From positions 5,828,001-5,892,000 of the forward strand of contig CM069154.1 of the NCBI GenBank assembly GCA_035221665.1: 64,000 bases of DNA, in the 5' to 3' direction. Shown here one piece after another: positions 1-64,000 of the stretch (position 1 is the stretch's first letter; each line of letters opens with the position of its first letter). Source of the DNA: Okamejei kenojei. Taxonomy: Eukaryota. The notes beneath the pieces were generated by a model. The model was not told where the DNA came from and did no database searches. It worked only from the letters and a program-made list of their open reading frames with translations. A program made the translations under genes and the position numbers.

Positions 1-250
1 GATATATGTTGACCTGGAACAATGATTTGTGAATGGGAGATCAAATCTAGCAAAGCAACTGGCCTATTGTTAATTAAATTCCAGGAATACAAAAGTAACA
101 TCAGCAGTGGTATCCGTGAAACCTAGTTAGAGATGCAGTGTGGAAATGGGCCTTTCAACCCACTGAGTCCATACTGACCAGCGAACAGCCGTATACTAGT
201 TCCAACCACACTGAGGACAATTTTCAAAAACTACTTAACTTAAAAACCTG

Positions 251-478
251 TGTAGAAAGGAATTGCAGATGCTGGTTTATACTGAAGATAGATGTGAGGT
301 GCTGGAGTAACTCAATGGTTATATAGCATTTCTGCTGACAAAGGATGGGTGACATTTCAGTTCTGGACCCTTCATACCCCGTTTGAAGAATGGCCCCAAT
401 TTGAAACGTCACCCAACCTTTTACTCAAGAGATGTTGCCTGACACATTGAGTTACTCCAACAATTTATGTCTATCTTC
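251..478. mobile_element. Penelope-like element 3' end in fold-back (inverted) arrangement, inserted in a SINE
   Basis: aggaattgcagatgctggttt...gctggagtaactca...ggtgacatttc is followed by its inverted counterpart (gaaacgtcacc...gagttactcca). Flanks are near-duplicated aacttaaaaacctg / aacttacaaacttg SINE sequence. Confidence 0.65.
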
Positions 479-514
479 AACTTACAAACTTGCACGTCTT
501 TGGGATTACAGTGG

Positions 515-735
515 ATGCTATTTGCATAGAGTTTGTATGTTTGCCCTTTGACCGCATAGGTTTTCTCAGTTTGCTCTGGTTTCCTGCCACATTCCAAATA
601 CATGCAGGCTTGTAGGTTAATTGGTTTCTGTAAATCGGTGTGTAGGATAGAATTATTGTGCAAGATAGAATGGGTGATCACTGGTCAGTGCAGACTCGGA
701 GGGCCGAAGGGCCTGTTTCCATGAGGTATCTTTAA
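515..735 (+). mobile_element. HE1-type SINE fragment
   Basis: Core ggtttcctgccacattcc...ttgtaggttaattgg and the CR1-derived tail gggccgaagggcctgtttcc. Confidence 0.75.
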
Positions 736-894
736 GTATAAATACAGAGTGCAGAATATAGTTCTCAGCATAGTAACACATCAGTTCCATATACAAAGTC
801 CAATGTCTACCATGGGGTAGAGGTGAATTTGACAGTACCCTTGTTTATGTAAGTGCCATTAATGTTAAAATGAGGCTGAGCATTGCATGACTAG

Positions 895-1955
895 GAGTAG
901 GAGAGTAGGAGTAAACGGGTCCTTTTCAGAATGGCAGGCAGTGACTAGTGGGGTACCGCAAGGCTCGGTGCTGAGACCCCAGCTATTTGCAATATATATT
1001 AATGATTTGGACGAGGGAATTGAATGCAACATCTCCAAGTTTGCGGATGACACGAAGCTGGGTGCAGTGTTAGCTGTGAGGAGGATGCTAGGAGGCTGCA
1101 AGGTGACTTGGATAGGTTGGGTGAGTAGGCAAATGCATGGCAGATGCAGTATAATGTTGATAAATGTGAGGTTATCCACTTTGGTGGCAAAAACAGGAAA
1201 GTCGACTATTATTTGAATGGTGACCGATTAGGAAAAGGGGAGATGCAACGAGACCTGGGTGTCATGGTACACCCGTCATTGAAAGTAGGCATGCAGGTGC
1301 AGCAGGCTGTGAAGAAATGGTATGTTAGCATTCATAGCAAAAGGATTTGAGTATAGGTGCAGGGAGGTTCTACTGTAGTTGTACAGGGTTTTGGTGAGAC
1401 CTGGAATATTGCGTACAGTTTTGGTCTCCTAATCTGAGGAAAGACATTGTTGCCATAGAGGGAGTACAGAGAAGGTTCACCAGACCGATTCCTGGGATGT
1501 CAGGACTTTCATATAAAGAAAGACTGGATAGACTCGGCATGTACTCGCTAGAATTTAGAAGCTTGAGGGGGGATCTTATAGAGACTTACAAAATTCTTTA
1601 GGGGTTGGACAGGCTAGATACAGGAAGATTGTTCTCGATGTTGGGGAAGTCCAGAACAAGGGGTCACAGTTTAAGGATAAGGGGGAAGTCTTTTAGGACC
1701 AAGATGAGAAAAATATTTTTCACACAGAGAGTGGTGAATCTGTGGAATTCGCTGCCTCAGAAGGTAGTTGAGGCCAGTTCATTGCCTATATTTAAGAGGG
1801 AGTTAGATGTGGCCCATGTGGCTAAGGGGATCAGGGGGTATGGAGAGAAGGCAGGTACGGGATACTGAGTTGGATGATCAGCCATGATCATATAGAATGG
1901 CGGTGCAGGCTCGAAGGGCCGAATGCACCAATTTTCTATATTTCTATCCTTCTAT
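895..1955 (+). mobile_element. CR1-clade LINE, 5'-truncated RT and 3' UTR, frameshifted
   Basis: Translations give [33 protein letters not shown] and FFTQRVVNLWNSLP, followed by the typical CR1 3' UTR. Confidence 0.92.
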
Positions 1956-2482
1956 GACTAACCCCTGCTTCTATTTCTTATGTTCTGAGTCATCAAGTCA
2001 TGCTTCCAACTCAGTTCAAGTCACGCACCATACTGATTTGAAAATATATCGCTGGGTGTGTCTGAGTCTGGAACACACTTCCCTACTGTGGTGGAACCTT
2101 TGCCAGGACAGCAATGGTTTAAGGAGGCAGCTAACAGCCACTTCAACAAGGGCAGTAGGGAAGGGGCAACACGCACATGCCTTCTCAGCAACACTACAAC
2201 GCCCAAATTCAGATGGTGAGGAAATTCAGGTTTTCCCACTTCTGCAATAGTTTTAGAAAGCAGTGTGCAGAAGTGGTGACAGTTAAAAAAAAATCTCATG
2301 AGTGTGGTGATGTTTTCGACAAAATAGTTTTTACCACATTTCCGTTTTTTTTTAATCACGAGCATTCAGAGCCTGCTTTATTGATAAGCAAGTAATTTAC
2401 CAAACATGGTTGGCTTTAATTAAACCAAGACTAAATAAGGTGCAAATAAAATGTTGCGTTCATGCATAATTGTGAAGTTAAT

Positions 2483-2752
2483 TGCCTCAAAGCACCAGGA
2501 GATCCGGATTTGATCCTGACCTGGGGTGCTGATTGTGTGGAGCATGCAGGTTGACCGCCTAGGTTTCCTCTAGGTGCTCTGACCTCCTCCCACATCCCAA
2601 AGACGTACAGGTTTGTAGACTAATTGGCCTCAGTAGAGAGTTGATGGGAAAGTGGAATAACATCTACGTGTGAACGGTGATCAATGGTTGGTGTGGACTT
2701 GATGGGCCGAAGGGCCTGTTTCCATGCTTTATCTCTCAACTAAACTAAACTA
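2483..2752 (+). mobile_element. HE1-type SINE
   Basis: tRNA-like head remnant, conserved core and (taaac)n tail. Confidence 0.75.
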
Positions 2753-3054
2753 GTTCCTGACACTGAGCTTTAGCAACCTGCAGTGCACATTGGCAACTTG
2801 AGATGTGTACACAAAATGGTTTCTGATCTTTGGCTCAAAGAATGAGGAATTGGTTATTGACTTCCAAAAATAACCAACCCTGCTGTTAATGCTATGTGAC
2901 AATCATAAATAGTTCCCTATTTCATGTAATTCTGTGTGAATCTTCTCACATCTCTGCTGGAATATTGGAGAATTCTCAGGGGAATTGCCATTGTTGTGTC
3001 GCAAGCAATCAGGAGAAACACTAAAGGTTTAACGGTCGAAATTACACAGGGTCT

Positions 3055-3393
3055 CACAATGGCACAGTGGTACAGTTTGTTCCTCACAGCGCCAGAGACC
3101 CATGTTTGATCCTGACTATGGGTGCTGTCTGTACACAATTTGTGACCCGTGACCTGTGTGAGTTTTCTCCGGGATCTCTGGTTTCCTCCCACACTCCAAA
3201 GACGTACAGGTTTGTAGGTTAATTGTCTTGGTATAATTGTAAATTGTCCCTAGTGTGCGTAGGATACTGCTAGTTTGTGGGGATCGCTGGTTAGTGCGGA
3301 CTAGGTGGCCGAAGGGCCTGCTTCCATGCTGTATCTTGAAACTAGACTAAACTACACTAAACTGAACTAAACTGAACTACACTAAACTAAACT
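3055..3393 (+). mobile_element. HE1-type SINE, near full length
   Basis: A-box-like tggcacagtgg, B-box-like gtttgatcc, core ggtttcctcccacactccaaagacgtacagg, CR1-type tail and (taaac)n. Confidence 0.85.
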
Positions 3394-4696
3394 GTACACA
3401 TAATGAAAACACAATGGCTGAAAAAATGGCTATTCAATTGACAACAAAGAAAGCTGATAAATCAGTGCTTTGACAAACTATCGTCTGTTGTTACCTCTTC
3501 TGTAAACGCTAGTCATTGCTATCACTGTTATGAACAAACATGAACATTCTCAGTTCTGAAAATACACCCAGTGTGAAGCTTTACACTTCAGCACATATGT
3601 AATGGAGGAAGACGTAGCTGGGATGGCACGGCTGTGACATAGTTCCTCCCACATTCATTGCAGCCAAAGTGGAGCACTAGATGAGGAAATTCAACTGTTT
3701 CGAGACTATTTAGGCAACGGAGGCCAGCTGGAACAAACTTTGAGGTTCTCGTTGAACAAGCTGTCAGTGGGTAGATATAATTGAAGTAAAATCACTCGGT
3801 GACCAGTTTGAACAGCTTTTCTTCAGAGGCTGATCCCCCCCCCCCCCCCCACTTTCTGCTTAGCAGCCTGCAGTCATGGGTTTAACAGAGATTATTCAAG
3901 TTCAAGTTCACATTTATTATCACATGCACCAATTAAGGTACAGCGATATTTGAGTTACCATACAGCCTTACAAGTTAAAATAACACCATACACAATAGAA
4001 TTTAATATAAACATCCATTAGTGCAGATTCTTGATTAGTACAGGTGTCAGAGGTTATTGGGAGAAGGCAGGAGAATGGGGTAAGGAGGGAGAGATAGATC
4101 AGTCATGATTGAATGGCAAGGTCGACTTGATGGGCTCAATGACATAATTCTGCTCCTATCACTTATGATCTTGTGACCTTATACCTCGGTACATGTGACA
4201 ATAAACTAAACTGAACTGAGAAAAAAAGTTTTCCCTTCTATTGGGGAGCAGTGACCTTGAAAGGGAACTAATGCTTTGAAAGCACAGCGTTTACACCAGA
4301 TCAGTCGGCCAGTCGATGGCGTGCGTGTGATCAACAGGAACATATTGAGAATAGTCCTTGTTCTTCAGTTCACTGCATGGTTTTCAGTGTTGAAAGAACT
4401 GATGAGTTATGGGTCAGTGGTGCAGAGTAACAGACCACTCTCGCCCTGGAAGGCAAAGAACGAAAGACAATTTGCATTTTGCAGAACAGAATTGAGTCTT
4501 TGTGTCCTGCAAATTTGTACATGGCAATCATCATTATACACACATGCTGAACAAAAGGAATAAAATCAGAGAACTCCAAAATCCCCGACAGGTTGGGCAA
4601 CCGGCAGCTCACCTGTGACTTCTTGTACATTGTCCCTAGTGTGTCGGATAGAACTTGTGCAAAAGAGAAGCAAACTACTGATTTATCAGTATGTTT

Positions 4697-5183
4697 AGGT
4701 TCAATTTAGACATACGGCAATGAAATAGGTCCTTCGGCCCACCCAGTCCACGCCGACCAGCGATCCCCGCGCACTCACACTATCCTTCACACACTAAGGA
4801 CAATTTAGAATTTTACCAAGCCAAGTACTGCACTTCTTTGGAGTGTGGGAGGAAACTGGAGCTGCCGGTGAAAACCAACGCAGGTCACGGGGTGAACTCC
4901 GTGCAGACTGCACCCATATATGGGTTATCATTGTTTCCTGGTGGTTACACTGGTCATTGTTTGTCTCCAGAGTTGGGGGAGAATGTGGAGAATAGAGGAT
5001 TATTTTTTATACGGTTTCAGAATCAAGGGGAATATTAATAGAATATGTAAAAGTGTACAATAAGTGGTAGAGAATCAACATGTGGGATTGCTCATAAAGG
5101 ATCATAGAGGACCCATAAAGGATCAAACCCGGGTCTCTGGCGCTGTGAGGCAGCAGCTCTACTAATACGTCACTGTGCCACCC
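4697..5183 (-). mobile_element. HE1-type SINE interrupted by a ~190-bp insertion (4919-5110)
   Basis: The SINE halves rejoin across a direct repeat acccata (4912-4918 and 5111-5117). Confidence 0.75.
4921..5093. repeat. Inverted repeat arm 1 (partner 7106-7294)
   Basis: gggttatcattgtttc...gagttgggggagaatgt...gagaatcaacatgtgggattgc is a diverged reverse complement of 7106-7294. Confidence 0.85.
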
Positions 5184-5342
5184 TATAAGGAATATGTAAC
5201 TACAAGGAACTGCAGATGCAGGCTTATCCCAAAGAAAGTTCATGTTCATGTCATAGGAACAGAATTAGGCCATTTGATCCATTGAGTCTACTCTGCCATT
5301 GTCATGAATAACCTATCTCTCCCTCTCAACCCCATTCTCCTC

Positions 5343-5700
5343 ATTTGTCGAATTTTTGGAAGCATATGATGCAACAAAATCGAAGAAGCTAACTGTTTCA
5401 GGATTGGGTGAGGGATGGTCAAGAATATAGATAACGATCTCCTTAATCTCTTACTTTCTACTCTTTTTCTTTCTTTTTTTCAATTTTCTTCTTTCACACT
5501 TTTTTCCTTTTCACACACTATATATCACACGTTTCTCTATCTTTTATTATCTATACTCTCTTTTTCTTTTTCATTATTAAAAAAAAATAAGAAGCTGTAC
5601 ATAAAATGCAATATGGCAATATATATTAGGCACCTTGGTGCCATATTCCTGTACTTCTAATAAAATAAAATAAAAATAAATAAATAAATAAAATAAAAAT
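5343..5700 (+). mobile_element. L1-like 3' end with A-rich tail, inserted in a CR1 3' UTR
   Basis: Pyrimidine-rich 3' UTR, aataaa and (taaaa)n tail. cattctc is repeated on both sides. Confidence 0.55.
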
Positions 5701-6396
5701 CATTCTCTTGCCTTCTCCGCGTGGCCTTTGACCCTTGTACTAATCAAGAACCTGTCAATCTCTGCTGGATATTCCTTGCTTTCGCCTGACATAATGGACT
5801 GAATAGGTGGAAAGGACACTTAATTTTTATTATTTCTTAGAAATAGTCATAAAAGGTGTCGGGGATTATGGGCAGAGAGTTGGAGAATGGGATTAAGAGG
5901 GAAAGATTGGGGATGTGAGGGGGGGGGGGAGGGGGGTAATCGGAGCACCCGGAGAAAACCCACGTAATCACAGGGAGAATGTGCAAACTCCACACAGAGA
6001 GCACCTGAGCTCAGGATCAATCCCAGGTTTCTGGCATGTGAGGCAACAGCTTTACCCTTGCAGAGATTGCTATTACACTCCGGATGTCAGGGGTTATGGG
6101 GAAAAGGCAGGAGAATGTGGTTAGGAGGGGGAGATTGATCAGCAACGATCGAATGGTGGAGTAGACTTGATGGGCCGAATGACCTAATTCTGCTCCTATC
6201 ACTAATGAACTTATTAACTTAATACCAGTAAGATGTTCCCTCATCTGTATTAAGGCAGGTCCTGACCTGAAACATGCCCTGTCCATCCCTTCCACAAATG
6301 CTGCCTGACCTGCTGAGTTACTCCAATGCGTTGTCAATGTTGAATTTAAAGATGCAGAAAGGGGTGAATAAAATAAATCTTACCTGTTTTCTTTGC

Positions 6397-6493
6397 CTAC
6401 ATTCTCGCGGTCACAATACCCCAGACAAGCAGAATGGCAAGGAATATCCAACGCATAATGTTCCATATGAAATTGTAGTTAGTATTATGTTTC
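6397..6493 (-). CDS. Receptor 1 transmembrane/terminal coding exon
   Basis: ctctttcctcttag acceptor. Encodes (W)KHNTNYNFIWNIMRWIFLAILLVWGIVTARM*. A donor cag|gtaag follows 13 nt after the stop (exon ends 6384). Confidence 0.8.
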
Positions 6494-9400
6494 CTAAGAG
6501 GAAAGAGGCAAAACAGTTTAATCAAAGGCGTTTATTAAGAGTGCAGGTGGATGTGCGTCCGATTATTTGTACTTAGTGTAGAAATAGAGATATCATGCGG
6601 AAACAGGCCCTTCGGCCCACTGATTCTGTGCCGACCAATGATCCCTGCATATTAACTATCCTACGCACACTAAGGACAATTTACATTTGCACCAAGCCAA
6701 TTTACCTACATACCTGTACCTCTTTGGAGTGTGGGAGGAAACCGAAGATCTCGGAGGAAACCCATGCAGTCATGGGAGAACGTACAAACTCCATACAGAC
6801 AGCACCCATAGTTAGGATTGAACCCAGGTTGTGTAAGGCAGCAACTCTACAGCTGCGCCACAGTGCCACCCGTGTTTGCTTGGGCAAGACTGTTGGGGAC
6901 ACAAAGTGCAGGAGTAACTCTGCAGTTCAGGGACCATCTCTGGAGTTTAGCGATAGGTAATATTTTGGGTCAGGACCCTTCTTCAGACTTCTGTAAATTG
7001 TCCACAGGGTATAGGATGGAACAAGAATGCAGGTGATCATATGTCGGCATGGACTTAGTGGGCCAAGGGACCTATCTTCACGTTGTATCACTAAACAAAA
7101 CTAAAGTGCAATCCAACAAGTTGATTCTCTGCCACATATTGTAGACTTTAACTTGTTCTATAATATTCCCCTGCTTTTACTTGTTCTATAATATTCTGAA
7201 ACGGTATAAAAATAATCCTTCATTCTCTACATTCTCCCCCAACTCTATAGACAAACATTGACCAGTGCAACCAGCAAGAAACAATGATAACCCCTTGTAC
7301 AGAAGTAATGTTTTATTCATCACTATAGCTATGTAGATATAGGGTAAGTGCTCAGTAGATATAACTTTATAAAGATTTAGCCTTTACCAGATATCCTTTG
7401 CCGTTGACGTATCTGTGATTGGAAAAAGTAAATGATGACTTGTTAAAATTGAGATCAATTATTGTTGGCTAGTAGTGCAGGTAAATGTCTATAACATGTT
7501 TAATCTAACTCATCAATTTGTTCACAAACAAAAAGTTAAAATTTAATGTGTAGGTAGGAACTGCAGATGTTGGTTTAATATGAAGATCAACACAAAGAGC
7601 TGGAGTAACCCAGCAGGTCAGGCAGCATCTCCGGAGAAAAGGAATAGATTACGTTTCGGGTCGACACCTTTTTCGAGACTGAGAGTCAGGGGAAAGGGAA
7701 ATGAGAGATGTAGGCGATGACATAGAGAGGTATGGAACAAATGAATGAAAGATATGTGAAACAGTAACGATGATCAAGGAAACAGGCTATTGATAGCTGT
7801 GAGCTAGGTGTAAATGAGTTATACAGACAGAAACTCTCCAGGAAGGCAGTGAAACTAGTACAATGACGAGGTTAAAATTTAAATTGGAGTCATAGAGCCA
7901 TGGAAGAGTCATACAGTGTAGAAATAGGCCCTTAGGCCCAACTTGCCCACAACATGTCCCAGCTACCCTAGTTCCAGCTGCCTGCGGTGGCCCATATCCC
8001 TCCAAACCTATTCTATCCATGTTCCTGTTGAACGGAAATTAAATTAAATGAAAGCTTAAATTAAAGGTTAAATTAAATTAAAATTAATGGTTAAATTAAA
8101 ATTAAGATGAAAATAGGTAAAAATTAATGTTCCAACAGAAAATATCTTAATTTCTTTCTAGAATAATAATTCTGTTAAAAGCTCTGGAAACTGCAAACTA
8201 TATAATAATCCACAATAATAAAACAGCAGACTATATAAGAGCATTAACATTTACAAAAGTATATTCAAGCCTTACTTTCAATGATATTAAGTTTCACACG
8301 ACTTCGCTGGTCAATTAAAACGCTCCTAATCGCACACCAATACCACCCTTCATCATTCAGTGTGAGATGTTCCATGGTGACTGAGAACTCCCTGACTTTG
8401 GTATTATCCGTAATGGATATTCTGCCATCAGACGTTGTCATGTTGTGGCCCATGGTTTGTACCAGAATAGTACAGCTCATCCAGTCACGGCCTTTGCACC
8501 AGTACTTTGGGAATTTGCTGAAATATCGAGCATATGTACAGGTGATATGGACTGATTGCCCCTCTGTTCCATTTACTGCACGTGGTCCACTTAGAGCAGC
8601 ATTTGTAACTGTTCAGTGTGAAAATATAAAACACATATTAAAACATAATATTTGTGACAGATTAATAACTGGAGAACTAAAGGACTTACAAACATATGCT
8701 CCATGTTTAGGTCCATTATTGTCAAGTGTACCACAGTACAGTGGAAAGCTTTGTTTTGCCTGCAATCCAAGCACTAAACGTTATTCCCTTTATCCTGTAT
8801 GTGTACACTGTGGATGACTTGATTGTAATCATGTAAAGTCTTTCGGCTGACTGGATAGCACGCAACAAAAAGCTTTTCACTATATCTCGGTACATGTGAC
8901 AATAATAAACTAAACTAAACTAAACTAACCATCAATGCAATCATCCTACTGAAGTACAATAGATAGAGCAAAGGGGAAGCTACAGAGTGCAGAATAGTTC
9001 TAATCATTGTGGTGCATCAGTTTCATAGACAAAGTACAATGTCTGCTATGGGATAGAGGTGATTAGGACAGTACCCAAGCTTACGGAAGTAGTGTTCTGC
9101 AGCTTGATTACAGAGGGAAAGATGTTCCTGAGTCTGGTGGAGCATTGTTTCAAGCTTATGTACGTTCTGCTGGATGGGAACAGGAAGAAGGAATGACTCG
9201 GATGAGACAAGTGTTTAATTCCGTTGGCTGCTTTTCCAATGTCCTCTATAAAGATTACTATCTAAATGGCATCAAGTTAGATTACTATCTAACTAGCGTC
9301 AAGTTGGGAAAAGGGGAAGTACAACAGGATCTGGGAGTCATTGTTCATCAGTCTATGAAAGTAAGCATGCAGGTACAACTTGCAGTGAAGAAAGCGAATG

Positions 9401-12400
9401 GCATGTTGGCCTTTATAACAAGAGGAATCAATCAGCACGGGAGCACCTCAAGGCTGCATGCTCAGCCCCCTGCTGTACTCACTATATACTCATGACTGCA
9501 TAGCCGGTCATAGTGCGAACTCCATCATCAGGTTCGCATACGACACCACTGTTGTGGGACGTATCACTGATGGGGATGAGTCAGAGTATAGAAGAGAGAT
9601 CGAGCGACTGTCCATATGGTGCCAGCACAATAACCTGGCTCTCAACACCAGCAAAACCAAGGAACTGATTGTGGACTTTGGAAGGAGTAGGATGGGGGGA
9701 CACAGTCCTGTTTATATCAACGGGTCGATGGTTGAAAGGGTCAAGAGCTTCAAATTCCTGGGCGTGCACATCTGTGAAGATCTTTCCTGGTCCGAGAACA
9801 CAGATGCAATTATTAAGAAAGCTCATCAGCGCCTCTACTTCCTGAGAAGATTACAGAGATTCGGTCTGTCAAGGAGGACTCCCTCTAACGTCTACAGGGG
9901 CACAGTAGAGAGCTTGTTGACCGGTTGCATCGTTGCTTGGTTCGGCAACTTGAGCGCCCTGGAGAGGAAAAGACTACAAAAAGTAGTAAACACTGCCCAG
10001 TCCATCATCGGCTCTGACCTTCCTTCCATCGAGGCGATCTATCACAGTCGCTGCCTCAAAAAGGCTGGCAGCATCAACAAGGACCCACACCATCCTGGCC
10101 ACAGACTCATCTCCCTGCTACCTTCGGGTAGAAGGTACAGGAGCCTGAGGACTGCAATGACAAGGTTCAGGAATAGCTACTTCCCCACAGCCATCAGGCT
10201 ATTAAACTTAGCTCGGACAAACCTCTGAACATTAATATCCCTCCATCTGTTATTTGCACATTATCAATTTATTCATTCAAATGTGTATTTACGTATATAA
10301 TGGTATATAGACACACTGATCTGTTTTGTAGTCAATGCCTGCTATGTTCTGTTGTGCTATGCAAAGAAAAAAATTCATTGTCCTGTCAGGGACACATGAC
10401 AATAAACTCTTTTGACTTTTGACTTTGACTTTGAATCGAATATAGGAGCAAAGAGGTCCTTCTGCAGTTGTACAGAGTCCCATTAAGACCACACATGGAG
10501 TATTGTGTGCAGTTGTGGTCCCCTAATTTGAGGAAGGACATTCTTGCTATTGAGGGAGTGCAGTGTAGGTTTACAAGGTTAATTCCCGGGATGGTGGGAC
10601 TGTCATATGCTGAGAGAATGGAGCAGCTGGGCTTGTACACCCTGGAGTTTAGAAGGATGAGAGGATATCTCATTGAAACATATAAGATTGTTAAGGGTTT
10701 GGACACGTTAGAGGCAGGAAACATGTTCCCGATATTGGGGGAGTCCAGAATCAGGGGCCACAGTTTAAGAATAAGAAGTAAGCCATTTAGAAGGGAGACG
10801 AGGAAACACTTTTTCTCACAGTGGGTTGTGAGTCTGTGGAATTCTCTGCCTAAGAGGGCGATGTAGGTTCTGTGGATGCTTTCAAGAGAGAGCTAGATAG
10901 GGTTCTTAAAAATAGCGGAGTCAGGGGATATGGGGAGAAGGCAGGAACGGGGTACTGATTGGGGATGATCAGCCATGATCACATTGAATGGTGGTGCTGG
11001 CTCGAAGGGCCGAATAGCCTACTCATGCACCTATTGTATATAGTCTATTGTCTATTGTCTATTGTCTATTGTCTCTCTCATCAAATTCTAATTCACCCTA
11101 CATAGAGTCATAAAGTGATATAGCATGAAAATAAGCCCTTCGGCCCAACTTGCCCACACCAGCCAACATGTCCCAGTTACACTAATCCCAACTGCCCATG
11201 TTTGGCCCATATCCCTCCAAACATGTCCTATCTATGTACGTGTTTAACTGTTTCTGGAATGTTGGGATAGTTCCAGCCTCAACTATCTCCTCTGGCAACT
11301 TGTTCCATACGCCTACCACCCTACATGTGAAAAAGTTACCCCTCAAATTTCTATTAAACCTTTTCCCCTTCACCTTAATCTTATGTCCTCTGGTCCACAA
11401 TTCACCTAATCTCAGCAAGAGACATCTGCTTCATTTGAATGTTTAAATGTGAAACTGGCAGATCATAATTTCTTGCTGCATAAAATATTATGTCCTTACT
11501 TCATTCCGAGATATATGTACATTGTTTTAAGTACTTTTTTTTCACTTCCTGAACTCCTCACATAATTGAAACGGTTTCACAAACGGGACAGCGAGATTCC
11601 AAGGAATGCCAAAGTTTAACCAAGCTGGAAGCTCTTAAAAAATATTCTGCTTTTCCTTGCTTCATGTCAAGTTAGATAATTTCACAATTCTTCATATCAT
11701 ATTGCACTTGTTTTTTCCCCAATCACCTAACCATCCTTATACTGACACGATATGGCTCAGAACAGGACATGAAGTGCTGGAGTAACTCAGCGGGTTAGGC
11801 AGCATCTGTGGAGAAGGAGAAACAACATTTTTGGGTTGGCTTCCAGCCCAGTTAGTGAAGCCGAAATCGATTAAAAAGTATAGATAACAGATAAGTGTGC
11901 TCGGAATTAAAATGCTTAAAATGGCTTTAATTATTTGGAAAGAAAATTCAAGTCAATCTATCAAGAACAGATGCTGCACAAAGCAGAAGGAAACAAGGAT
12001 GACTTGAAACATTTCCAAACAATTTGCATACAATCATGAGGTTTTTAATGCAATCACTGTCGTAATGTAGGAGGTAAGAGGACTGATTTGTGTGCATCAA
12101 CCTCCCACAAGTACAAAGAGGGGTCGGACACTCAGATTCGATCATCCAGTTCCCATTGTTGGGTATGTTTGATCTTCTGCGAACAATATACATTGCAGAA
12201 TATAGAGGTTGGATAATGGAGACTGAATGATTTCCCATCCATACAAGCGAACTCAGTTTAGTTTAGTTTGGAGATACAGCGCGGAAACTGGCTTGTCGGC
12301 CCACCAAGTCCAAGCCGACCTGCGATTCGAGCACATGAGCACTAACATACATACACTAGGGCCAATTTACAATTATACCGAGCCAATTAACATATATGTG

Positions 12401-12675
12401 TACATCTTTGGAGTCATGAGGAGAACGTACAAACTCCATACAGACAGCACCCATAGTCAGGATTGAACCCGGATCTCTGGCGCTGTAAGGCAGCCACTCT
12501 ACCGCTGCGCCACCGTGCCGCACAATCTTATCATTAGGCAAGTCAACCTCTCCCAATTGTCCTTAGTTCCACTAAAACCTAATCTATCTATTATCATGTA
12601 CCAAAATGCAGCCAAGAGCAATTGCAGGCACTTACCTGAGAAGGAGATCATGAAATAAAGAAATACAAAGTCCAT
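6397..12675 (-). CDS. CD300/pIgR/TREM-like (MDIR-type) single V-domain receptor, activating type, 4 coding exons, 164 aa
   Basis: Exons 12675-12636, 8608-8276, 7412-7388 and 6493-6397 all have GT-AG boundaries and compatible phases (1,1,2). They total 495 nt with no internal stop: signal peptide, V domain, short stalk, TM with Arg, minimal tail. Confidence 0.85.
6580..6873 (-). mobile_element. HE1-type SINE
   Basis: Reverse complement of the consensus seen at 3055-3393 and 23057-23428. Confidence 0.85.
7106..7294. repeat. Inverted repeat arm 2 (partner 4921-5093), in the intron upstream of the TM exon
   Basis: Direct comparison with 4921-5093. Confidence 0.85.
7388..7412 (-). CDS. Receptor 1 25-nt stalk micro-exon
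   Basis: tactttttccaatcacag|AT ACG TCA ACG GCA AAG GAT ATC TG|gtaaag. It converts phase 1 to phase 2, exactly as needed to join the V exon to the TM exon (NTSTAKDIW). Confidence 0.7.
7548..7870 (-). mobile_element. Penelope-like 3' end with degenerate hammerhead motif
   Basis: ggaactgcagatg...gctggagtaac...acgtttcgggtcgacacc followed by a purine-rich UTR, as at 42330-42550. Confidence 0.65.
8276..8608 (-). CDS. Receptor 1 Ig V-set exon (CD300/pIgR-type)
   Basis: 333 nt, phase 1-1: (V)TNAALSGPRAVNGTEGQSVHITCTYARYFSKFPKYWCKGRDWMSCTILVQT...DGRISITDN...FSVTMEHLTLNDEGWYWCAI...VKLNIIE. It has the B-strand Cys, KYWC-x7-C second disulfide pair and DxGxYxC. Confidence 0.95.
9250..11075 (+). mobile_element. 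CR1 LINE fragment split by a Rex1-like insertion
   Basis: DYYL..KLGKGEVQQDLG before 9430 and RPHMEYCVQLWSP after 10437, with a (ctattgt)n tail. Confidence 0.88.
9430..10432 (+). mobile_element. Rex1/Babar-like LINE, 5'-truncated (RT C-terminus ORF 9458-10228)
   Basis: LSPLLYSLYTHDC, FAYDTTVVG (mutated FADD), NTSKTKELIVDF and FKFLGVHI. Ends in a (ctttga)n tail with a gaatc target duplication at 9425-9429/10433-10437. Confidence 0.85.
11100..11425 (-). mobile_element. CR1 3' fragment
   Basis: TRGHKIKVKGKRFNRNLRGNFFT..VVGVWNKLP plus 3' UTR. Confidence 0.85.
11995..12120 (-). mobile_element. Degenerate Deu-domain SINE (SacSINE1/AmnSINE-like) 3' part
   Basis: The reverse complement tgtgggaggttgatgcacacaaat...cctacattacgacagtgattgca resembles the recalled DeuSINE 3' region. 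Confidence 0.45.
12254..12520 (-). mobile_element. HE1-type SINE (internally deleted)
   Basis: The head cacggtggcgcagcggtagag and the tail are both present. Confidence 0.82.
12636..12675 (-). CDS. Receptor 1 signal-peptide exon
   Basis: ATG GAC TTT GTA TTT CTT TAT TTC ATG ATC TCC TTC TCA G|gtaag = MDFVFLYFMISFS, phase 1. Confidence 0.85.
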
Positions 12676-12790
12676 AGTTTTCCGTTTTTAAAGTAAATAT
12701 GATCCCAGTGGAACTTGTGATATTGTTCCTATTTTGTATCTTTGCACAGCTCTGATTGAGTTTCGAAATTACCATTCGTTATAGAAAGTA

Positions 12791-12798
12791 TATTTATA
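12791..12798 (-). promoter_or_regulatory. Candidate TATA box of receptor 1
   Basis: TATAAATA on the minus strand, about 115 bp upstream of the ATG. Confidence 0.55.
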
Positions 12799-12837
12799 GC
12801 AATGGCATGGGGCTGGTGACAGAATGAGTTATAGAAG

Positions 12838-12982
12838 CCTATGGGGTGGGAGATTGCAACCTTCACGTGGTCCGCCCAGTTTTAACTAATGCAATCAACC
12901 CGACATGCAAATTCAAATAAGATCAAATTGAGCAAGCTGTCCGACAACTTTAGGCTGTGCACGCCATACGCAAGAAGAAGAA
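12838..12982 (+). mobile_element. Short non-LTR 3'-end insertion with (aag)n tail
   Basis: Ends gcacgccatacgcaagaagaag and is flanked by an atagaag direct repeat (12831-12837/12983-12989). Family not assigned. Confidence 0.5.
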
Positions 12983-13289
12983 ATAGAAGATATAGAATAT
13001 AGAAGTCTTACTATTTTATTCTCAGCTCATTCTAGCATTGATGCAAGTTTCAGGATTGGATATTAAGCTGCGGCTGAGCAAAGATAAATCTTAAGGCCTG
13101 ATGTTTGGGATCTGGTGATTAAATTATTTCTGAATGCTAAGAACTATATTCTGCACTCTGTATCTTTACCTTCACTCTACCGATTATACTTGACTTTTGT
13201 CTTGATTGCATATGATCTAAGCAGAAGTCCAGAACAGATAAGAATTCAAAATCCGCAAAGCAGTGACATGCATTGAATCCCTCTACACG

Positions 13290-13680
13290 TCACACTGCCT
13301 CATCAAGGCCACCAGCATTATCAAGGGCGTGCCTCTCCCTCTTCTCCCCTCTCCCATCAGGTAAGAGGTGCAGACGTTTGAAAACGCACACAACCAGATT
13401 CACAGACAGTTTCTTCCCAGCTGTTATCTCCCAACTGAACCATCCTCTCAGTAACTAGGGATCTGTTCTGACCTTCCATCCACCTCATTGGAGACCTTTG
13501 GACTATCTTTAATTGGACTTTACTGGACTTTATCTTGTACTAAACGTTATTCCCTTGATGATACTGTGGACGGCTCAATTGTAATCATGTGTTGTCTTTC
13601 CACTGACTGGATAACATGCAAGAGAAATGCTTTTCACTGCACCTTGGTACACATGACAATAAACCAAACTAAACTAAACA
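13290..13680 (+). mobile_element. Rex1-like LINE 3' end
   Basis: SLFSPLPSGKRCRRLKTHTTRFTDSFFPAVI, then UTR and (taaac)n. Confidence 0.72.
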
Positions 13681-13804
13681 ATGTGACCCAAGATTGTGTT
13701 GTGGACATAAGTGAGAAGTTGAACGTTACACTTGGTCGGCTTGATTGTAATCATGTATAGTCTTATTGTCACATGCACCTTGGCACACGTAACAATAATA
13801 AAGT

Positions 13805-14125
13805 AAAGCACAGAGTCTCTTGCCAAGAGTAGGAGAATAGAGAACCAGAGGACATAGGTTTAACATGAAGGGAAAAGATTTAATAGGAATCTGAAGGGTC
13901 ACCTTTTCATGCAAAGGGTGGTGGGTGCATGGAACGAGCTGCCTGAGGAGGTAGTTGAGGCTGGGACTTTCGCAACGTTTAAGAAACAATAAGACAGGTA
14001 GATGGATAGGACGGGTTTAGAGGGTTCTGGGGTAAATGCAGGCAGGTGGGACTAGTGTATATGAGGCATGTTACTGTGGGCAAATTGGGCCGAAGGACCT
14101 GTTTTCACGCTGTATCACTCTATGA
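13805..14125 (+). mobile_element. CR1 3' fragment
   Basis: accagaggacataggttt...tggaacgagctgcctgaggag and CR1 3' UTR. Confidence 0.8.
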
Positions 14126-14936
14126 TGCTATGAAAATAAAGTATGAGTAAAGTAAAGTAAACTAATTCCTTGCTTGCACTATGATCAGGTTTTTTCCCAC
14201 AATATTGATGAGATCTGTAGGCATCTATTTCCACTTCAGTCACGTTGGTTATTTTACAAAAGGCTCCATGAGGAAGTGCCTGTTTCTGTTTTGCATTCAC
14301 TATTCAACCCAGTTTCGGTCACAAACTTCCAAATGAACTTTAATAATCCATTGGTTGCAAAATCTCCCCTAACCTCAGGCTGATGATGTGAGTGGGGCAG
14401 AAGTAATCTTGTTCATCAATCTTTTGAACAGTGGACCTCTTAATCCCTCCTGTCTAAATACCTCCCGATGTGGTGTGGGAACAAGATTTTATTTAAGAAT
14501 TCTCTTGTGCAGAGCTTTGAAATGTTCCACTGTGTTAAAGTTGCTTTATTATAAACTTTTATTTCAGACTCAAGGTTCAGACAAGAGACGACATTACATA
14601 TAATACATACCATATAAAAACATCATAAAATACATATAAAAGCATAGTAAATTACTTATAAGAGCATCATAAATTATATACAAAAACACAATACATGATT
14701 TAAAATCCAGAATAAAAAGAAAGATCAATGTCCTACAACGAGACAATGATACCAGTGGCTCCACTGTTGGGATTGGTAGCCTGTAGTGCTAAACCTTATG
14801 TTTGACAGGAACATGATAATAGTGAGATTAAATGAGAACTTACCAATTCGAAGTTTGATCTGTATTTTATGAGGAGTTACGATGAGGGATTACGTGAAGA
14901 CCCCGTCCAGCACGCATGCGCGACATTCTTCAAAGC

Positions 14937-15314
14937 GTGATGAATATTTTTTATTAGTTGTAAATACATATTAATAGAAAATACTTCTTACATACATTCA
15001 TAATATTATTAATATTAACATTTAAGACTTTATATTTCTATACATTTTTTTTTAATAAGTAAGAAAGGATAGAGAAAAATAATATAGAGGTAAAAAATCG
15101 AAAATAAGGAAGTGAATGGAGTATTAAAAAGTTATCCATCGTTGGAGATATATCCATGATTTATTATACGTAATTCTTCATCTATTCTATTATTCAGGCC
15201 TCAGTCAGGCTCTCACACCGAGCCACTTTGACCCTGTAGATATTCAATATATGGAGACCATATCCCTCTGAAAAGATCCAACCTGTCCATTAGGACGAGC
15301 CTCAATCTTTCCAG
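14937..15314 (-). mobile_element. L1-like 3' fragment inserted in the DIRS 3' terminal region
   Basis: LERLRLVLMDRLDLFRGIWSPYIEYL resembles an L1 ORF2 C-terminus, followed by an AT-rich UTR. aaagc is repeated at both junctions. Confidence 0.6.
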
Positions 15315-15430
15315 AAAGCAGCGGTGTGGATTCACAGAAAAAACACAACAATTGAAATAAATATAGTAAAGAAAAAATAAGAACTTAATTACCAGTTGAT
15401 CTGTATAATAGAGGGTGGGAGCGGAGGGCA

Positions 15431-15543
15431 CGTAATCCCTCATCGTAACTCCTCATAAAATACAGATCAAACTTCGAACTGGTAAGTTCTTATTTAATCT
15501 CACTATTTTATTTCGGAGTCACGTGAGTGACTACGTGAAGACT
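15431..15543. repeat. DIRS internal complementary region (ICR)
   Basis: 15431-15507 is the reverse complement of 14819-14897, and 15507-15543 is the reverse complement of ~20143-20182. Together they spell the circle junction. Confidence 0.9.
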
Positions 15544-15712
15544 TCAAAGCTCTGTGATTCCGAACCGTGTACCAGCTCCTGCTTCACTCACTGTCTGAAG
15601 ACCTTAGAGGGAGGAAGTATGTTATCACAATCAACAATAACCTGTTTGTGAACAAAAAAGGTTTATTAATGACAACAAAAAACAGAGAGCTCCCCCGGGC
15701 TTAAATTAAATA

Positions 15713-16685
15713 TTATCTGCACTCTAAAATTCTCTCTGCAAATGTAGCAGGTTCCGCCAGCGGCTTATTATAAAACCTTTGGAAAGTTCTTTCCGAGGAC
15801 CATCCTGCTCTGGCCAGAATATGGTCCATAGGCACGTCCATTCGCCTACCCGCCGACGTAGATGCAGCCCTGGTGGAGTGAGATTTGTAAACATTAGTAT
15901 TGACTCCCGCGGACCTAAGCACCTGCTTGAGCCACCTTGAAATGGTTTGGCTCATCACCTGACCATGAGGCTTCTTGTGGCTTATCCATAAGGCTTTTTC
16001 TCTCCCTCTTAAGTTGTATGTTGTGTCTATGTAATTTGCGAGATGGGTCTTGGCACACAGCCGTGGGTCAGATGAATATGCCCGGAACTCCATGACTGGA
16101 GGCGTGGTACCTGGTCTAGTTTGTTTGACCTGTCCCTGAATATGGAATGTGAAACAGTCCAATGACTCTGTCATGCTGTCCAGCCTCAGAAGGTGGACGG
16201 ACTGTACCCTTTGAGCTGACACTAGTGCCATGAGCATGACTGATTTCAGAGTAAGTTGTTCCAGCGTGAGTGACCTGGGTGGTGGCCATCCCCTATGGTA
16301 CGTCAGCACAATGCTGACATCCCAGATCTGAGTGTACCTTGGTCTGGGGGAATTAGTGTTAAAAATGCCCCTCATGATTTTGACCACTAGTGGATGGGAC
16401 CCCAAAGCCTGTTGTCCTGCTGCTGGAACCAAATAAGCTGACAACGCACTCCTGGCTGTATTGATGGGGCTGTAGCTGAGTCCTTCCCGATGTAATCCAA
16501 CCAGGAAACTCCACAATACTGGTGGCTGTAGCTGTTGATTAGGTAGTTCCTGTTTTGGAGCAATACCGTTCCCATTTTCTTATGTTGGTCAGGTATTGTC
16601 TCCTGGTGGACTCCCGGTGGGATGTGGTCATCATGTTGATGGCATCCTCAGACAGTCCCAGGCCCAGTAGAGGTCTTTTTAGAAT
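15713..16685 (-). pseudogene. DIRS tyrosine recombinase (core ORF 15713-16516 intact; N-terminus frameshifted)
   Basis: SAQRVQ, HSTRAASTS, AGW and TFQRFY supply the R-H-R-W-Y catalytic set. Confidence 0.9.
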
Positions 16686-18858
16686 CTGCAAGCCAGGAGA
16701 TTGACTCTGTCATTGCACGGGTGACTAATGCCTGACACTGGGTGGATTAATAATTCTGGACTGCTGGGGAATTCCAACGGTGTTTCGACAGCCATGTCGA
16801 GGGCCACTGGGAACCAAAGCTGTGTAGGCCAGTCGGGTATTATCAAGATTCCTGAAGCGGAATCCAATTGAATCTTGCGTAATACCCGACTGATGAGGCA
16901 GAAGGGAGGAAAAGCATAAAAGAACATTTTCCCCCAATGCAGTGTGAATGCATCAACTGCTGCTGCCTCAGGGTCTGGTTCCCAAGCGACATACGTTGGT
17001 ACCTGGTGATTCAGCCTGGATGCAAATAGATCGATATCTGGTGTGCCATATTGCTTTGTAATTTCAGCAAATACTTTGGGATTTAACATCCATTCGATGT
17101 TATCATTAAATCTGCGTGACCTGGTATCTGCCACTGTATTTTGCTTACCTGGTAGGTAAGTTGCTGATAACCAAATATGTCTTTCGACACACCATTGCCA
17201 GATTAGGTTGACCAAATTGTCACACGATATCGACTTTACACCACCCATGTGGTTGATATAAGCCACCACCGTGGTATTATCTAATTGCAACCGGACATGT
17301 GCATGATGTGTATTAGATGAATATGCTTTTAAACCATAAAACGCACCCAACATTTCTAAGTAGCTGATACCCCGTGTCTGTAGGCAAGATGATTCAGAAT
17401 TAGTCCATCTGCCCCCTGTGCTGGATTGCATGTTAGTTGCTCCCCAGCCCAAAGCACTGGCATCCGTTTGAATGGTTAATACTGGGTTGGTGATTATTAT
17501 GGGACTGGAACTGAGCCTAACGTTCCTTGTCCACCATTGTAACTCTAGAATGGATTCAGCAGTTAAATTCATAACTCGGTCAAAGTGACCTGAGTTTTGC
17601 TTTAGTGCGTGCACTTTTGCTCTTTGCAAATTTCGATAGTGCAAAGGCCCAAATTGTACAGCTGGAAAAGCTGCTACCATTTTACCAATAGCTCTAGCCA
17701 CCTGCCGTACGGTTGACTGATGTTTATCCATTAGTTCACTGCATGATAGTGCCAATTCTGATGCTTTCCCCTTCGGCAGAGTTGCAATCATGCGAACAGT
17801 ATCAATCGTAAATCCAAGATAGTCCATGGTAGTGGACAGTGTAAAATTGGATTTATCTGGATGTATGACAAACCCCAAAGTTTCAAACAAACGTTTGGTG
17901 GCTGCTACTGCCTAAATAGCTGTCTCCAAGGTTTTCCCTACTATTAAAATGTCGTCTAAGTACGCCATGACTATATGCTTTTGTTTCCTCAATAATGCCA
18001 AAGCAGGTTTTAAGATTTTAGTGAACAACCTTGGAGCGGAGGTTAGTCCATTTGGTAAGGCTTTAAATTGCCATAGCTGTTTCATCCAGATGAACTTTAA
18101 GTATTTACGATGCTCCTTGTGTATGGGTACTGAGTAGTAGGCATCTTTTAAATCAATGCTTGCTAGAAAGTAACCTCTAGAAATCAATAATCTGGCTGTT
18201 TCAAAGGTTTCCATCTTACCATATAACCATATAACAATTACAGCACGGAAACAGGCCCTCTTGGCCCTTCCAGTCCATGCCAATCATTTGTTTTCCCCTA
18301 GTCCCATCTACCTGCACTCAGACCATACCCCTCCATTCCCATCCTGAAATGTATATACTTAACAGACTCGTTTAAAGTAGTTAAGTCAATGATGATGCGA
18401 CATCCACCATCTTTTTTAGTTTTAGTGAAAATATTAGACACAAATTCCAAAGGTTCATGTTTTGTTCTTTCAATGACACCTTTTGCTAGTAGCCTCATCA
18501 GTTCAGCTTGACCCTCTTGTTTCTCTTTGACTGAGAGGGTGGATACCCTTTGGAGTATATGCTGAACTGGCAGAATGTTTTCATGAACAAAGTCAATTTT
18601 ATAGCCATGAATGCTGCTGAGTATATACTTGTCATTAGTGATGGATTCCCATGCATCCAAAAACAAGTGCAATCTTCCCCCTGTTAGTATAGAGCCCCTA
18701 CTGCTCATGTGCTGAGAGGAACCAGACCCACCTACCTCCATGGTTACTGGTGCTTCTTCTGCCTCTTCTATGGATGATGAGGTCTCTGTTGGGCTGTAGA
18801 GGGCTGCTGTTGATGTTGATGTTGATGTTGATGTTGTTGGGGGTGGCGCATTTTCCAT
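16679..18858 (-). pseudogene. DIRS pol (RT-RNase H-methyltransferase-like), broken by a CR1 insertion and a stop at 17912
   Basis: SIDLKDAYY, LPNGLTSAPR, YLDD (RT); TDAS..GWG, LDNTTVV, NTVAD (RNase H); IDLFAS, YAFPPF, PDWPTQLWF (MTase-like). Confidence 0.92.
18216..18338 (-). mobile_element. CR1 3'-UTR insertion in DIRS RT
   Basis: Matches the CR1 end at 61087-61200. ccatc is duplicated (18211-18215/18339-18343), and removing the insert restores HFRM-ETF. Confidence 0.88.
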
Positions 18859-19985
18859 GGGGTCCGCTCTGGGCCCTGGCCTAAAAAAGGCTTACGGGGA
18901 ATAGTTGCGGACCCCGAACTTTCACCAGTCGCATATGGTGGTCGACGACTGGTGGACGCCGAGGGGTACTGCCGCCTGGGTTTGTTCGGTCTGCTCGGTC
19001 CCAAACCTGCCCTCACAAGACCAAAGGTCTTGGATTCTTCCTCTAGGTCTTTCACCTTTTTCGGAAGGTCCTTTCCAAAGAGCAGAATTGGAGGTTCTGA
19101 ACCCGGTGTTTTGCAAAGTCCCGCAAATTTAGGGTTGAGGGCAGGCTTGATGATTTCCTTCCGTAAATTGTTTATCTCATATCGAGTGGTGCACAGCAGA
19201 GCTAATGTGTCTTGCTGATTTGTGGAGATGTCCACACCATCAATGGACCGAGCATATGATGTTATTCCTGCAGTCAGGAGTTTAAGGATTTTCTGGAGCT
19301 TCAACTCCAGGTTCCTGATGTTCTGCCCCAAATGTCCCCAAATTTGGCTGTTTACAGCTGGTACATTCAATGATGTACAATTTTCTGGGGCTGTATATTG
19401 TTCAAGAGCCTCATTGACCACCTGTTCTTGTAGGGGTTTTGCGGACAGGTGGTCAATGCTGGCTGCAAGTTTCGGCTCTAAAGGCCGACCCGCTCGTGGA
19501 ATGACCACGTAGCGGTTGACCACACCCAACAATTCTTCCTGATCCTGTACACCCTGCGTACTCTGGACTTCTTCAGCCAGCAACCCCTCTTCTTGACCAG
19601 CCCAGACCTGGTTGCCAATGCTGCCTTCAAAAGAAGGTGAAGCAATGGTCAGTGCCGTATTAGGCACTGCGGGAGTGCCTGAGCTCCCTTGGCGAGTCTG
19701 CTGCTGCTCTCTCAGCAGATCTCGCTGGAGCAATTGCTCCATAAGCCGTTCCATTCAGCTTAGGCGGCTGCCTGTGTCGCTCTCGAGCGGTGAGGCATCT
19801 TCATCCGAATTGTCGGATACTACCGCCAGGTTCTGGCTGCAGGTACCTCCAGCCCGCTGCTCTGGCTGCACTAGCAGTGCTGGGCTCGGCTCGGTAGTTA
19901 TTCCTGCCGCCTCTTGCCCCCCCCTCCAAAGAACGTTCCCCAACGGAAGACGAACGGGGGCGAGCTGCACTCTGGTCTTGCTCAT
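18768..19985 (-). pseudogene. DIRS gag-like ORF1 with one in-frame stop at 19755-19757
   Basis: ORFs 19755-19985 and 18768-19754 are contiguous and in frame. YTAPENCTSLNVPAVNSQIW, LRKEIIKPALN and LLFG are DIRS gag-like motifs. Confidence 0.8.
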
Positions 19986-20228
19986 TCTCCTGGAACATAA
20001 AGCAGACCACAGAGAAAATACACACGGGCACGGTAAAACTTACCTGTCGGCCCGACTTTTCAATTTGTAGCGGGAGCGCCTTGAACTCCCGTTCTTCGCG
20101 GGTGCACTGCATGAACGCTAATGTCGCGCATGCGTGCTGGACGGGGTCTTCACGTAGTCACTTACGTGATTCTGAAATAAAATTGCATTTTCAGTCATTT
20201 ATCCTGCAAATGAATTTATACATATTTC

Positions 20229-21439
20229 GAAACATAGAAACATAGAAATTAGGTGCAGGAGTAGGCCATTCAGCCCTTCGAGCCTGCACCGCCATTCAAT
20301 ATGATCATGGCTGATCATCCAACTCAGTATCCCGTACCTGCCTTCTCTCCATACCCTCTGATCCCCTTAGCCACAAGGGCCACATCCAACTCACTCTTAA
20401 ATATAGCCAATGAACTGGCCTCAACTACCCTCTGTGGCAGAGAGTTCCAGAGACTCACCACTCTCTGTGTGAAGAAAGTCTTTCTCATCTCGGTCTTAAA
20501 GGATTTCCCCCTTATCCTTAAGCTGTGACCCTTGTCCTGGACTTCCCCAACATCGGGAACAATCTTCCTGCATCTAGCCTGTCCAACCCTTAAGAATTTT
20601 GTAAGTTTCTATAAGATCCCCTCTTAATCTCCTAAATTCCAGAGAGTATAAACGAGTCTATCCAGTCTTTCTTCATAAGACAGTCCTGACATCCCAGGAA
20701 TCAGTCTGGTGAACCTTCTCTGCACTCCCTCTATGGCAATAATGTCCTTCCTCAGATTTGGAGACCAAAACTGCACGCAATACTCCAGGTGTGGTCTCAC
20801 CAAGACCCTGTACAACTGAAGTAGAACCTCCCTGCTCCTGTACTCAAATCCTTTTGCTATGAAAGCTAACATACCATTCGCTTTTTTCACTGCCTGCTGC
20901 ACCTGCATGCCTACTTTCAATGACTGGTGTACCATGACACCCAGGTCTCGCTGCATCTCCCCTTTTCCTAATCGGCCACCATTTAAATAATAGTCTGCTT
21001 TCCTGTTTTTGCCACCAAAGTGGATAACCTCACATTTATCCACATTATACTGCATCTGCCAAACATTTGCCCACTCACCCAGCCTATCCAAGTCACCTTG
21101 CAGTCTCCTAGCATCCTCCTCACAGCGAACACTGCCCCCCAGCTTAGTGTCATCCGCAAACTTGGAGATATTGCCTTCAATTCCCTCATCCAGATCATTA
21201 ATATATATTGTAAATAGCTGGGGTCCCAGCACTGAGCCCTGCGGTACCCCACTAGTTACTGCCTGCCATTGTGAAAAGGACCCGTTTACTCCTACTCTTT
21301 GCTTCCTGTTTGCCAGCCAGTTCTCTATCCACATCAATACTGAACCCCTAATACCGTATGCTTTAAGTTTGTATACTAATCTCTTATGTGGGACCTTGTC
21401 GAAAGCCTTCTGGAAGTCCAGATATACCACATCCACATC
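20229..21439 (-). mobile_element. Young CR1 LINE, 5'-truncated
   Basis: 270-aa open RT ([23 protein letters not shown]) and a (tatgtttc)n tail. 16-bp TSD with one mismatch at 20213-20228/21440-21455. Confidence 0.95.
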
Positions 21440-22059
21440 AATTCATACATATTTCTTAGGATAGACTCCTGCAGCCACAAACATTTCACTGGCACTACAC
21501 CATCTAGGTTTCCTTAGCAGTGTTCTCATGGCATCATTATAAGCCACCTTTAGTTTCTGTAAACTTGTCTTTCCGTAGTATGACCACAGGTGTGCAGTAT
21601 AGAGTGGTGTCCAATATGTTCTAATCAGAGGCATCTTTACCACTTCTGTACACGCACCAAACATAAGTAAGATAATATTTGCCTGTACATACAGCATACG
21701 TCGTTGCCTATAAATATCCTCATCATAGTCATTTATAAGTAAAATATCATCTTAACACCTCAACCATGACTCAAATGGTATTTTTTAATGGTGTTAAGGT
21801 TGGTAACAATTGATCATTGTTAAGGTTAACACCATTGATGAGCAGAGGGTTCTTTCGGTCCATATCCATGACTCTCTGGAAGTGGTAACACAAGTAGATA
21901 GAGTGGTAAAAAAAGGATTAAAGGAAATAATAGGAAAGGTTTTGTAAATGTTATCCAGGATATCGCATTTTGTTCAAATAATTCAATGTTATCTGACCTA
22001 GAAACTATCACCTGGGAATAGAACTACTTAGGGACATAGTCATGGCCTCACGGCACAGA

Positions 22060-22416
22060 AACAAGCCCTTCAGTTATAGTTTAGAGACACAGCATGGAAA
22101 CAGGCCCTTCAGTTATAGTTTAGAGACACAGCATGGAAACAGGCCCTTCGGCCCACCGAGTCCGTGCCCACTAGCGGTAATCCCGTACACTAGCACTGTC
22201 GTAAATACTAGGGACAATTTACAATATTTATCTAAGCCAATTAACCTACAAACCTGTACATCTTTGTAGTGCGGGTGGAACTCTGAGCACCCGGAGAAAC
22301 CCACATAGGTCACAGGGAGAACATACAAACTCTGTACTGACAGCACCCTTAGTCAGGATCGAACCTGGGTCTCTGATGCTGTAAAGCAGCCACTGTACCG
22401 CTGTGCCATCGTGTCG
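22060..22416 (-). mobile_element. HE1-type SINE with tandemly duplicated tail
   Basis: Full SINE plus a 40-bp duplication of ...ttagagacacagcatggaaacaggcccttc. Confidence 0.85.
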
Positions 22417-23056
22417 CCCTGGCTGTTCCCTGATGCCGGGGCTGTCCTTCACACCATAGTCTTTAGGCTCCACTATCTATTATTTTCCCTCTGAAAGCAG
22501 CCACAAATTCACTGGCTTGAAAAGAAAGGAAACTGTCCGACAATTAGAATTTGTGAAATGTTATAATCTCAGTGCAAATGCTGCTGATTACTGCAAATCT
22601 AGTATCTTCCTCCCTCTCCTGGTGTAGTGAAGAGATGTCAGCTGGAACAGCTCCATAATCTCATTGTTCATGGGGACTGCCGACATGGGAATCCCAGTAC
22701 ATGTCCAACTAAGTGCTGTTGGTGGAGTGATGACGGAATATATACCAGTCATTTATTGACTCATTCACAACTTGTGGCAGAGCCAAATGTCTGTTTTGAA
22801 TTGCACTTGACATTAATAGTTTGTTCAGCTTTTTCACATCAATAATGTCATTGATTTGTTTGTGCCTATGATTTAGTTTTTACTGAAGGATGTTAGTGAA
22901 AGATAGATTTACATGACAACTTTGTGGCTTAATTGTTACTATGAGTGATATGGGCATTTTAAAAACAATATTCATGTTTTTCATTTGAAAATAGACTTGA
23001 TTTTGCAATAATTCCAGCTTTTAGAAATATTGATCTTGGATAGATCTTGGATTTTG

Positions 23057-23428
23057 GGCGACACGGTGGCACAGCGGTAGAGTTGCTGCCTCACAGCGCC
23101 AGAGACTCGGGTTCGATACTGACTACGGATGCTGCCTGTAAAGAGTTTGTACGTTCTCCCCGTGACCTATGTGGGTTTTTCCGGGTGCTCAGGGTTCCTA
23201 CCACACTCCAAAGACGTACAGGTTTATCGGTTTGTAGATTTTCTCCGAGATCTTCGGCTTCCTCTTACACTTCAAGACGTACAGGTTTATAGGTTAATTG
23301 GCTTGGTATATATGTAAATTGTCCCTAGTGTGTGTAGGATAGTGTTAATGTGCGGGGGTCACTGGTCGGCGTAGACTCTGTGGGCCGAAGGGCCTGTTTC
23401 TGCTATATCTCTAAACTAAACTAAACTA
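23057..23428 (+). mobile_element. HE1-type SINE, full length, with internal duplication
   Basis: cacggtggcacagcggtagag...gggttcgatact head, core and tail. Confidence 0.88.
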
Positions 23429-23679
23429 GTCAGCATTAATAGTACTGGGCAGGAAATCGATTCATTAAGGGAAATCACAGCACTTAGTTTAGAGGAAATC
23501 ATATTAAAAAATTTGATAGTTTCTGGTAAAATTACAGATAAAGTTGTTGAAGGTAATGAAGTTAATGTATAAATGAGCTTCCAGATGGTTTTAATAACAG
23601 GATAAATGACAGATATCAGGAATAAAAGTAAAGTTGAACATTATGAAGAACATAAAAGGTGCATTTATGGATAGGAACA

Positions 23680-24362
23680 CCACGTGGTGGCACCAGCATT
23701 GGCTGCCTCGCCAACAGTCTGTCTGTCCAATTTTTGTTTTTATTTCTAGTATGTGTTAAAAGTATGTTTTAGTGTTCCTTGGTTTGTTTTATGTGGGGGA
23801 AACATTTTTCCAATCTCTTACCTCGACGGAGATGTGGTTTGTTTCCGTATCGTATATCCGTCCCAACTGCGGCCTAATATCGTGGAGTTGGTGGCCTTTC
23901 CTGGAGACGAACGGGCGTTCCAAGTCGCGGGAGACTGTGGGACTTTAACATTGCGGAGCTTGCGATCCCTTTGCCGGGGATCGTAGTTCCAACCGCGGGG
24001 CCTGTGGACTTTAACATCGTGAAGCCCGCGGTCTCTGGTAAGAGTCCCATGGACTCGGGAGATCCATGCAGCGGAGAGAGTTTCAACCGCCCCTAGGCAG
24101 GAGTTTCGATCACCCCGACTGGGACTTCGATCGCCGGATGCGGAGGCTTTGATTGCCCCAATTGCGGATGGTTTTACTGCCCTGACCATGGGAGAACAAA
24201 GAGGAAGAAGCTTGAACTTTATTGCCTTCCATCACAGTGAGGAATATGGAATCCACTGCGATGGATGTTGATGTTAACTTTTATATGGTTGTGAGTCTTG
24301 TAACTCATATTTCACTGTACCTTAATTGGTACATGTGACAGTAAACTGACCTTGAAACTTTG
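23680..24362 (+). mobile_element. Non-autonomous retroposon with GC-rich internal repeats and Rex-type tail
   Basis: Head gtggcaccagcattggctgcc, repeated gactttaacat/ttcgatc blocks, and tail atttcactgtaccttaattggtacatgtgac. A related head lies at 25340-25560. Confidence 0.5.
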
Positions 24363-24744
24363 AAGATGGTTAAGCGTCTTACGACAGAGGAAAGACACTG
24401 AAAACTGGGGTAACAGTGGGTCAGACAGCATCTCTGGAGAAAAGGAATAGGTGATGTTTTAGGTCGAGACCCTTCATCCGACAGTCAGGGTAAAGGGGAC
24501 CCAGACTCACTAGAACAGAGGAATATGGGTGATTGGCCGTTTATTGAGCGGGAGGAAGGTAAATAGTGAGATTGGTGTTGGCTTTTTAAAAATCGATATG
24601 TGACCTAGACTTGGACTTGCAAGCCACAAGTTTGAAATGAGCTGATGATGCAAAACGAAATAGCATTGTGAACTGCAATCCAGGATGTTATTGAGTTTTG
24701 GGAGTACATAGACTTGCTGGTGGAATGGACAGACATATGGCAGA

Positions 24745-25152
24745 AGGTAGACATAAAAAGCTGGAGTAACTCAGCGGGTCAGACAGCATCTCTGGAGAAA
24801 AGGAATAGATTATGTTTTGAGTTGAGACCCTTCTTCAAACTGAAAGTCAGGGGAAAGGGAAACGAGAGATATGGACGGTGATATAGAGAGATATAGAACA
24901 AACGAATGAAAGAAATGCAAGAAAGTAAAGATGATGATGGAGACTGGCTATTGTGAGCTGTGGTCTAGTTAAACAAACCAGTGTTAGCTGTGGTCTACAT
25001 GGGAAAAAAATGTTAGCTGTAGTCGAGATGAGAAAAAACATTGTTAGCTGTGGTCTATGTGAAAAAAACCATTGTCAGCTGTGGTTTTGGTGAAAACCAT
25101 GTTAGTGTGGGCTGGATGAAAACATTTGTTAGCTGTGGTCTAGGTGAAACCA
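24745..25152 (-). mobile_element. Penelope-like 3' end carrying a ~30-bp minisatellite (24951-25152)
   Basis: Penelope terminal motif followed by about 7 copies of tgttagctgtggtctaggtgaaaa..ca. Confidence 0.6.
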
Positions 25153-26465
25153 ACATCTGCAGTTCCTTCCTCAACATGGCAGATTCATTTATTGTAGAGA
25201 AATTCGGTGATACATTTTGAATACTTATGGGCAATATAGAATATTGTTACTTCAGCATTTTGTGTCTATCTTCGGTTTAAACCAGCATCTGCAGTTCCTT
25301 CCCACACAGATACTATTTGAAGAACGGTTGTGAGCATCGGGTGGCACCGCGCGCTGGCAGCCTCGCTAGCAGCTGTCCTTCCTTTCGAGTTTTTTTGTTT
25401 TTAGTATGTCTAAAAGTGGGTTTTAGTGTCCTTAAGTGTGGTGGGGGGGAGGGGGTAGGGGTAGTGGGGGCAGGGAATAGGGGAAAACTTTTTAGTCACT
25501 TATATCGATGGAATGTGACTTTTCTCCTAGTCGTATTTTCGCCCTCCCTCGTGGGCTAACAGCTTGGATTGGAGCGGCATCTCCCGGAGTTGGGTCCAGA
25601 GTTCACGGAAGGCCCCCTAAGTCCTCGTGAATACCGCGTGTTCCCAAGCCAATTAATCAATTTACCAAGCCAATTAACCTACAAACCTCTACGTCTTTGG
25701 AGTGTTGTAGAAAATCGAAGATCTTGGAGAAAATCCACGTGGTCACGGGTAGAGTGTACAAATTTCGTACCGACAGCACCCATAGTCAGGATCGAACCCG
25801 GGTCTCTGATCCCTCGGGGCATACGCTGTGCCACCGTGTCGCCCCGAGGGATCAGAGGGGCATTTACTGAGGATGTGTTGTCACAAGGGACAGATAATTC
25901 TGAGCACCGTTGATGTAATTTAGGAGATTTTTATCCCCTGGGTAAAAGATGTCCCACACATTAGCTTCAGTGCTGTCCTGACCTCTCATCTACCTCATTG
26001 GAAATCTTTGAGATGTCTTTAATTGGACTTCAGTGATATAGAGCCATAAAGAATGATGTTATGTTATCCCGTTTTCTCATCCACTCCCCTGAAAAGCTCG
26101 GGGCAATATGCAGAAGCCAATTAACCTACAAGCCCACATGTCTTTGGGATGTGGGTGGAAACCAGAACACCTGGAGGAAACTCACGTGATTGCAGGGAGA
26201 ATGTACAAACTGCACGCAGACAGCACCCGAGGTCAGGATTGAACCTGGGTCTCTGGCGCTGTGAGGCAGCAGCTCTACAAGCTATCCCACCCCTAGTGCC
26301 ACCATTGTTGATGTTGATGGGGCTTGATGAAGAGGGATGGATAGAGATTGATATTTAGTATTAACATTGGAGTGGACTAGTGGGGCTGAATGGCCTGTGT
26401 TATGCTACATAATATTAGTTTATATATTCTCAAACATTCAGACAATTCACACTTCACATCCTTAC

Positions 26466-26512
26466 CTGGGTTTCATTGTTATCTTCTCTGTGAGATCCCT
26501 TGTCTTTCGATT
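26466..26512 (-). other. Candidate small cytoplasmic exon of receptor pseudogene 2
   Basis: tattttctag|AATCGA...CCCAG|gtaag in non-repeat DNA. In phase 0 it reads NRKTRDLTEKITMKP, which is compatible with the TM exon ending ...SIRK. Confidence 0.35.
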
Positions 26513-27277
26513 CTAGAAAATACATCATTATTGAAAAATCCACATCAGGAACATATTTAAACTCAAGTTCATAAGTTCAGAAGTGATAGGAGCAGAATTA
26601 GTCTACTTGGCCCATCTAGTCTACTCCACCATTCAATCATGGCTGACCTATCTTTCCCTCTCAACCCTTTTCTCCTCCCTTCTTCCCATAACCCCTGGCA
26701 CCTGTACTAATCAAGAATCTATCAATTTCCGCCTGAATATATTAATTAGCCTCCACAGCCTTCTGTGGCAATGAATTTCATAGATTCACCTCCTGTGACT
26801 ACAGAAATTCCTCCTCATCTCCTTTCTAAATGTATGTCCTTTTATTCTGAGGCTGTGGCCTCTGGTCCTAAATCTCCTCGTGGAAACATCCTCTTCACAT
26901 CCATTCTGTCCAGGCCATGTGTGGTACACAGAACCGTATATATTTATTAGAATCTATGCTAAACTAGAAACTAGCTTTAGTGTCTGTTTTAGTTTTACTT
27001 TGACTTTTACGTTTAGAGATACAGCGCGGAAACAGGCCCTTTGGCCCATCGAGTCAGCGCCGACCAACAACCACCCCTACACTAGGTCTATCTTACACAC
27101 TAGAGCCAATTTACTAGAAGCCAACTAACCAAGTATGTTAGTTTAGTTTATTGTCACATGTACCATAGTTAACCATATAACAAAAGAGTTAACCATATAA
27201 CCAATTAACAAAGGTAGACAAAAATGCTGGAGAAACTCAGCGGGTGATGCAGCATCTAAGGAGCGAAGGAAATAGGC

Positions 27278-27305
27278 AACGTTTCGGGCCAAAACCCTTC
27301 TTCAG
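27278..27305 (-). ncRNA. Minimal hammerhead ribozyme motif (Penelope-derived)
   Basis: CUGAAGA-A-GGGU(UUUG)GCCC-GAAA-CG-UU; catalytic core intact, with a U.G wobble in stem II. Confidence 0.55.
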
Positions 27306-27830
27306 ACTGAAGAAGTATTTGGAATATGGGAGAAAACCCATGTGATCAGAGGGATAACGTACAAACTCAGTGCAGACAGCACCCATTGCCAGGATCAAAC
27401 CTGGGTCTCTGTAGCTATAAGGCAGCAACTCTACCGCTATGCCACTGTGCCCACCACTTCGAATTTGTATTTTTCCTTGATTTTAAACATCTCCATCAGA
27501 TCACTTTGCAACCTTCTCTGTTCTCAGGAGATCAATTGTTCGCTGTTCGCTGATCAATTATCTACCGGACTAAAGTCCTTCATTCCTAAGTTACTTTTTC
27601 TAAATCCCTTCTGTACCTCTCTAACAATTTCACAACCTTCCTTAAGTGGTGACTACAATTGTGACCAAACTCATATTTTATAAATGGAGGTACAGAAGAC
27701 TGCAGATGCTGGAATCTGAAGCAAGAAGGTATCCTGGTGCAGTCTGGACCCAAGATGTTGACAAGGTATTTCTGCTTGAAGACTCTGTTTAACCCATTGA
27801 GTGCCTTGAGCAGTTTTTTGGCTCTTATAT

Positions 27831-28161
27831 ACATAGAAACATAGAAACATCGAAATTAGGTGCAGGAGCAGGCCATTCGGCCCTTCGAGCCTGCACCACC
27901 ATTCAATATGATCATGGCTGATCATCCAACTCAGTATCCTGTACCTGCCTTCTCTCCATACCCCCTGATCCCTTCAGCCACAAGGGCCACATCCAACTCC
28001 CTCTTAAATATGGCCAACGAACTGGCCTCAACTACCTTCCGTGGCAGAGAATTCCACAGATTCACCACTCTCTGTGTGAAAAATGATTTTCTCATCTCGG
28101 TCCTAAAAGACTTCCCCCTTATCCTTAAACTGTGACCCCTTGCCCTGGACTTCCCCAACAT
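27831..28161 (-). mobile_element. CR1 3' fragment
   Basis: GKSRARGHSLRIRGKSFRTEMRK...GYGEKAGTGY* plus a (tatgtttc)n tail. Confidence 0.9.
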
Positions 28162-28355
28162 TGTTTCATGTTTCATGTCCCCATGTTTCATAAAAACTCA
28201 TATTCTATGTATCAGAGATAATTCATTTTTTTCAACCAATTTCCCAATCTGCTCTGGAACTTTCAAGGAACTTGGCTATTAAACATTCTGCAGAAGCCTT
28301 GTTTTTGTACCTTCCATTTTGTATTGTCACTTGCAATACTGACCATTAAATAAGT

Positions 28356-28383
28356 CTGAAGAAGGGTCTCGACCCGAAACGTC
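28356..28383 (+). ncRNA. Minimal hammerhead ribozyme motif (best copy), at the start of a Penelope-like end (28352-28484)
   Basis: CUGAAGA-A-GGGU(CUCG)ACCC-GAAA-CG-UC: complete core, palindromic ACGU stem III and GUC triplet. Confidence 0.6.
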
Positions 28384-29740
28384 GCCTATTCCTTCGCTCC
28401 ATAGATGCTGCCGCACCCGCTGAGTTTCTCCAGCATTTTTGTCTATCTTCGATTTTGCCAGCATCTGCAGTTCTTTCTTAAACATAATGTAATGCGTTAC
28501 ATTTTTTATTCTTACATTTTATTGGCCAAACAAAAAACTTATGAAGCAATTTAGAAAAAATAGGAAGGAACAATTGTTTGTTAATGTTATATAGTGTGGA
28601 TAAGACTTGATTATCTTGATAAGATTAAGATCAAATTTAGTATTTCACTGCCTTTAAACCTAGCTCTTCGAAACAATCAGGAAGTGGTTTGTATTCTTTG
28701 CAAAACTGTGTTCTTCTTGGAAGTCAATTGTTGAGCAATAAGTAATTAATGGTCTATCTGTGGTGAGGCAAACATAACTACTTGCTCTTTTTGTAAACAA
28801 GCTTTTGCAGTTAATTTTCTCTATTTGTTCTCCAGGCATGCTGTCGAACCCACTGAGTTACTCCAGCACTTTGTGTAAACCTGTATCATCGGTTTCTTGT
28901 CTGAAGAACGGGCCCCGACCCGAAACATCACCTATCTATGTTATAGATTCTATAGATGCACCGTATCCCACCATTGAGCCATCTATACCTCACAATGCCT
29001 CAAGAAAGCAGACAACATAATTAAGGACCTTCTTCACCCCAGCCGTCCCCTCTTCTCTCCTCTCCCATCAAGGCAGAAGATATAATAGCTTGAAATTATT
29101 CTCCACCTGTTTCACGAACAGCTTCTTCAAACCTATTGGAAATGAACACGAGGGTGTGAAGTAAGAGACTTTTAGATAAGTACAGGGATATGCAGGGCTG
29201 GAGGGATATGGATTATGTGCAGGCAGATAAGGGTTTGTTCAGGGCAAGCACTATCAGAGGGGGGGGCAACGAGTGCCATTTGTCATGGGCCTCATGCCTG
29301 TAGCTTCAAAGGGATCTTGATTTTGGGGCCTCTAAAATTGAGGGGCTTCTGCTTGAAATTCTGAAATTGAAATTGGCCTCGTCTATGAGATGGCCTGGTT
29401 CTTGGCATTATGTTCGGCACGGACGTTGTGGGCCCGAGGGCTTGTTCCTGTCATGTTTAGTTTAGAGATACAGCATGGAAACATGCCCTTTGCCCCACTA
29501 CGTTCGCTCTGACCAGCAATCACCCATACACTAGTTGTATCGTGAACGCTGGGTACAATTTACAGAAGCCAATTAACCTACAAACCTGCACGTCTTTGGA
29601 ATGTGGGAGGAGACCAGAGCACACAGAGATAACCCACGCGGTCACAGGGAGAACGTACAATCTCATAGTCAGGATTGGTCCCAGGTGTCTGGCAGCAACT
29701 CCACCGCTGTGTCACTGTGCCACAGTGTCACTGTGCATCA

Positions 29741-32700
29741 GAAAGATGGTCGTGCCATTGTGTTTGGCTGCCCGTCATAGCCCGCCTGAACAAATACCCT
29801 TTCTAGGTAATCTCTACCATTCGTATGGCCTGCAGTCAAAGCTGGCGTACGAACGGCAGGCATTACTAAATATACAAGCCTCGGTCATTGAGGTCTTCAC
29901 CCGAGGCCCCGGGCGAGGCCCTGCATCGAGCCCCGGGCGAGGCCCTGCATCGAGCTCCACATCGAGCCCCGGGCGAGGCCCTGCATCGAGCTCCACATCG
30001 AGCCCCGGGCGAGGCCCTGCATCGAGCTCCACATCGAGCCCCGGACAAGGCCCCGCATCGAGCTCAACATCGAGCTCTGGATGAGGCCACGCATCGAGCT
30101 CCACATCGAGCTCTGGATGAGGCCCTGCATCGAGCTCCACATCGAGCCCCGGACAAGGCCCGCATCGAGCTCCACATCGAGCCCCGGACAAGGCCCCGCA
30201 TCGAGCTCCACATCGAGCTCTGGATGAGGCCCCGCATCGAGCTCCACATCGAGCCCCGGACAAGGCCCCGCATCGAGCTCCACATCGAGCCCCGGACAAG
30301 GCCCCGCATCGAGCTCCACATCGAGCTCTGGATGAGGCCCTGCATCGAGCTCCACATCGAGCCCCGGCCAAGGCCCCGCATCGAGCTCCACATCGAGCCC
30401 CGGACAAGGCCCCGCATCGAGCTCCACATCGAGCTCTGGATGAGGCCACGCATCGAGCTCCACATCGAGCCCCGGACAAGGCCCCGCATCGAGCTCCACA
30501 TCGAGCCCCGGGTGAGGCCCCGCATCGAGCCCCGGGCGAGGCCCCGCATCGAGCCGAGCCTCTGTCATCAAGATCTTCATCCGTGGCCCCGGACAAGAAC
30601 ACGGACCGTGCCTCCGACTGAACCCCCGACAGTCACCTGGAAAAGGCTTCACTTACCGTTCGCTCCTCGTTCGAGTCCCGAGAGAAGTATGGGCTCCACC
30701 TTGTGGCGGCCTCCCCACACCTGGAGGTGGAGTAAACACGCGGGTGTCCTGGTAAGGCTGAAGAACCTCGCCCGCGCCCGTTTAACATCTGCTTACCTCG
30801 CCCAGTGCTGTGAGGATGGATCTGGTCAGCCCTACCGCTCCATCCATCGGCGGTCCCTTGAGCCCAGGTATGTTTCTCTCCGGTCAATCCTCCCAGTCCC
30901 AGGTCTGTCGGCACGCGGGCTCCCAGCCAGGCCCTGTGTGAAGCGCAGCGGCGTGGTCTCCCTGAACCTCCGCCCGCTAGCGTGGGAGCCGCTACCGGAC
31001 CACAACTCGCCTGCAGTCCCCGCAAAAGTGGCCCTGATCAATGCGAGATAAAGCCTTTGTCCTCAATGACTTCTTCACTGTACGTGGATTGGACCTCCTA
31101 CTGATCACAGAAACCTGGCTTAATCCTGGTGAGCTTGCTCCACTCGTGGAACTCTGCCCTGATACCTGCAACCTTTTCAGCTCACCTAGGCTCTCAGGTC
31201 ACGGTGGGGGCCTAGTCACTGTGTTTAAGAAGAATTTCAACTGCCGCCTTCTAAACGCTGATCACGTCTCCAGTTTTGAATATCAACTTATCATAGTCGG
31301 TCTATTCTGTCCGCTTTTAATTGTTCTGGTGTATCGCCCCCCAAAAACAAATAAGGACTTTATCTCACAATTTGGTGGTCTTATCGCTAGCTTGTTGCCC
31401 AAATTTGACCAGGTCCTGATTCTTGGTGACTTTAACATTCATATCTGTTGTCCCACAAAGCCTCTAGTGAGTGAATTTTTAAACCTGGTTGAGTCCTTCA
31501 ATCTGTCTCTACTCACCACTGGACCCATGCACAAGCTTGGACATACACTAGACCTAGTGCTTTCGTCTGGTCTCCCAACTTGTAACACAGTCAGTTATTA
31601 TTCATGCCTGTCTATCTGATCACAGTGCTATTATATTCGATATATCTCTGCCTTTCTCGTTCTCAAAGTCCCATCTCCCTGCTCGCTACTCCCACTACGT
31701 TAACTCCGCGTCGGCCAGTAAGTTCTCTGAGGCTCTCATAGCTGCCCCCGACATCTGCACTATTGAGGCGTCTACCCCCCAACCTCAACACCGACAACCT
31801 AACTTCTCTATTTGCTCTTCCATCCTGGATTCTGTTGCTCAGCCAAAGCCTAAAGGCGAGCCATGGTTCAATGACACCAGCAGAGCCCGAAGAAGAGAAT
31901 GCAGAGAATCAGAACAGAAGTACAAATCCGATAAGCTTCAAATTTCCTTGAACTCCTGAAAAACAAACTTCACAAATACCAGGAAATGGTAAAATCCGCA
32001 AGAACAAAATACTTTTCCACCGTTATCTCCAAAAACGCTCATAATTCCAAGGTCCTTTTTAGCACCATCACCTCCATCATTTGTCCTGTCCCCAGCACCA
32101 GCTTGACCGGGTCCCCGACTAAGTGCGAGGAATTTACTACATTTTTCACCACAAAGGTAAAGAACATAAGAACGAATATTTCCCCTCCCACCCGTGACCT
32201 GGCTGTCTCATTGGTCTGTTCTGCAAAATTTCAATTGGTTTCCAACCTGTACTCTACCCTCTTGTAAAAACTACGACCTGCCCCCTCGACACTGTCCCCT
32301 CTGCCCTTCTGAAGGACGTCAATAGCCGGTCCCAGTATCCTCGCCATCTTCAACAGTTCTCTGGCCACTGGCACTGCACCTACCTGCTTCAAGCATGCGG
32401 TGGTCCAGCCACTCCTGAAAAAACCTAACCTCGACCCCACCTTGCCAAGCAACTACAGACCCATTTCTAAACTGCCTTTCCTCTCAAAAGCCCTTGAAAA
32501 GGTAATCTTAAGTCAACTTATGCCTTACGTTCACCAAAATACTATCTTGGAAACTTTCCAATCGGGTTTCAAGGCTCACCACAGCACAGAGTCTGCCTTG
32601 TTGAAGGTACATAATGAGTTACTGCTCACCATTGACTCCGGCGACTGTGCAATCCTGCTCCTTCTTGACCTCAGCGCAGCATTTGATACTGTCGACCACA

Positions 32701-33876
32701 CCATCCTAATTGTCCTGCACTGTCCTGAGCTGGTTCATCTCCTACCTCATAGGTAGGAGTTTCTCTACTAACATAGGCAACTCTTTCTCCTCCCCAGCTA
32801 GCCTCTGCTGTGGGATTCCACAAGCTTGCATCATTGGCCCCATTCTGTTCTCCCTGTATATGCTCCCCTTAGGCCAAGTCATTGAAAGGCACGGCATTTC
32901 CTTCCATTGCTACGAAGATGATACACAACTGTATCTCCCCCTGAAGCCCAAAAATCAATCAAATCTGCTTAACCTTACCCGCTGCCTCGAGGATATAAAG
33001 TGCTGGATGGCCCAGAACTTCCTCCAACTAAATGAGAGTAAGTCTGAGGTCATCCTTCTCGGCCCCTCGGACTCAATCAAAATGATAGCAGGCAGCCTTG
33101 GAAGCCTCACCCCACTACTCAAACCTCACGTGTAAAACCTTGGCGTGATATTTGATTGAGCACTTAAGTTTGACAAACAAGTCAATGCCGTGGTAAAAGC
33201 TAGCTTCTTTCAGCTTTGGATGATAGCTAAAATAAAACAATTCCTCCAGTTTGATGACCTCGAAAAGATCATCCATACATTTATCTCCTCCCGCCTAGAT
33301 TACTGCAACTCCCTTTACACTGGCATCAGCCAATCTTCCCTGTCCCGCCTGCAACTGGTCCAAAACGCCGCAGCGAGACTTCTGACGGGCATCCGAAAAA
33401 GGGACCACATCACCCCGATCCTGGCCTCTCTCCACTGGCTCCCTGTGCGGTTCCTAATCAATTTCAAGACCCTCCTATTTGTCTACAAAGCCCTCAATGG
33501 GCTTGCACCCACCTACATTAAAAGTCTTCTCACCCACTACACCACCTCCAGGTCCCTCTGATCGGCGGACTTGGAGTTGTCTAGGCAAAAGCTCAGGGCC
33601 GACCGCGCCTTTGCGGTCGCAGCTCCTAGACTGTGGAACAGCATCCCCCTCCCCATTAGAACTGCCCCCTCCATCGACTCCTTTAAGTCTAGTCTAAAAA
33701 CGTATCTGTTCTTCGAAGCCTTTCCTGACGTCCTCTGAGCGAGGGCTGTTTGTATATTTGTATGTAGCCTGCTTGTGTATACTACTCTTATAACAAATGT
33801 AAAGCACTTTGGGCAACGAGAGATGTTTTTTAAATGTGCTATATAAATAAATGTGACTTGACTTGACTTGACTTGA
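29741..33876 (+). mobile_element. L2-clade LINE, near full length, frameshifted (APE endonuclease + RT)
   Basis: EN motifs ALINAR, ITETWL, VYRPP, LGDFNIH, GHTLDL, SDH. RT motifs NYRPISKLPF, DLSAAFDTVDH, GIPQ, YEDD (mutated), SRLDYCNSL. Ends aataaa with a (gactt)n tail. Confidence 0.88.
29903..30560. repeat. 36-bp GC-rich VNTR (~18 units) inside the L2 5' region
   Basis: Unit aggccccgcatcgagctccacatcgagccccggaca, with variants ...ctctggatg and ...ccccgggcg. Confidence 0.95.
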
Positions 33877-34440
33877 CCCTGCGTCAAGAAAGCAGCCAAC
33901 ATAATAAAGGAGCTTTTTCACCGCAGTCATCCCCTCCAATCCCTCTTTTGTCCATGGTAACATTCAAGCTTACATTTGCACTTTGCACAAGGACTAGACT
34001 ATATCAAAAATATTTTTAGCACTAATTGTTAGTTTACATTTTGAAGGTTTTTGTTAGTTAGTTAGATAGTTAAGTTTATTGTCACTCATAAGTCGCTCAG
34101 CTCTTCCTCTTCATTGCAAAATAACGTTTAAGTAAAAACGTTATGAGGAACATAAATGAGGAAGTAGTCGGCAAGACATTGTGTATGAAACCACAATGAT
34201 CTTGCAGGTTAACTGTCGAGTTTCAATTTTCTCAGCACATTTCAAAAATAAATTAATGTTCATAGAGTAATGAAAATGGTGAAAAGAGTCAAAAACCTGG
34301 CACGAGTGAGGAATATTTGGTAATACGCTCATCAGGTCATAAGTGATACGGCCCATCAAGTCTACCCTGCCATTCAATCATGGCTCATCTATCTCTCCCT
34401 CCTAACCCTATTCTCCTGCCTTCTCCACATAACCCCTTTG

Positions 34441-35235
34441 ATTGCAGCCGGATCTGGATCGATTGGCCTGGTGGGCGGAGCATTGGTTGATGGAATTTAA
34501 TACAGAGAAGTGTGAGGTGTTGCATTTTGGGACGTCGAACAAGGGCAGGACCTACACAGTAAATGGCAGGCCTCTGGGTAGTGTTGTAGAGCAGAGGGAT
34601 CTAGGAGTACAGGTGTATGATTCCTTGAAGGTTGAGTCACAGGTAGATAAAATGGTCAAAAAGACTTTTGGCACTTTGGCCTTCATCAGTCAGAGTATTG
34701 AGTATAGATGTTCGGAGGTCATGTTGCAGTTGTCTAAGATGATGGTGAGACCGCATTTAGAATATTGTGTTCAGTTCTGGGCACCATGATATAGGAAATA
34801 TACTGTCAAGCTTGAAAGGGTTCCGGAAAGATTTAAAAGGATGTTGCCAGGACTAGAGTGTGTGAGCTAAAGGGTGAGGTTGATTAGGCAGGGTCTCTAT
34901 TCCATCGAGCCCAGGAGGATAAGGGGTGATCTGAAAGAGGTGTATAAGATCATGAGAGGAATAGGTCGGGTAGATGTACAAAGTCTTTTGCCCAGAGTAG
35001 GGGAATCGAGCACTAGAGGACATAGGTTCAAGGTGAAGGGGAAAAGATTTAATAGGAATCTGAGGGGTAACTTTTTCACACAAAGGGTGGTGGGTATATG
35101 GAACAAGATGCCAGAGGAGGTAGTTGAGGCTATGACTATCCCATCGTTTAAGAAACAGTTAGACAGATACATGGATAGGACACTTTTGGATGGATATGGC
35201 TGAAGGGCCTGTTTCCACACTGTATCACTCTATGA
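34441..35235 (+). mobile_element. CR1 LINE 3' portion, decayed
   Basis: [29 protein letters not shown] and NFFTQRVVGIWN. Confidence 0.9.
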
Positions 35236-36310
35236 CACTGACCACGCTCTCGTTTCACTCCTGCCATTGGGAAGAAGATACAGGAGCCTGAAAACTGTGA
35301 CCTCCAGGTTCAAGAACAGCTTCTCAGCAGCAACAATTAGGCTTTTGAACACTGCACACTTACCTCAATTATCAAGTATGGACTGTCTTTAGTTGCACTA
35401 AAGACATCAGTTATTTTTTGTCCTTATTGGATTTATTAACTATTTCATTTTTGTACATTATACGTTAACTGTGTGCATTGTCTTTACAAGCACAATGAGG
35501 GGAATAGATAGGGTATGTGTTGGAAGGAACTGTAGATGCTCGTTCAAGCCGAAGATAGACACAAAAACCTAGAGTTACTCATCCGGTCAGGCAGCATCTC
35601 TGGAGTAAAGGAATAGGTGATGTTATGAGTCGAGACCTTTCTTCAGACAGATTTAGGGGAAAGGGAAACAAGGGTAACAAGGGAAACAAGTCTCTTATCT
35701 AGAGTAGGGGAATCAAGACTCAGGGGACAAGGCTTCAGGTGAAAGCGAAAAGATTTAATAGGATCCTGAGGGGCATCATTTTTTTACACAGTGAGTTGTG
35801 GGTGTTTGGAATGAGCTAACTGATGAGATAGTTGAGGCAGGTGATACAAATATATATTTAAAGGCATTTGGACAGTTACATGAGTAGGACTGGTTTAGGA
35901 GGAGATGGACCAAACGCTGGCAGGAGGAACTAGAGGAGATGGGGCATCTTGGTCGACATGGACAAGTTGGGCTGAAGGGTCTGTTTCCGTGCTGTATAAC
36001 TCCATAAATCTCCAGATTCGTTGTGCTACTGAAACAAAGCGTTATATTGCCACCGTCGGTACATATGACAATCATGCACTTTTGAAGCTTGCATTTAACA
36101 AAACAAAATCGACCAAATGTCCTCGACATGGATTCAGTTCCAGTGCGTAAAATAAATGTTATTAGAAGAATATACCTTGCACTATATTTGTTTTGAGTAC
36201 TGTTGATATCAATCTTGTAATTGGAGATAGTGTGGTTGTCATTGGTTCTGTTATAAAAATATATGTTATCGTTAATGTTAATTGTTAATTCCTAATGTCA
36301 CTATATGTCA

Positions 36311-36932
36311 TAGAAACATAGAAACATAGAAATTAGGTGCAGGAGTAGGCCATTCAGCCCTTCGAGCCTGCACCGCCATTCAATATGATCATGGCTGATC
36401 ATCCAACTCAGTATCCCGTACCTGCCTTCTCTCCATACCCTCTGATCCCCTTAGCCACAAGGGCCACATCCAACTCACTCTTAAATATAGCCAATGAACT
36501 GGCCTCAACTACCCTCTGTGGCAGAGAGTTCCAGAGACTCACCACTCTCTGTGTGAAAAAAGTCTTTCTCATCTCGGTCTTAAAGGATTTCCCCTTATCC
36601 TTAACCTGTGACCCCTTGTCCTGGACTTCCCCAACATCGGAACAATCTTCCTGCATCTAGCCTGTCCAACCCCTTAAGAATTTTGTAAGTTTCTATAAGA
36701 TCCCCTCTCAATCTCCTAAATTCCAGAGAGTATAAACCAAGTCTATCCAGTCTTTCTTCATAAGACAGTCCTGACATCCCAGGAATCAGTCTGGTGAACC
36801 TTCTCTGCACTCCCTCTATGGCAATAATGTCCTTCCTCAGATTTGGAGACCAAAACTGTACGCAATACTCCAGGTGTGGTCTCACCAAGACCCTGTACAA
36901 CTGAAGTAGAACCTCCCTGCTCCTGTACTCAA
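36311..36932 (-). mobile_element. Young CR1 copy, near identical to 20229-20850
   Basis: Same 3' sequence as the 20229 copy; atgtca TSD at 36305-36310/36933-36938. Confidence 0.93.
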
Positions 36933-37204
36933 ATGTCACATTGCACTTGCGGGCGGAGCACCAAGGCAAATTCCTTGTATGTGAATACTTGGTCAATAAA
37001 CCTATTCATTCATAAACCTATTCATTCATTCATCATTCCTTCATATGTTTATTCAAGTTCTGTTGAGGCAAGGAAATAAAATTAAATCTCAGCTGTTTTC
37101 ACATGCAGTGAATAAAGAGATTGTCAGATGGAACCCATTGCTCTGAGTAAAGTGTCAATTAGCTTGAGAGATATGGTGACTATTGTTCAGTGGAATTGGA
37201 CGTC

Positions 37205-37513
37205 TTAGTTGAGTTTAGTTTAGTTTAGAGATACAGCATGGAAACAGGACCTTTGGCCCACCTAGTTCACGCCAACCAGCGATCTCCTCCGCACACCAGT
37301 ACTATCCTGCACACACTAGGGTCAATTTACAATTTTACCGAAGCCAATTAACCTACAAACCTGCACGTCTTTGGTGTGTGGGAAGAAACCAAAGATCTCA
37401 GAGAAAACCCACTTGGTCATGGGGAGAACATAAAAACTCTGTACAGACAGCATCCGTAGTCAGGATCAAACCCGCGTCTCTGGCGCTGAAATGAAGGCAG
37501 CAACTCCACTGCT
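37205..37513 (-). mobile_element. HE1-type SINE
   Basis: Matches the consensus tail and core. Confidence 0.83.
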
Positions 37514-38992
37514 GTACACACGTACACCCTATGTATCATTTATATTTTTGTGTGTCCACGTGGATGCGCCTGTGATGTTGCCACAAGCATGATTTTCATT
37601 GTACCTGCACCTCACCATACGTGCATATAAGAATAAGCCAGACTTGACTTGAAAACTGCTCAGCAAAGTATATTACAATGATGTTCTCATGAGAAAAAGT
37701 ATTTCCAGAACAATTGATCTGATGGGATGTCATAGCTTATAGTTTCCCTCTTCTAAATATTCTTCACAGTTAAAACCATGAGGCATTTCCAGGACTGAAT
37801 ACAATTTATTTCTCATGACTGCAATGTCATGCTACACAGCACAAAATAATAAGTCATTGCTATAAAGGCTAGCAACATTGTTTTGATGGCTCCTTTACTG
37901 AATGAATAGTGAGTAAACTAAGTTAATTGTTTTAGCAGAAGAAACATTAATTCTGTGCAGTCTATTATCAAAGCAAAATAAAAAACACTTTGTCAACGCC
38001 CTTTATGGGCGACTATTTGCATACCTTCGGTTAGTAAGCTAAGAATTTCACTGTGACTTGTCACATGTGACAATAAAGTATTCATTCATTCATTCATTCA
38101 TTCAAAATAATAATGATCATTTGGTCTCGTTGTAGAGTTGTTTCTCAGTCACTATCACCAGTGAATCTTCATTCTGCCTTCTACGGCAAGCTGTGAGGTT
38201 TCGGTTCATTGGGTCCCTGAAAAAAAAAATATCGAAGTCATCAGATTCATTAACTCGGGGAATTGTGCTTTATTTCACAAGGCCACTCACAACAGAATTC
38301 TGCTTCCAATTGGCACAGTGATGCAGCTGATAGAGCTGCTGCCTCACAGCGTCCAAGAATTTGCTTAGATTTTGACATTGGTGCTATCTGTGTGGAGTTT
38401 GCATGTTCTCGCTGTGGCCATGTGACGTTCCACCGCGAGCTTCGCTTTCCTCCCACCTCTCAAAGACTTGGGGTTTACAGGTTAATTGGCCAGCATGAAT
38501 TTCTCCGAGTGTGTTGGGATTTGGGATGAGAGAATGAGATAACATAGAACTAATGCATACGGGTGATCAATGGCCTGATAGACACAAAGTGCTGGAGTAA
38601 CCCAGCGAATCAGGCAAGATCTTTGGGGAAAAAGGATGGATGATATTTCAGTCAGGACCCTTCTTCAAACTGAAAGTAGAGGGGAGTGAACTGGGGTTCA
38701 GATAAGATGGCCTGCATGGTCGCAGTAGGCCAAAGGACCTGTTTCCATGCTGTATTTCTCTCTGCTTCAATGACTGTACAACATCTACGTCAAGCACTTC
38801 AGTTCATTCTGCACACAAACATCTTGTCAAGACCTATTGATATCTTCTTCGTAGAGCATAGGTGTGGCCTGTATTTGTGAAATACTTTATCTAAACACTT
38901 TCCGTTTGTTTTATTTTATCAGCATGTTTGAAAGTATTAATGGACATCATTTGGAAGCATTCAGCAATTCTGATGGTCTCCGCAAAACATAC

Positions 38993-39083
38993 CTTCCTTA
39001 TACTTGTGAACAATGAGACTGAGATACTGCAGATCCCGAGCAGAGTGAAGTACAGCCAGCGTCCCACCTTCCATGTTATGTAA
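38993..39083 (-). pseudogene. Paralog 2 TM exon
   Basis: WxxxRW motif shared with the receptor 1 TM and an AAG|gtatgt donor. The pyrimidine tract ends in ctg rather than cag. Confidence 0.7.
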
Positions 39084-39540
39084 CAGCAAAGGGGGAAAGA
39101 TACAGAATCAGTGGGAGGAAAAAGACTGGTTCGTGTTGGAAACATTAATATCCTGATTGCTGTGAAATCTCTGCATGGAGCAGGGTACAGCAACAGAGCC
39201 CAGGGAGTTCAGCTGGGAAATTCCACCGTCCAGGATCTCGACCCAAAACCTCACCTATCCATGTTCTTCAGAGATGCTGCCTGATTCGCTGAGTTACTCC
39301 AGCATTTTGCGTCTAGCGTTGATAAAGTTAGATAAGAAAAGATGGGAGATGTGACGAGTGGTATGTAAACACCAGCATGGACCAGTTTAGTTGATCTTTT
39401 CTGTGCCTTAAATCCTATGTGACCAGATGTAATTCTGCATAATCCTGGAACCTCATCACATTTAGGGTATTGAGTGCATTTCTGGTCACCATGTTACTGG
39501 AAAGATTTTGTCAAGCTGGAAAGGGTGCAGGGAAGATTTA

Positions 39541-39726
39541 GAAACATAGAAACATAGAAATTATGTGCAGGAGTAGGCCATTCAGCCCTTCGAGCCTGCA
39601 CCGCCATTCAATATGATCATGGCTGATCATCCAACTCAGTATCCCGTACCTGCCTTCTCTCCATACCCTCTGATCCCCTTAGCCACAAGGGCCACATCCA
39701 ACTCACTCTTAAATATAGCAATCCTC
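39541..39726 (-). mobile_element. Young CR1 3' end inserted in an older plus-strand CR1
   Basis: Near identical to 20229-20410; attta duplicated at 39536-39540/39727-39731. Confidence 0.88.
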
Positions 39727-40529
39727 ATTTATGAGGATGTTGCTGGGACTCGAGGGCCTGAGCTATAGGGTAAGTTTGAGCAAGCTAGATCATTATTCCT
39801 TGGAGAGCAAAAGGACGAGGTGATCTAATGGAGGTGTTCAAAATCAAGGGATGAATCAACAATTACTTTCTCATCTTTTTTTGGTTGCCTTGGCACATTT
39901 GATAGAGCTGCTCTCTTGAGGCGCCAGAGACCTGGGTTCGATCCTGACCTCAGGGTGTTATCTGCATTGTACATTTGTGGATTTGTACATTCTCCCTATG
40001 ACCGCGTGGGTCTCCTGCAGGTGCTCTGGTTTGCTCTCACATCCTAAAGGCATGAGGGTTTGGAGGTTAATTGGCATCTGTAAAATTGCCTTTAATGTGT
40101 AGGGAGTGAACAATAAAGTGGTACAACATAGAACTAGTGTTAACAGGGGGATCGAAGATAGACACAAAAAGCTGGAGTAGCTCAGCGGGTCACACAGCAC
40201 CTCTGGAGAGAAGGAATAGATGACGATTTTCGTGTTGAGTCACTTCTTCAGACTGATCTATGGCTGTCATGGACTCGTAGGGTGGAAGGGCCTGTTTCCA
40301 TGCTGTTTCTCTAAAACTAAAAACCAAAAAATATAGCTAGAGTCCATTTGGCCGATTGAGTGTATGCTGGATCTTAGATCGTTCCTTTCAATTCTACTGC
40401 ATACTCCGCTCAACATTTGAATCAATTGAAGTCAATACTCTGAGGCACTTAACACTAGCAAATGAAAGAGGAAATTCCAATTAATTCGCATAAGGAAGTA
40501 GAGCCAATCACAACAGCAGTAATAACATT

Positions 40530-40628
40530 CAGTGCAAGTGGATCGGGTGGTGTCATTTTGACTATCATTGGATCTTTTTACTGTACTTGCAAACGGTATA
40601 GTCGTCATTCGTTCAGTCACTTTACGGT
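40530..40628 (-). pseudogene. Paralog 2 candidate mucin-like stalk exon (3' boundary uncertain)
   Basis: ttgtatttccttgactcaacag acceptor, phase 1, (D)RKVTERMTTIPFASTVKRSNDSQNDTTRST. No clear donor. Confidence 0.45.
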
Positions 40629-42329
40629 CTGTTGAGTCAAGGAAATACAATTCAGCATCACCTTCTTTTAACTTGCAAACTTAAGTTCATAAGTCATCAG
40701 AGCAGAATTAGGCCATTTGGCACATCGACTTCGTCAGTTCATGTTCATAAGTGATAGGAGCAGAATTAGGCCATTCGGCCCATCAAGTCTACTCCATCAT
40801 TCAATCATGGCTGATCTATCTCTCCCTCCTAACCCTATTCTCCTGCTTTCTCCCTATAACCCCTGATACCCGTACTATCTCTGCCTTAAAATATCCATTG
40901 ACTTGGCCTCCACAACCTTCTGTGGCAATAAATTCCACAGATTCATTACCCTCTTGTATTAAGAAATTCCTCCTCATTTTCTTCCGAAAGCAATGCTCTT
41001 TAATTCTGAGGCTATGACCTCTGGCTCTAGATTATCCCACTAGTGGAAACATCTTCTCCACATATATGTTAACCCACTCATTCCTGAGATAATTCTCGTA
41101 AACCTCCGCTGGACCCTCTCAAGAACCAGTACATCCTTCCTCAGATATGATGCCCACCATATGGTCTGCTCCATTCAATCACAGCTGATCTATCCCTCCA
41201 TCTCTACCCCATTCTCTTACCTTCTACTGCCTTCAAGTAAGTCACTGTGATTGTCAGAAGGAAGCCCTTGCCTTCAGTTAAAGGCTGATTGATTTTGTAG
41301 ATGTGCTGTTTCTTTGGTGTAATTGGCCTTATTTTACAGCAAATAAGAGGCATGGTCCAACAGCGTGGAAACAGGCCATTCAGCCCAACTTGCCCTCACT
41401 GACCAACATGTCCCAACTAAAGAGTGTTTTATTGTCATTTTCCCCAGAAAGAACAATGACATTCTTAGTTGCAGCAGAACAACATCATATGTAAACATAG
41501 TACTTTGTAAATAATATATAGCAATATCATAAATGGAAGAAAAGAAAAGTTCAGTACAATCCCCCCCCCCCCCGCCTGTGTTTAGCCCATATCCCTCTAA
41601 ACCTATCCTATCAATGTACCTGTCTAAATGTTCCTTGCAATGGTACCTGCCACAACTACCTCCTCTGGCAGCTTGTTCCATATACCCACCACCCTTTGTG
41701 TAAAAAAATCCTGCTGCTGCCAACACTTAACTGTTGATCACATTTATTGATAATTTCTCATTCCGTCCCATATTTGAGCTCTGGAGATGTTGAGATGCTG
41801 CTGGGACACTTAAAGTGCTTGAGTTGGTGGGACTGCAAAGCCAGTTTAACCCTGACAAACGCAAGAGGAAGTTCTGACCAGACAGCTGGCCTTGCCAGCA
41901 CTGGGAGATCTAGTCCAGTTGCTCAGATACCTATTGGATGGATGGGGCAATGTTATTACATGGTGGATCTCATGAATGCAGTAGTTAGAACGGATCTCGC
42001 TATGACGGAACATGCTGGAGAATAGTTATGATTTGGAGCTGAGGAGCAACAGGGAAGGAGATAATATCAGCAGAAAGATGCAAAATGGTTGAGTTATGCT
42101 GGGTCAGGGGGCATCCCTGGAAAAAATGGACAGGTGACATTTTGGGTCAGAACCCGAGGGTTTCAACCCAAAATGTCGCCTATCCATATTCTCCAGGGAT
42201 ACTGCCTGACCTGCTGAGTTATTCCACCATTTTGTCTTTCTTTGGTAGAAACCAGCATCGAAAGTTCCTTAGTGGAGCGTCACAATGGCTAGGAAGGCAG
42301 ATGAAGGCTGCAGCAGAAAAGTTTAAGAT

Positions 42330-42770
42330 TGAAATGCAGATGCTAAAAAAAATCGAAGGGAGACAAAAATGCTGGAGAAATTCTGCGGGTGAGACAGCAT
42401 CTATGGAGCGATGGAATAGGTGAAGTTTTGGGTCAAGACCCTTCTTCAGACTGATGTGGGGGCTGGGGGGGGGGGGAAGAAGAAAGGAAGAGGCAGAGAC
42501 AGTGAGATGTGGGAGAGCTGGGAAGGGGAGGTGAAGGAGGGAAAAAGCAAGGACTACCTGAAATTGGAGATGACAATGTTCATACCTCTGGGGTGTAAAC
42601 TACCCAAGCGAAATATGAGGTGCTGCTCCTCCAATTTGCGGTGGGACTCACTCTGGCCATGGAGGAGGCCCAGGACAGAAAGGTCGGATTCGGAATGAGA
42701 GGGGGAGTTTAAGTGCTGAGCACCTGGAGATCAGGTTGGTTAATGCGAACTGTGCGGAGGTGCTGGCAAG
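42330..42770 (-). mobile_element. Penelope-like element 3' portion including the GIY-YIG endonuclease C-terminus
   Basis: Minus strand reads AQHLNSPSHSESDLSVLGLLHGQSESHRKLEEQHLIFRLGSLHPRGMNIVISNFR*, then a pyrimidine-rich UTR, the hammerhead motif (42419-42452) and the common short terminal repeat. Confidence 0.8.
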
Positions 42771-43190
42771 ATTTGTTCGTTATCTAAAAATTGAGAATTC
42801 AACGTTCATGCCATTGGATTGTAAGCTGCCTGCGCTGAATGGCAATGGAGGAGGCCCGGGACAGGAAGGTCATTTTAATTCATTTGATACACTTGTTTCT
42901 CACTGATCTGTTCCTGTCGGATTATTAGTTTGAATCGGAATGCAAACCTCCGACAGGGTGAAGTTTCATACAGTTCAGAGGCAGGGAAATGTGCTGAGCA
43001 TCCCAATTGAAGTGGGTGGCCGATCAGTGGGACAGAGCCCGCACTGGGTGGAGCAAAATGAGTGGGGTTCCCCGCAGGTCTCTGCACCGCTGCGGAGCCT
43101 CTGGATATCGGTGCTGCCCTGACCCTTCCCAGAGAAAACATGGATCAGGCATTTCAGTGGAGACGTCAAGTCAATTGCTGAGAAACATAC

Positions 43191-43504
43191 CGTCAGATAT
43201 TTGGAGATGTACGTGTAGCATTGGATCATGGTCAGGTGTAGTAATTCCACAGCTGTACCATCCAGTATCTCCAGAGTGAAGATCCTCCACAGTCACAGTA
43301 AATATTCCTCGTGCCGGGTTATCTGTGATTGACATCCTTCCACTCCGCCCGTGTCGCCCATTTGTTTTCACTAAACTGTACACAGGCGAGTCCACCCATG
43401 GCACCAGTATTTTGTGTATGAGCGGTACTGTGGTTCATAGTGTCAACCGATTGTGATATTTTTCCCCACAAATGTACTTACATATATCGTTGCCCACAGT
43501 GCGC
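43191..43504 (-). pseudogene. Paralog 2 Ig V-set exon, disrupted
   Basis: ALWATIYVSTFVGKNITIG*HYEPQYRSYTKYWCHGWTRLCTV/LVKTNGRHGRSGRMSITDNPARGIFTVTVEDLHSGDTGWYSCGI...HLQISD|gtatg. TGA replaces the B-strand Cys at 43443-43445, and the exon is 314 nt (1 nt short). Confidence 0.9.
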
Positions 43505-44644
43505 CTGAAACAGAGAGGAAAAATCTTCAGAAAATGTACAGGACAAATCTACTTAACACAGCGTTTGCTGGCCCACCCACTCTTCCCCTAACCAACGATG
43601 GGCCGAATGGTCCAATCCGTATGTGGACACTCACTTACCCTTGAGCCAAACACAAAGTGTTGGTGCAACTCAGCAGATCTGCAGCACCTGTGGAGGGAAT
43701 GGACGCGCAAAGTGTCGGGTTGGGACCCTTCTTCAGACTGATTAAAGTAGGGTGGGGAAAGCTGGAAGAGAGGTGGAGATGGGATAAAGCCTGGCAAGTG
43801 ATAGGTGGAAGGTAGACACAAATTGCTGGAGTTAACTCAGCGGAACAGACAGCATAACACGTGGATACAGATGAGGGGGGAATTTTGACTGGTTCATGGG
43901 TGGACAAAGACTGGAGGTGAAAAGCGGTCAAAAGGTTGTAAGATAAGAGAGAAGAGAAGCGAAATGTAAAGCCAGAGGGAGGGGTATATTTGGCAGTGGA
44001 CAGGGGGGAAAGGGAGGAAGAGGCATGGGTGAAATGGCTGTACACCTGCGTGGGGCCAAATGGCCGAACCCGTGTCTGGACATTCACTTACCCTTGAGCC
44101 AAACACAAAGTCCCGGTGTAACTCAGTGACTTTGCAGGCCTTCCGTGAACGCTGGTCGCCACAGGAGGTCGAATAAATACCGATGATGACAACGTTATTT
44201 TTAAATTGATGGCTGTTGTTCTGTAAAATGCTGCAAAGGTAGTTATGATTGTGTTACTTCTTTTTGTATGTTTATTTTGTTTCTGAGTAAAATTATTTGT
44301 ATTTAAAAAAAGTGTAACAGGCAGCATCTGTGGGGGAATGGGGGACGTTTTGTGTCAGACCTTTATCCAGGGTAGGGGGGGGGGGGGGGTGGGTAATGGG
44401 AGGGGGGAGGTGGTAATGAGAGGGGGGAGGGGAAGCCACCTTGATCATTCACCAATTTGTGCTCCCTCTCCATGCATGGCCCTTTTCAGCCCTTGTTCCT
44501 CAATGATTTTAGTCTGAAGTGCAGTCATTGCCATTGTTGGACCAGCCATGTCTGTACTACCCCCAGCCAGGTCAGTACATTCTAGGGTTACTTTCCACTC
44601 CAGAGATCTAGGATCATCCTCCACTGCCTTGAAGAACTGACTTT

Positions 44645-44945
44645 ACACTTTACTTTCAAGATACAGTGTGGAAACAGGACCTTCTGCTCACCAAATCCAC
44701 ACTATCTAGTGATCTCCGTACGCTAACACTATTCCACTACACATACTCAGGACAATGTACATTTTTAATGGAGTCAATTATCCTCAAAACATGCACGTCT
44801 TTGGAGCGTGGGAGGAAATCGGAGCACGTGGAGAAAACCCACATGGTCACAGGGAGAACGTACGAACTCCGTTCTGACAGCATCTGTAGTCAAGATCGAA
44901 CCCGGGTGTCTGGAGCTGTGAGGCAGCTACTCTACACCGTGCTGC
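44645..44945 (-). mobile_element. HE1-type SINE
   Basis: Consensus match. Confidence 0.8.
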
Positions 44946-45724
44946 CTACAGAGAGAGTGCGGTAGTGTTGGAGGTATTGTTGCTCAGTAAGTCTACTCAC
45001 CACCCAGGTATCTCCATCTAATTCACTTGAACCTTGTTTATCTCTTGTCTTTCACCCCAACCACACACTGGCCTCTTGTCTCAAATCTCCCACCTCCTCA
45101 TCTTCCTCCCATCATCCCTCACCCTCTCCAGATGCACCTGCCACCTACCTGCCCCTGTCTCAGCCCCCCCCCCCCCCTCCCTCTCCCCTCTTTATACTTC
45201 ATCTTGCACACTCACCAAAATGTGTGACCACTAATTGTCTGCCTGCAATGGCCCAGAAAGACATTGAGTTCAAGACTATAAATCATGGCTTTGACAATCA
45301 ATGACATTGGCAGAAGTTCCATTTGACAAAGGGGACAGAAGGGTTACCGTGGACTACAGCAAGATTAGGCTAGAACGGTAAAAGAGTCAAGAGTCAAGAG
45401 AGTTTTATTGTCACATGTCCCTGATAGGACAATGAAATTCTTGCTTGCTGTAGCACAACAGAATATGTAAACATATTACAGAACAGGAGATAAACGTTAA
45501 GTTTGTTTATATACCATAGACCATATATATGATATATGAAAAATGATTACTAATGTTGAGAATGCTGTCGAAGCTGTAAAGTTACTCATTTAATTTCTCC
45601 ATCCATGATCTGGAGCCATTTTATGTTTCATAATATATTAAATAATCGGTGGAGTATAATTTGGAGAGAACCTATGTGGAGACAAAGTTATTCCACAACA
45701 GCTTTTAATAAGAAGTATGAAACT

Positions 45725-47019
45725 TTTTTTTTTTTTTTTAAATTTATTTATTAGAAGTACATTACATTTTAATGGTACCTTTTTACAGATTCCTAGAGTT
45801 ATTAAAACATTCTTTGTACAACTTCCTTTTTTTTTAGAAAGAAATGAGAAAGAAAGTAGTGAAGAGTAAAGAATAGTCTAGTGAGTGTGGTGTAAAGAAA
45901 GAAATGTGAGAAAGTGAAGCAGAAAGGAAATTCTCCCACGCCACAAGTCGATTTTTTTTTTATATTCTTAATCATTTTTCAGTCAAACCCAGAATTTTTA
46001 ATTTTATGATGATATTACACCGCATGAGTCCACAAGGTCAATAAATGGAGCCCAATTCGTTAAGAATTGGTCTTTTTTTTTTCTATTAGGAGGAGTCTCA
46101 TTTCTTCCAAATGGGCCGTTTCCAACATATTACCAATCCACATTTTGAGTGTTGGTATAGTAGCCTTTTTCCAGAATTTGAGTATGAGTTTTTTCGCTAT
46201 TATTAAACCATAATTAAAAAATGAGATTTGGGATATATTTAATTTATTTCCATCTCCTAATACTCCAAAGATAATAATTTCCATGGTAGGTTCCATTTTT
46301 ATCTTAAATAAACTAGTGAATATATCAAATATATCACACCAAAATCTTTGAAGTTTTGTGCAAGAAACGAAAGAATGTGTAAAATTGGCATTTTGAGAAA
46401 AGCATTTATCACAAATGGGTGAGATATTTGAATAATACTTATTCAACCTAATTTTTGAATAATATAATCTGTGTAATATTTTAAATTGAATTAAATTATG
46501 TTAATCAAACATTTATGTATATATATCAAATACCTCTCCCATGTTTCTTTAGAAATGTTTATCATTAAATCTTTTCCCAATCTTCTCTAATTGCCTCTGT
46601 TGATTGCAATTCTCTATTAAGACTACTGTTATATAAATATAATATTAATTTTTGTGAGTCCGTCATTGCTTCTTCCAGTGGGTCTATCGTTATATTCTGT
46701 AATCTTGGTATATATTTTTTTATAAAGTCACATATCTGTAAATATTTAAAGTATTGGTTATTATTCAGATTAAATTTTGATTTTAATTGTGATAAATGAT
46801 AATAAATTTCCCATTTCATACATGTCACCCAACTTTTTAATTCCCAGTCTTTCCCATTGTCTATATGTTTTATCCATAATAGATGGTTTAAATACCGGAT
46901 TATTCACTATTGGTGTTAATGAAGATAAGTTTCTTAATTTTAAATTTAATTTTATTTGTTTCCAAATTCAAATTATATTGTGTATGATTGGATTCTTCTT
47001 ATATAATATATTATTCAAT
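45725..47019 (-). mobile_element. L1/Tx1-clade LINE 3' fragment with poly(A), flanked by a 157-bp direct repeat
   Basis: ORF2 C-terminal CDKC..HSFVSC knuckle and AKKLILKFWK, with a T-run at 45724-45739. Direct repeats at 45568-45724 and 47020-47176. Confidence 0.85.
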
Positions 47020-47289
47020 TCGAAGCTGTCAAGTTACTCATTTAATTTCTTCATCCATGATCTGGAGCCATTTTATGTTTCATAATATATTAAATAATTG
47101 GTGGAGTATAATTTGGAGAGAACCTATGTGGAGACAAAGTTATTCCACAACATCTTTTAATAAGAAGTATGAAACTGTTAAAGTGTTTACAAAATGGAAT
47201 GGGTGCAACTACACTTTGAAGCTATTACTTAGATGAACTTCTTTAAAATAAACTCCCATTTTGCTTATTTCACAATCAATCATAGTCTC

Positions 47290-47825
47290 GGATAGACACA
47301 AAATGCTGGAGTAACTTAGCGGGTCAAGCAGCATCCCTGGAGAAATTTGAATAGGAGACATTTTGGGTCAAGACCCTTCATCAGATTGTGAGTCAGGAAG
47401 GGGGAAACTAGAGGTATGGGAAAGTACAGAACAACGCAGAGACTGCATCTATAACTCAAGAAAGGTGGAGTCCACAATGGTCCATTGTTGGCTGGGGATG
47501 AGGTGATAACGAAGGAATAAAAAACGATGAAATTAGCAAGAAGACTAGGGGGAGGGACGGAGAGAGAGGGAATGCAACGGTTCCTTGCAGTTAGAGAAAT
47601 CAATTATCATGCCGCTGGTAGACACTAATGCTGGAGTAACTCAGCGGGATAGGCAGCATCTCTGGAGAGAAGGAATGGGTAGATTTTCAGGTCGAGACCC
47701 TTCTTCAGACTGATGCCAGGGGAGTGGGCAGGACAGAGATAGAATGTAGTCGGAGATGTAAGACTGGTGGGATAACTGGGAAGGGGGAGGAGATGGAGAC
47801 AGATGGAAAGCAAGGGCTATTTGAA
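47290..47825 (-). mobile_element. Two tandem Penelope-like 3' ends
   Basis: Two gctggagtaact..gcagcatc..gacccttc(a/t)tcaga units, each with a purine-rich UTR. Confidence 0.65.
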
Positions 47826-48185
47826 GTGCACATTGGATTCATTGGTGATGATTTGTGTGGTACAATATTACAGAGAGAGTGTATTTACATGACTATATTC
47901 AAATAACGATCATATTACTTAGTGCTGAACATTTTGCAGCTTTACGTGTCTACACATATTTAACCATCTGAATGAATGAATGAATAAGTCAATTGGCCAA
48001 GTATTCACATACAAGGAATTTGCATTGATGCTCCGCCCGCAAGTGACAACATGACATACAGTGATAGATAGGAATGATACACAAAACATTGAACATTAAT
48101 AACACTGCATCTCTGCAGTGGAAACAGTGTATAACGCGCAAACTAATACTAATTATCAGAATGTCCAATTCTGAATATTACTCAC

Positions 48186-48222
48186 TGGGCAAGAAACAAA
48201 TGAGAAGAATTGGCACCAACAT
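48186..48222 (-). pseudogene. Paralog 2 signal-peptide exon
   Basis: ATG TTG GTG CCA ATT CTT CTC ATT TGT TTC TTG CCC A|gtgagt, phase 1. Confidence 0.82.
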
Positions 48223-49334
48223 CGTTTTAGATGCCGACCTCATGCTGGGATGTTTATCGTTCAGCTCTTAGTCCAGAGAACTAGTCCAGAGAACTAGTCC
48301 AGAGAAATAAATGCCCATCGAAAAGAAATGTTACAATATAAATGATGAAAAAAGCACCAGGAAACCTGATTGTGAAACAAGAGTGAGCCAATTGCTGACA
48401 AACAGCTAGAAGTCTCCCCTGGCTATAGATAATTGCATGAATCATTGTGAATTTTCATTAAATTACAGAATGTAGTTACGCTATGACTCCATGCTACTCC
48501 CATGACTTATCAACTTACGAGGTCCAGATAACTGGACAAAGTCAGAAGGGATTGTGCCAACACCTGTGAAATCATCTCATTCTGTAGTTGAGAGAGGACC
48601 ACCGTGTCTATGTTGCATGTTGGCTACAGAGGTCTTCAGGACAAATAGCATCATCCCATACCCACCTCTCAGATCACCCTTGGACAAGGAATGGCTTATT
48701 GTGGTGGGCAAGACATGCCAATGTGAGCGGGATTTGTTCTGAACTGTGGTGGGTGTGATCCTGGCTGGGACTTTGATCTCAGGTCGAGTCTTGTTTCATG
48801 TCTGGAGCTTGTTAATGGTGGGTGATTTAGTTTTGTTTAGTGATACAGCATGGAAACAGTCCTTTCGGGCCAACCAATTCCACACCATTGTAGTTCAATG
48901 TTATCCCATTTTCACATCCTACACACCGGGGGCAATTTATAGATGCAAATGAACCTACAAACCTGTACATATTTGGATGTAGGAGGAAACCAGAGCAGCT
49001 GGGGAGAACCCGACTGTCGCAATGCGAACTTGCAAACTCCACACAAGGATGCCAGGATCGAATCCAGGTCTCTGGAGCTGTGAGATGGCAGCTGTACCAC
49101 TGTCCCTGAGGGTTTTTGCTTCATTCCAAGTTTGATTCTCGCCACCAGCTAAGTAACTCAGTACAAACCTGACCCACAATTGCCAAAAGTTAGATTTCCC
49201 CAGCAAGCCTTACTGGTTGGGAGGGGGATTGGATTTCCGACTAAACCTCTACAACATTGTAAGTTTTTAAAAATCTCTTCTTGCTCATTTCACAAAACCT
49301 TTGGCCAGGATGTCATTCGCAGTCCAGCTGGCAA

Positions 49335-49998
49335 GTTTAGTTTAGTTTAGTATATCGTCACATGTACCGAGGTACAGTGAGACGCTTTTTGTTGCATGCT
49401 CTCCAGTCAACAGAAAGACTATGCATGATTACTGTTTAAGAAAAAACTCCAGATGCTGGAAAAATCGAAGGTAGACAAAAATGCCGGAGAAACTCAACGG
49501 GTGAGGCAGCATCTATGGAGTGAAGGAATAGGCGACGTTTCGGGTCGAGACCCTGGTTCGTGACCCGAAACGTCACCTATTCCTTCGCTCCAGAAATGCC
49601 GCCTCACCTGCTGAGTTTCTCTAGCGTTTTTGCCTACCTATGCATGATTACAAACAGCCATCCACAGTGTACAGATGCAGGATAAAGTGAATAACATCTA
49701 ATGCAAGATAAAGTCCAGTAGAGACCGGGTAAAGATAGTCTGACTGTCTCCAATGAGGTAGATGGGAGGCTAGGATCTCTATCTAGTCGGTGAGAGGATG
49801 GTTCAGTTTCCTGGTAATAGCTGAGAAGAAACTGACCCTGAATCTGGAGATAAGTATTTTCACATTTCTGTACCTCTTGGCTGATGGGAAAGGGGAGAAG
49901 AGGGAGTGTCCAGGGTGCGACTCATCCCTGATTATGCTGGTGGCCTTGCCAAGGCAGCGTGAAGTGTAGATGGAGTGAATGGAAGGGAGGTTGGTATA
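49335..49998 (-). mobile_element. Rex1-like LINE 3' end
   Basis: NLPSIHSIYTSRCLGKATSIIRDESHPGHSLFSPFPS, UTR and (taaac)n. Confidence 0.78.
49433..49637. mobile_element. Fold-back Penelope-derived mini-insertion with 14-bp TSD
   Basis: Inverted arms ~49469-49548 and 49562-49639; ctatgcatgattac repeated at 49419-49432/49638-49651. Confidence 0.8.
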
Positions 49999-52036
49999 CA
50001 ATCGGACACTGTGTTAATAAAGGACAAAGAAGATAATGAAATCATTATATCTCACTTTAATCTATTTCAAGGCAGACCGCTGCCCTTAAAGTCAGCCTGT
50101 GTGGCGATAAGAATTACTAACCACTTCAAAGCATCGCTTGGAGTTGTGTCTTGACCCTGGTACAGTAGGTGTACGATTGGACACACAATCAGTAAAGATC
50201 TAATAGCGGAAATCAAATGATTGTGCTGAGTTCAATACTCATTAGGTTCGGCAAATTCAACTATTAAGGATCTCTGGGAGGAGACGTGTTTTGAACACCT
50301 TCAATATATTTTATCACAAAGAAAAACAGGGAAGTGAGACAATCTGCATGGGAAAATCCAAAATAGATTATTTCAGCATCTCACTTTTCAAATAAAAATG
50401 AATGTGATCTTAGCAAGCAATTGGGACAGGGTCATGGTGCATTTATGGGAGGGAAATCATGTCTGACAAAGTAGCTGAGAGATTTATGGATCCCGGGTCT
50501 CTGGCGATGTGAGGCAGCAGCTCTACCAGCTGCGCCACCGTGCCGCAGGATGATGGAGAAAAAGCTGTCAACTTGTAGGCTCTGGGGGCTTCTTCTCTGT
50601 ATTGCTGTTAACAAAACAGAGCATCTAATCTAACTTCCTTTATTGTTCGAAACAACATTCAACTAAGATAACAGCACTGTGCCAAAAATCATATCATGCA
50701 GTGATCATAGTTTGAACGCAACAGAAAGTAAGAGTATAGACTGAAGAAGGGTCTGGACCAAAAATGTCACCTATCCTTTATCTCCAGAGATGCTGCCTGA
50801 CCAACTAAGTGTCCATCTTCAGTAGATCATTTGGCCCTTTGTATTTACTCCGCCACTCAATGCATCATGGCTGTCACAGCACCACTTTTGTGAACTGATT
50901 CCATATCCCTTGCATGCTATAATTTGTAATAAAAATATTGATTTTTATTGTGATTGAGCCTCGATGGCCTCCTGGTGAGAGAACTTCGAGGATTCACCAT
51001 GTTCTTTGTGAAGAGGCTTCTTCCAGTCTCATTATCGAATGACTGACCTCACATTTTGAGTCAGATGCACCTTATAAATAGGGGAAGCTTGATCCCTGCA
51101 GCTACCCTGTCAAACCCTATTAATATATTGCGCCCATTAAGCTCATCAATCCCTCACCAGCTTTGGCATCTATCCCATTCATCTGTCCCCATCCTACATC
51201 CCTTCTCCTATTCTCATGCATGTTACAGTTGCCAGTTATCCTACCACCCAGCATGCTCTGGGATGTGGGAGGACACTGGAGGACGATAACAATGCTGTCA
51301 CAGGGAGAACACGCAAATTTGACACAGGAAGCAATGAAGTTTGGAATTGGACCCAGGCGGCTAGAGCTATGAGGCAGATGCACAAGCAGTAGAATCTCCT
51401 CAAAATTAGCCACAACCAGCTGGAGTAGCTCAGCTTGTCAGGCAGCATCTCCGGAGAAAAGGAATGGGTGATGTTTCGGGTCAAGACCCTTCTTCATCGG
51501 ACTATAGACTGCTGAATTTTTAGTTTAGTTTAAATACAGTATTGAACCCAGCTCTTTGACCCACTATGCTGTCCATCTATCACCTTTGTATTAGTTCTAT
51601 GTGATCCCACTTTCACATCTTACACACTGGGGAGAATTTATAGAAGCCAATCAACCTACAGAACTTTGGAATGTGGGAGGAAACCAGAGCACCCAGAGAA
51701 AACCCACTCAGTAACAGGGAGGATGTGCAAACTCTTCATAGACAGAACCTATGGTCAGGATTGAACCTGGGCCTCTGGTGCTGTGAGGCAGCAGCTCTGT
51801 TGAATCTTGACTGTACTATTTGCAAGCATGTCCATCATTAAGTATAGAGACCAGACCTACAAAACATTCCAGACGCAGTCTCAACAGAACCCTATATAAT
51901 TGAACCAAAGTGTCACTATGATTGCTCTCAAATTTATTGCAACAATTGCCCACATGCTGTTTGCCTTCCTAATATCTGCACTGTTGGTCAACTTACAATG
52001 ATTCATGTACAGGGATATCTGGGCCCTTCTGCTCCA

Positions 52037-52412
52037 CAGCACGGTGGCGCAGAGGTGGAGTTGCTGCCTTACAACACCTACAGCGCCAGAGACCCAGGTC
52101 TGAAGAAGGGTTTTGGCCCAAAACATCGCTCCATAGATACTGCTGCACCCACTGAGTTTCTCCAGCACTTTTGGCTACCTTTGATCCCGACTATGGGTGC
52201 TGTCTGTATGGAGTATATACATTCTCCCCTTGACCACGTGGGTTTGCTTCGAGATATCTGGTTTACTCCTTTCCGCAACGACATACAGGTGCCGGATAAA
52301 TGGCTTGGTAAAATTGTAAATTGTGCCCAGTGTGTGTGGGGTAGTGTTCATTGCTGGTGGTGCAGACTCGGTGGGCCAAAGGGCCTGTTTCCACTGTATC
52401 TCTAAACTAAAC
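52037..52412 (+). mobile_element. HE1-type SINE interrupted by a Penelope end (~52100-52180)
   Basis: SINE head, then ctgaagaagggttttggccc...cagcacttttggctacc, after which the SINE resumes. Confidence 0.78.
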
Positions 52413-53887
52413 ATGAGTTTTGTTTATAAAACTTGCCGTTTATGAAACTGTTCAGCATTTCTGCTTTCTTCACCTGCTGTCTTATATGTTGCAATTCCCA
52501 CATCCTTGTACTTCCAACTGCATCCCACAATGACTCTCCATATCCTCATCATAGCTCACCCTGTCATGTAGCTCATAACCCAGGGCTTTTGGAGTGGTTT
52601 GAATATGGATCTCAATAGGCACTATTTTTTTAATTTGTTGAACATATTGTTTTGTTTATTTGTTATTTTATCCATTGAGCACTTGCTGGCTTAACCTAGC
52701 ACTAAATTCTATTCCCTTATCATGTATCTATAACACTGTAATGTCTCAATTGTAAGCATGTATTGTCTTTCTGCTGACTGGTTAGCACACAACAAAAGCT
52801 TTTCACTGTACCTCAGTACACGTGACAATAAACTAAACTGAAACTGACTCTGAAACTGTGTTTACAAACCTGTTGCGCTGCTGCAAATAAGAATGTCATT
52901 GTTCTATTTCGGGACATATGACAATAAAACGCCCTTGACTCGAGAGTCAAACATTATCACAAGTGAAGAGAAAAAAAAGCTTTATCGTGTCTTATTAATC
53001 TCAGTAATCAACATGGCTTTTCCTGGAAGCAGAAACATTCTCTGCGCAAGTACACATTCATCATCTTCAATATAAAATATTTGCCATCTCCAACTTTTGT
53101 TTCCTTTTTTTCTGTGTCTCCTGCGATGCAGGAGGTGCCTCGTAGATCGATACACTCACTCGTTCTGCAGTCAAGTGTTCAGGTGGGTTACTTGCTCAGG
53201 TGCTGTGATGAGATTTGAACCCACAACCTTGAGTTGTAGAGAGAAGATGTTTGCACTGTAACATAACTCCTCCCAGTCTATGTTGGGGATGGGTGTGAGG
53301 AAGGAGACTGCATCGTTCAATGCATTGCGCAAAATGGCTGCTATTTGCATAGCTGACCCAGATTCAGCAATTTAATGGCAATTGCTGATCATTGGGAACA
53401 AGGAAGGGATTGGAAAAACGAGGAACTGCAGAAGCTGGTTTGCAAAAAAAAGAGGCAAAGTTCTGGAATAACTTAGCGGGTCAGGCAGCATCTCTGGAGA
53501 GAAGGAATGGGTGACGTTTCAGGTGGAGACCCTTCTTCAAAGTAAGTAGATTTGTCGATTACAGCAGAGAAAGCTCAGTGCAACCATGGCGCAAAGATGG
53601 GACAACAAACAACATTGGTCCAGGTAGGGGGCTGACGAGAACATAGTGGACCTGGCGTGGGGTGGGTGTGTGTTAACAAAGGGGGACATGGCATTGGGAG
53701 GGGGGAGCGTAAGAACAAAGGGGGACCTATAGGGACTGTAATGAATACTTTGTAACTGTTGGCGCCCTATACATGGTGACTCTTTGTATACCTTGTTTAT
53801 GGTATGCAAAACAAAAGAATTATCACTCTGACATGTCACATGTGGTAATAAAGTACCAATCAATCAATCAATGACTCAATGGTTTAT

Positions 53888-54166
53888 CTAGGAAGTCACA
53901 GTGGCATAAATACCCTGCACGGTGTTCTGTGGATTGTGAGGAGAATGAGCTTTCTGACGGGCAATTTGGCTGACGCTTTGGGATGTAACATCTGAATAGG
54001 TGACATTATCCTCCCCAGTACTGGAGTGAGTCCCTGTGGATTTGCTTTGAAATTCCACTCCTGCATACACAGTTTGATATTGATTAGAACAATGGGCAGC
54101 TTCCTTGTTGCCTTGAATGTCTGACAGTGTTGCATAAACGATGCTCCCTTTTCCTGTTGGCAATTC
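53888..54166 (-). CDS. Terminal cytoplasmic exon of an inhibitory immune receptor (ITIM/ITSM); upstream exons outside the window
   Basis: cttttgtatttcag acceptor, phase 0, 92 aa to TAG. Contains IVYATL, TVYAGV, VTYSDV and GIYATV. Confidence 0.85.
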   Translation of the reverse strand, partial: ELPTGKGSIVYATLSDIQGNKEAAHCSNQYQTVYAGVEFQSKSTGTHSSTGEDNVTYSDVTSQSVSQIARQKAHSPHNPQNTVQGIYATVTS

Positions 54167-54184
54167 CTGAAATACAAAAGATAG

Positions 54185-54500
54185 GTTGAGGTTGAGCAGA
54201 TTAGGATGTTATTCCATGGAACGTAGGAGGATGAGGTGTGATCTTATAGAGGTGTATAACATCATGAGAGGAAAAGATCGGGTAGATGCACAGAGTCTTT
54301 TGCCCAGAGGAGGGGAATCGAGAACCAGATGATATTGTTTTATGATGAGGGGGGAAAGATTTAATAGGAACCCGAGGGGTAACTTTTTTACACAAAGTGT
54401 GGTGGGTGTATGGAATGAGTTGCTGGAGGAGGTAGTTGAGGCAGGGACTGTCGCAATGTTTAAGAAACATTTGGATAGGTACATGGATAGGATGTTTGGA
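54185..54500 (+). mobile_element. CR1 3' fragment abutting the acceptor of the ITIM exon
   Basis: GERFNRNPRGNFFTQSVVGVWNEL. Confidence 0.82.
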
Positions 54501-55457
54501 GGAATGTGGACCAATCTCAGGCAGGCGGGACCAGTGGAGATGGCTCGACCGCCGTGGAACCAGTGGAGGGAAGCTGACGTTTCTAGCCCATTTGCTCCCG
54601 AAGACCGGGACTCAGTGCGGAGATGGAGGGAACCCATGATGGCAGCAGACGCTGGTCAAAGGGCTGGCAAGAAGGACCCAGAGAGGTCTTACCTTCCACA
54701 CTATCAAGGTTGGCTGTGGGAGGCATAACAGGCCGTTATGGCCAGCTGCAGTTGGGACTTTGAAATGCCGCCAAAATCTGACAATTTTACTTCGGAGTCA
54801 CGTGCCCGTGCGAATGCGCGTCAGTACGTTAGCCGAATTGGTGCAAGCACTAGACTGGCAGGGCAGCGCTACTGCCGGCGGTAAGTTAAACCTAAAAGGT
54901 AAGTTTGTTTTTACTTATCAGGGCTTTTCAAGCAGGAGACTTCACAGAGGTTTTCCTGCCAGTTTCACAGCCCGACGAGTGAGCCGGTTATGGACTGTGG
55001 GGAAACCCCGGTCTGACCACAGAAGCGGATAACCGGCAAAAGATCGGTTTGTGAGATAAGCAGCCACTGACAAGGCAGTCAGTGGCTTTCCAGCCTGCGG
55101 GGATGCCGTGAAATGGCAAGAAAGTAACGCCAGAGTCGCTGACAGTGCAGTCAGCGGCTCACAGACGTCGGTCCCCTGGCAGGGAATAAAATTGGTGGAG
55201 AAAGGACTCGTTCAGCCCTTTAAGACTTGGGTGAGTTAGGCTGCAAGGGTATTCTCTAATAATAATGTTTACATGTATGTTATAGTGTTTTTCTTAAAGA
55301 CAAAAGTTAAAGTCAAAGTTAAAAGTCAAAAAAGTTTGTTGTTATGTGTCCCTGACAATGAAATTCTTTCTTGTTTAGCACAAGTTGCTGCGAAAGGTTA
55401 AAATTGCTTTAACCCTTCACAGGTAAATCTCTACACTAAAAATTTGATTTAGTGAGC

Positions 55458-56032
55458 TGTTAGGTACTCCCCCCCCCTCTGGTGAATGCTATGTACTTAA
55501 CTCTTCTGTTTCTCTCCTGAGTGCAGGCCCCATGGCTGGGAGTCAGGAATCAAGGGGCTAAGGGTTCCTGTACCCGATTGGCCAAGCTGCGTCAGGTGAC
55601 GGGTGACTAATACGAAGCTTAAATACCAGAATCTCCCAGAATTCTCTCTCTCTTCGTCGACCCTGGCTCGTGAGTAGGTTGCTGGTGTGAGCTGCAGGAG
55701 GCCTGGCCACATGGCATAGAACTTTGTGTATTATTACCTACATTTGTTAATTAATATTGAATTGGGACAGATAAGGGCTGACCTGAGGGTTTTTGTGTAT
55801 TTTGTTTCTGGGTTATTTCCATTTAGGCAGGTTAGAGACTCTAGTTCGACGTCCCATTTCGAGGCTGGCTGGAGCACTGTTATCTTTGTTTATTAGTTTA
55901 TTCTTGTCCTTGTCTGGGTTATTTGGATTAGGTTTGGGTTTTAACAAAATAAAAGACTATATTCTTGAACTTGAGCCTGGTTTTTGACTATGTTACGCGG
56001 CTCTGAAGTACCTGCATTCAGGAGTCGTAACA
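55458..56032 (+). repeat. 5' LTR (TG...CA)
   Basis: tgttagg...gtcgtaaca; about 22 substitutions versus the 3' LTR by eye (~96% identity). Confidence 0.95.
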
Positions 56033-56035
56033 AAA

Positions 56036-56047
56036 TGGGGGCTCGTC
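56036..56047 (+). promoter_or_regulatory. Primer-binding site, tRNA-Pro
   Basis: TGGGGGCTCGTC, 3 nt after the LTR, complementary to the tRNA-Pro 3' end. Confidence 0.85.
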
Positions 56048-56223
56048 TTAAGCTTTGAGGACCCTAGACAGTCTTGGTTTTTTTTTGGTAGGCTTCTGGA
56101 GACTGAGGAAGTCTGTGTTGTGAGGTGACTGAGGAATTTTGTGTTGTGAGGAGATTTTTTTTCTCGTCCGTGTGGTGACATTGGTGACCAGGGTTTGGCT
56201 GGTTGTTTGGTCCTACATTTGAT

Positions 56224-57507
56224 ATGGAATTTAAAGTACAGGAATTTACTGAGGCTCCTAGTCAGGAGTTGTTTGATAAATGTACCAAGGAGCATTTGTT
56301 TATGCTGGCAGATACCTATAAGGTGCCTATTGATAAGCATTTGAAGAAAGAGGCTATAAAGTCAGAGTTATGGTCTGCGTTGGTGAGGAATGGGGTATTG
56401 CCTGCTGGTGCAGACAGTCCTCTATCTTCTACTCAGCCTGGTCAGAAAATGGGGGACCTCATTCGATTGAAGGAGTTAGAGCTTGAAATGAAAAAGATGG
56501 AGTTAGATCTTGAAAGGAAAAAGGAGGAGAGGGCTTTATGAGAGAAAGAGCTTGAAATTAGAGAGAAAGAGCTCATGCTCCAATTTGAGCTTGAAAGGAA
56601 AAAGGAGGAGAGGGCCTTAAGAGAGAAAGAGCTTGAAATTAGAGAGTAAGAGCTCAAGCTACAATCAGAGCTTGAAATAAAAAAGGAGGAGAGGGCCTTA
56701 AGAGCGAAAGAGATGATGATTGAAATGGAACGCCTTGAGCGGCAGGAGACGGAATTGAATGCCTCCCTAGTTTCTTCTAGGGAACGGGAGGTGTCTAACG
56801 CCTCGGTGTTAGCAGAGAAATATGTATTGACTCATAAAACTGAGTTTGTTGGGCGATCCCATAGTTTTGGTGCATTAAATCGTGTGGTGTCACCGGTGGC
56901 AGTGCCAAAGCTGTTTCTGTGCCTGCAAGTGTCAGCTCATTAATACAGGGGGAGGTCCGAGCTGATAAGGTTGACGGAGATTTCAGGACTAAGGAAGGGA
57001 CTGTGTGCTACCATTGTAAAGGGAGTGGGCACATTTTAAAGTCGTGTCCCGTAGCTGCAAAGGAAAAATGTAAAGCCTGTGGCTTTGGTGGGTACACAAA
57101 GAGTACCTGTGGTTCCTGGGATGCCTGCGTCAGATGAGTGTAGGAATTATTCTGCGTTCATCACAAAAGGTTTTGTTTCTCTAGAGAATGGGGGTCATAG
57201 AGTTCCAGTATCCAGCTTGCGTGATGCTGGTGCTACTCAGTCCTTTATATTGGATAGTGTACTGCCGTTTTCTGGGGAGTCATCGGTTGGGTCCAGTGTC
57301 CCTGTGGTAGGATTTGGGTTGGAGGACATAGTAGTGCCTTTGCATGCCGTGAGTCTCGAGTCAGAGTTGGTTTCTGGCCGGGTAATTGATGGGTTACAGC
57401 CGTGTTTTCCCGTTGCGGGAGTTTCTGTGATTTTGGGGCATGACTTGGCAGGAGGTAGAGTTCTCATTACTCCTGAGGTGATAGCTGTTCCGAAGGTGCA
57501 GTCCTGA
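56224..57507 (+). pseudogene. Gypsy gag (coiled-coil repeats, CCHC knuckle) and protease remnants
   Basis: MEFKVQEF..., ~81-bp repeats at 56509-56710, CYHCKGSGHILKSC and LRDAGATQSFI; contains stops and frameshifts. Confidence 0.8.
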
Positions 57508-57511
57508 TATA

Positions 57512-59472
57512 TTGGCTATGCAGCATCCGACGGTCTTCACAGCTTGTGCTGTCACAAGGGCTATGGCTAAGATCCAGGGAAGGTTTGAGGATGTAGTGGA
57601 CCTGAGTGAGAGCATTTTTGGGGATCAGGAGGATGGATCCTGTGTTGTGGAGGGTGTTTCTACATCTCAAGATGGGGTCTTGTCTGAAAATGTGCCGGTT
57701 TCGCTGTCACGTGACCGGCTGGTTGAGGAGCAAAAGAGTGATCCAGGTTTATCGGATCTGTTCGACTGCGCGGTGCTTGAGGGGGATATGGATTCCACAG
57801 CAAAGGGGTATTTTCTGAGGAATGGCTTGCTGATGCGAAAGTGGTCTCCCTTGGATATGTCAGGGCAGGATGATTGGAGCGTGGTTGATCAGATTGTGAT
57901 ACCTCGTCGGTATAGGGACGAGATACTCTGTTTGGCTCATGATAGACCTCTGGGTGGACATTTGGGGGTCAATAAGACGTATGACCGTATCTTATGGAAT
58001 TTTTTTTGGCCAGAGTTGAAAAAGGACGTGATGCAGCACTGCAGGTGTTGTCACATTTGCCAGGTGGCAGGAAAGCCGAAGCAATCGATTGTTCCTGCGT
58101 CTTTATATCCAATCCCTGTGGTTGGGGAGCCGTTTGAATGGATTCTACTTGATTGTGTGGGTCCTCTACCTCGGACGAGGGTGGGCAACAGGTTTTTATT
58201 GACAATTATGTGTGCGTCTACCCGCTTTCAGGAGGTGGTCCCTTTGCGTAACATTACTGCCCCTGCCATTGTGAAGTCTCTCACTAAGTTTTTTTCATTC
58301 GGTTTGCCCAAGGTTGTGCAGAGCGACCAAGGTTCCAACTTCATGTCAAAGGTTTTTGGTCAGGTAATGAAGTTGTTGGATATTGAGCATTGTTATTCCA
58401 GTGCGTATCATCCAGAGAGCCAGGGAGCTCTCGAGCGGTTTCACCAGACTTTGAATTCCATGTTGAGGACTTACTGCCTGGAATTTGACAAGGACTGGGA
58501 TGAGGGGGTTCATCTCGTTATGTTTGCGGTGCGTGAGGTCGTGCATGAGTCTTTAGGGTTCAGTCCTGTTGACCTGGTGTTCGCGCATACTGTTCGTGGT
58601 CTGTTGAGGGTCCTGAAGGAGAAATGGTTGCAGGAGAATTCAAAACGTAGTATTTTAGACCACGTCAGTACTTTTAGGTCTAGACTGTGGAGGGCATGCG
58701 AACTGGCAATGGGTAATCTTGCTTCTGCTCAGTCTAGGATGAAGGGCTGGTTCGACAGGAAGGCTTCTAGTAGGAATTTTTCTCCAGGTGACAAATTCCT
58801 GGTGTTGTTGCCTATTCCTGGTTCCAGTCTGCAGGCTCGGTATAGTGGTCCCTATCAGGTGCTTAAGCAGGTTGGTGCAAGGGATTACGTTATTGATACC
58901 CCTGATCGGAGGCGTAAGACTCAGCTCTGTCATATCAACATGCTGAAGCAGTACCATGAGCAGGAGCATGTACAGGTTGATGGGGAGGAGCTGTGTCCTT
59001 CGGTTTTGTCTAAGCCGGTTTTGGCTGTAGTAGTGCTGCCCCCTGATACGGGTGGTGATGTGGGACAGGCACGAATGTCTGTGGCAGTGACGCAGGGAAA
59101 GCTGTGCAACTCTGAAGATTTGAAGTTGATTCCCTTGCGGTTGTCTCATTTGTCTGAAAGGCAGCGGGATGATCTGCTTGCTTTGGTGGGGTCAAATGGG
59201 TCACTGTTCTCGGATGTGCCTTCTCAGACGCCTATGCTGCAGCATGCAATTGCTGAACCTAGTTGTAGTCCGTGGAGTTCTCCGTGTCTACTGGCTACGA
59301 AGGCTAATAGGGAGGACAGGTTTTGCATGGACTTTCGGAGGGTGAATGGTGTAACTAAGCCGGATTGCTATCCTCTTCCACGGATGGAGGATTGAGTGGA
59401 TCATGTGGGAAGTGCATCTTTTGTGTCTAAGTTGGACTTGCTAAAAGAGTTTTGGCAAGTTCCTTTGTCACT
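57512..59472 (+). pseudogene. Gypsy integrase followed by truncated RT
   Basis: H-H-C-C zinc domain, LDCVGPL, SDQGSNF, ESQGALER and GPY, then PWSSPCLL, RFCMDFRRVN, YPLPRMED and LDL. Confidence 0.9.
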
Positions 59473-59517
59473 GAATAGTTTATTCCGAAGCTTAGAAGCT
59501 TCTTCTTCCGAAGAAGG

Positions 59518-61219
59518 ACCAAGGAGAAGGATATTGAACTCTGTGAGTTAAGGGGAAAAAGTAGAGTAGCTATGGAAACTATGAGATTCAAAGAGGAGGA
59601 AGTACTGACACTTTTGAACAATATAAAAGTGGATAAGTCTCCAGGTCCTGACAGGATATTCCCTAGGACATTGAGGGAAGTTAGTGTAGAAATAGCAGGA
59701 GCTATGTCAGAAATATTTCAAATGTCATTAGAAACGGGAATAGTGCCGGAGGATTGGCGTACTGCGCATGTTGTTCCATTGTTTAAAAAGGGTTCAAAGA
59801 ATAAACCTAGCAAATATAGACCTATTAGTTTGACGTCAGTGGTGGGCAAATTAATGGAAAGGATACTTAGAGATAATATATATAAGCATCTGGATAAACA
59901 GGGTCTGATCAAGAACAGTCAACATGGATTTGTGCCTGGAAGGTCATGTTTGACAAACCTTCTTGAATTTTTTGAAGCGGTAACTAGGGAAATTGATGAG
60001 GGTAAAGCAGTGGATGTTGTCTATATGGATTTCAGTAAGGCCTTTGACAAGGTTTCCCCATGGAAGGTTGGTTAAGAAGGTTCAATCTTTGGGTGTTAAT
60101 GGCGGAGTAGCAAGATGGATTCAACAGTGGCTGAATGGGAGATGTCAGAGAGTAATGGTGGATGGCTGTTTGTCAGGTTGGAAGCCGGTGACCAGTGGGG
60201 TGCCTCAGGGATCTGTGTTGGGTCCACTGTTGTTTGTCATGTACATCAATGATCTGGATGATGGGTGGAAAATTGGATAAGTAAGTATGCAGATGATACT
60301 AAAATAGGTGGTGTTGTGGATAATGAAGTAGATTTTCAAAGTCTACAGAGAGATTTGGGCCATTTGGAAAAGTGGGCTGAAAGATGGCAGATGGAGTTTA
60401 ATGCTGTTTAAGTGTGAAGTGCTACATCTTGGCAGGACAAATCAAAATAGGACGTACATGGTAAGTGGTAGGGAATTGAGGAATGCTGTGGAACAGAGGG
60501 ATCTAGGAATAACTGTGCATAGTTCCCTGAAGGTGGAATCGCATGTAGATAGGGTGGTAAAGAAAGCCTTTGGTGTGCTGGCCTTTATAAATCAGAACAT
60601 TGAATATAGGAGTAGGGAAGTAATGTTAAAATTGTACAAGGCATTGGTAAGACCAATTCTGGAGAATGGTGTACAATTTTGGTCGCCTAGTTATAGGAAG
60701 GATGTCAACAAAATAGAGAGAGTACAGAGGAGATTTACTAGAATGTTGCCAGGGTTCCAGCAACTATGTTACAGAGAAAGGTTGAACAAGTTAGGTCTAT
60801 ATTATTTGGAGCGCAGAAGGTTAAGGGGGGACTTGATTGAGGTCTTTAAAATGATGAAAGGGATAGACGGAGTTAACGTGGATACGTTTTTCCCATTGAG
60901 GGTAGGGAAGATTCAAACAAGAGGGCATGACATGAGAAATAAGGGACAGAAGTTTCGGGGTAACGTGAAGGGGATCTTCTTTACTCAGAGGGTGGTGGCT
61001 GTGTGGAATGAGCTTCCAGCAGAAGTGGTGGAGGCAGGATCGATTTTAACATTTAAGAGTAAAGTGGATAGGTATATGGACGTGAAGGGAATGGAGGGGT
61101 ATGGTCTGAGTGCAGGTAGATGGTTCTAGGGGAAAACAAATGGTCGGCACGGACTGGAAGGGCCGAGAGGGCCTGTTTCCGTGCTGTAATTGTTATATGT
61201 TATATGTTATATGTTATAT
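59518..61219 (+). mobile_element. CR1 LINE (RT + 3' UTR) inserted in the Gypsy pol
   Basis: [33 protein letters not shown] and YADD, with a (ttatatg)n tail. Confidence 0.93.
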
Positions 61220-61232
61220 CTTTGGGTGGGGG

Positions 61233-61819
61233 CGTTAGGTACTTCCCCCCCCCCCCCCACCCCCGCTGGTGAATGCTATGTACTTAACTCTTCTGTTTCT
61301 CTCCTGAGTGCAGGCCCCATGGCTGGGAGTCAGGAATCAAGGGGTTAAGGGCTCCTGTACCCGATTGGCCAAGCTGCGTCAGGTGACGGGTGACTAATAT
61401 GAAGCTTAAATACCAGAATCTCTCAGAATTCTCTCTCTCTTCGTCGACCCTGGTTCGTGAGCAGGTTGCTGGTGTGTGCTGCAGGTGGCCTGGCCACATG
61501 GCATAGACCTTTGTGTATTATTACCTACATTTGTTAATTAATATTGAATTGGGACAGATAAGGGCTGACTTGAGGGTTTTTGTGTATTTTGTTTCAGGGT
61601 TATTTCCATTTAGGCAGGTTAGAGACTCTAGTTCAACGGCCCATTGCGAGGCTAGCTGGAGCACTGTTATCTTTGTTTATTAGTTTATTCTTGTCCTTGT
61701 CTAGGTTGTTTGGATCAGGTTTGGGTTTTAACAAAATAAAAGACTATATTCTTGAACTTGAGCCTGGTTTTTGACTATGTTACGCAGCTCTGAAGTACCT
61801 GCATTCGGGAGTCGTAACA
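61233..61819 (+). repeat. 3' LTR, preceded by PPT gggtggggg (61224-61232)
   Basis: Copy of 55458-56032; begins CG instead of TG and has an expanded C-run. Confidence 0.95.
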
Positions 61820-61826
61820 TGAGCCT

Positions 61827-62062
61827 ACACTGTAATAGCGCGGGCCTATGCGACAAGCCGCGCCAGCAACGCCTCGGATAGGCCTGCTTTATGTGTAATA
61901 GCACGGGCCTATGGGACAGGCTTCACCAGCAGCGCCTGGCAGGGCTGCTTCATGTATGAAAGCGCCGGCCTATGGGAGAGCCGTGCCAACAGCGCCTGGG
62001 ACAGGGCTGTTTCATTTGTGACATTGCCGGCCTACGGGAGAGCTGTGCCAGCAGCGCCTGGT
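61827..62062. repeat. ~60-bp tandem repeat x4 within the second DIRS
   Basis: Units gcgcgggcctatgggagagccgtgccagcagcgcctgg..gggctgcttcatgt. Confidence 0.75.
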
Positions 62063-64000
62063 ACCCTGGTACTCTAGTTGGAGATAGTGGAGAGTTACCA
62101 ATTCTTCAGTTGTTGGTATCAACTAAATATATACACTAGATGCACCCCATAGGTAAGGGGCTAGTGAGCGAATATACATATTCTACATGCTCAACTTCAC
62201 GGTGGTGGCATATGTTAGCCACATGGCAATCAAGTAAAAGTATCCTGTAATAATTTACCTAATCTCCTTTTCCACTGGTGTATCATCCAGTTCAGATCGA
62301 TGACAACACAGAATAGGTATTGGATCTCAAAGTATTATGAAAGTATGGTTCAATGCTACATCGAATATCGACATGCTGGTTCATGTTCATTCACTGATTG
62401 CAAAAATATGTGGCAGAACAGTGCGGAGAAATACATTCTCGCTACATAAGGAGGAATGTTCTTTTATGTCTTCCTCCATTTTGCCTCATTAGTCGGGTCT
62501 TAAAACCGTCAGCAAGACCTCGCTTTAGGCTTCATACTGTCGGACTGGCTAAACAGCCATGTTGCCTGCTTTCATCAGGCATAATAATACAACGGTATAC
62601 GGTTATTCTAAGAAACGAAAACTTGCTGGTTCAAACTGTGTTTCAGGAAACCGACCTCTGCATAATAAAACAATTATTGACTTACACATTCTGAACGGAT
62701 TGACTTGCGGCTCAGGTTGTCACATCAAGCCATGGATGTGCTCACAATAGAGTGCAGGGATAGCACCCAAAAAAGCAGTACATTTCTATGGAGGGGATCG
62801 GAAGCGGTTTTGTTTAAATGTTAATGCTACATTTAATACGATACAGATTACTGACGTCTTCGAGTTCATTCTTAAATAATATTTAACAAAAATTCAGTTA
62901 TAGAGCCACTACAGCTGCAACAAACGGGAACCACTCTGTCGGGTTCAACTCTGGATATTGAGTTGTAAAAGAGATCTTGACACAAGTTCTCCCACTACAA
63001 GAATATGAGGTTTAGATATTGAAAATGTGTTAACATTACTTCACCAGGGGGTTCCAGCTACATCCTTAGTCATGACACTAATACCAGCACAATGAGGGCA
63101 AACATTGCAAACGCTGTGGCTAGATAGGATGGAATTGGCTGCAGGTGCCATTACATTTTACATTCTGATCTACACAAGCAGAGCAGACCAGGTGTGGCAG
63201 GATTTAAGATCATTTTTGGATACCCCACAGTCTCACGTCTATGTGGGAGGGCAGGCTTGCTATATTATATCAAGGCCACCAGATTCCTAAGAAGTGTGGA
63301 ATCAGCATTGTTTATTAATCGACAAACAACCACACGAGGGAAGGTCGGTTCAGACTATTTCAAGGTGGCTGCAGCAGGTTCTGGTTTATGCAGGTATTAA
63401 CACTGACGATTGAATATATCATTCCACCAGGGCAACATCAACGTCAGCAGCCAGGGCAATGGACCTTCCCATCGACCATATCCTTGCAACCGCAGGATGG
63501 TCAACTGAATTGATTTTTTTTAAAAATATTTACCATTGGCCGGTTACGGACCCGGGGTTTTTGCCCATTCTGTTTTGCGTCCACTTTAGCCTCCCCTGAG
63601 ATACAGGGGTTGCTATTGATTTCTTTATTAATGTAAACCATTAATACATTTGAATCAATATCATGCTTAATGCATTTTTTGATTATTCACTCATCCTGAG
63701 TCAATCATTGCAGTGAGACGCCGAGATTTGGATCTGTGGCACAAAATCACAAAGATTCTAACCCTTCACGGAATCATTCACGTGACTCCGAAGTAAAATA
63801 GTAAGAGTTTGAAGTTTGATTTTATGAGGAGTTACGTTGGTGATTACTTGTCCTCCACGCCCAACCCTCTCTCATAAAGGTCATCTGGTAGTTCTCGAGT
63901 CACGCATCTTACTATGTCACTTGGGTAATTGTTATTTGTGATTTCATACCGCTGCTTTGAAGATTGACGCGCATGCGCACTGGCGGGGTTCTTCACGTAA

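Follow-up and report, generated by a model that had tools for sequence, protein, structure and literature searches.

A skate genomic window that very probably holds part of a two-layer modular domain immune-type receptor cluster

The 64,000-nucleotide stretch of Okamejei kenojei DNA analyzed here (the window) is very probably part of a two-layer skate cluster of MDIRs, or modular domain immune-type receptors, in which locus 1 is of the activating type, locus 3 is inhibitory, and locus 2 is a dead twin (Table 1). The initial annotation had proposed three co-oriented loci on the minus strand, forming a CD300/pIgR-like cluster of a cartilaginous fish with short-tailed Arg-TM and ITIM-bearing members; all three loci were recovered within the same limits, and homology supports a cluster of this MDIR-like type. 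The suggestion that its members might be unannotated did not hold up, in that relatives have RefSeq models (several of them fusing neighboring genes) and one orthologue has a record that bears the MDIR name. Both the family and the intact gene's orthologue were on record before, and the window adds new members as an ordinary piece of a known family; the present analysis sorts out which genes pair, where automatic models fuse neighbors.

Table 1. Receptor exons and related elements in the window
Feature	Position	Strand	Remarks
Locus 1 TM exon	6384..6493	-	WNIMRW (NxxR) and hydrophobic helix; stop at 6399-6397, with the donor 13 nt beyond it
Locus 1 stalk microexon, 25 nt	7388..7412	-	phase 1 to 2
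Former coding part of locus 1 stalk exon	7413..7439	-	now intronic polypyrimidine tract
Locus 1 V-set exon	8276..8608	-	B-F cysteines and Cx7C pair
Locus 1 signal-peptide exon, coding part	12636..12675	-	phase-1 donor
Orphan 47-nt exon	26466..26512	-	AG/GT intact, phase 1 to 0
Locus 2 TM exon	38993..39083	-	WKVGRW; expected acceptor TG, not AG
Locus 2 candidate Ser/Thr-rich stalk exon	40530..40628	-	AG acceptor; 3' end uncertain; weak
Locus 2 V exon	43191..43510	-	broken by stop and frameshift; Cx6C pair
Locus 2 signal-peptide exon	48186..48222	-	window's top match to Rhinoraja signal peptide
Locus 3 terminal exon of inhibitory receptor	53888..54166	-	92 codons; four Tyr motifs (two ITIMs, an ITSM, and one other)

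The exon with four tyrosine motifs at locus 3 was found as initially described and carries IVYATL and VTYSDV (ITIMs), TVYAGV (ITSM), and the non-canonical GIYATV; it is the only one of the 234 stop-free stretches of at least 70 aa in the window with three or more such motifs. Its place in the family, previously assigned by position only, is now supported by homology, as the exon is 84% identical over its full length to a Rhinoraja pIgR-like receptor (XP_078277136.1, E = 3.6e-37); identity to Narcine is 40%. In the Rhinoraja and Narcine models, tails of this type follow a neutral TM and a V domain of the pIgR-like kind, a link that is a predicted one, since both records are computed models that fuse neighboring genes (two TMs each); in a single-TM Hemitrygon model, too, the terminal tail has motifs of this kind. 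A Pfam "Orthopox_35kD" hit on the locus 3 tail (E = 0.015, below the cut-off) was dismissed as chance. Locus 3 is very probably the end of an inhibitory receptor that would recruit SHP-1/SHP-2 via its ITIM/ITSM motifs, with V and TM exons lying beyond the window. Because the search of the 9.8 kb upstream (54167-64000) detected none of the Rhinoraja gene's cytoplasmic, TM, or V exons there, where an LTR element with 564-nt repeats (96% identical) occupies 55469-61819, and because decay is common here (locus 2 and the 26.5-kb exon), locus 3 could instead also be dead or orphaned, its upstream exons lost or severed by the retroelements that fill 55-64 kb, leaving no working inhibitory receptor at this site. 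We consider this unlikely, as the acceptor is intact, the 92-codon frame is open and ends at the same stop as in Rhinoraja, the exon exceeds its Rhinoraja counterpart in number of Tyr motifs, and introns of several kilobases are usual in the cluster.

The orphan 26.5-kb exon corresponds by homology to the short exon that inhibitory members have in their cytoplasmic part and is the window's top match to that exon in Hemitrygon (0 of 100 shuffles score as high) and in Narcine (1 of 100). Searches for a decayed ITIM exon in 12700-26465, for a neutral TM exon in 26513-38150 (where 5-85 of 100 shuffles reach the best scores), and for an additional V exon in 12700-38900 or 54167-64000 were all negative; neither a C2 exon nor a flanking gene was recognized within the window.

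The intact receptor with a TM Arg and no signaling tail, as initially annotated at locus 1, was borne out: its four exons span 12675-6384 with AG/GT at every junction, and script-based splicing yields a 164-aa product with a single V domain that ends four residues past the hydrophobic stretch. The 25-nt stalk exon is needed, because joining the V exon directly to the TM exon, a structure that we rejected, breaks the frame and the microexon restores it; an alternative stalk acceptor at 7438/7437 was rejected on the same grounds. The product is 143/164 identical, without gaps, both to ABC86795.1 (UniRef A0S0E7), an MDIR of the clearnose skate, and to the Amblyraja RefSeq protein XP_032898780.1, with 12 of 13 signal-exon residues identical to each, and the V and TM exons are 84-86% and 87-90% identical, respectively, to their skate orthologues. 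By these comparisons, locus 1 is the intact orthologue of ABC86795.1. The tail-less MDIR form described by Cannon et al. in 2006 reportedly has a positively charged TM residue and no cytoplasmic motif, and locus 1 combines orthology to a named record from signal peptide to TM with an Arg in the TM helix and no tail. ABC86795.1 itself is presumably MDIR1, judging from its record just before that of MDIR2 (ABC86796.1; PMC3031540) and from what Cannon et al. 2006 reportedly describe; MDIR2 and MDIR3 records are absent among the homologue matches listed.

The locus 1 V domain matches Pfam V-set (E = 2e-17), and pIgR and CD300 are its top PDB sequence matches. Four V-domain cysteines, the canonical pair plus a Cx6-7C pair, are invariant in 19/19 aligned relatives, which places the domain in the CD300/pIgR/TREM V group, whose Cx6-7C motif is described in bioRxiv 10.1101/2022.04.21.489081. 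The ten best fold matches of the model of a locus 1 orthologue are CD300f/CD300lf structures, and the fold matches comprise CD300lf, NKp44, CD300a, pIgR, and TREM; in the fold alignments, identity to mammalian CD300 proteins and pIgR is only ∼32-36%. A V-domain-only search among longer proteins was uninformative (one match in 39 candidates, a bird PIGR). Whereas a true pIgR has a multi-V secretory-component ectodomain and transports polymeric Ig, locus 1 has one V and no tail. In the tree, its V domain and that of ABC86795.1 share a skate clade (99/99), which is nested in a larger clade of 18 rows (100/99) made up of Arg-TM genes and their ITIM-bearing sister genes; non-elasmobranch rows are unresolved.

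Locus 1 orthologues were found in 16 shark and ray species, all with the Arg and the same end point, and 16/16 full-length orthologues examined end 16-17 residues after the RW. Because Arg and end point are kept across these 16 elasmobranch species, locus 1 is old and stable, and the initial view of it as a product of birth-and-death evolution had to be abandoned. As predicted from its exons, the protein would be a single-V type I membrane protein without a signaling tail and would most likely activate leukocytes through an FcR-gamma/CD3-zeta-type ITAM adaptor bound by the membrane Arg. The Arg is residue 6 of the best 19-residue hydrophobic segment (mean hydropathy 1.98) and lies inside the aromatic belt, so that it might do no more than sit at the interface of a short membrane anchor, locus 1 being a non-signaling decoy, scavenger, or adhesion molecule; in the same direction points a 2014 genome screen in which neither FcR-gamma chain nor pIgR homologues were found in sharks (PMC4016189), a source beyond which our literature search on FcR-gamma in sharks gave nothing usable. 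We regard a non-signaling role as improbable, since all 15 of 15 aligned orthologues keep the motif's W, R, and W unchanged, the ITIM-bearing sister genes lack Arg at the same column, and in the other V subfamily the Arg motif recurs only on members without an ITIM tail. Across the six frames of the window, WxxxRW occurs six times, and the two occurrences at TM exons (loci 1 and 2) match TM segments of relatives (tblastn, E = 2e-10 and 1e-9). This deeply conserved, tail-less gene is the best handle for testing ITAM adaptor use in cartilaginous fish.

The locus 1 stalk has lost 27 nt through a skate-specific shift of its splice acceptor. The ancestral acceptor position now reads AA, and an in-frame 8-mer from the 27 nt scores 27 against the ray stalk, a value reached by 0/5737 other intronic 8-mers (maximum, 19). 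This is a clean small example of an exon shortened at its acceptor, in which the former coding sequence can still be read within the intron.

Locus 2 is a pseudogene: in its V exon a TGA replaces the B-strand Cys (43445-43443) and a frameshift lies near 43375, and the TM exon has lost its acceptor. Its signal exon scores 47 against the Rhinoraja signal peptide (0/100 shuffles as high), and its TM is identical at 19/30 positions to the Arg-TM segment of Narcine XP_069798680.1 and at 18/30 to that of Hemitrygon XP_072886327.1. The candidate stalk exon is the window's top match to the Rhinoraja stalk, yet its score of 39 equals the shuffle mean of 39; 38216-38159, considered as a tail exon, is unsupported (ungapped score of 2 against the Hemitrygon tail). 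The initial annotation had called locus 2 a decayed paralogue with the same WxxxRW motif, of which the decay and the motif stand but the closeness to locus 1 does not. That it arose by recent duplication of locus 1 and then decayed, with locus 1 the activating partner of locus 3, is highly improbable. The two loci do share WxxxRW, a phase-2 start of the TM exon, and their orientation, but their V domains (40/105 identical) lie in different clades, and their TMs agree at only 5/25 positions ungapped. Between the locus 2 V and the V adjoining the ITIM gene's TM in Rhinoraja, 67/105 positions are identical (38/104 for locus 1), and these two are sisters in the tree (support 95/93). Relatives also carry a separate ITIM-bearing sister of locus 1 (V 51-53/110 identical), for which no tail or TM match was found within the window.

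Because the locus 2 V groups with that of the Rhinoraja ITIM gene and not with locus 1, loci 2 and 3 are the likely pair, and locus 2 would be the dead activating-type twin of the locus 3 gene, with the same V subfamily and an Arg TM. A Narcine model holds two ectodomains that are 231/233 identical, one before a locus 2-like Arg TM and one before a locus 3-like ITIM tail; such near-identical ectodomains with opposite modules are present in Narcine, whereas here the locus 2 V is compared with its Rhinoraja counterpart and the locus 3 V lies outside the window. For the cluster as a whole we infer expression, the adaptor and phosphatase partners, a ligand, and a locus 3 V resembling that of locus 2 in this genome. 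Tentatively, and with somewhat less than even confidence, we suggest that two kinds of pair stand side by side, a fast-turnover family, represented by loci 2 and 3, in which activating twins repeatedly arise and are lost, and an ancient fixed pair of the tail-less Arg-TM receptor, retained in sharks, rays, and skates, and its conserved ITIM sister; no paper stating this was found in the open-licence literature. If so, the ligand of the ancient pair would be conserved (a self or lipid ligand, as with CD300), Arg coupling of the FcR-gamma type would already have been present in the jawed-vertebrate common ancestor, and the Arg-TM exon would have been reused on two V subfamilies.

Among known proteins, ABC86795.1 shares with locus 1 its 164-aa length, microexon-length stalk, WNIMRW TM, and end point; it comes from another skate species and differs by 21 substitutions, with an identical design. 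Elasmobranch RefSeq "polymeric immunoglobulin receptor-like" proteins (Rhinoraja XP_078277135.1/136.1, Narcine XP_069798680.1, Hemitrygon XP_072886327.1 and XP_072886821.1) have the same GALWA-type V, an Arg TM as in locus 2, and a four-Tyr terminal exon as in locus 3, but many of them have extra V-C2 modules, and locus 2 is broken here. Receptors that associate with FcR-gamma are marked by an NxxR motif at the N-terminal end of the TM, which was tested in Xenopus (PMC2413239). Such binders (LILRA2, PIR-A, NKp46, GPVI, OSCAR, FcalphaR, and Xenopus XFL), share the N-terminal TM Arg, and locus 1 has NxxR; they belong to FcR-like/KIR-like families, however, rather than to CD300-like V receptors, and the Asn is absent from locus 2 and from most of the 16 locus 1 orthologues, which have Ser there. 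The five-domain transport design of pIgR is not seen in the skate loci, which share with pIgR and with mammalian CD300a/c and CD300f the single V with an extra Cx6-7C pair and a stalk. As in mammalian CD300 pairs, a charged TM with a short tail is set against an ITIM tail, but the TM charge is Arg in skate and, according to PMC12447643, Glu in human CD300C; and in primate CD300C the activating twin has been lost, as at locus 2 here.

The initial annotation had described three minus-strand loci as a paired (i.e., activating plus inhibitory) CD300/pIgR-like receptor cluster. We confirm its observation of an intact Arg-transmembrane (TM) receptor (locus 1), a broken relative (locus 2) and an exon with four Tyr motifs (locus 3), and its general reading is upheld: these genes are further members of an already known receptor family. 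A sequence search gave pIgR and CD300 as the best solved relatives of the locus 1 V exon. Because the phase-1 end of that exon does not fit the phase-2 start of the TM exon, a further exon is needed between them, and the stalk microexon lies there. The spliced product has 164 aa, 143 of which are identical, with 0 gaps, in the Raja eglanteria "modular domain immune-type receptor" (MDIR) ABC86795.1 and likewise 143/164 in Amblyraja XP_032898780.1; this gap-free match to skate proteins independently supports all three locus 1 junctions. To judge by accession order, ABC86795.1 is probably MDIR1; it would then be cDNA-derived and the member whose TM carries a positive charge, reportedly described by Cannon and colleagues in 2006. 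ABC86796.1 is given as MDIR2 in PMC3031540, where MDIRs are a skate activating/inhibitory family resembling CD300, TREM and pIgR.

Receptor exons and associated features in the window
Feature	Position	Strand	Basis or remark
Locus 1 signal exon, 40 nt	12675-12636	-	Spliced product compared with skate proteins
Locus 1 V-set exon	8608-8276	-	Pfam E 2e-17
Former coding stretch, now intron	7413-7439	-	27 bases directly upstream of stalk microexon
Locus 1 stalk microexon, 25 nt	7412-7388	-	AG/GT ends; restores frame
Locus 1 TM exon	6493-6384	-	Phase-2 start
DIRS-like element tyrosine recombinase	15713-16579	-	Domain search
DIRS-like element reverse transcriptase	17912-18283	-	Domain search
Orphan exon, 47 nt	26512-26466	-	Intact AG/GT; resembles short cytoplasmic exon of inhibitory members
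Locus 2 TM exon	39083-38993	-	Expected acceptor is TG
Locus 2 V exon	43510-43191	-	Stop replaces B-strand Cys; frameshift
Locus 2 signal exon	48222-48186	-	0/100 shuffles score as high
Locus 3 terminal exon, 92 residues	54166-53888	-	Two ITIMs, one ITSM, fourth Tyr motif

As an MDIR1-type gene, locus 1 is both old and stable. In all 16 full-length orthologues examined (three skates, five other rays and eight sharks, leaving aside a longer isoform from Narcine that runs 42 residues past RW, one from Cetorhinus that lacks the TM, and an incomplete Chiloscyllium protein), the WxxxRW motif is kept and the protein ends 16-17 residues beyond it; all 15 aligned orthologues share the W, R and W, so the absent tail is a matter of design and not of a nonsense mutation. 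The set was clustered at 90%, and recent duplicates could be hidden within clusters. The clearnose-skate protein as modelled by AlphaFold (mean pLDDT 69.7) has a V domain plus a single helix at its C-terminus; CD300f/CD300lf take the first ten places among the fold matches, and NKp44, CD300a, pIgR and TREM come next. The same homologue search found an ITIM-bearing sister gene with a neutral TM, "CMRF35-like molecule 1," in sharks and rays; its V is identical to that of locus 1 at 51-53 of 110 residues, and the two genes form one 18-row clade (support 100/99). The TM and tail of this sister had no match in the window. The WxxxRW TM is also present in a third V subfamily of elasmobranchs (P0057, Leucoraja; P0095, Mobula; P0147, Carcharodon) and in a pIgR-like protein of sturgeon (P0076, Acipenser), and this TM type therefore predates the shark/bony-fish split or spread through exon exchange.

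The skate stalk is nine residues shorter than in the Mobula, Hemitrygon and Hypanus proteins. The former coding stretch reads in frame as the residues absent from it, with a score of 27 against the ray stalk that none of 5737 other 8-mers of the locus 1 introns reaches (maximum 19), and the old acceptor position is now AA. Skates appear to have lost this acceptor and to splice instead at an AG lying 27 nt further into the exon.

Locus 2 had been called a decayed paralog. Its decay stands, since the V stop, the frameshift and the TG acceptor make it a pseudogene, but it does not closely resemble locus 1 (V 40/105 identical, TM 5/25 ungapped). Its V is instead identical at 67/105 residues to the Rhinoraja V preceding the TM of an ITIM gene, and is sister to it with support 95/93 in a 70-row tree of only 110 columns with 19/66 inner branches open; in the TM, 18-19/30 residues are shared with Arg-TM segments in pIgR-like models from Narcine and Hemitrygon. 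The score of a possible stalk exon at 40628 was no higher than that of shuffles, and comparison gave no support to a tail candidate at 38216.

The locus 3 exon is the sole one of 234 stop-free stretches in the window with at least three such Tyr motifs. Its family membership, previously assumed from position only, is borne out: a search among longer proteins gave two hits from 38 candidates, both Rhinoraja "pIgR-like" isoforms, with 84% identity across the entire exon. The Rhinoraja model runs V, stalk, neutral TM, short cytoplasmic exon and locus 3-type tail. In Narcine XP_069798680.1, two ectodomains (231/233 identical) are followed by an Arg TM like that of locus 2 and by a neutral TM plus a tail that shares 40% identity with locus 3, respectively; this predicted model shows a putative activating/inhibitory pairing directly. 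Both records are predictions fusing adjacent genes and hence weaker as evidence. The earlier pairing is corrected by the V comparison: loci 2 and 3 are likely the pair. The search for upstream locus 3 exons in 54167-64000, mostly LTR element, found none. Several elasmobranch "pIgR-like" RefSeq models have two TM segments (P0004/P0005, P0106, P0095, P0147, P0020, P0022) and appear to be fused activating and inhibitory neighbours; public sets thus mis-annotate the cluster.

The orphan exon matched with scores reached by 0 and 1 of 100 shuffles (two comparisons), and its phases would allow splicing between a neutral TM exon and a last exon of the locus 3 type, neither of which was found around it. 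It may be a relic either of a fourth, inhibitory gene or of locus 2's inhibitory ancestor.

Together, the ten exon candidates cover 1381 bases, or 2.2% of the window, and the nearest proteins are from skates (84-87% identity), which makes the source a skate. Retroelements make up most of this animal DNA: 41% of the window matches elsewhere in itself, and 8/10 tested ORFs carry reverse transcriptase, endonuclease, integrase or tyrosine-recombinase domains (Pfam). A long DIRS-like element (14818-20183, minus strand), whose terminal sequences recur internally, inverted, lies ~2.1 kb upstream of the locus 1 start codon; a related fragment lies at about 62400-64000. The intron preceding the locus 3 ITIM exon holds a Gypsy-like LTR element (55469-61819; 564-nt repeats 96% identical; zinc knuckle and integrase ORF), and LINE sequence is nested within this element (about 59400-61200). 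At 29924-30530, a GC-rich 36-nt tandem array (~17 copies, 108-nt higher-order unit) directly precedes a LINE endonuclease/RT (31038-33561). A 160-nt direct duplication (45568-45727 and 47020-47179, 97% identical), unusually long for a target-site duplication, surrounds an AT-rich LINE-like fragment.

A tail-less receptor with Arg near the outer TM end would most likely signal through an ITAM adaptor. A 2014 screen of shark genomes (PMC4016189) yielded neither FcR-gamma nor pIgR homologues; RefSeq names among the relatives contradict the pIgR-like half of this negative. The ITIMs and ITSM of the inhibitory member would recruit SHP-1/SHP-2, as in CD300A, and the activating twin may have been lost repeatedly, like CD300C in primates (PMC12447643). 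According to PMC2413239, NxxR-type TMs mark FcR-gamma-associating receptors, and surface expression of Xenopus XFL depends on FcR-gamma. The locus 1 TM carries NxxR too, but in most orthologues Ser takes the place of the Asn.

What the first reader, a model, noticed from the sequence alone, without database searches (positions are those of the whole stretch)
27278..28383. Hammerhead-ribozyme motif dispersed in more than 20 Penelope-derived ends across the window
Seen: the very common ~130-bp repeat begins with CTGAAGA-A-GGGT(N4)ACCC-GAAA-CG-TC. Intact copies lie at 28356-28383(+) and 27278-27305(-). Variant or decayed copies occur near 350, 381, 6960, 7650, 24455, 24815, 28901, 35620, 38640, 39235, 40225, 42145, 42420, 43710, 47355, 47680, 49535, 49562, 50741, 51470, 52100 and 53510. 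Stem II (GGGT/ACCC or GCCC) is kept while its tetraloop varies (CTCG, TTTG, CTTG, CCTG, CCCA). At 42330-42770 the motif lies on the sense strand just downstream of a GIY-YIG C-terminus, which ties it to Penelope-like elements. Known: CUGANGA/GAAA/NUH is the hammerhead core, an extra A after A9 is tolerated, and Penelope elements carry minimal type I hammerheads with palindromic stem III that cleave as dimers. Inference: these introns are seeded with potential self-cleaving sites, many on the receptor (minus) strand, and many copies were disabled by CpG decay of G12. Many insertions stop within a few nt 5' of the core, suggesting the ribozyme defines a SINE-like mobile unit. Caveat: stem I is only about 2 bp.
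Basis: partly seen in the sequence, partly recalled or inferred. Interest (0 to 1): 0.8.

Follow-up and report, generated by a model that had tools for sequence, protein, structure and literature searches.

The report
Penelope retroelement tails carrying minimal hammerhead motif
The common ~100-130-bp repeat is the truncated 3' end of a Penelope-like retrotransposon that starts with the minimal, dimer-type hammerhead-ribozyme motif already known from such elements; almost every copy here is a mutated fossil, so this is a new example of a known thing.

Summary
The window has about 28 copies or fragments of one repeat, roughly one per 2.3 kb. The repeat begins with CUGAAGA-A-GGGU(N4)ACCC-GAAACGUC. 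Only two copies pass a minimal-hammerhead descriptor: 28356-28383(+) and 27278-27305(-).

The repeat is Penelope-derived. One copy (42321-42790, minus strand) follows the last ~60 codons of an ORF, and that peptide matches the C-termini of RT+GIY-YIG proteins. The family also shows Penelope hallmarks: heavy 5' truncation, head-to-head inverted pairs, head-to-tail pairs and an optional ~30-bp 3' tail.

The motif has the published traits of Penelope minimal hammerheads: an extra nucleotide after A9, a G10.1-C11.1 pair, palindromic ACGU in place of stem III, and a very short stem I.

No evidence here shows activity. Rfam finds no hammerhead, stem covariation does not exceed shuffled controls, and the hammerhead fold is not the predicted minimum-energy fold. 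No raw RNA reads of this organism were available.

Copy 5' ends do cluster beside the core, at -6..+1 and at +7/+8, but not at the predicted cut site. Ribozyme cleavage therefore does not define the unit.

First-stage notes report the same family in at least eight other stretches of this genome.

Verdict: new member of a known kind, modest interest.

The parts
28356..28383 (+). Intact minimal hammerhead core: C3-A9 box CUGAAGA, extra A, stem II GGGU/ACCC with loop CUCG, G12-A14 GAA, A15.1-C15.2-G16.2-U16.1 palindrome ACGU, C17. The predicted cut lies between 28383 and 28384.
28356..28483 (+). Complete short unit of subfamily A: core, RT-initiation region up to +98 (28453), and the optional ~30-nt tail 28454-28483. 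The upstream flank is unrelated from -3.
27211..27305 (-). Second descriptor-positive copy, core at 27278-27305, with a GUU site and a U.G pair in stem II. It ends at about +95 without the tail. Nine nt upstream (27307-27315) are the reverse complement of its own first 9 nt.
42557..42790 (-). Remnant of the C-terminal GIY-YIG endonuclease region of a Penelope-like ORF. It has one frameshift near 42735, and the stop codon is at 42554-42556.
42450..42553 (-). 104-nt C/T-rich spacer between the stop codon and the hammerhead core, ending ...CAUCAG|U. It looks like a splice acceptor, which was not tested.
42321..42449 (-). Hammerhead plus tail of the long copy. The core is dead: G12 is A, G16.2 is U, and the loop CpG is lost.
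42783..42874 (-). Second, older remnant of a Penelope ORF end (...GMNVEFSIFR*). It abuts the 5' end of the 42321-42790 copy.
249..373 (-). Decayed copy, head-to-head with 381-478. It starts at about -2.
381..478 (+). Decayed copy, head-to-head with 249-373.
6250..6347 (+).
6898..6996 (-). Decayed short copy with unrelated upstream flank.
7546..7807 (-). Long copy of subfamily B. It has 130 nt of spacer upstream of a dead core and carries the full tail.
11772..11835 (-). Fragment running from about stem II to +95, strongly decayed.
24414..24510 (-). Decayed copy with about 25 nt of spacer. It lies 358 nt from the next copy on the same strand.
24743..24968 (-). Long copy of subfamily B. It starts at -130, the same 5' end as 7546-7807.
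25245..25305 (+). Tail-only fragment, from about +68.
28820..28900 (+). Copy that starts at about +30, next to the predicted cut site. Its tail end abuts the next copy head-to-tail.
28901..28999 (+). Decayed copy starting at the core. It has two extra nt after A9, and the stem III palindrome is lost (ACAU).
35515..35680 (-). Decayed copy with spacer and tail.
38577..38690 (-). Decayed copy with spacer.
39232..39323 (+). Copy starting at the base of stem II (+7/+8), with unrelated upstream flank.
40151..40257 (-). Decayed short copy starting at about -6. It ends at +100 without the tail.
42050..42155 (-). Left arm of a head-to-head pair. It starts at the base of stem II.
42157..42270 (+). Right arm of the same pair. 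It also starts at the base of stem II.
43644..43806 (-). Decayed copy with about 70 nt of spacer. It sits directly behind the tail piece of another copy (43807-43860).
44300..44440 (-). Decayed copy, core from 44370, with a C-rich spacer.
47291..47420 (-). Decayed copy with spacer. It lies 324 nt from the next copy on the same strand.
47617..47825 (-). Copy with about 113 nt of spacer, alignable to the 42449 copy back to the stop-codon region.
49434..49553 (-). Young subfamily-A copy, 93% identical to 28356, starting at the base of stem II. Left arm of a head-to-head pair.
49555..49640 (+). Right arm of that pair. It starts at the base of stem II.
50741..50813 (+). Decayed short copy that starts at the first base of the core.
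51419..51497 (-). Decayed short copy with C3 changed to A.
52100..52185 (+). Subfamily-A short copy with an internal deletion after the core. G12 is A.
53423..53540 (-). Decayed short copy with C3 changed to U and C11.1 changed to U.

Best explanation
The repeat is the 3' terminal module of an endonuclease-encoding Penelope-like retroelement (PLE). The module runs, in order: the end of the RT/GIY-YIG ORF, a ~104-nt C/T-rich spacer, a 28-nt minimal type-I hammerhead motif, and ~70 nt leading to the site where reverse transcription starts, with an optional ~30-nt tail.

PLE insertions are copied from that internal start site back towards the 5' end of the RNA and are mostly cut short. The genome therefore fills with short hammerhead-plus-tail pieces, some joined head-to-head or head-to-tail.

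Shown here: the anatomy, the PLE protein link, the two 3' end classes, the inverted and tandem junctions, and the CpG decay.

Inferred from published work on other PLEs: in active source elements, two copies of the motif would pair through the palindrome ACGU to build stem III and would cleave after GUC, weakly and probably with help from the element's own protein.

The genomic copies in this window are fossils. Only two keep an intact core, and nothing suggests they act on the host transcripts.
For: Family and chance:
- About 28 copies in 64 kb.
- Pattern search gives 9 hits against 0 expected.
- The descriptor gives 2 hits against 0.01 expected.

PLE link:
- The 58-aa ORF end at 42557-42730(-) gives 137 hits at E<=1e-3, placed at protein C-termini.
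- The long hits carry RVT_1 plus GIY-YIG, for example P0076 with 827 aa, and also P0070 and P0051.
- P0001 is 80% identical over the aligned ORF end; its own sequence carries the YIGET...RLGDRFAEDLRSV...HFNSPSHS motifs, and the frameshifted remnant just upstream in the window resembles them.

PLE hallmarks, as described in PMC8557442, PMC8969392 and PMC11167929:
- Strong 5' truncation.
- Head-to-head pairs at 373|381, 42155|42157 and 49553|49555.
- Head-to-tail junctions at 28900|28901 and 43806|43807.
- Two 3' end classes, +98 and +128, that differ by a ~30-nt tail.

Family majority: in contigs of the same organism the commonest letters at G12, G16.2 and the loop CpG are those of the intact motif, with shares of 61-67%.

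Decay: the transition rate is 0.29 at CpG positions against 0.10 elsewhere.
Against: - No Rfam hammerhead model matches, either at gathering score or at E<=10.
- Stem I is only 2 bp (U.G or U-A, then G-C).
- The hammerhead-compatible fold is less stable than the predicted minimum: -4.8 against -10.1 kcal/mol for the monomer and -12.7 against -23.0 for a dimer. A competing helix pairs GAAGGG (+6..+11) with UCCUUC (+35..+40).
- Covariation in stems I to III is not above shuffled controls.
- The core is not clearly better conserved than +41..+100 over all copies: 0.81 against 0.79.
- No full-length element lies in the window, so the position of the motif relative to the ORF start and the transcription start is unknown.
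- No RNA evidence could be obtained. The runs of this organism are held as contigs only.
Confidence: 0.85

Rival explanations
1. The short hammerhead-plus-tail piece (about 100-130 nt) is a mobile unit of its own. It would be a non-autonomous, SINE-like or retrozyme-like parasite of the Penelope machinery. Its RNA would begin 3-6 nt before the core, contain all that the reverse transcriptase needs, and be copied in trans.
For: - 11 of about 28 copies have unrelated flank starting at -6..+1.
- In contigs of the same organism, 630 pieces break at -3 with loose letters that agree with each other only 0.31, meaning random flank.
- For the Anolis element PAc, the minimal RNA template is the region from near the hammerhead cut site to the RT start sites (PMC11167929).
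- One head-to-tail junction joins a tail end directly to a core start (28900|28901).
Against: - Short and long copies interleave in the tree: 8 label changes against 7.5 in shuffles. The tree rests on only 93 columns and is star-like.
- Nine or ten copies continue into the spacer, and one continues into the ORF.
- A second 5' end class lies at +7/+8.
- No tandem arrays of the unit exist in the window.
- No internal promoter was shown.
- Plain 5' truncation with a preferred stop gives the same picture.
Confidence: 0.3
2. The motif is kept in the element not as a ribozyme but as part of the RNA structure that the Penelope protein binds before starting reverse transcription. Its likeness to a hammerhead would be inherited and would no longer support cleavage.
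For: - Stem I is only 2 bp, Rfam is negative, and the hammerhead fold is not the minimum-energy fold.
- In PAc, hammerhead mutants do not affect insertion in vitro, and no RNA-seq reads end at the cut site (PMC11167929).
- PLE hammerheads cleave poorly in vitro even as dimers (PMC4209133).
- Naiad PLEs thrive without hammerheads (PMC8557442).
- Only one copy in the window starts near the cut site.
Against: - The full set of catalytic-core letters, the extra nucleotide and the palindrome are kept as the family majority, and they are the same in subfamilies A and B, with 1 difference in 28 nt.
- PAc does cleave when its protein is present, and the compensatory C3G/G8C change partly restores cleavage (PMC11167929).
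Confidence: 0.3
3. The hammerhead-like string is a chance resemblance in an ordinary repeat.
For: No Rfam match. No covariation.
Against: - All 11 core letters are present.
- Three further traits specific to PLE minimal hammerheads coincide.
- The motif sits downstream of a PLE ORF (PMC4209133).
- The descriptor is expected 0.01 times per window.
Confidence: 0.02

Closest known systems
Minimal hammerhead ribozymes (min-HHR) in the pseudo-LTRs of Penelope-like elements (Cervera and de la Pena 2014, PMC4209133; dimer cleavage by Lunse et al. 2016, as cited in PMC6765202)
   Same: - Type-I order of the boxes.
- CUGANGA and GAAA cores.
- An unpaired nucleotide between A9 and G10.1.
- The G10.1-C11.1 pair.
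- No real stem III, only a palindrome (ACGU) that can pair between two copies.
- A short helix I (2 bp, as in D. virilis Penelope).
- Location near the 3' end of a PLE.
- Most genomic copies are single motifs from truncated elements, some in opposite orientation close together.
   Different: - Stem II is only 4 bp, whereas PLE min-HHRs often have 6-8 bp.
- The host appears to be a cartilaginous fish (my own reading of the repeat content, not tested), a group not covered in that paper.
- Local density is very high, about one per 2.3 kb.
- Activity was not tested.
Poseidon element PAc of Anolis carolinensis (Frangieh et al. 2024, PMC11167929)
   Same: - A hammerhead lies roughly 70-100 nt upstream of two alternative internal RT start sites, which give insertions with or without a 30-40-nt tail.
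- Both target strands can be extended, which fits the head-to-head pairs.
- The region from the hammerhead to the RT start is the minimal template.
   Different: - In PAc the ORF starts at stem II of the hammerhead.
- Here the reading frame after the core is not kept between subfamilies A and B, because of a 1-nt indel and a stop in B. The module therefore looks non-coding.
- No full-length copy was available to check this.
Animal non-LTR retrozymes (Cervera and de la Pena 2020, PMC7229834; Li et al. 2026 preprint 10.64898/2026.07.22.740005)
   Same: - Short non-coding units with a type-I hammerhead, related to PLE pLTRs.
- Monomers dispersed in the genome.
- Reported from one chondrichthyan genome.
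   Different: - Retrozymes are defined by tandem arrays of 150-450-bp units with canonical hammerheads (6-bp helix I, loop-loop contacts) and by circular RNAs.
- Here there are no arrays, the hammerhead is the minimal kind, and circular RNA was not testable.
Sm-alpha / Sj-alpha SINE-like elements of schistosomes (described in PMC6765202)
   Same: A short dispersed retroposon carrying a hammerhead motif.
   Different: - Those have a Pol III promoter in front of an active canonical hammerhead.
- No promoter was shown here.
- Here the unit is plainly the end of a PLE.

Membership tests
Hammerhead ribozyme (type I, PLE minimal variant) | Catalytic core letters C3 U4 G5 A6 N7 G8 A9, G12 A13 A14, the A15.1-U16.1 pair, and H17 | tested here: met
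   All are present at 28356-28383(+) and at 27278-27305(-), where H17 is U. They are lost in the other ~26 copies.
Hammerhead ribozyme (type I, PLE minimal variant) | Stem II closed by G10.1-C11.1 | tested here: met
   The stem is GGGU/ACCC, 4 bp, and is paired in 90% of cells across copies. Covariation is not above shuffled controls.
Hammerhead ribozyme (type I, PLE minimal variant) | Unpaired nucleotide between A9 and G10.1, and palindromic 15.2-16.2 replacing stem III (PMC4209133) | tested here: met
   An extra A follows CUGAAGA, and GAA-ACGU-C follows stem II. The CpG of the palindrome survives in 8 of 25 copies.
Hammerhead ribozyme (type I, PLE minimal variant) | Stem I between the flanks of the core (4-6 bp in most; 2 bp in D. 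virilis Penelope) | tested here: inconclusive
   Only 2 bp form (U2.1 with G or A at 1.1, and G2.2 with C1.2), paired in 70% of cells. This lies within the published range only at its lowest end.
Hammerhead ribozyme (type I, PLE minimal variant) | Match to the Rfam hammerhead covariance models | tested here: not met
   There is no hammerhead hit at gathering score or at E<=10. I did not check whether these models recognise known stem-III-less PLE hammerheads, so this negative may have little weight.
Hammerhead ribozyme (type I, PLE minimal variant) | Mg2+-dependent self-cleavage 3' of H17 | not testable with these tools
   No raw RNA reads of this organism were available. Only one genomic copy starts near the cut site.
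Penelope-like element (EN+ PLE) | One ORF with a reverse transcriptase followed by a C-terminal GIY-YIG endonuclease | tested here: met
   Only the last ~60-80 codons survive in the window. They match the C-termini of proteins that carry RVT_1 plus GIY-YIG. There is no RT remnant of this family in the window.
Penelope-like element (EN+ PLE) | 5' truncation, partial tandems (pLTR), inverted 5'-truncated partners, and an optional 30-40-bp 3' tail | tested here: met
   All four are seen.
Non-LTR retrozyme | Tandem arrays of 150-450-bp units, each with a canonical type-I hammerhead, expressed as circular RNA | tested here: not met
   No tandem array of the unit exists in the window. The hammerhead is of the minimal kind. 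Circular RNA was not testable.

The most novel reading that the evidence does not exclude
The 100-130-nt hammerhead-plus-tail module is itself a trans-mobilised mini-element with a fixed RNA 5' end 3-6 nt before the core. That end would be set by a transcription start or by a stop of the reverse transcriptase at the folded or bound ribozyme, not by ribozyme cleavage. If the local density of one copy per ~2.3 kb holds genome-wide, the family would have reached the order of a million copies. That would make it by far the largest family of hammerhead-bearing sequences known in any genome.
Probability: 0.25. Interest if true: 0.5.

Novelty: new member of a known kind. Interest (0 to 1): 0.3.

Why it matters
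The result adds a very abundant vertebrate family to the known set of Penelope-like elements that carry minimal hammerheads. The host is probably a cartilaginous fish.

It also gives a clean natural picture of PLE insertion anatomy that matches the in-vitro findings for the Anolis element: two alternative 3' ends about 30 nt apart, head-to-head pairs, and head-to-tail pairs.

The one point a specialist might pursue is that 5' ends pile up on either side of the CUGAAGA box rather than at the ribozyme's cut site. This argues that cleavage does not make the 5' end of the transposed RNA in this family. It hints instead at a preferred stop or start at the ribozyme.

For annotating this genome the message is practical. 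These motifs are repeat fossils and should not be called functional ribozymes in host introns.

Tried and rejected
1. Rfam at gathering score and at E<=10 gave no hammerhead.

2. Other hammerhead permutations, read by eye from the sequence: a type-III arrangement with a stem I hairpin upstream of the core, and a long stem III reaching the downstream GUC at about +88. Both fail because the required pairs or the H17 letter are missing.

3. An ORF starting in the tail, as in PAc. An ATG at +52 opens a 26-codon frame in subfamily A, but subfamily B has a 1-nt indel and a stop, so this was rejected. A frame read through from a hypothetical splice of the stop codon to the core is also open in A but closed in B, so it was rejected too.

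4. Covariation in stems I to III is not above shuffled controls.

5. A separate lineage of short copies was not seen in the tree.

6. Pfam and the protein atlas on the 58-aa ORF end gave nothing usable: the best named neighbour was GIY-YIG at a score of 0.88, which is only a lead. The exhaustive HMMER search settled the question instead.

7. Reads:
- The only raw-read run offered (X21) belongs to a distant species, with 13 reads all under 90% alike.
- The runs of the window's organism are contigs, so RNA ends and cleavage could not be examined.
- No joint in the contig tables fits splicing of the spacer.

I therefore could not fetch a full-length element or more copies from a relative.

9. Lunse et al. 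2016 is not held in the library. Its content is cited only through PMC6765202.

10. Target-site duplications around short copies showed nothing convincing by eye.

The alignment tool printed its own short majority line, which I did not use further.
Full report
**What is in the sequence**

At 28356-28383(+) the window reads CTGAAGAAGGGTCTCGACCCGAAACGTC. At 27278-27305(-) it reads the same apart from a U.G pair in stem II and GTT instead of GTC.

The 28-nt pattern with up to three mismatches occurs 9 times against none in 100 shuffles. I also wrote a looser descriptor: CUGANGA, 0-2 spare nucleotides, a stem of at least 4 bp closed by G-C, then GAAA. It picks out exactly these two sites, against 0.01 per randomised window.

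Six more turned up on closer reading: 6249+, 11835-, a tail-only piece at 25245+, 28820+, 42155- and 44370-. That makes about 28 copies in 64 kb.

**What the repeat is**

The copy at 42321-42449(-) is preceded by a 104-nt C/T-rich spacer. Before that lies the end of an ORF with its stop at 42554-42556.

I scored the last 58 residues against 1.84 billion proteins. This gave 137 matches at E<=1e-3, nearly all at protein C-termini. The long ones carry a reverse transcriptase followed by a GIY-YIG endonuclease: P0076, P0070 and P0051. The closest, P0001, is 80% identical over that ORF end, and its own sequence shows the YIGET...RLGDRFAEDLRSV...HFNSPSHS stretch; the frameshifted remnant just upstream in the window resembles it. 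RT plus a C-terminal GIY-YIG domain is the architecture of endonuclease-positive Penelope-like elements (PMC8557442).

The copies also show the structural habits described for PLEs (PMC8557442, PMC8969392):
- Strong 5' truncation.
- Head-to-head pairs at 373|381, 42155|42157 and 49553|49555.
- Head-to-tail junctions at 28900|28901 and 43806|43807.
- Two classes of 3' end, near +98 and near +128, that differ by an optional ~30-nt tail.

The last point matches the Anolis Poseidon element. There, reverse transcription starts at two internal sites and the tail is the stretch between them. That enzyme also extends both target strands, which would give inverted pairs (PMC11167929).

**Is the motif a hammerhead?**

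Cervera and de la Pena (PMC4209133) list four traits that recur in the minimal hammerheads of metazoan PLEs:
- consensus families;
- the G10.1-C11.1 pair;
- a palindrome at 15.2-16.2 in place of stem III.

They also note a helix I of only 2 bp in D. virilis Penelope. The intact copy has all of these.

Against this stand several negatives:
- No Rfam hammerhead model matches, even at E<=10. I did not check whether those models recognise known stem-III-less PLE hammerheads, so I give this little weight.
- The pairs of stems I to III do not covary more than shuffled columns (score 0.214 against 0.183; 44 of 500 shuffles reach it).
- The hammerhead-compatible fold is not the predicted minimum. It scores -4.8 against -10.1 kcal/mol for the monomer and -12.7 against -23.0 for a dimer. 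This is because GAAGGG in the core can pair with UCCUUC at +35..+40.
- The whole unit does not fold better than shuffles (z = -0.69).

Published PLE hammerheads cleave poorly in vitro even as dimers (PMC4209133). The Anolis one cleaves only with its protein present, is not needed for insertion in vitro, and leaves no visible ends in RNA-seq (PMC11167929). Activity of this family is therefore open. I could not test it. The runs of this organism are held as contigs only, and the single raw-read run is from a distant species.

**State of the copies**

G12 is A in 10 of 25 aligned copies, and C11.1 is T in 7. Relative to the intact copy, transitions are three times as frequent at CpG positions as elsewhere, 0.29 against 0.10.

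Only two cores are intact. They lie on opposite strands, 1 kb apart, so they cannot pair in one transcript. The nearest same-strand neighbour of 28356, at 28901, has lost the palindrome. The idea that these introns are seeded with working cleavage sites is therefore not supported.

In contigs of the same organism, the commonest letters at the three positions mutated in the 42449 copy are those of the intact motif, with shares of 61-67%. In that run 95,771 contig pieces lie on the 901 bases laid. The family is thus very large, and its majority form is the intact hammerhead.

**Where copies begin**

I compared the 40 nt upstream of each copy with those of all the others. Three groups emerged:
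- Nine or ten copies continue into the C/T-rich spacer. Two of them begin at the same point, -130.
- Eleven have unrelated flank from -6..+1.
- Five or six begin at +7/+8, the base of stem II. These include both arms of two head-to-head pairs that belong to different subfamilies, and so arose separately.

In the contigs, 630 pieces break at -3 with loose letters that agree only 0.31, meaning random flank. The 827 pieces that break at -5 mostly run on into the spacer of the other subfamily.

But neither class lies at the predicted cut (+28|+29), and only the copy at 28820 starts near it. Cleavage does not make these ends.

Short and long copies interleave in a tree built on +9..+100 (8 label changes against 7.5 in shuffles). 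This is a weak test on 93 columns. It gives no sign of a separate SINE lineage.

Three explanations remain open and are not mutually exclusive:
- the RNA often begins a few nt before the core;
- the reverse transcriptase tends to stop at the bound or folded ribozyme;
- two cDNAs primed from both target strands are end-joined there.

**A detail worth noting**

The spacer ends with a CTGAC, a pyrimidine run and CAG just before the U that precedes the core. CAG is kept in 6 of 9 long copies. This looks like a 3' splice site. In D. virilis Penelope the intron ends exactly at the 5' end of helix I, so that spliced and unspliced RNAs have different hammerheads (PMC4209133). I could not test this.

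**Comparison and verdict**

The closest known things are the minimal hammerheads of PLE pseudo-LTRs and the anatomy of the Anolis Poseidon element. The family meets the sequence-level criteria of the former and the architectural criteria of PLEs. It does not meet the definition of non-LTR retrozymes, because it forms no tandem arrays and has no canonical hammerhead (PMC7229834).

A 2026 preprint already argues that retrozymes derive from PLE pLTRs and reports them in a chondrichthyan (10.64898/2026.07.22.740005).

First-stage notes of this scan describe the same family in at least eight other stretches of this genome, at similar density. I did not check those stretches.

This is a new member of a known kind. 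Its unusual features are its abundance and the placement of 5' ends around the catalytic box.

**Limits**

- Lunse et al. 2016 is not held in the library.
- Summed contig depth over the ORF end equals that over the hammerhead, although the window has 2 ORF ends against 28 hammerhead or tail copies. I cannot explain this, and the tool warns that such depth is not a copy number.

Noticed in passing
window 43171-43404 (-): An open frame encodes an Ig V-like domain (...GIFTVTVEDLHSGDTGWYSCGITTPDHDPMLHVHLQISD). The Penelope fragments at 42321-42874 and 43644-43806 flank this exon.
   Followed up: no
window 28361-28366 with 28390-28395, and the same positions in most copies: GAAGGG inside the hammerhead core can pair with UCCUUC 7-12 nt after the predicted cut. 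This helix is in the predicted minimum-energy fold and competes with stem II. Both strands are kept in subfamilies A and B.
   Followed up: partly
window 42450-42475 (-), 7678-7700 (-), 24839-24860 (-): The spacer just upstream of the core looks like a 3' splice site (CTGAC, pyrimidine run, CAG). This recalls the intron that ends at helix I of the D. virilis Penelope hammerhead.
   Followed up: no
window 42589-42681: In contigs of the same organism, summed depth over the last ~30 codons of the Penelope ORF is as high as over the hammerhead and tail. The window itself has only 2 such ORF ends against 28 hammerhead or tail copies.
   Followed up: partly
window 29924-30530: Tandem array of a 36-bp unit (16.9 copies, 90% matches; also scored as a 108-bp period), GC-rich (CATCGAGCCCCGGAC...).
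   Followed up: no
window 43635-44540 (-): A direct duplication about 453 bp apart. A Penelope tail piece runs into the shared sequence ...TTTGTGTTTGGCTCAAGGGTAAGTGA..., which may be a different repeat that captured or adjoins the tail.
   Followed up: no
window 27800-28160 (+): Between the two intact copies lies a different dispersed repeat (...catagaaacatagaaacatcgaaattaggtgcaggagcaggccattcggccc...). A related GGCCATTCGGCCC piece recurs at 43600-43620 and 44050-44060.
   Followed up: no
window 56505-56712 and 61837-62061: Two more tandem arrays: an 81-bp unit x2.6 (90% matches) and a 62-bp unit x3.6 (77% matches).
   Followed up: no
window 25808-25855 (+): Weak Rfam match to mir-1540 (31.5 bits, gathering score 90, E = 0.012). 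It is far below threshold and probably chance.
   Followed up: no
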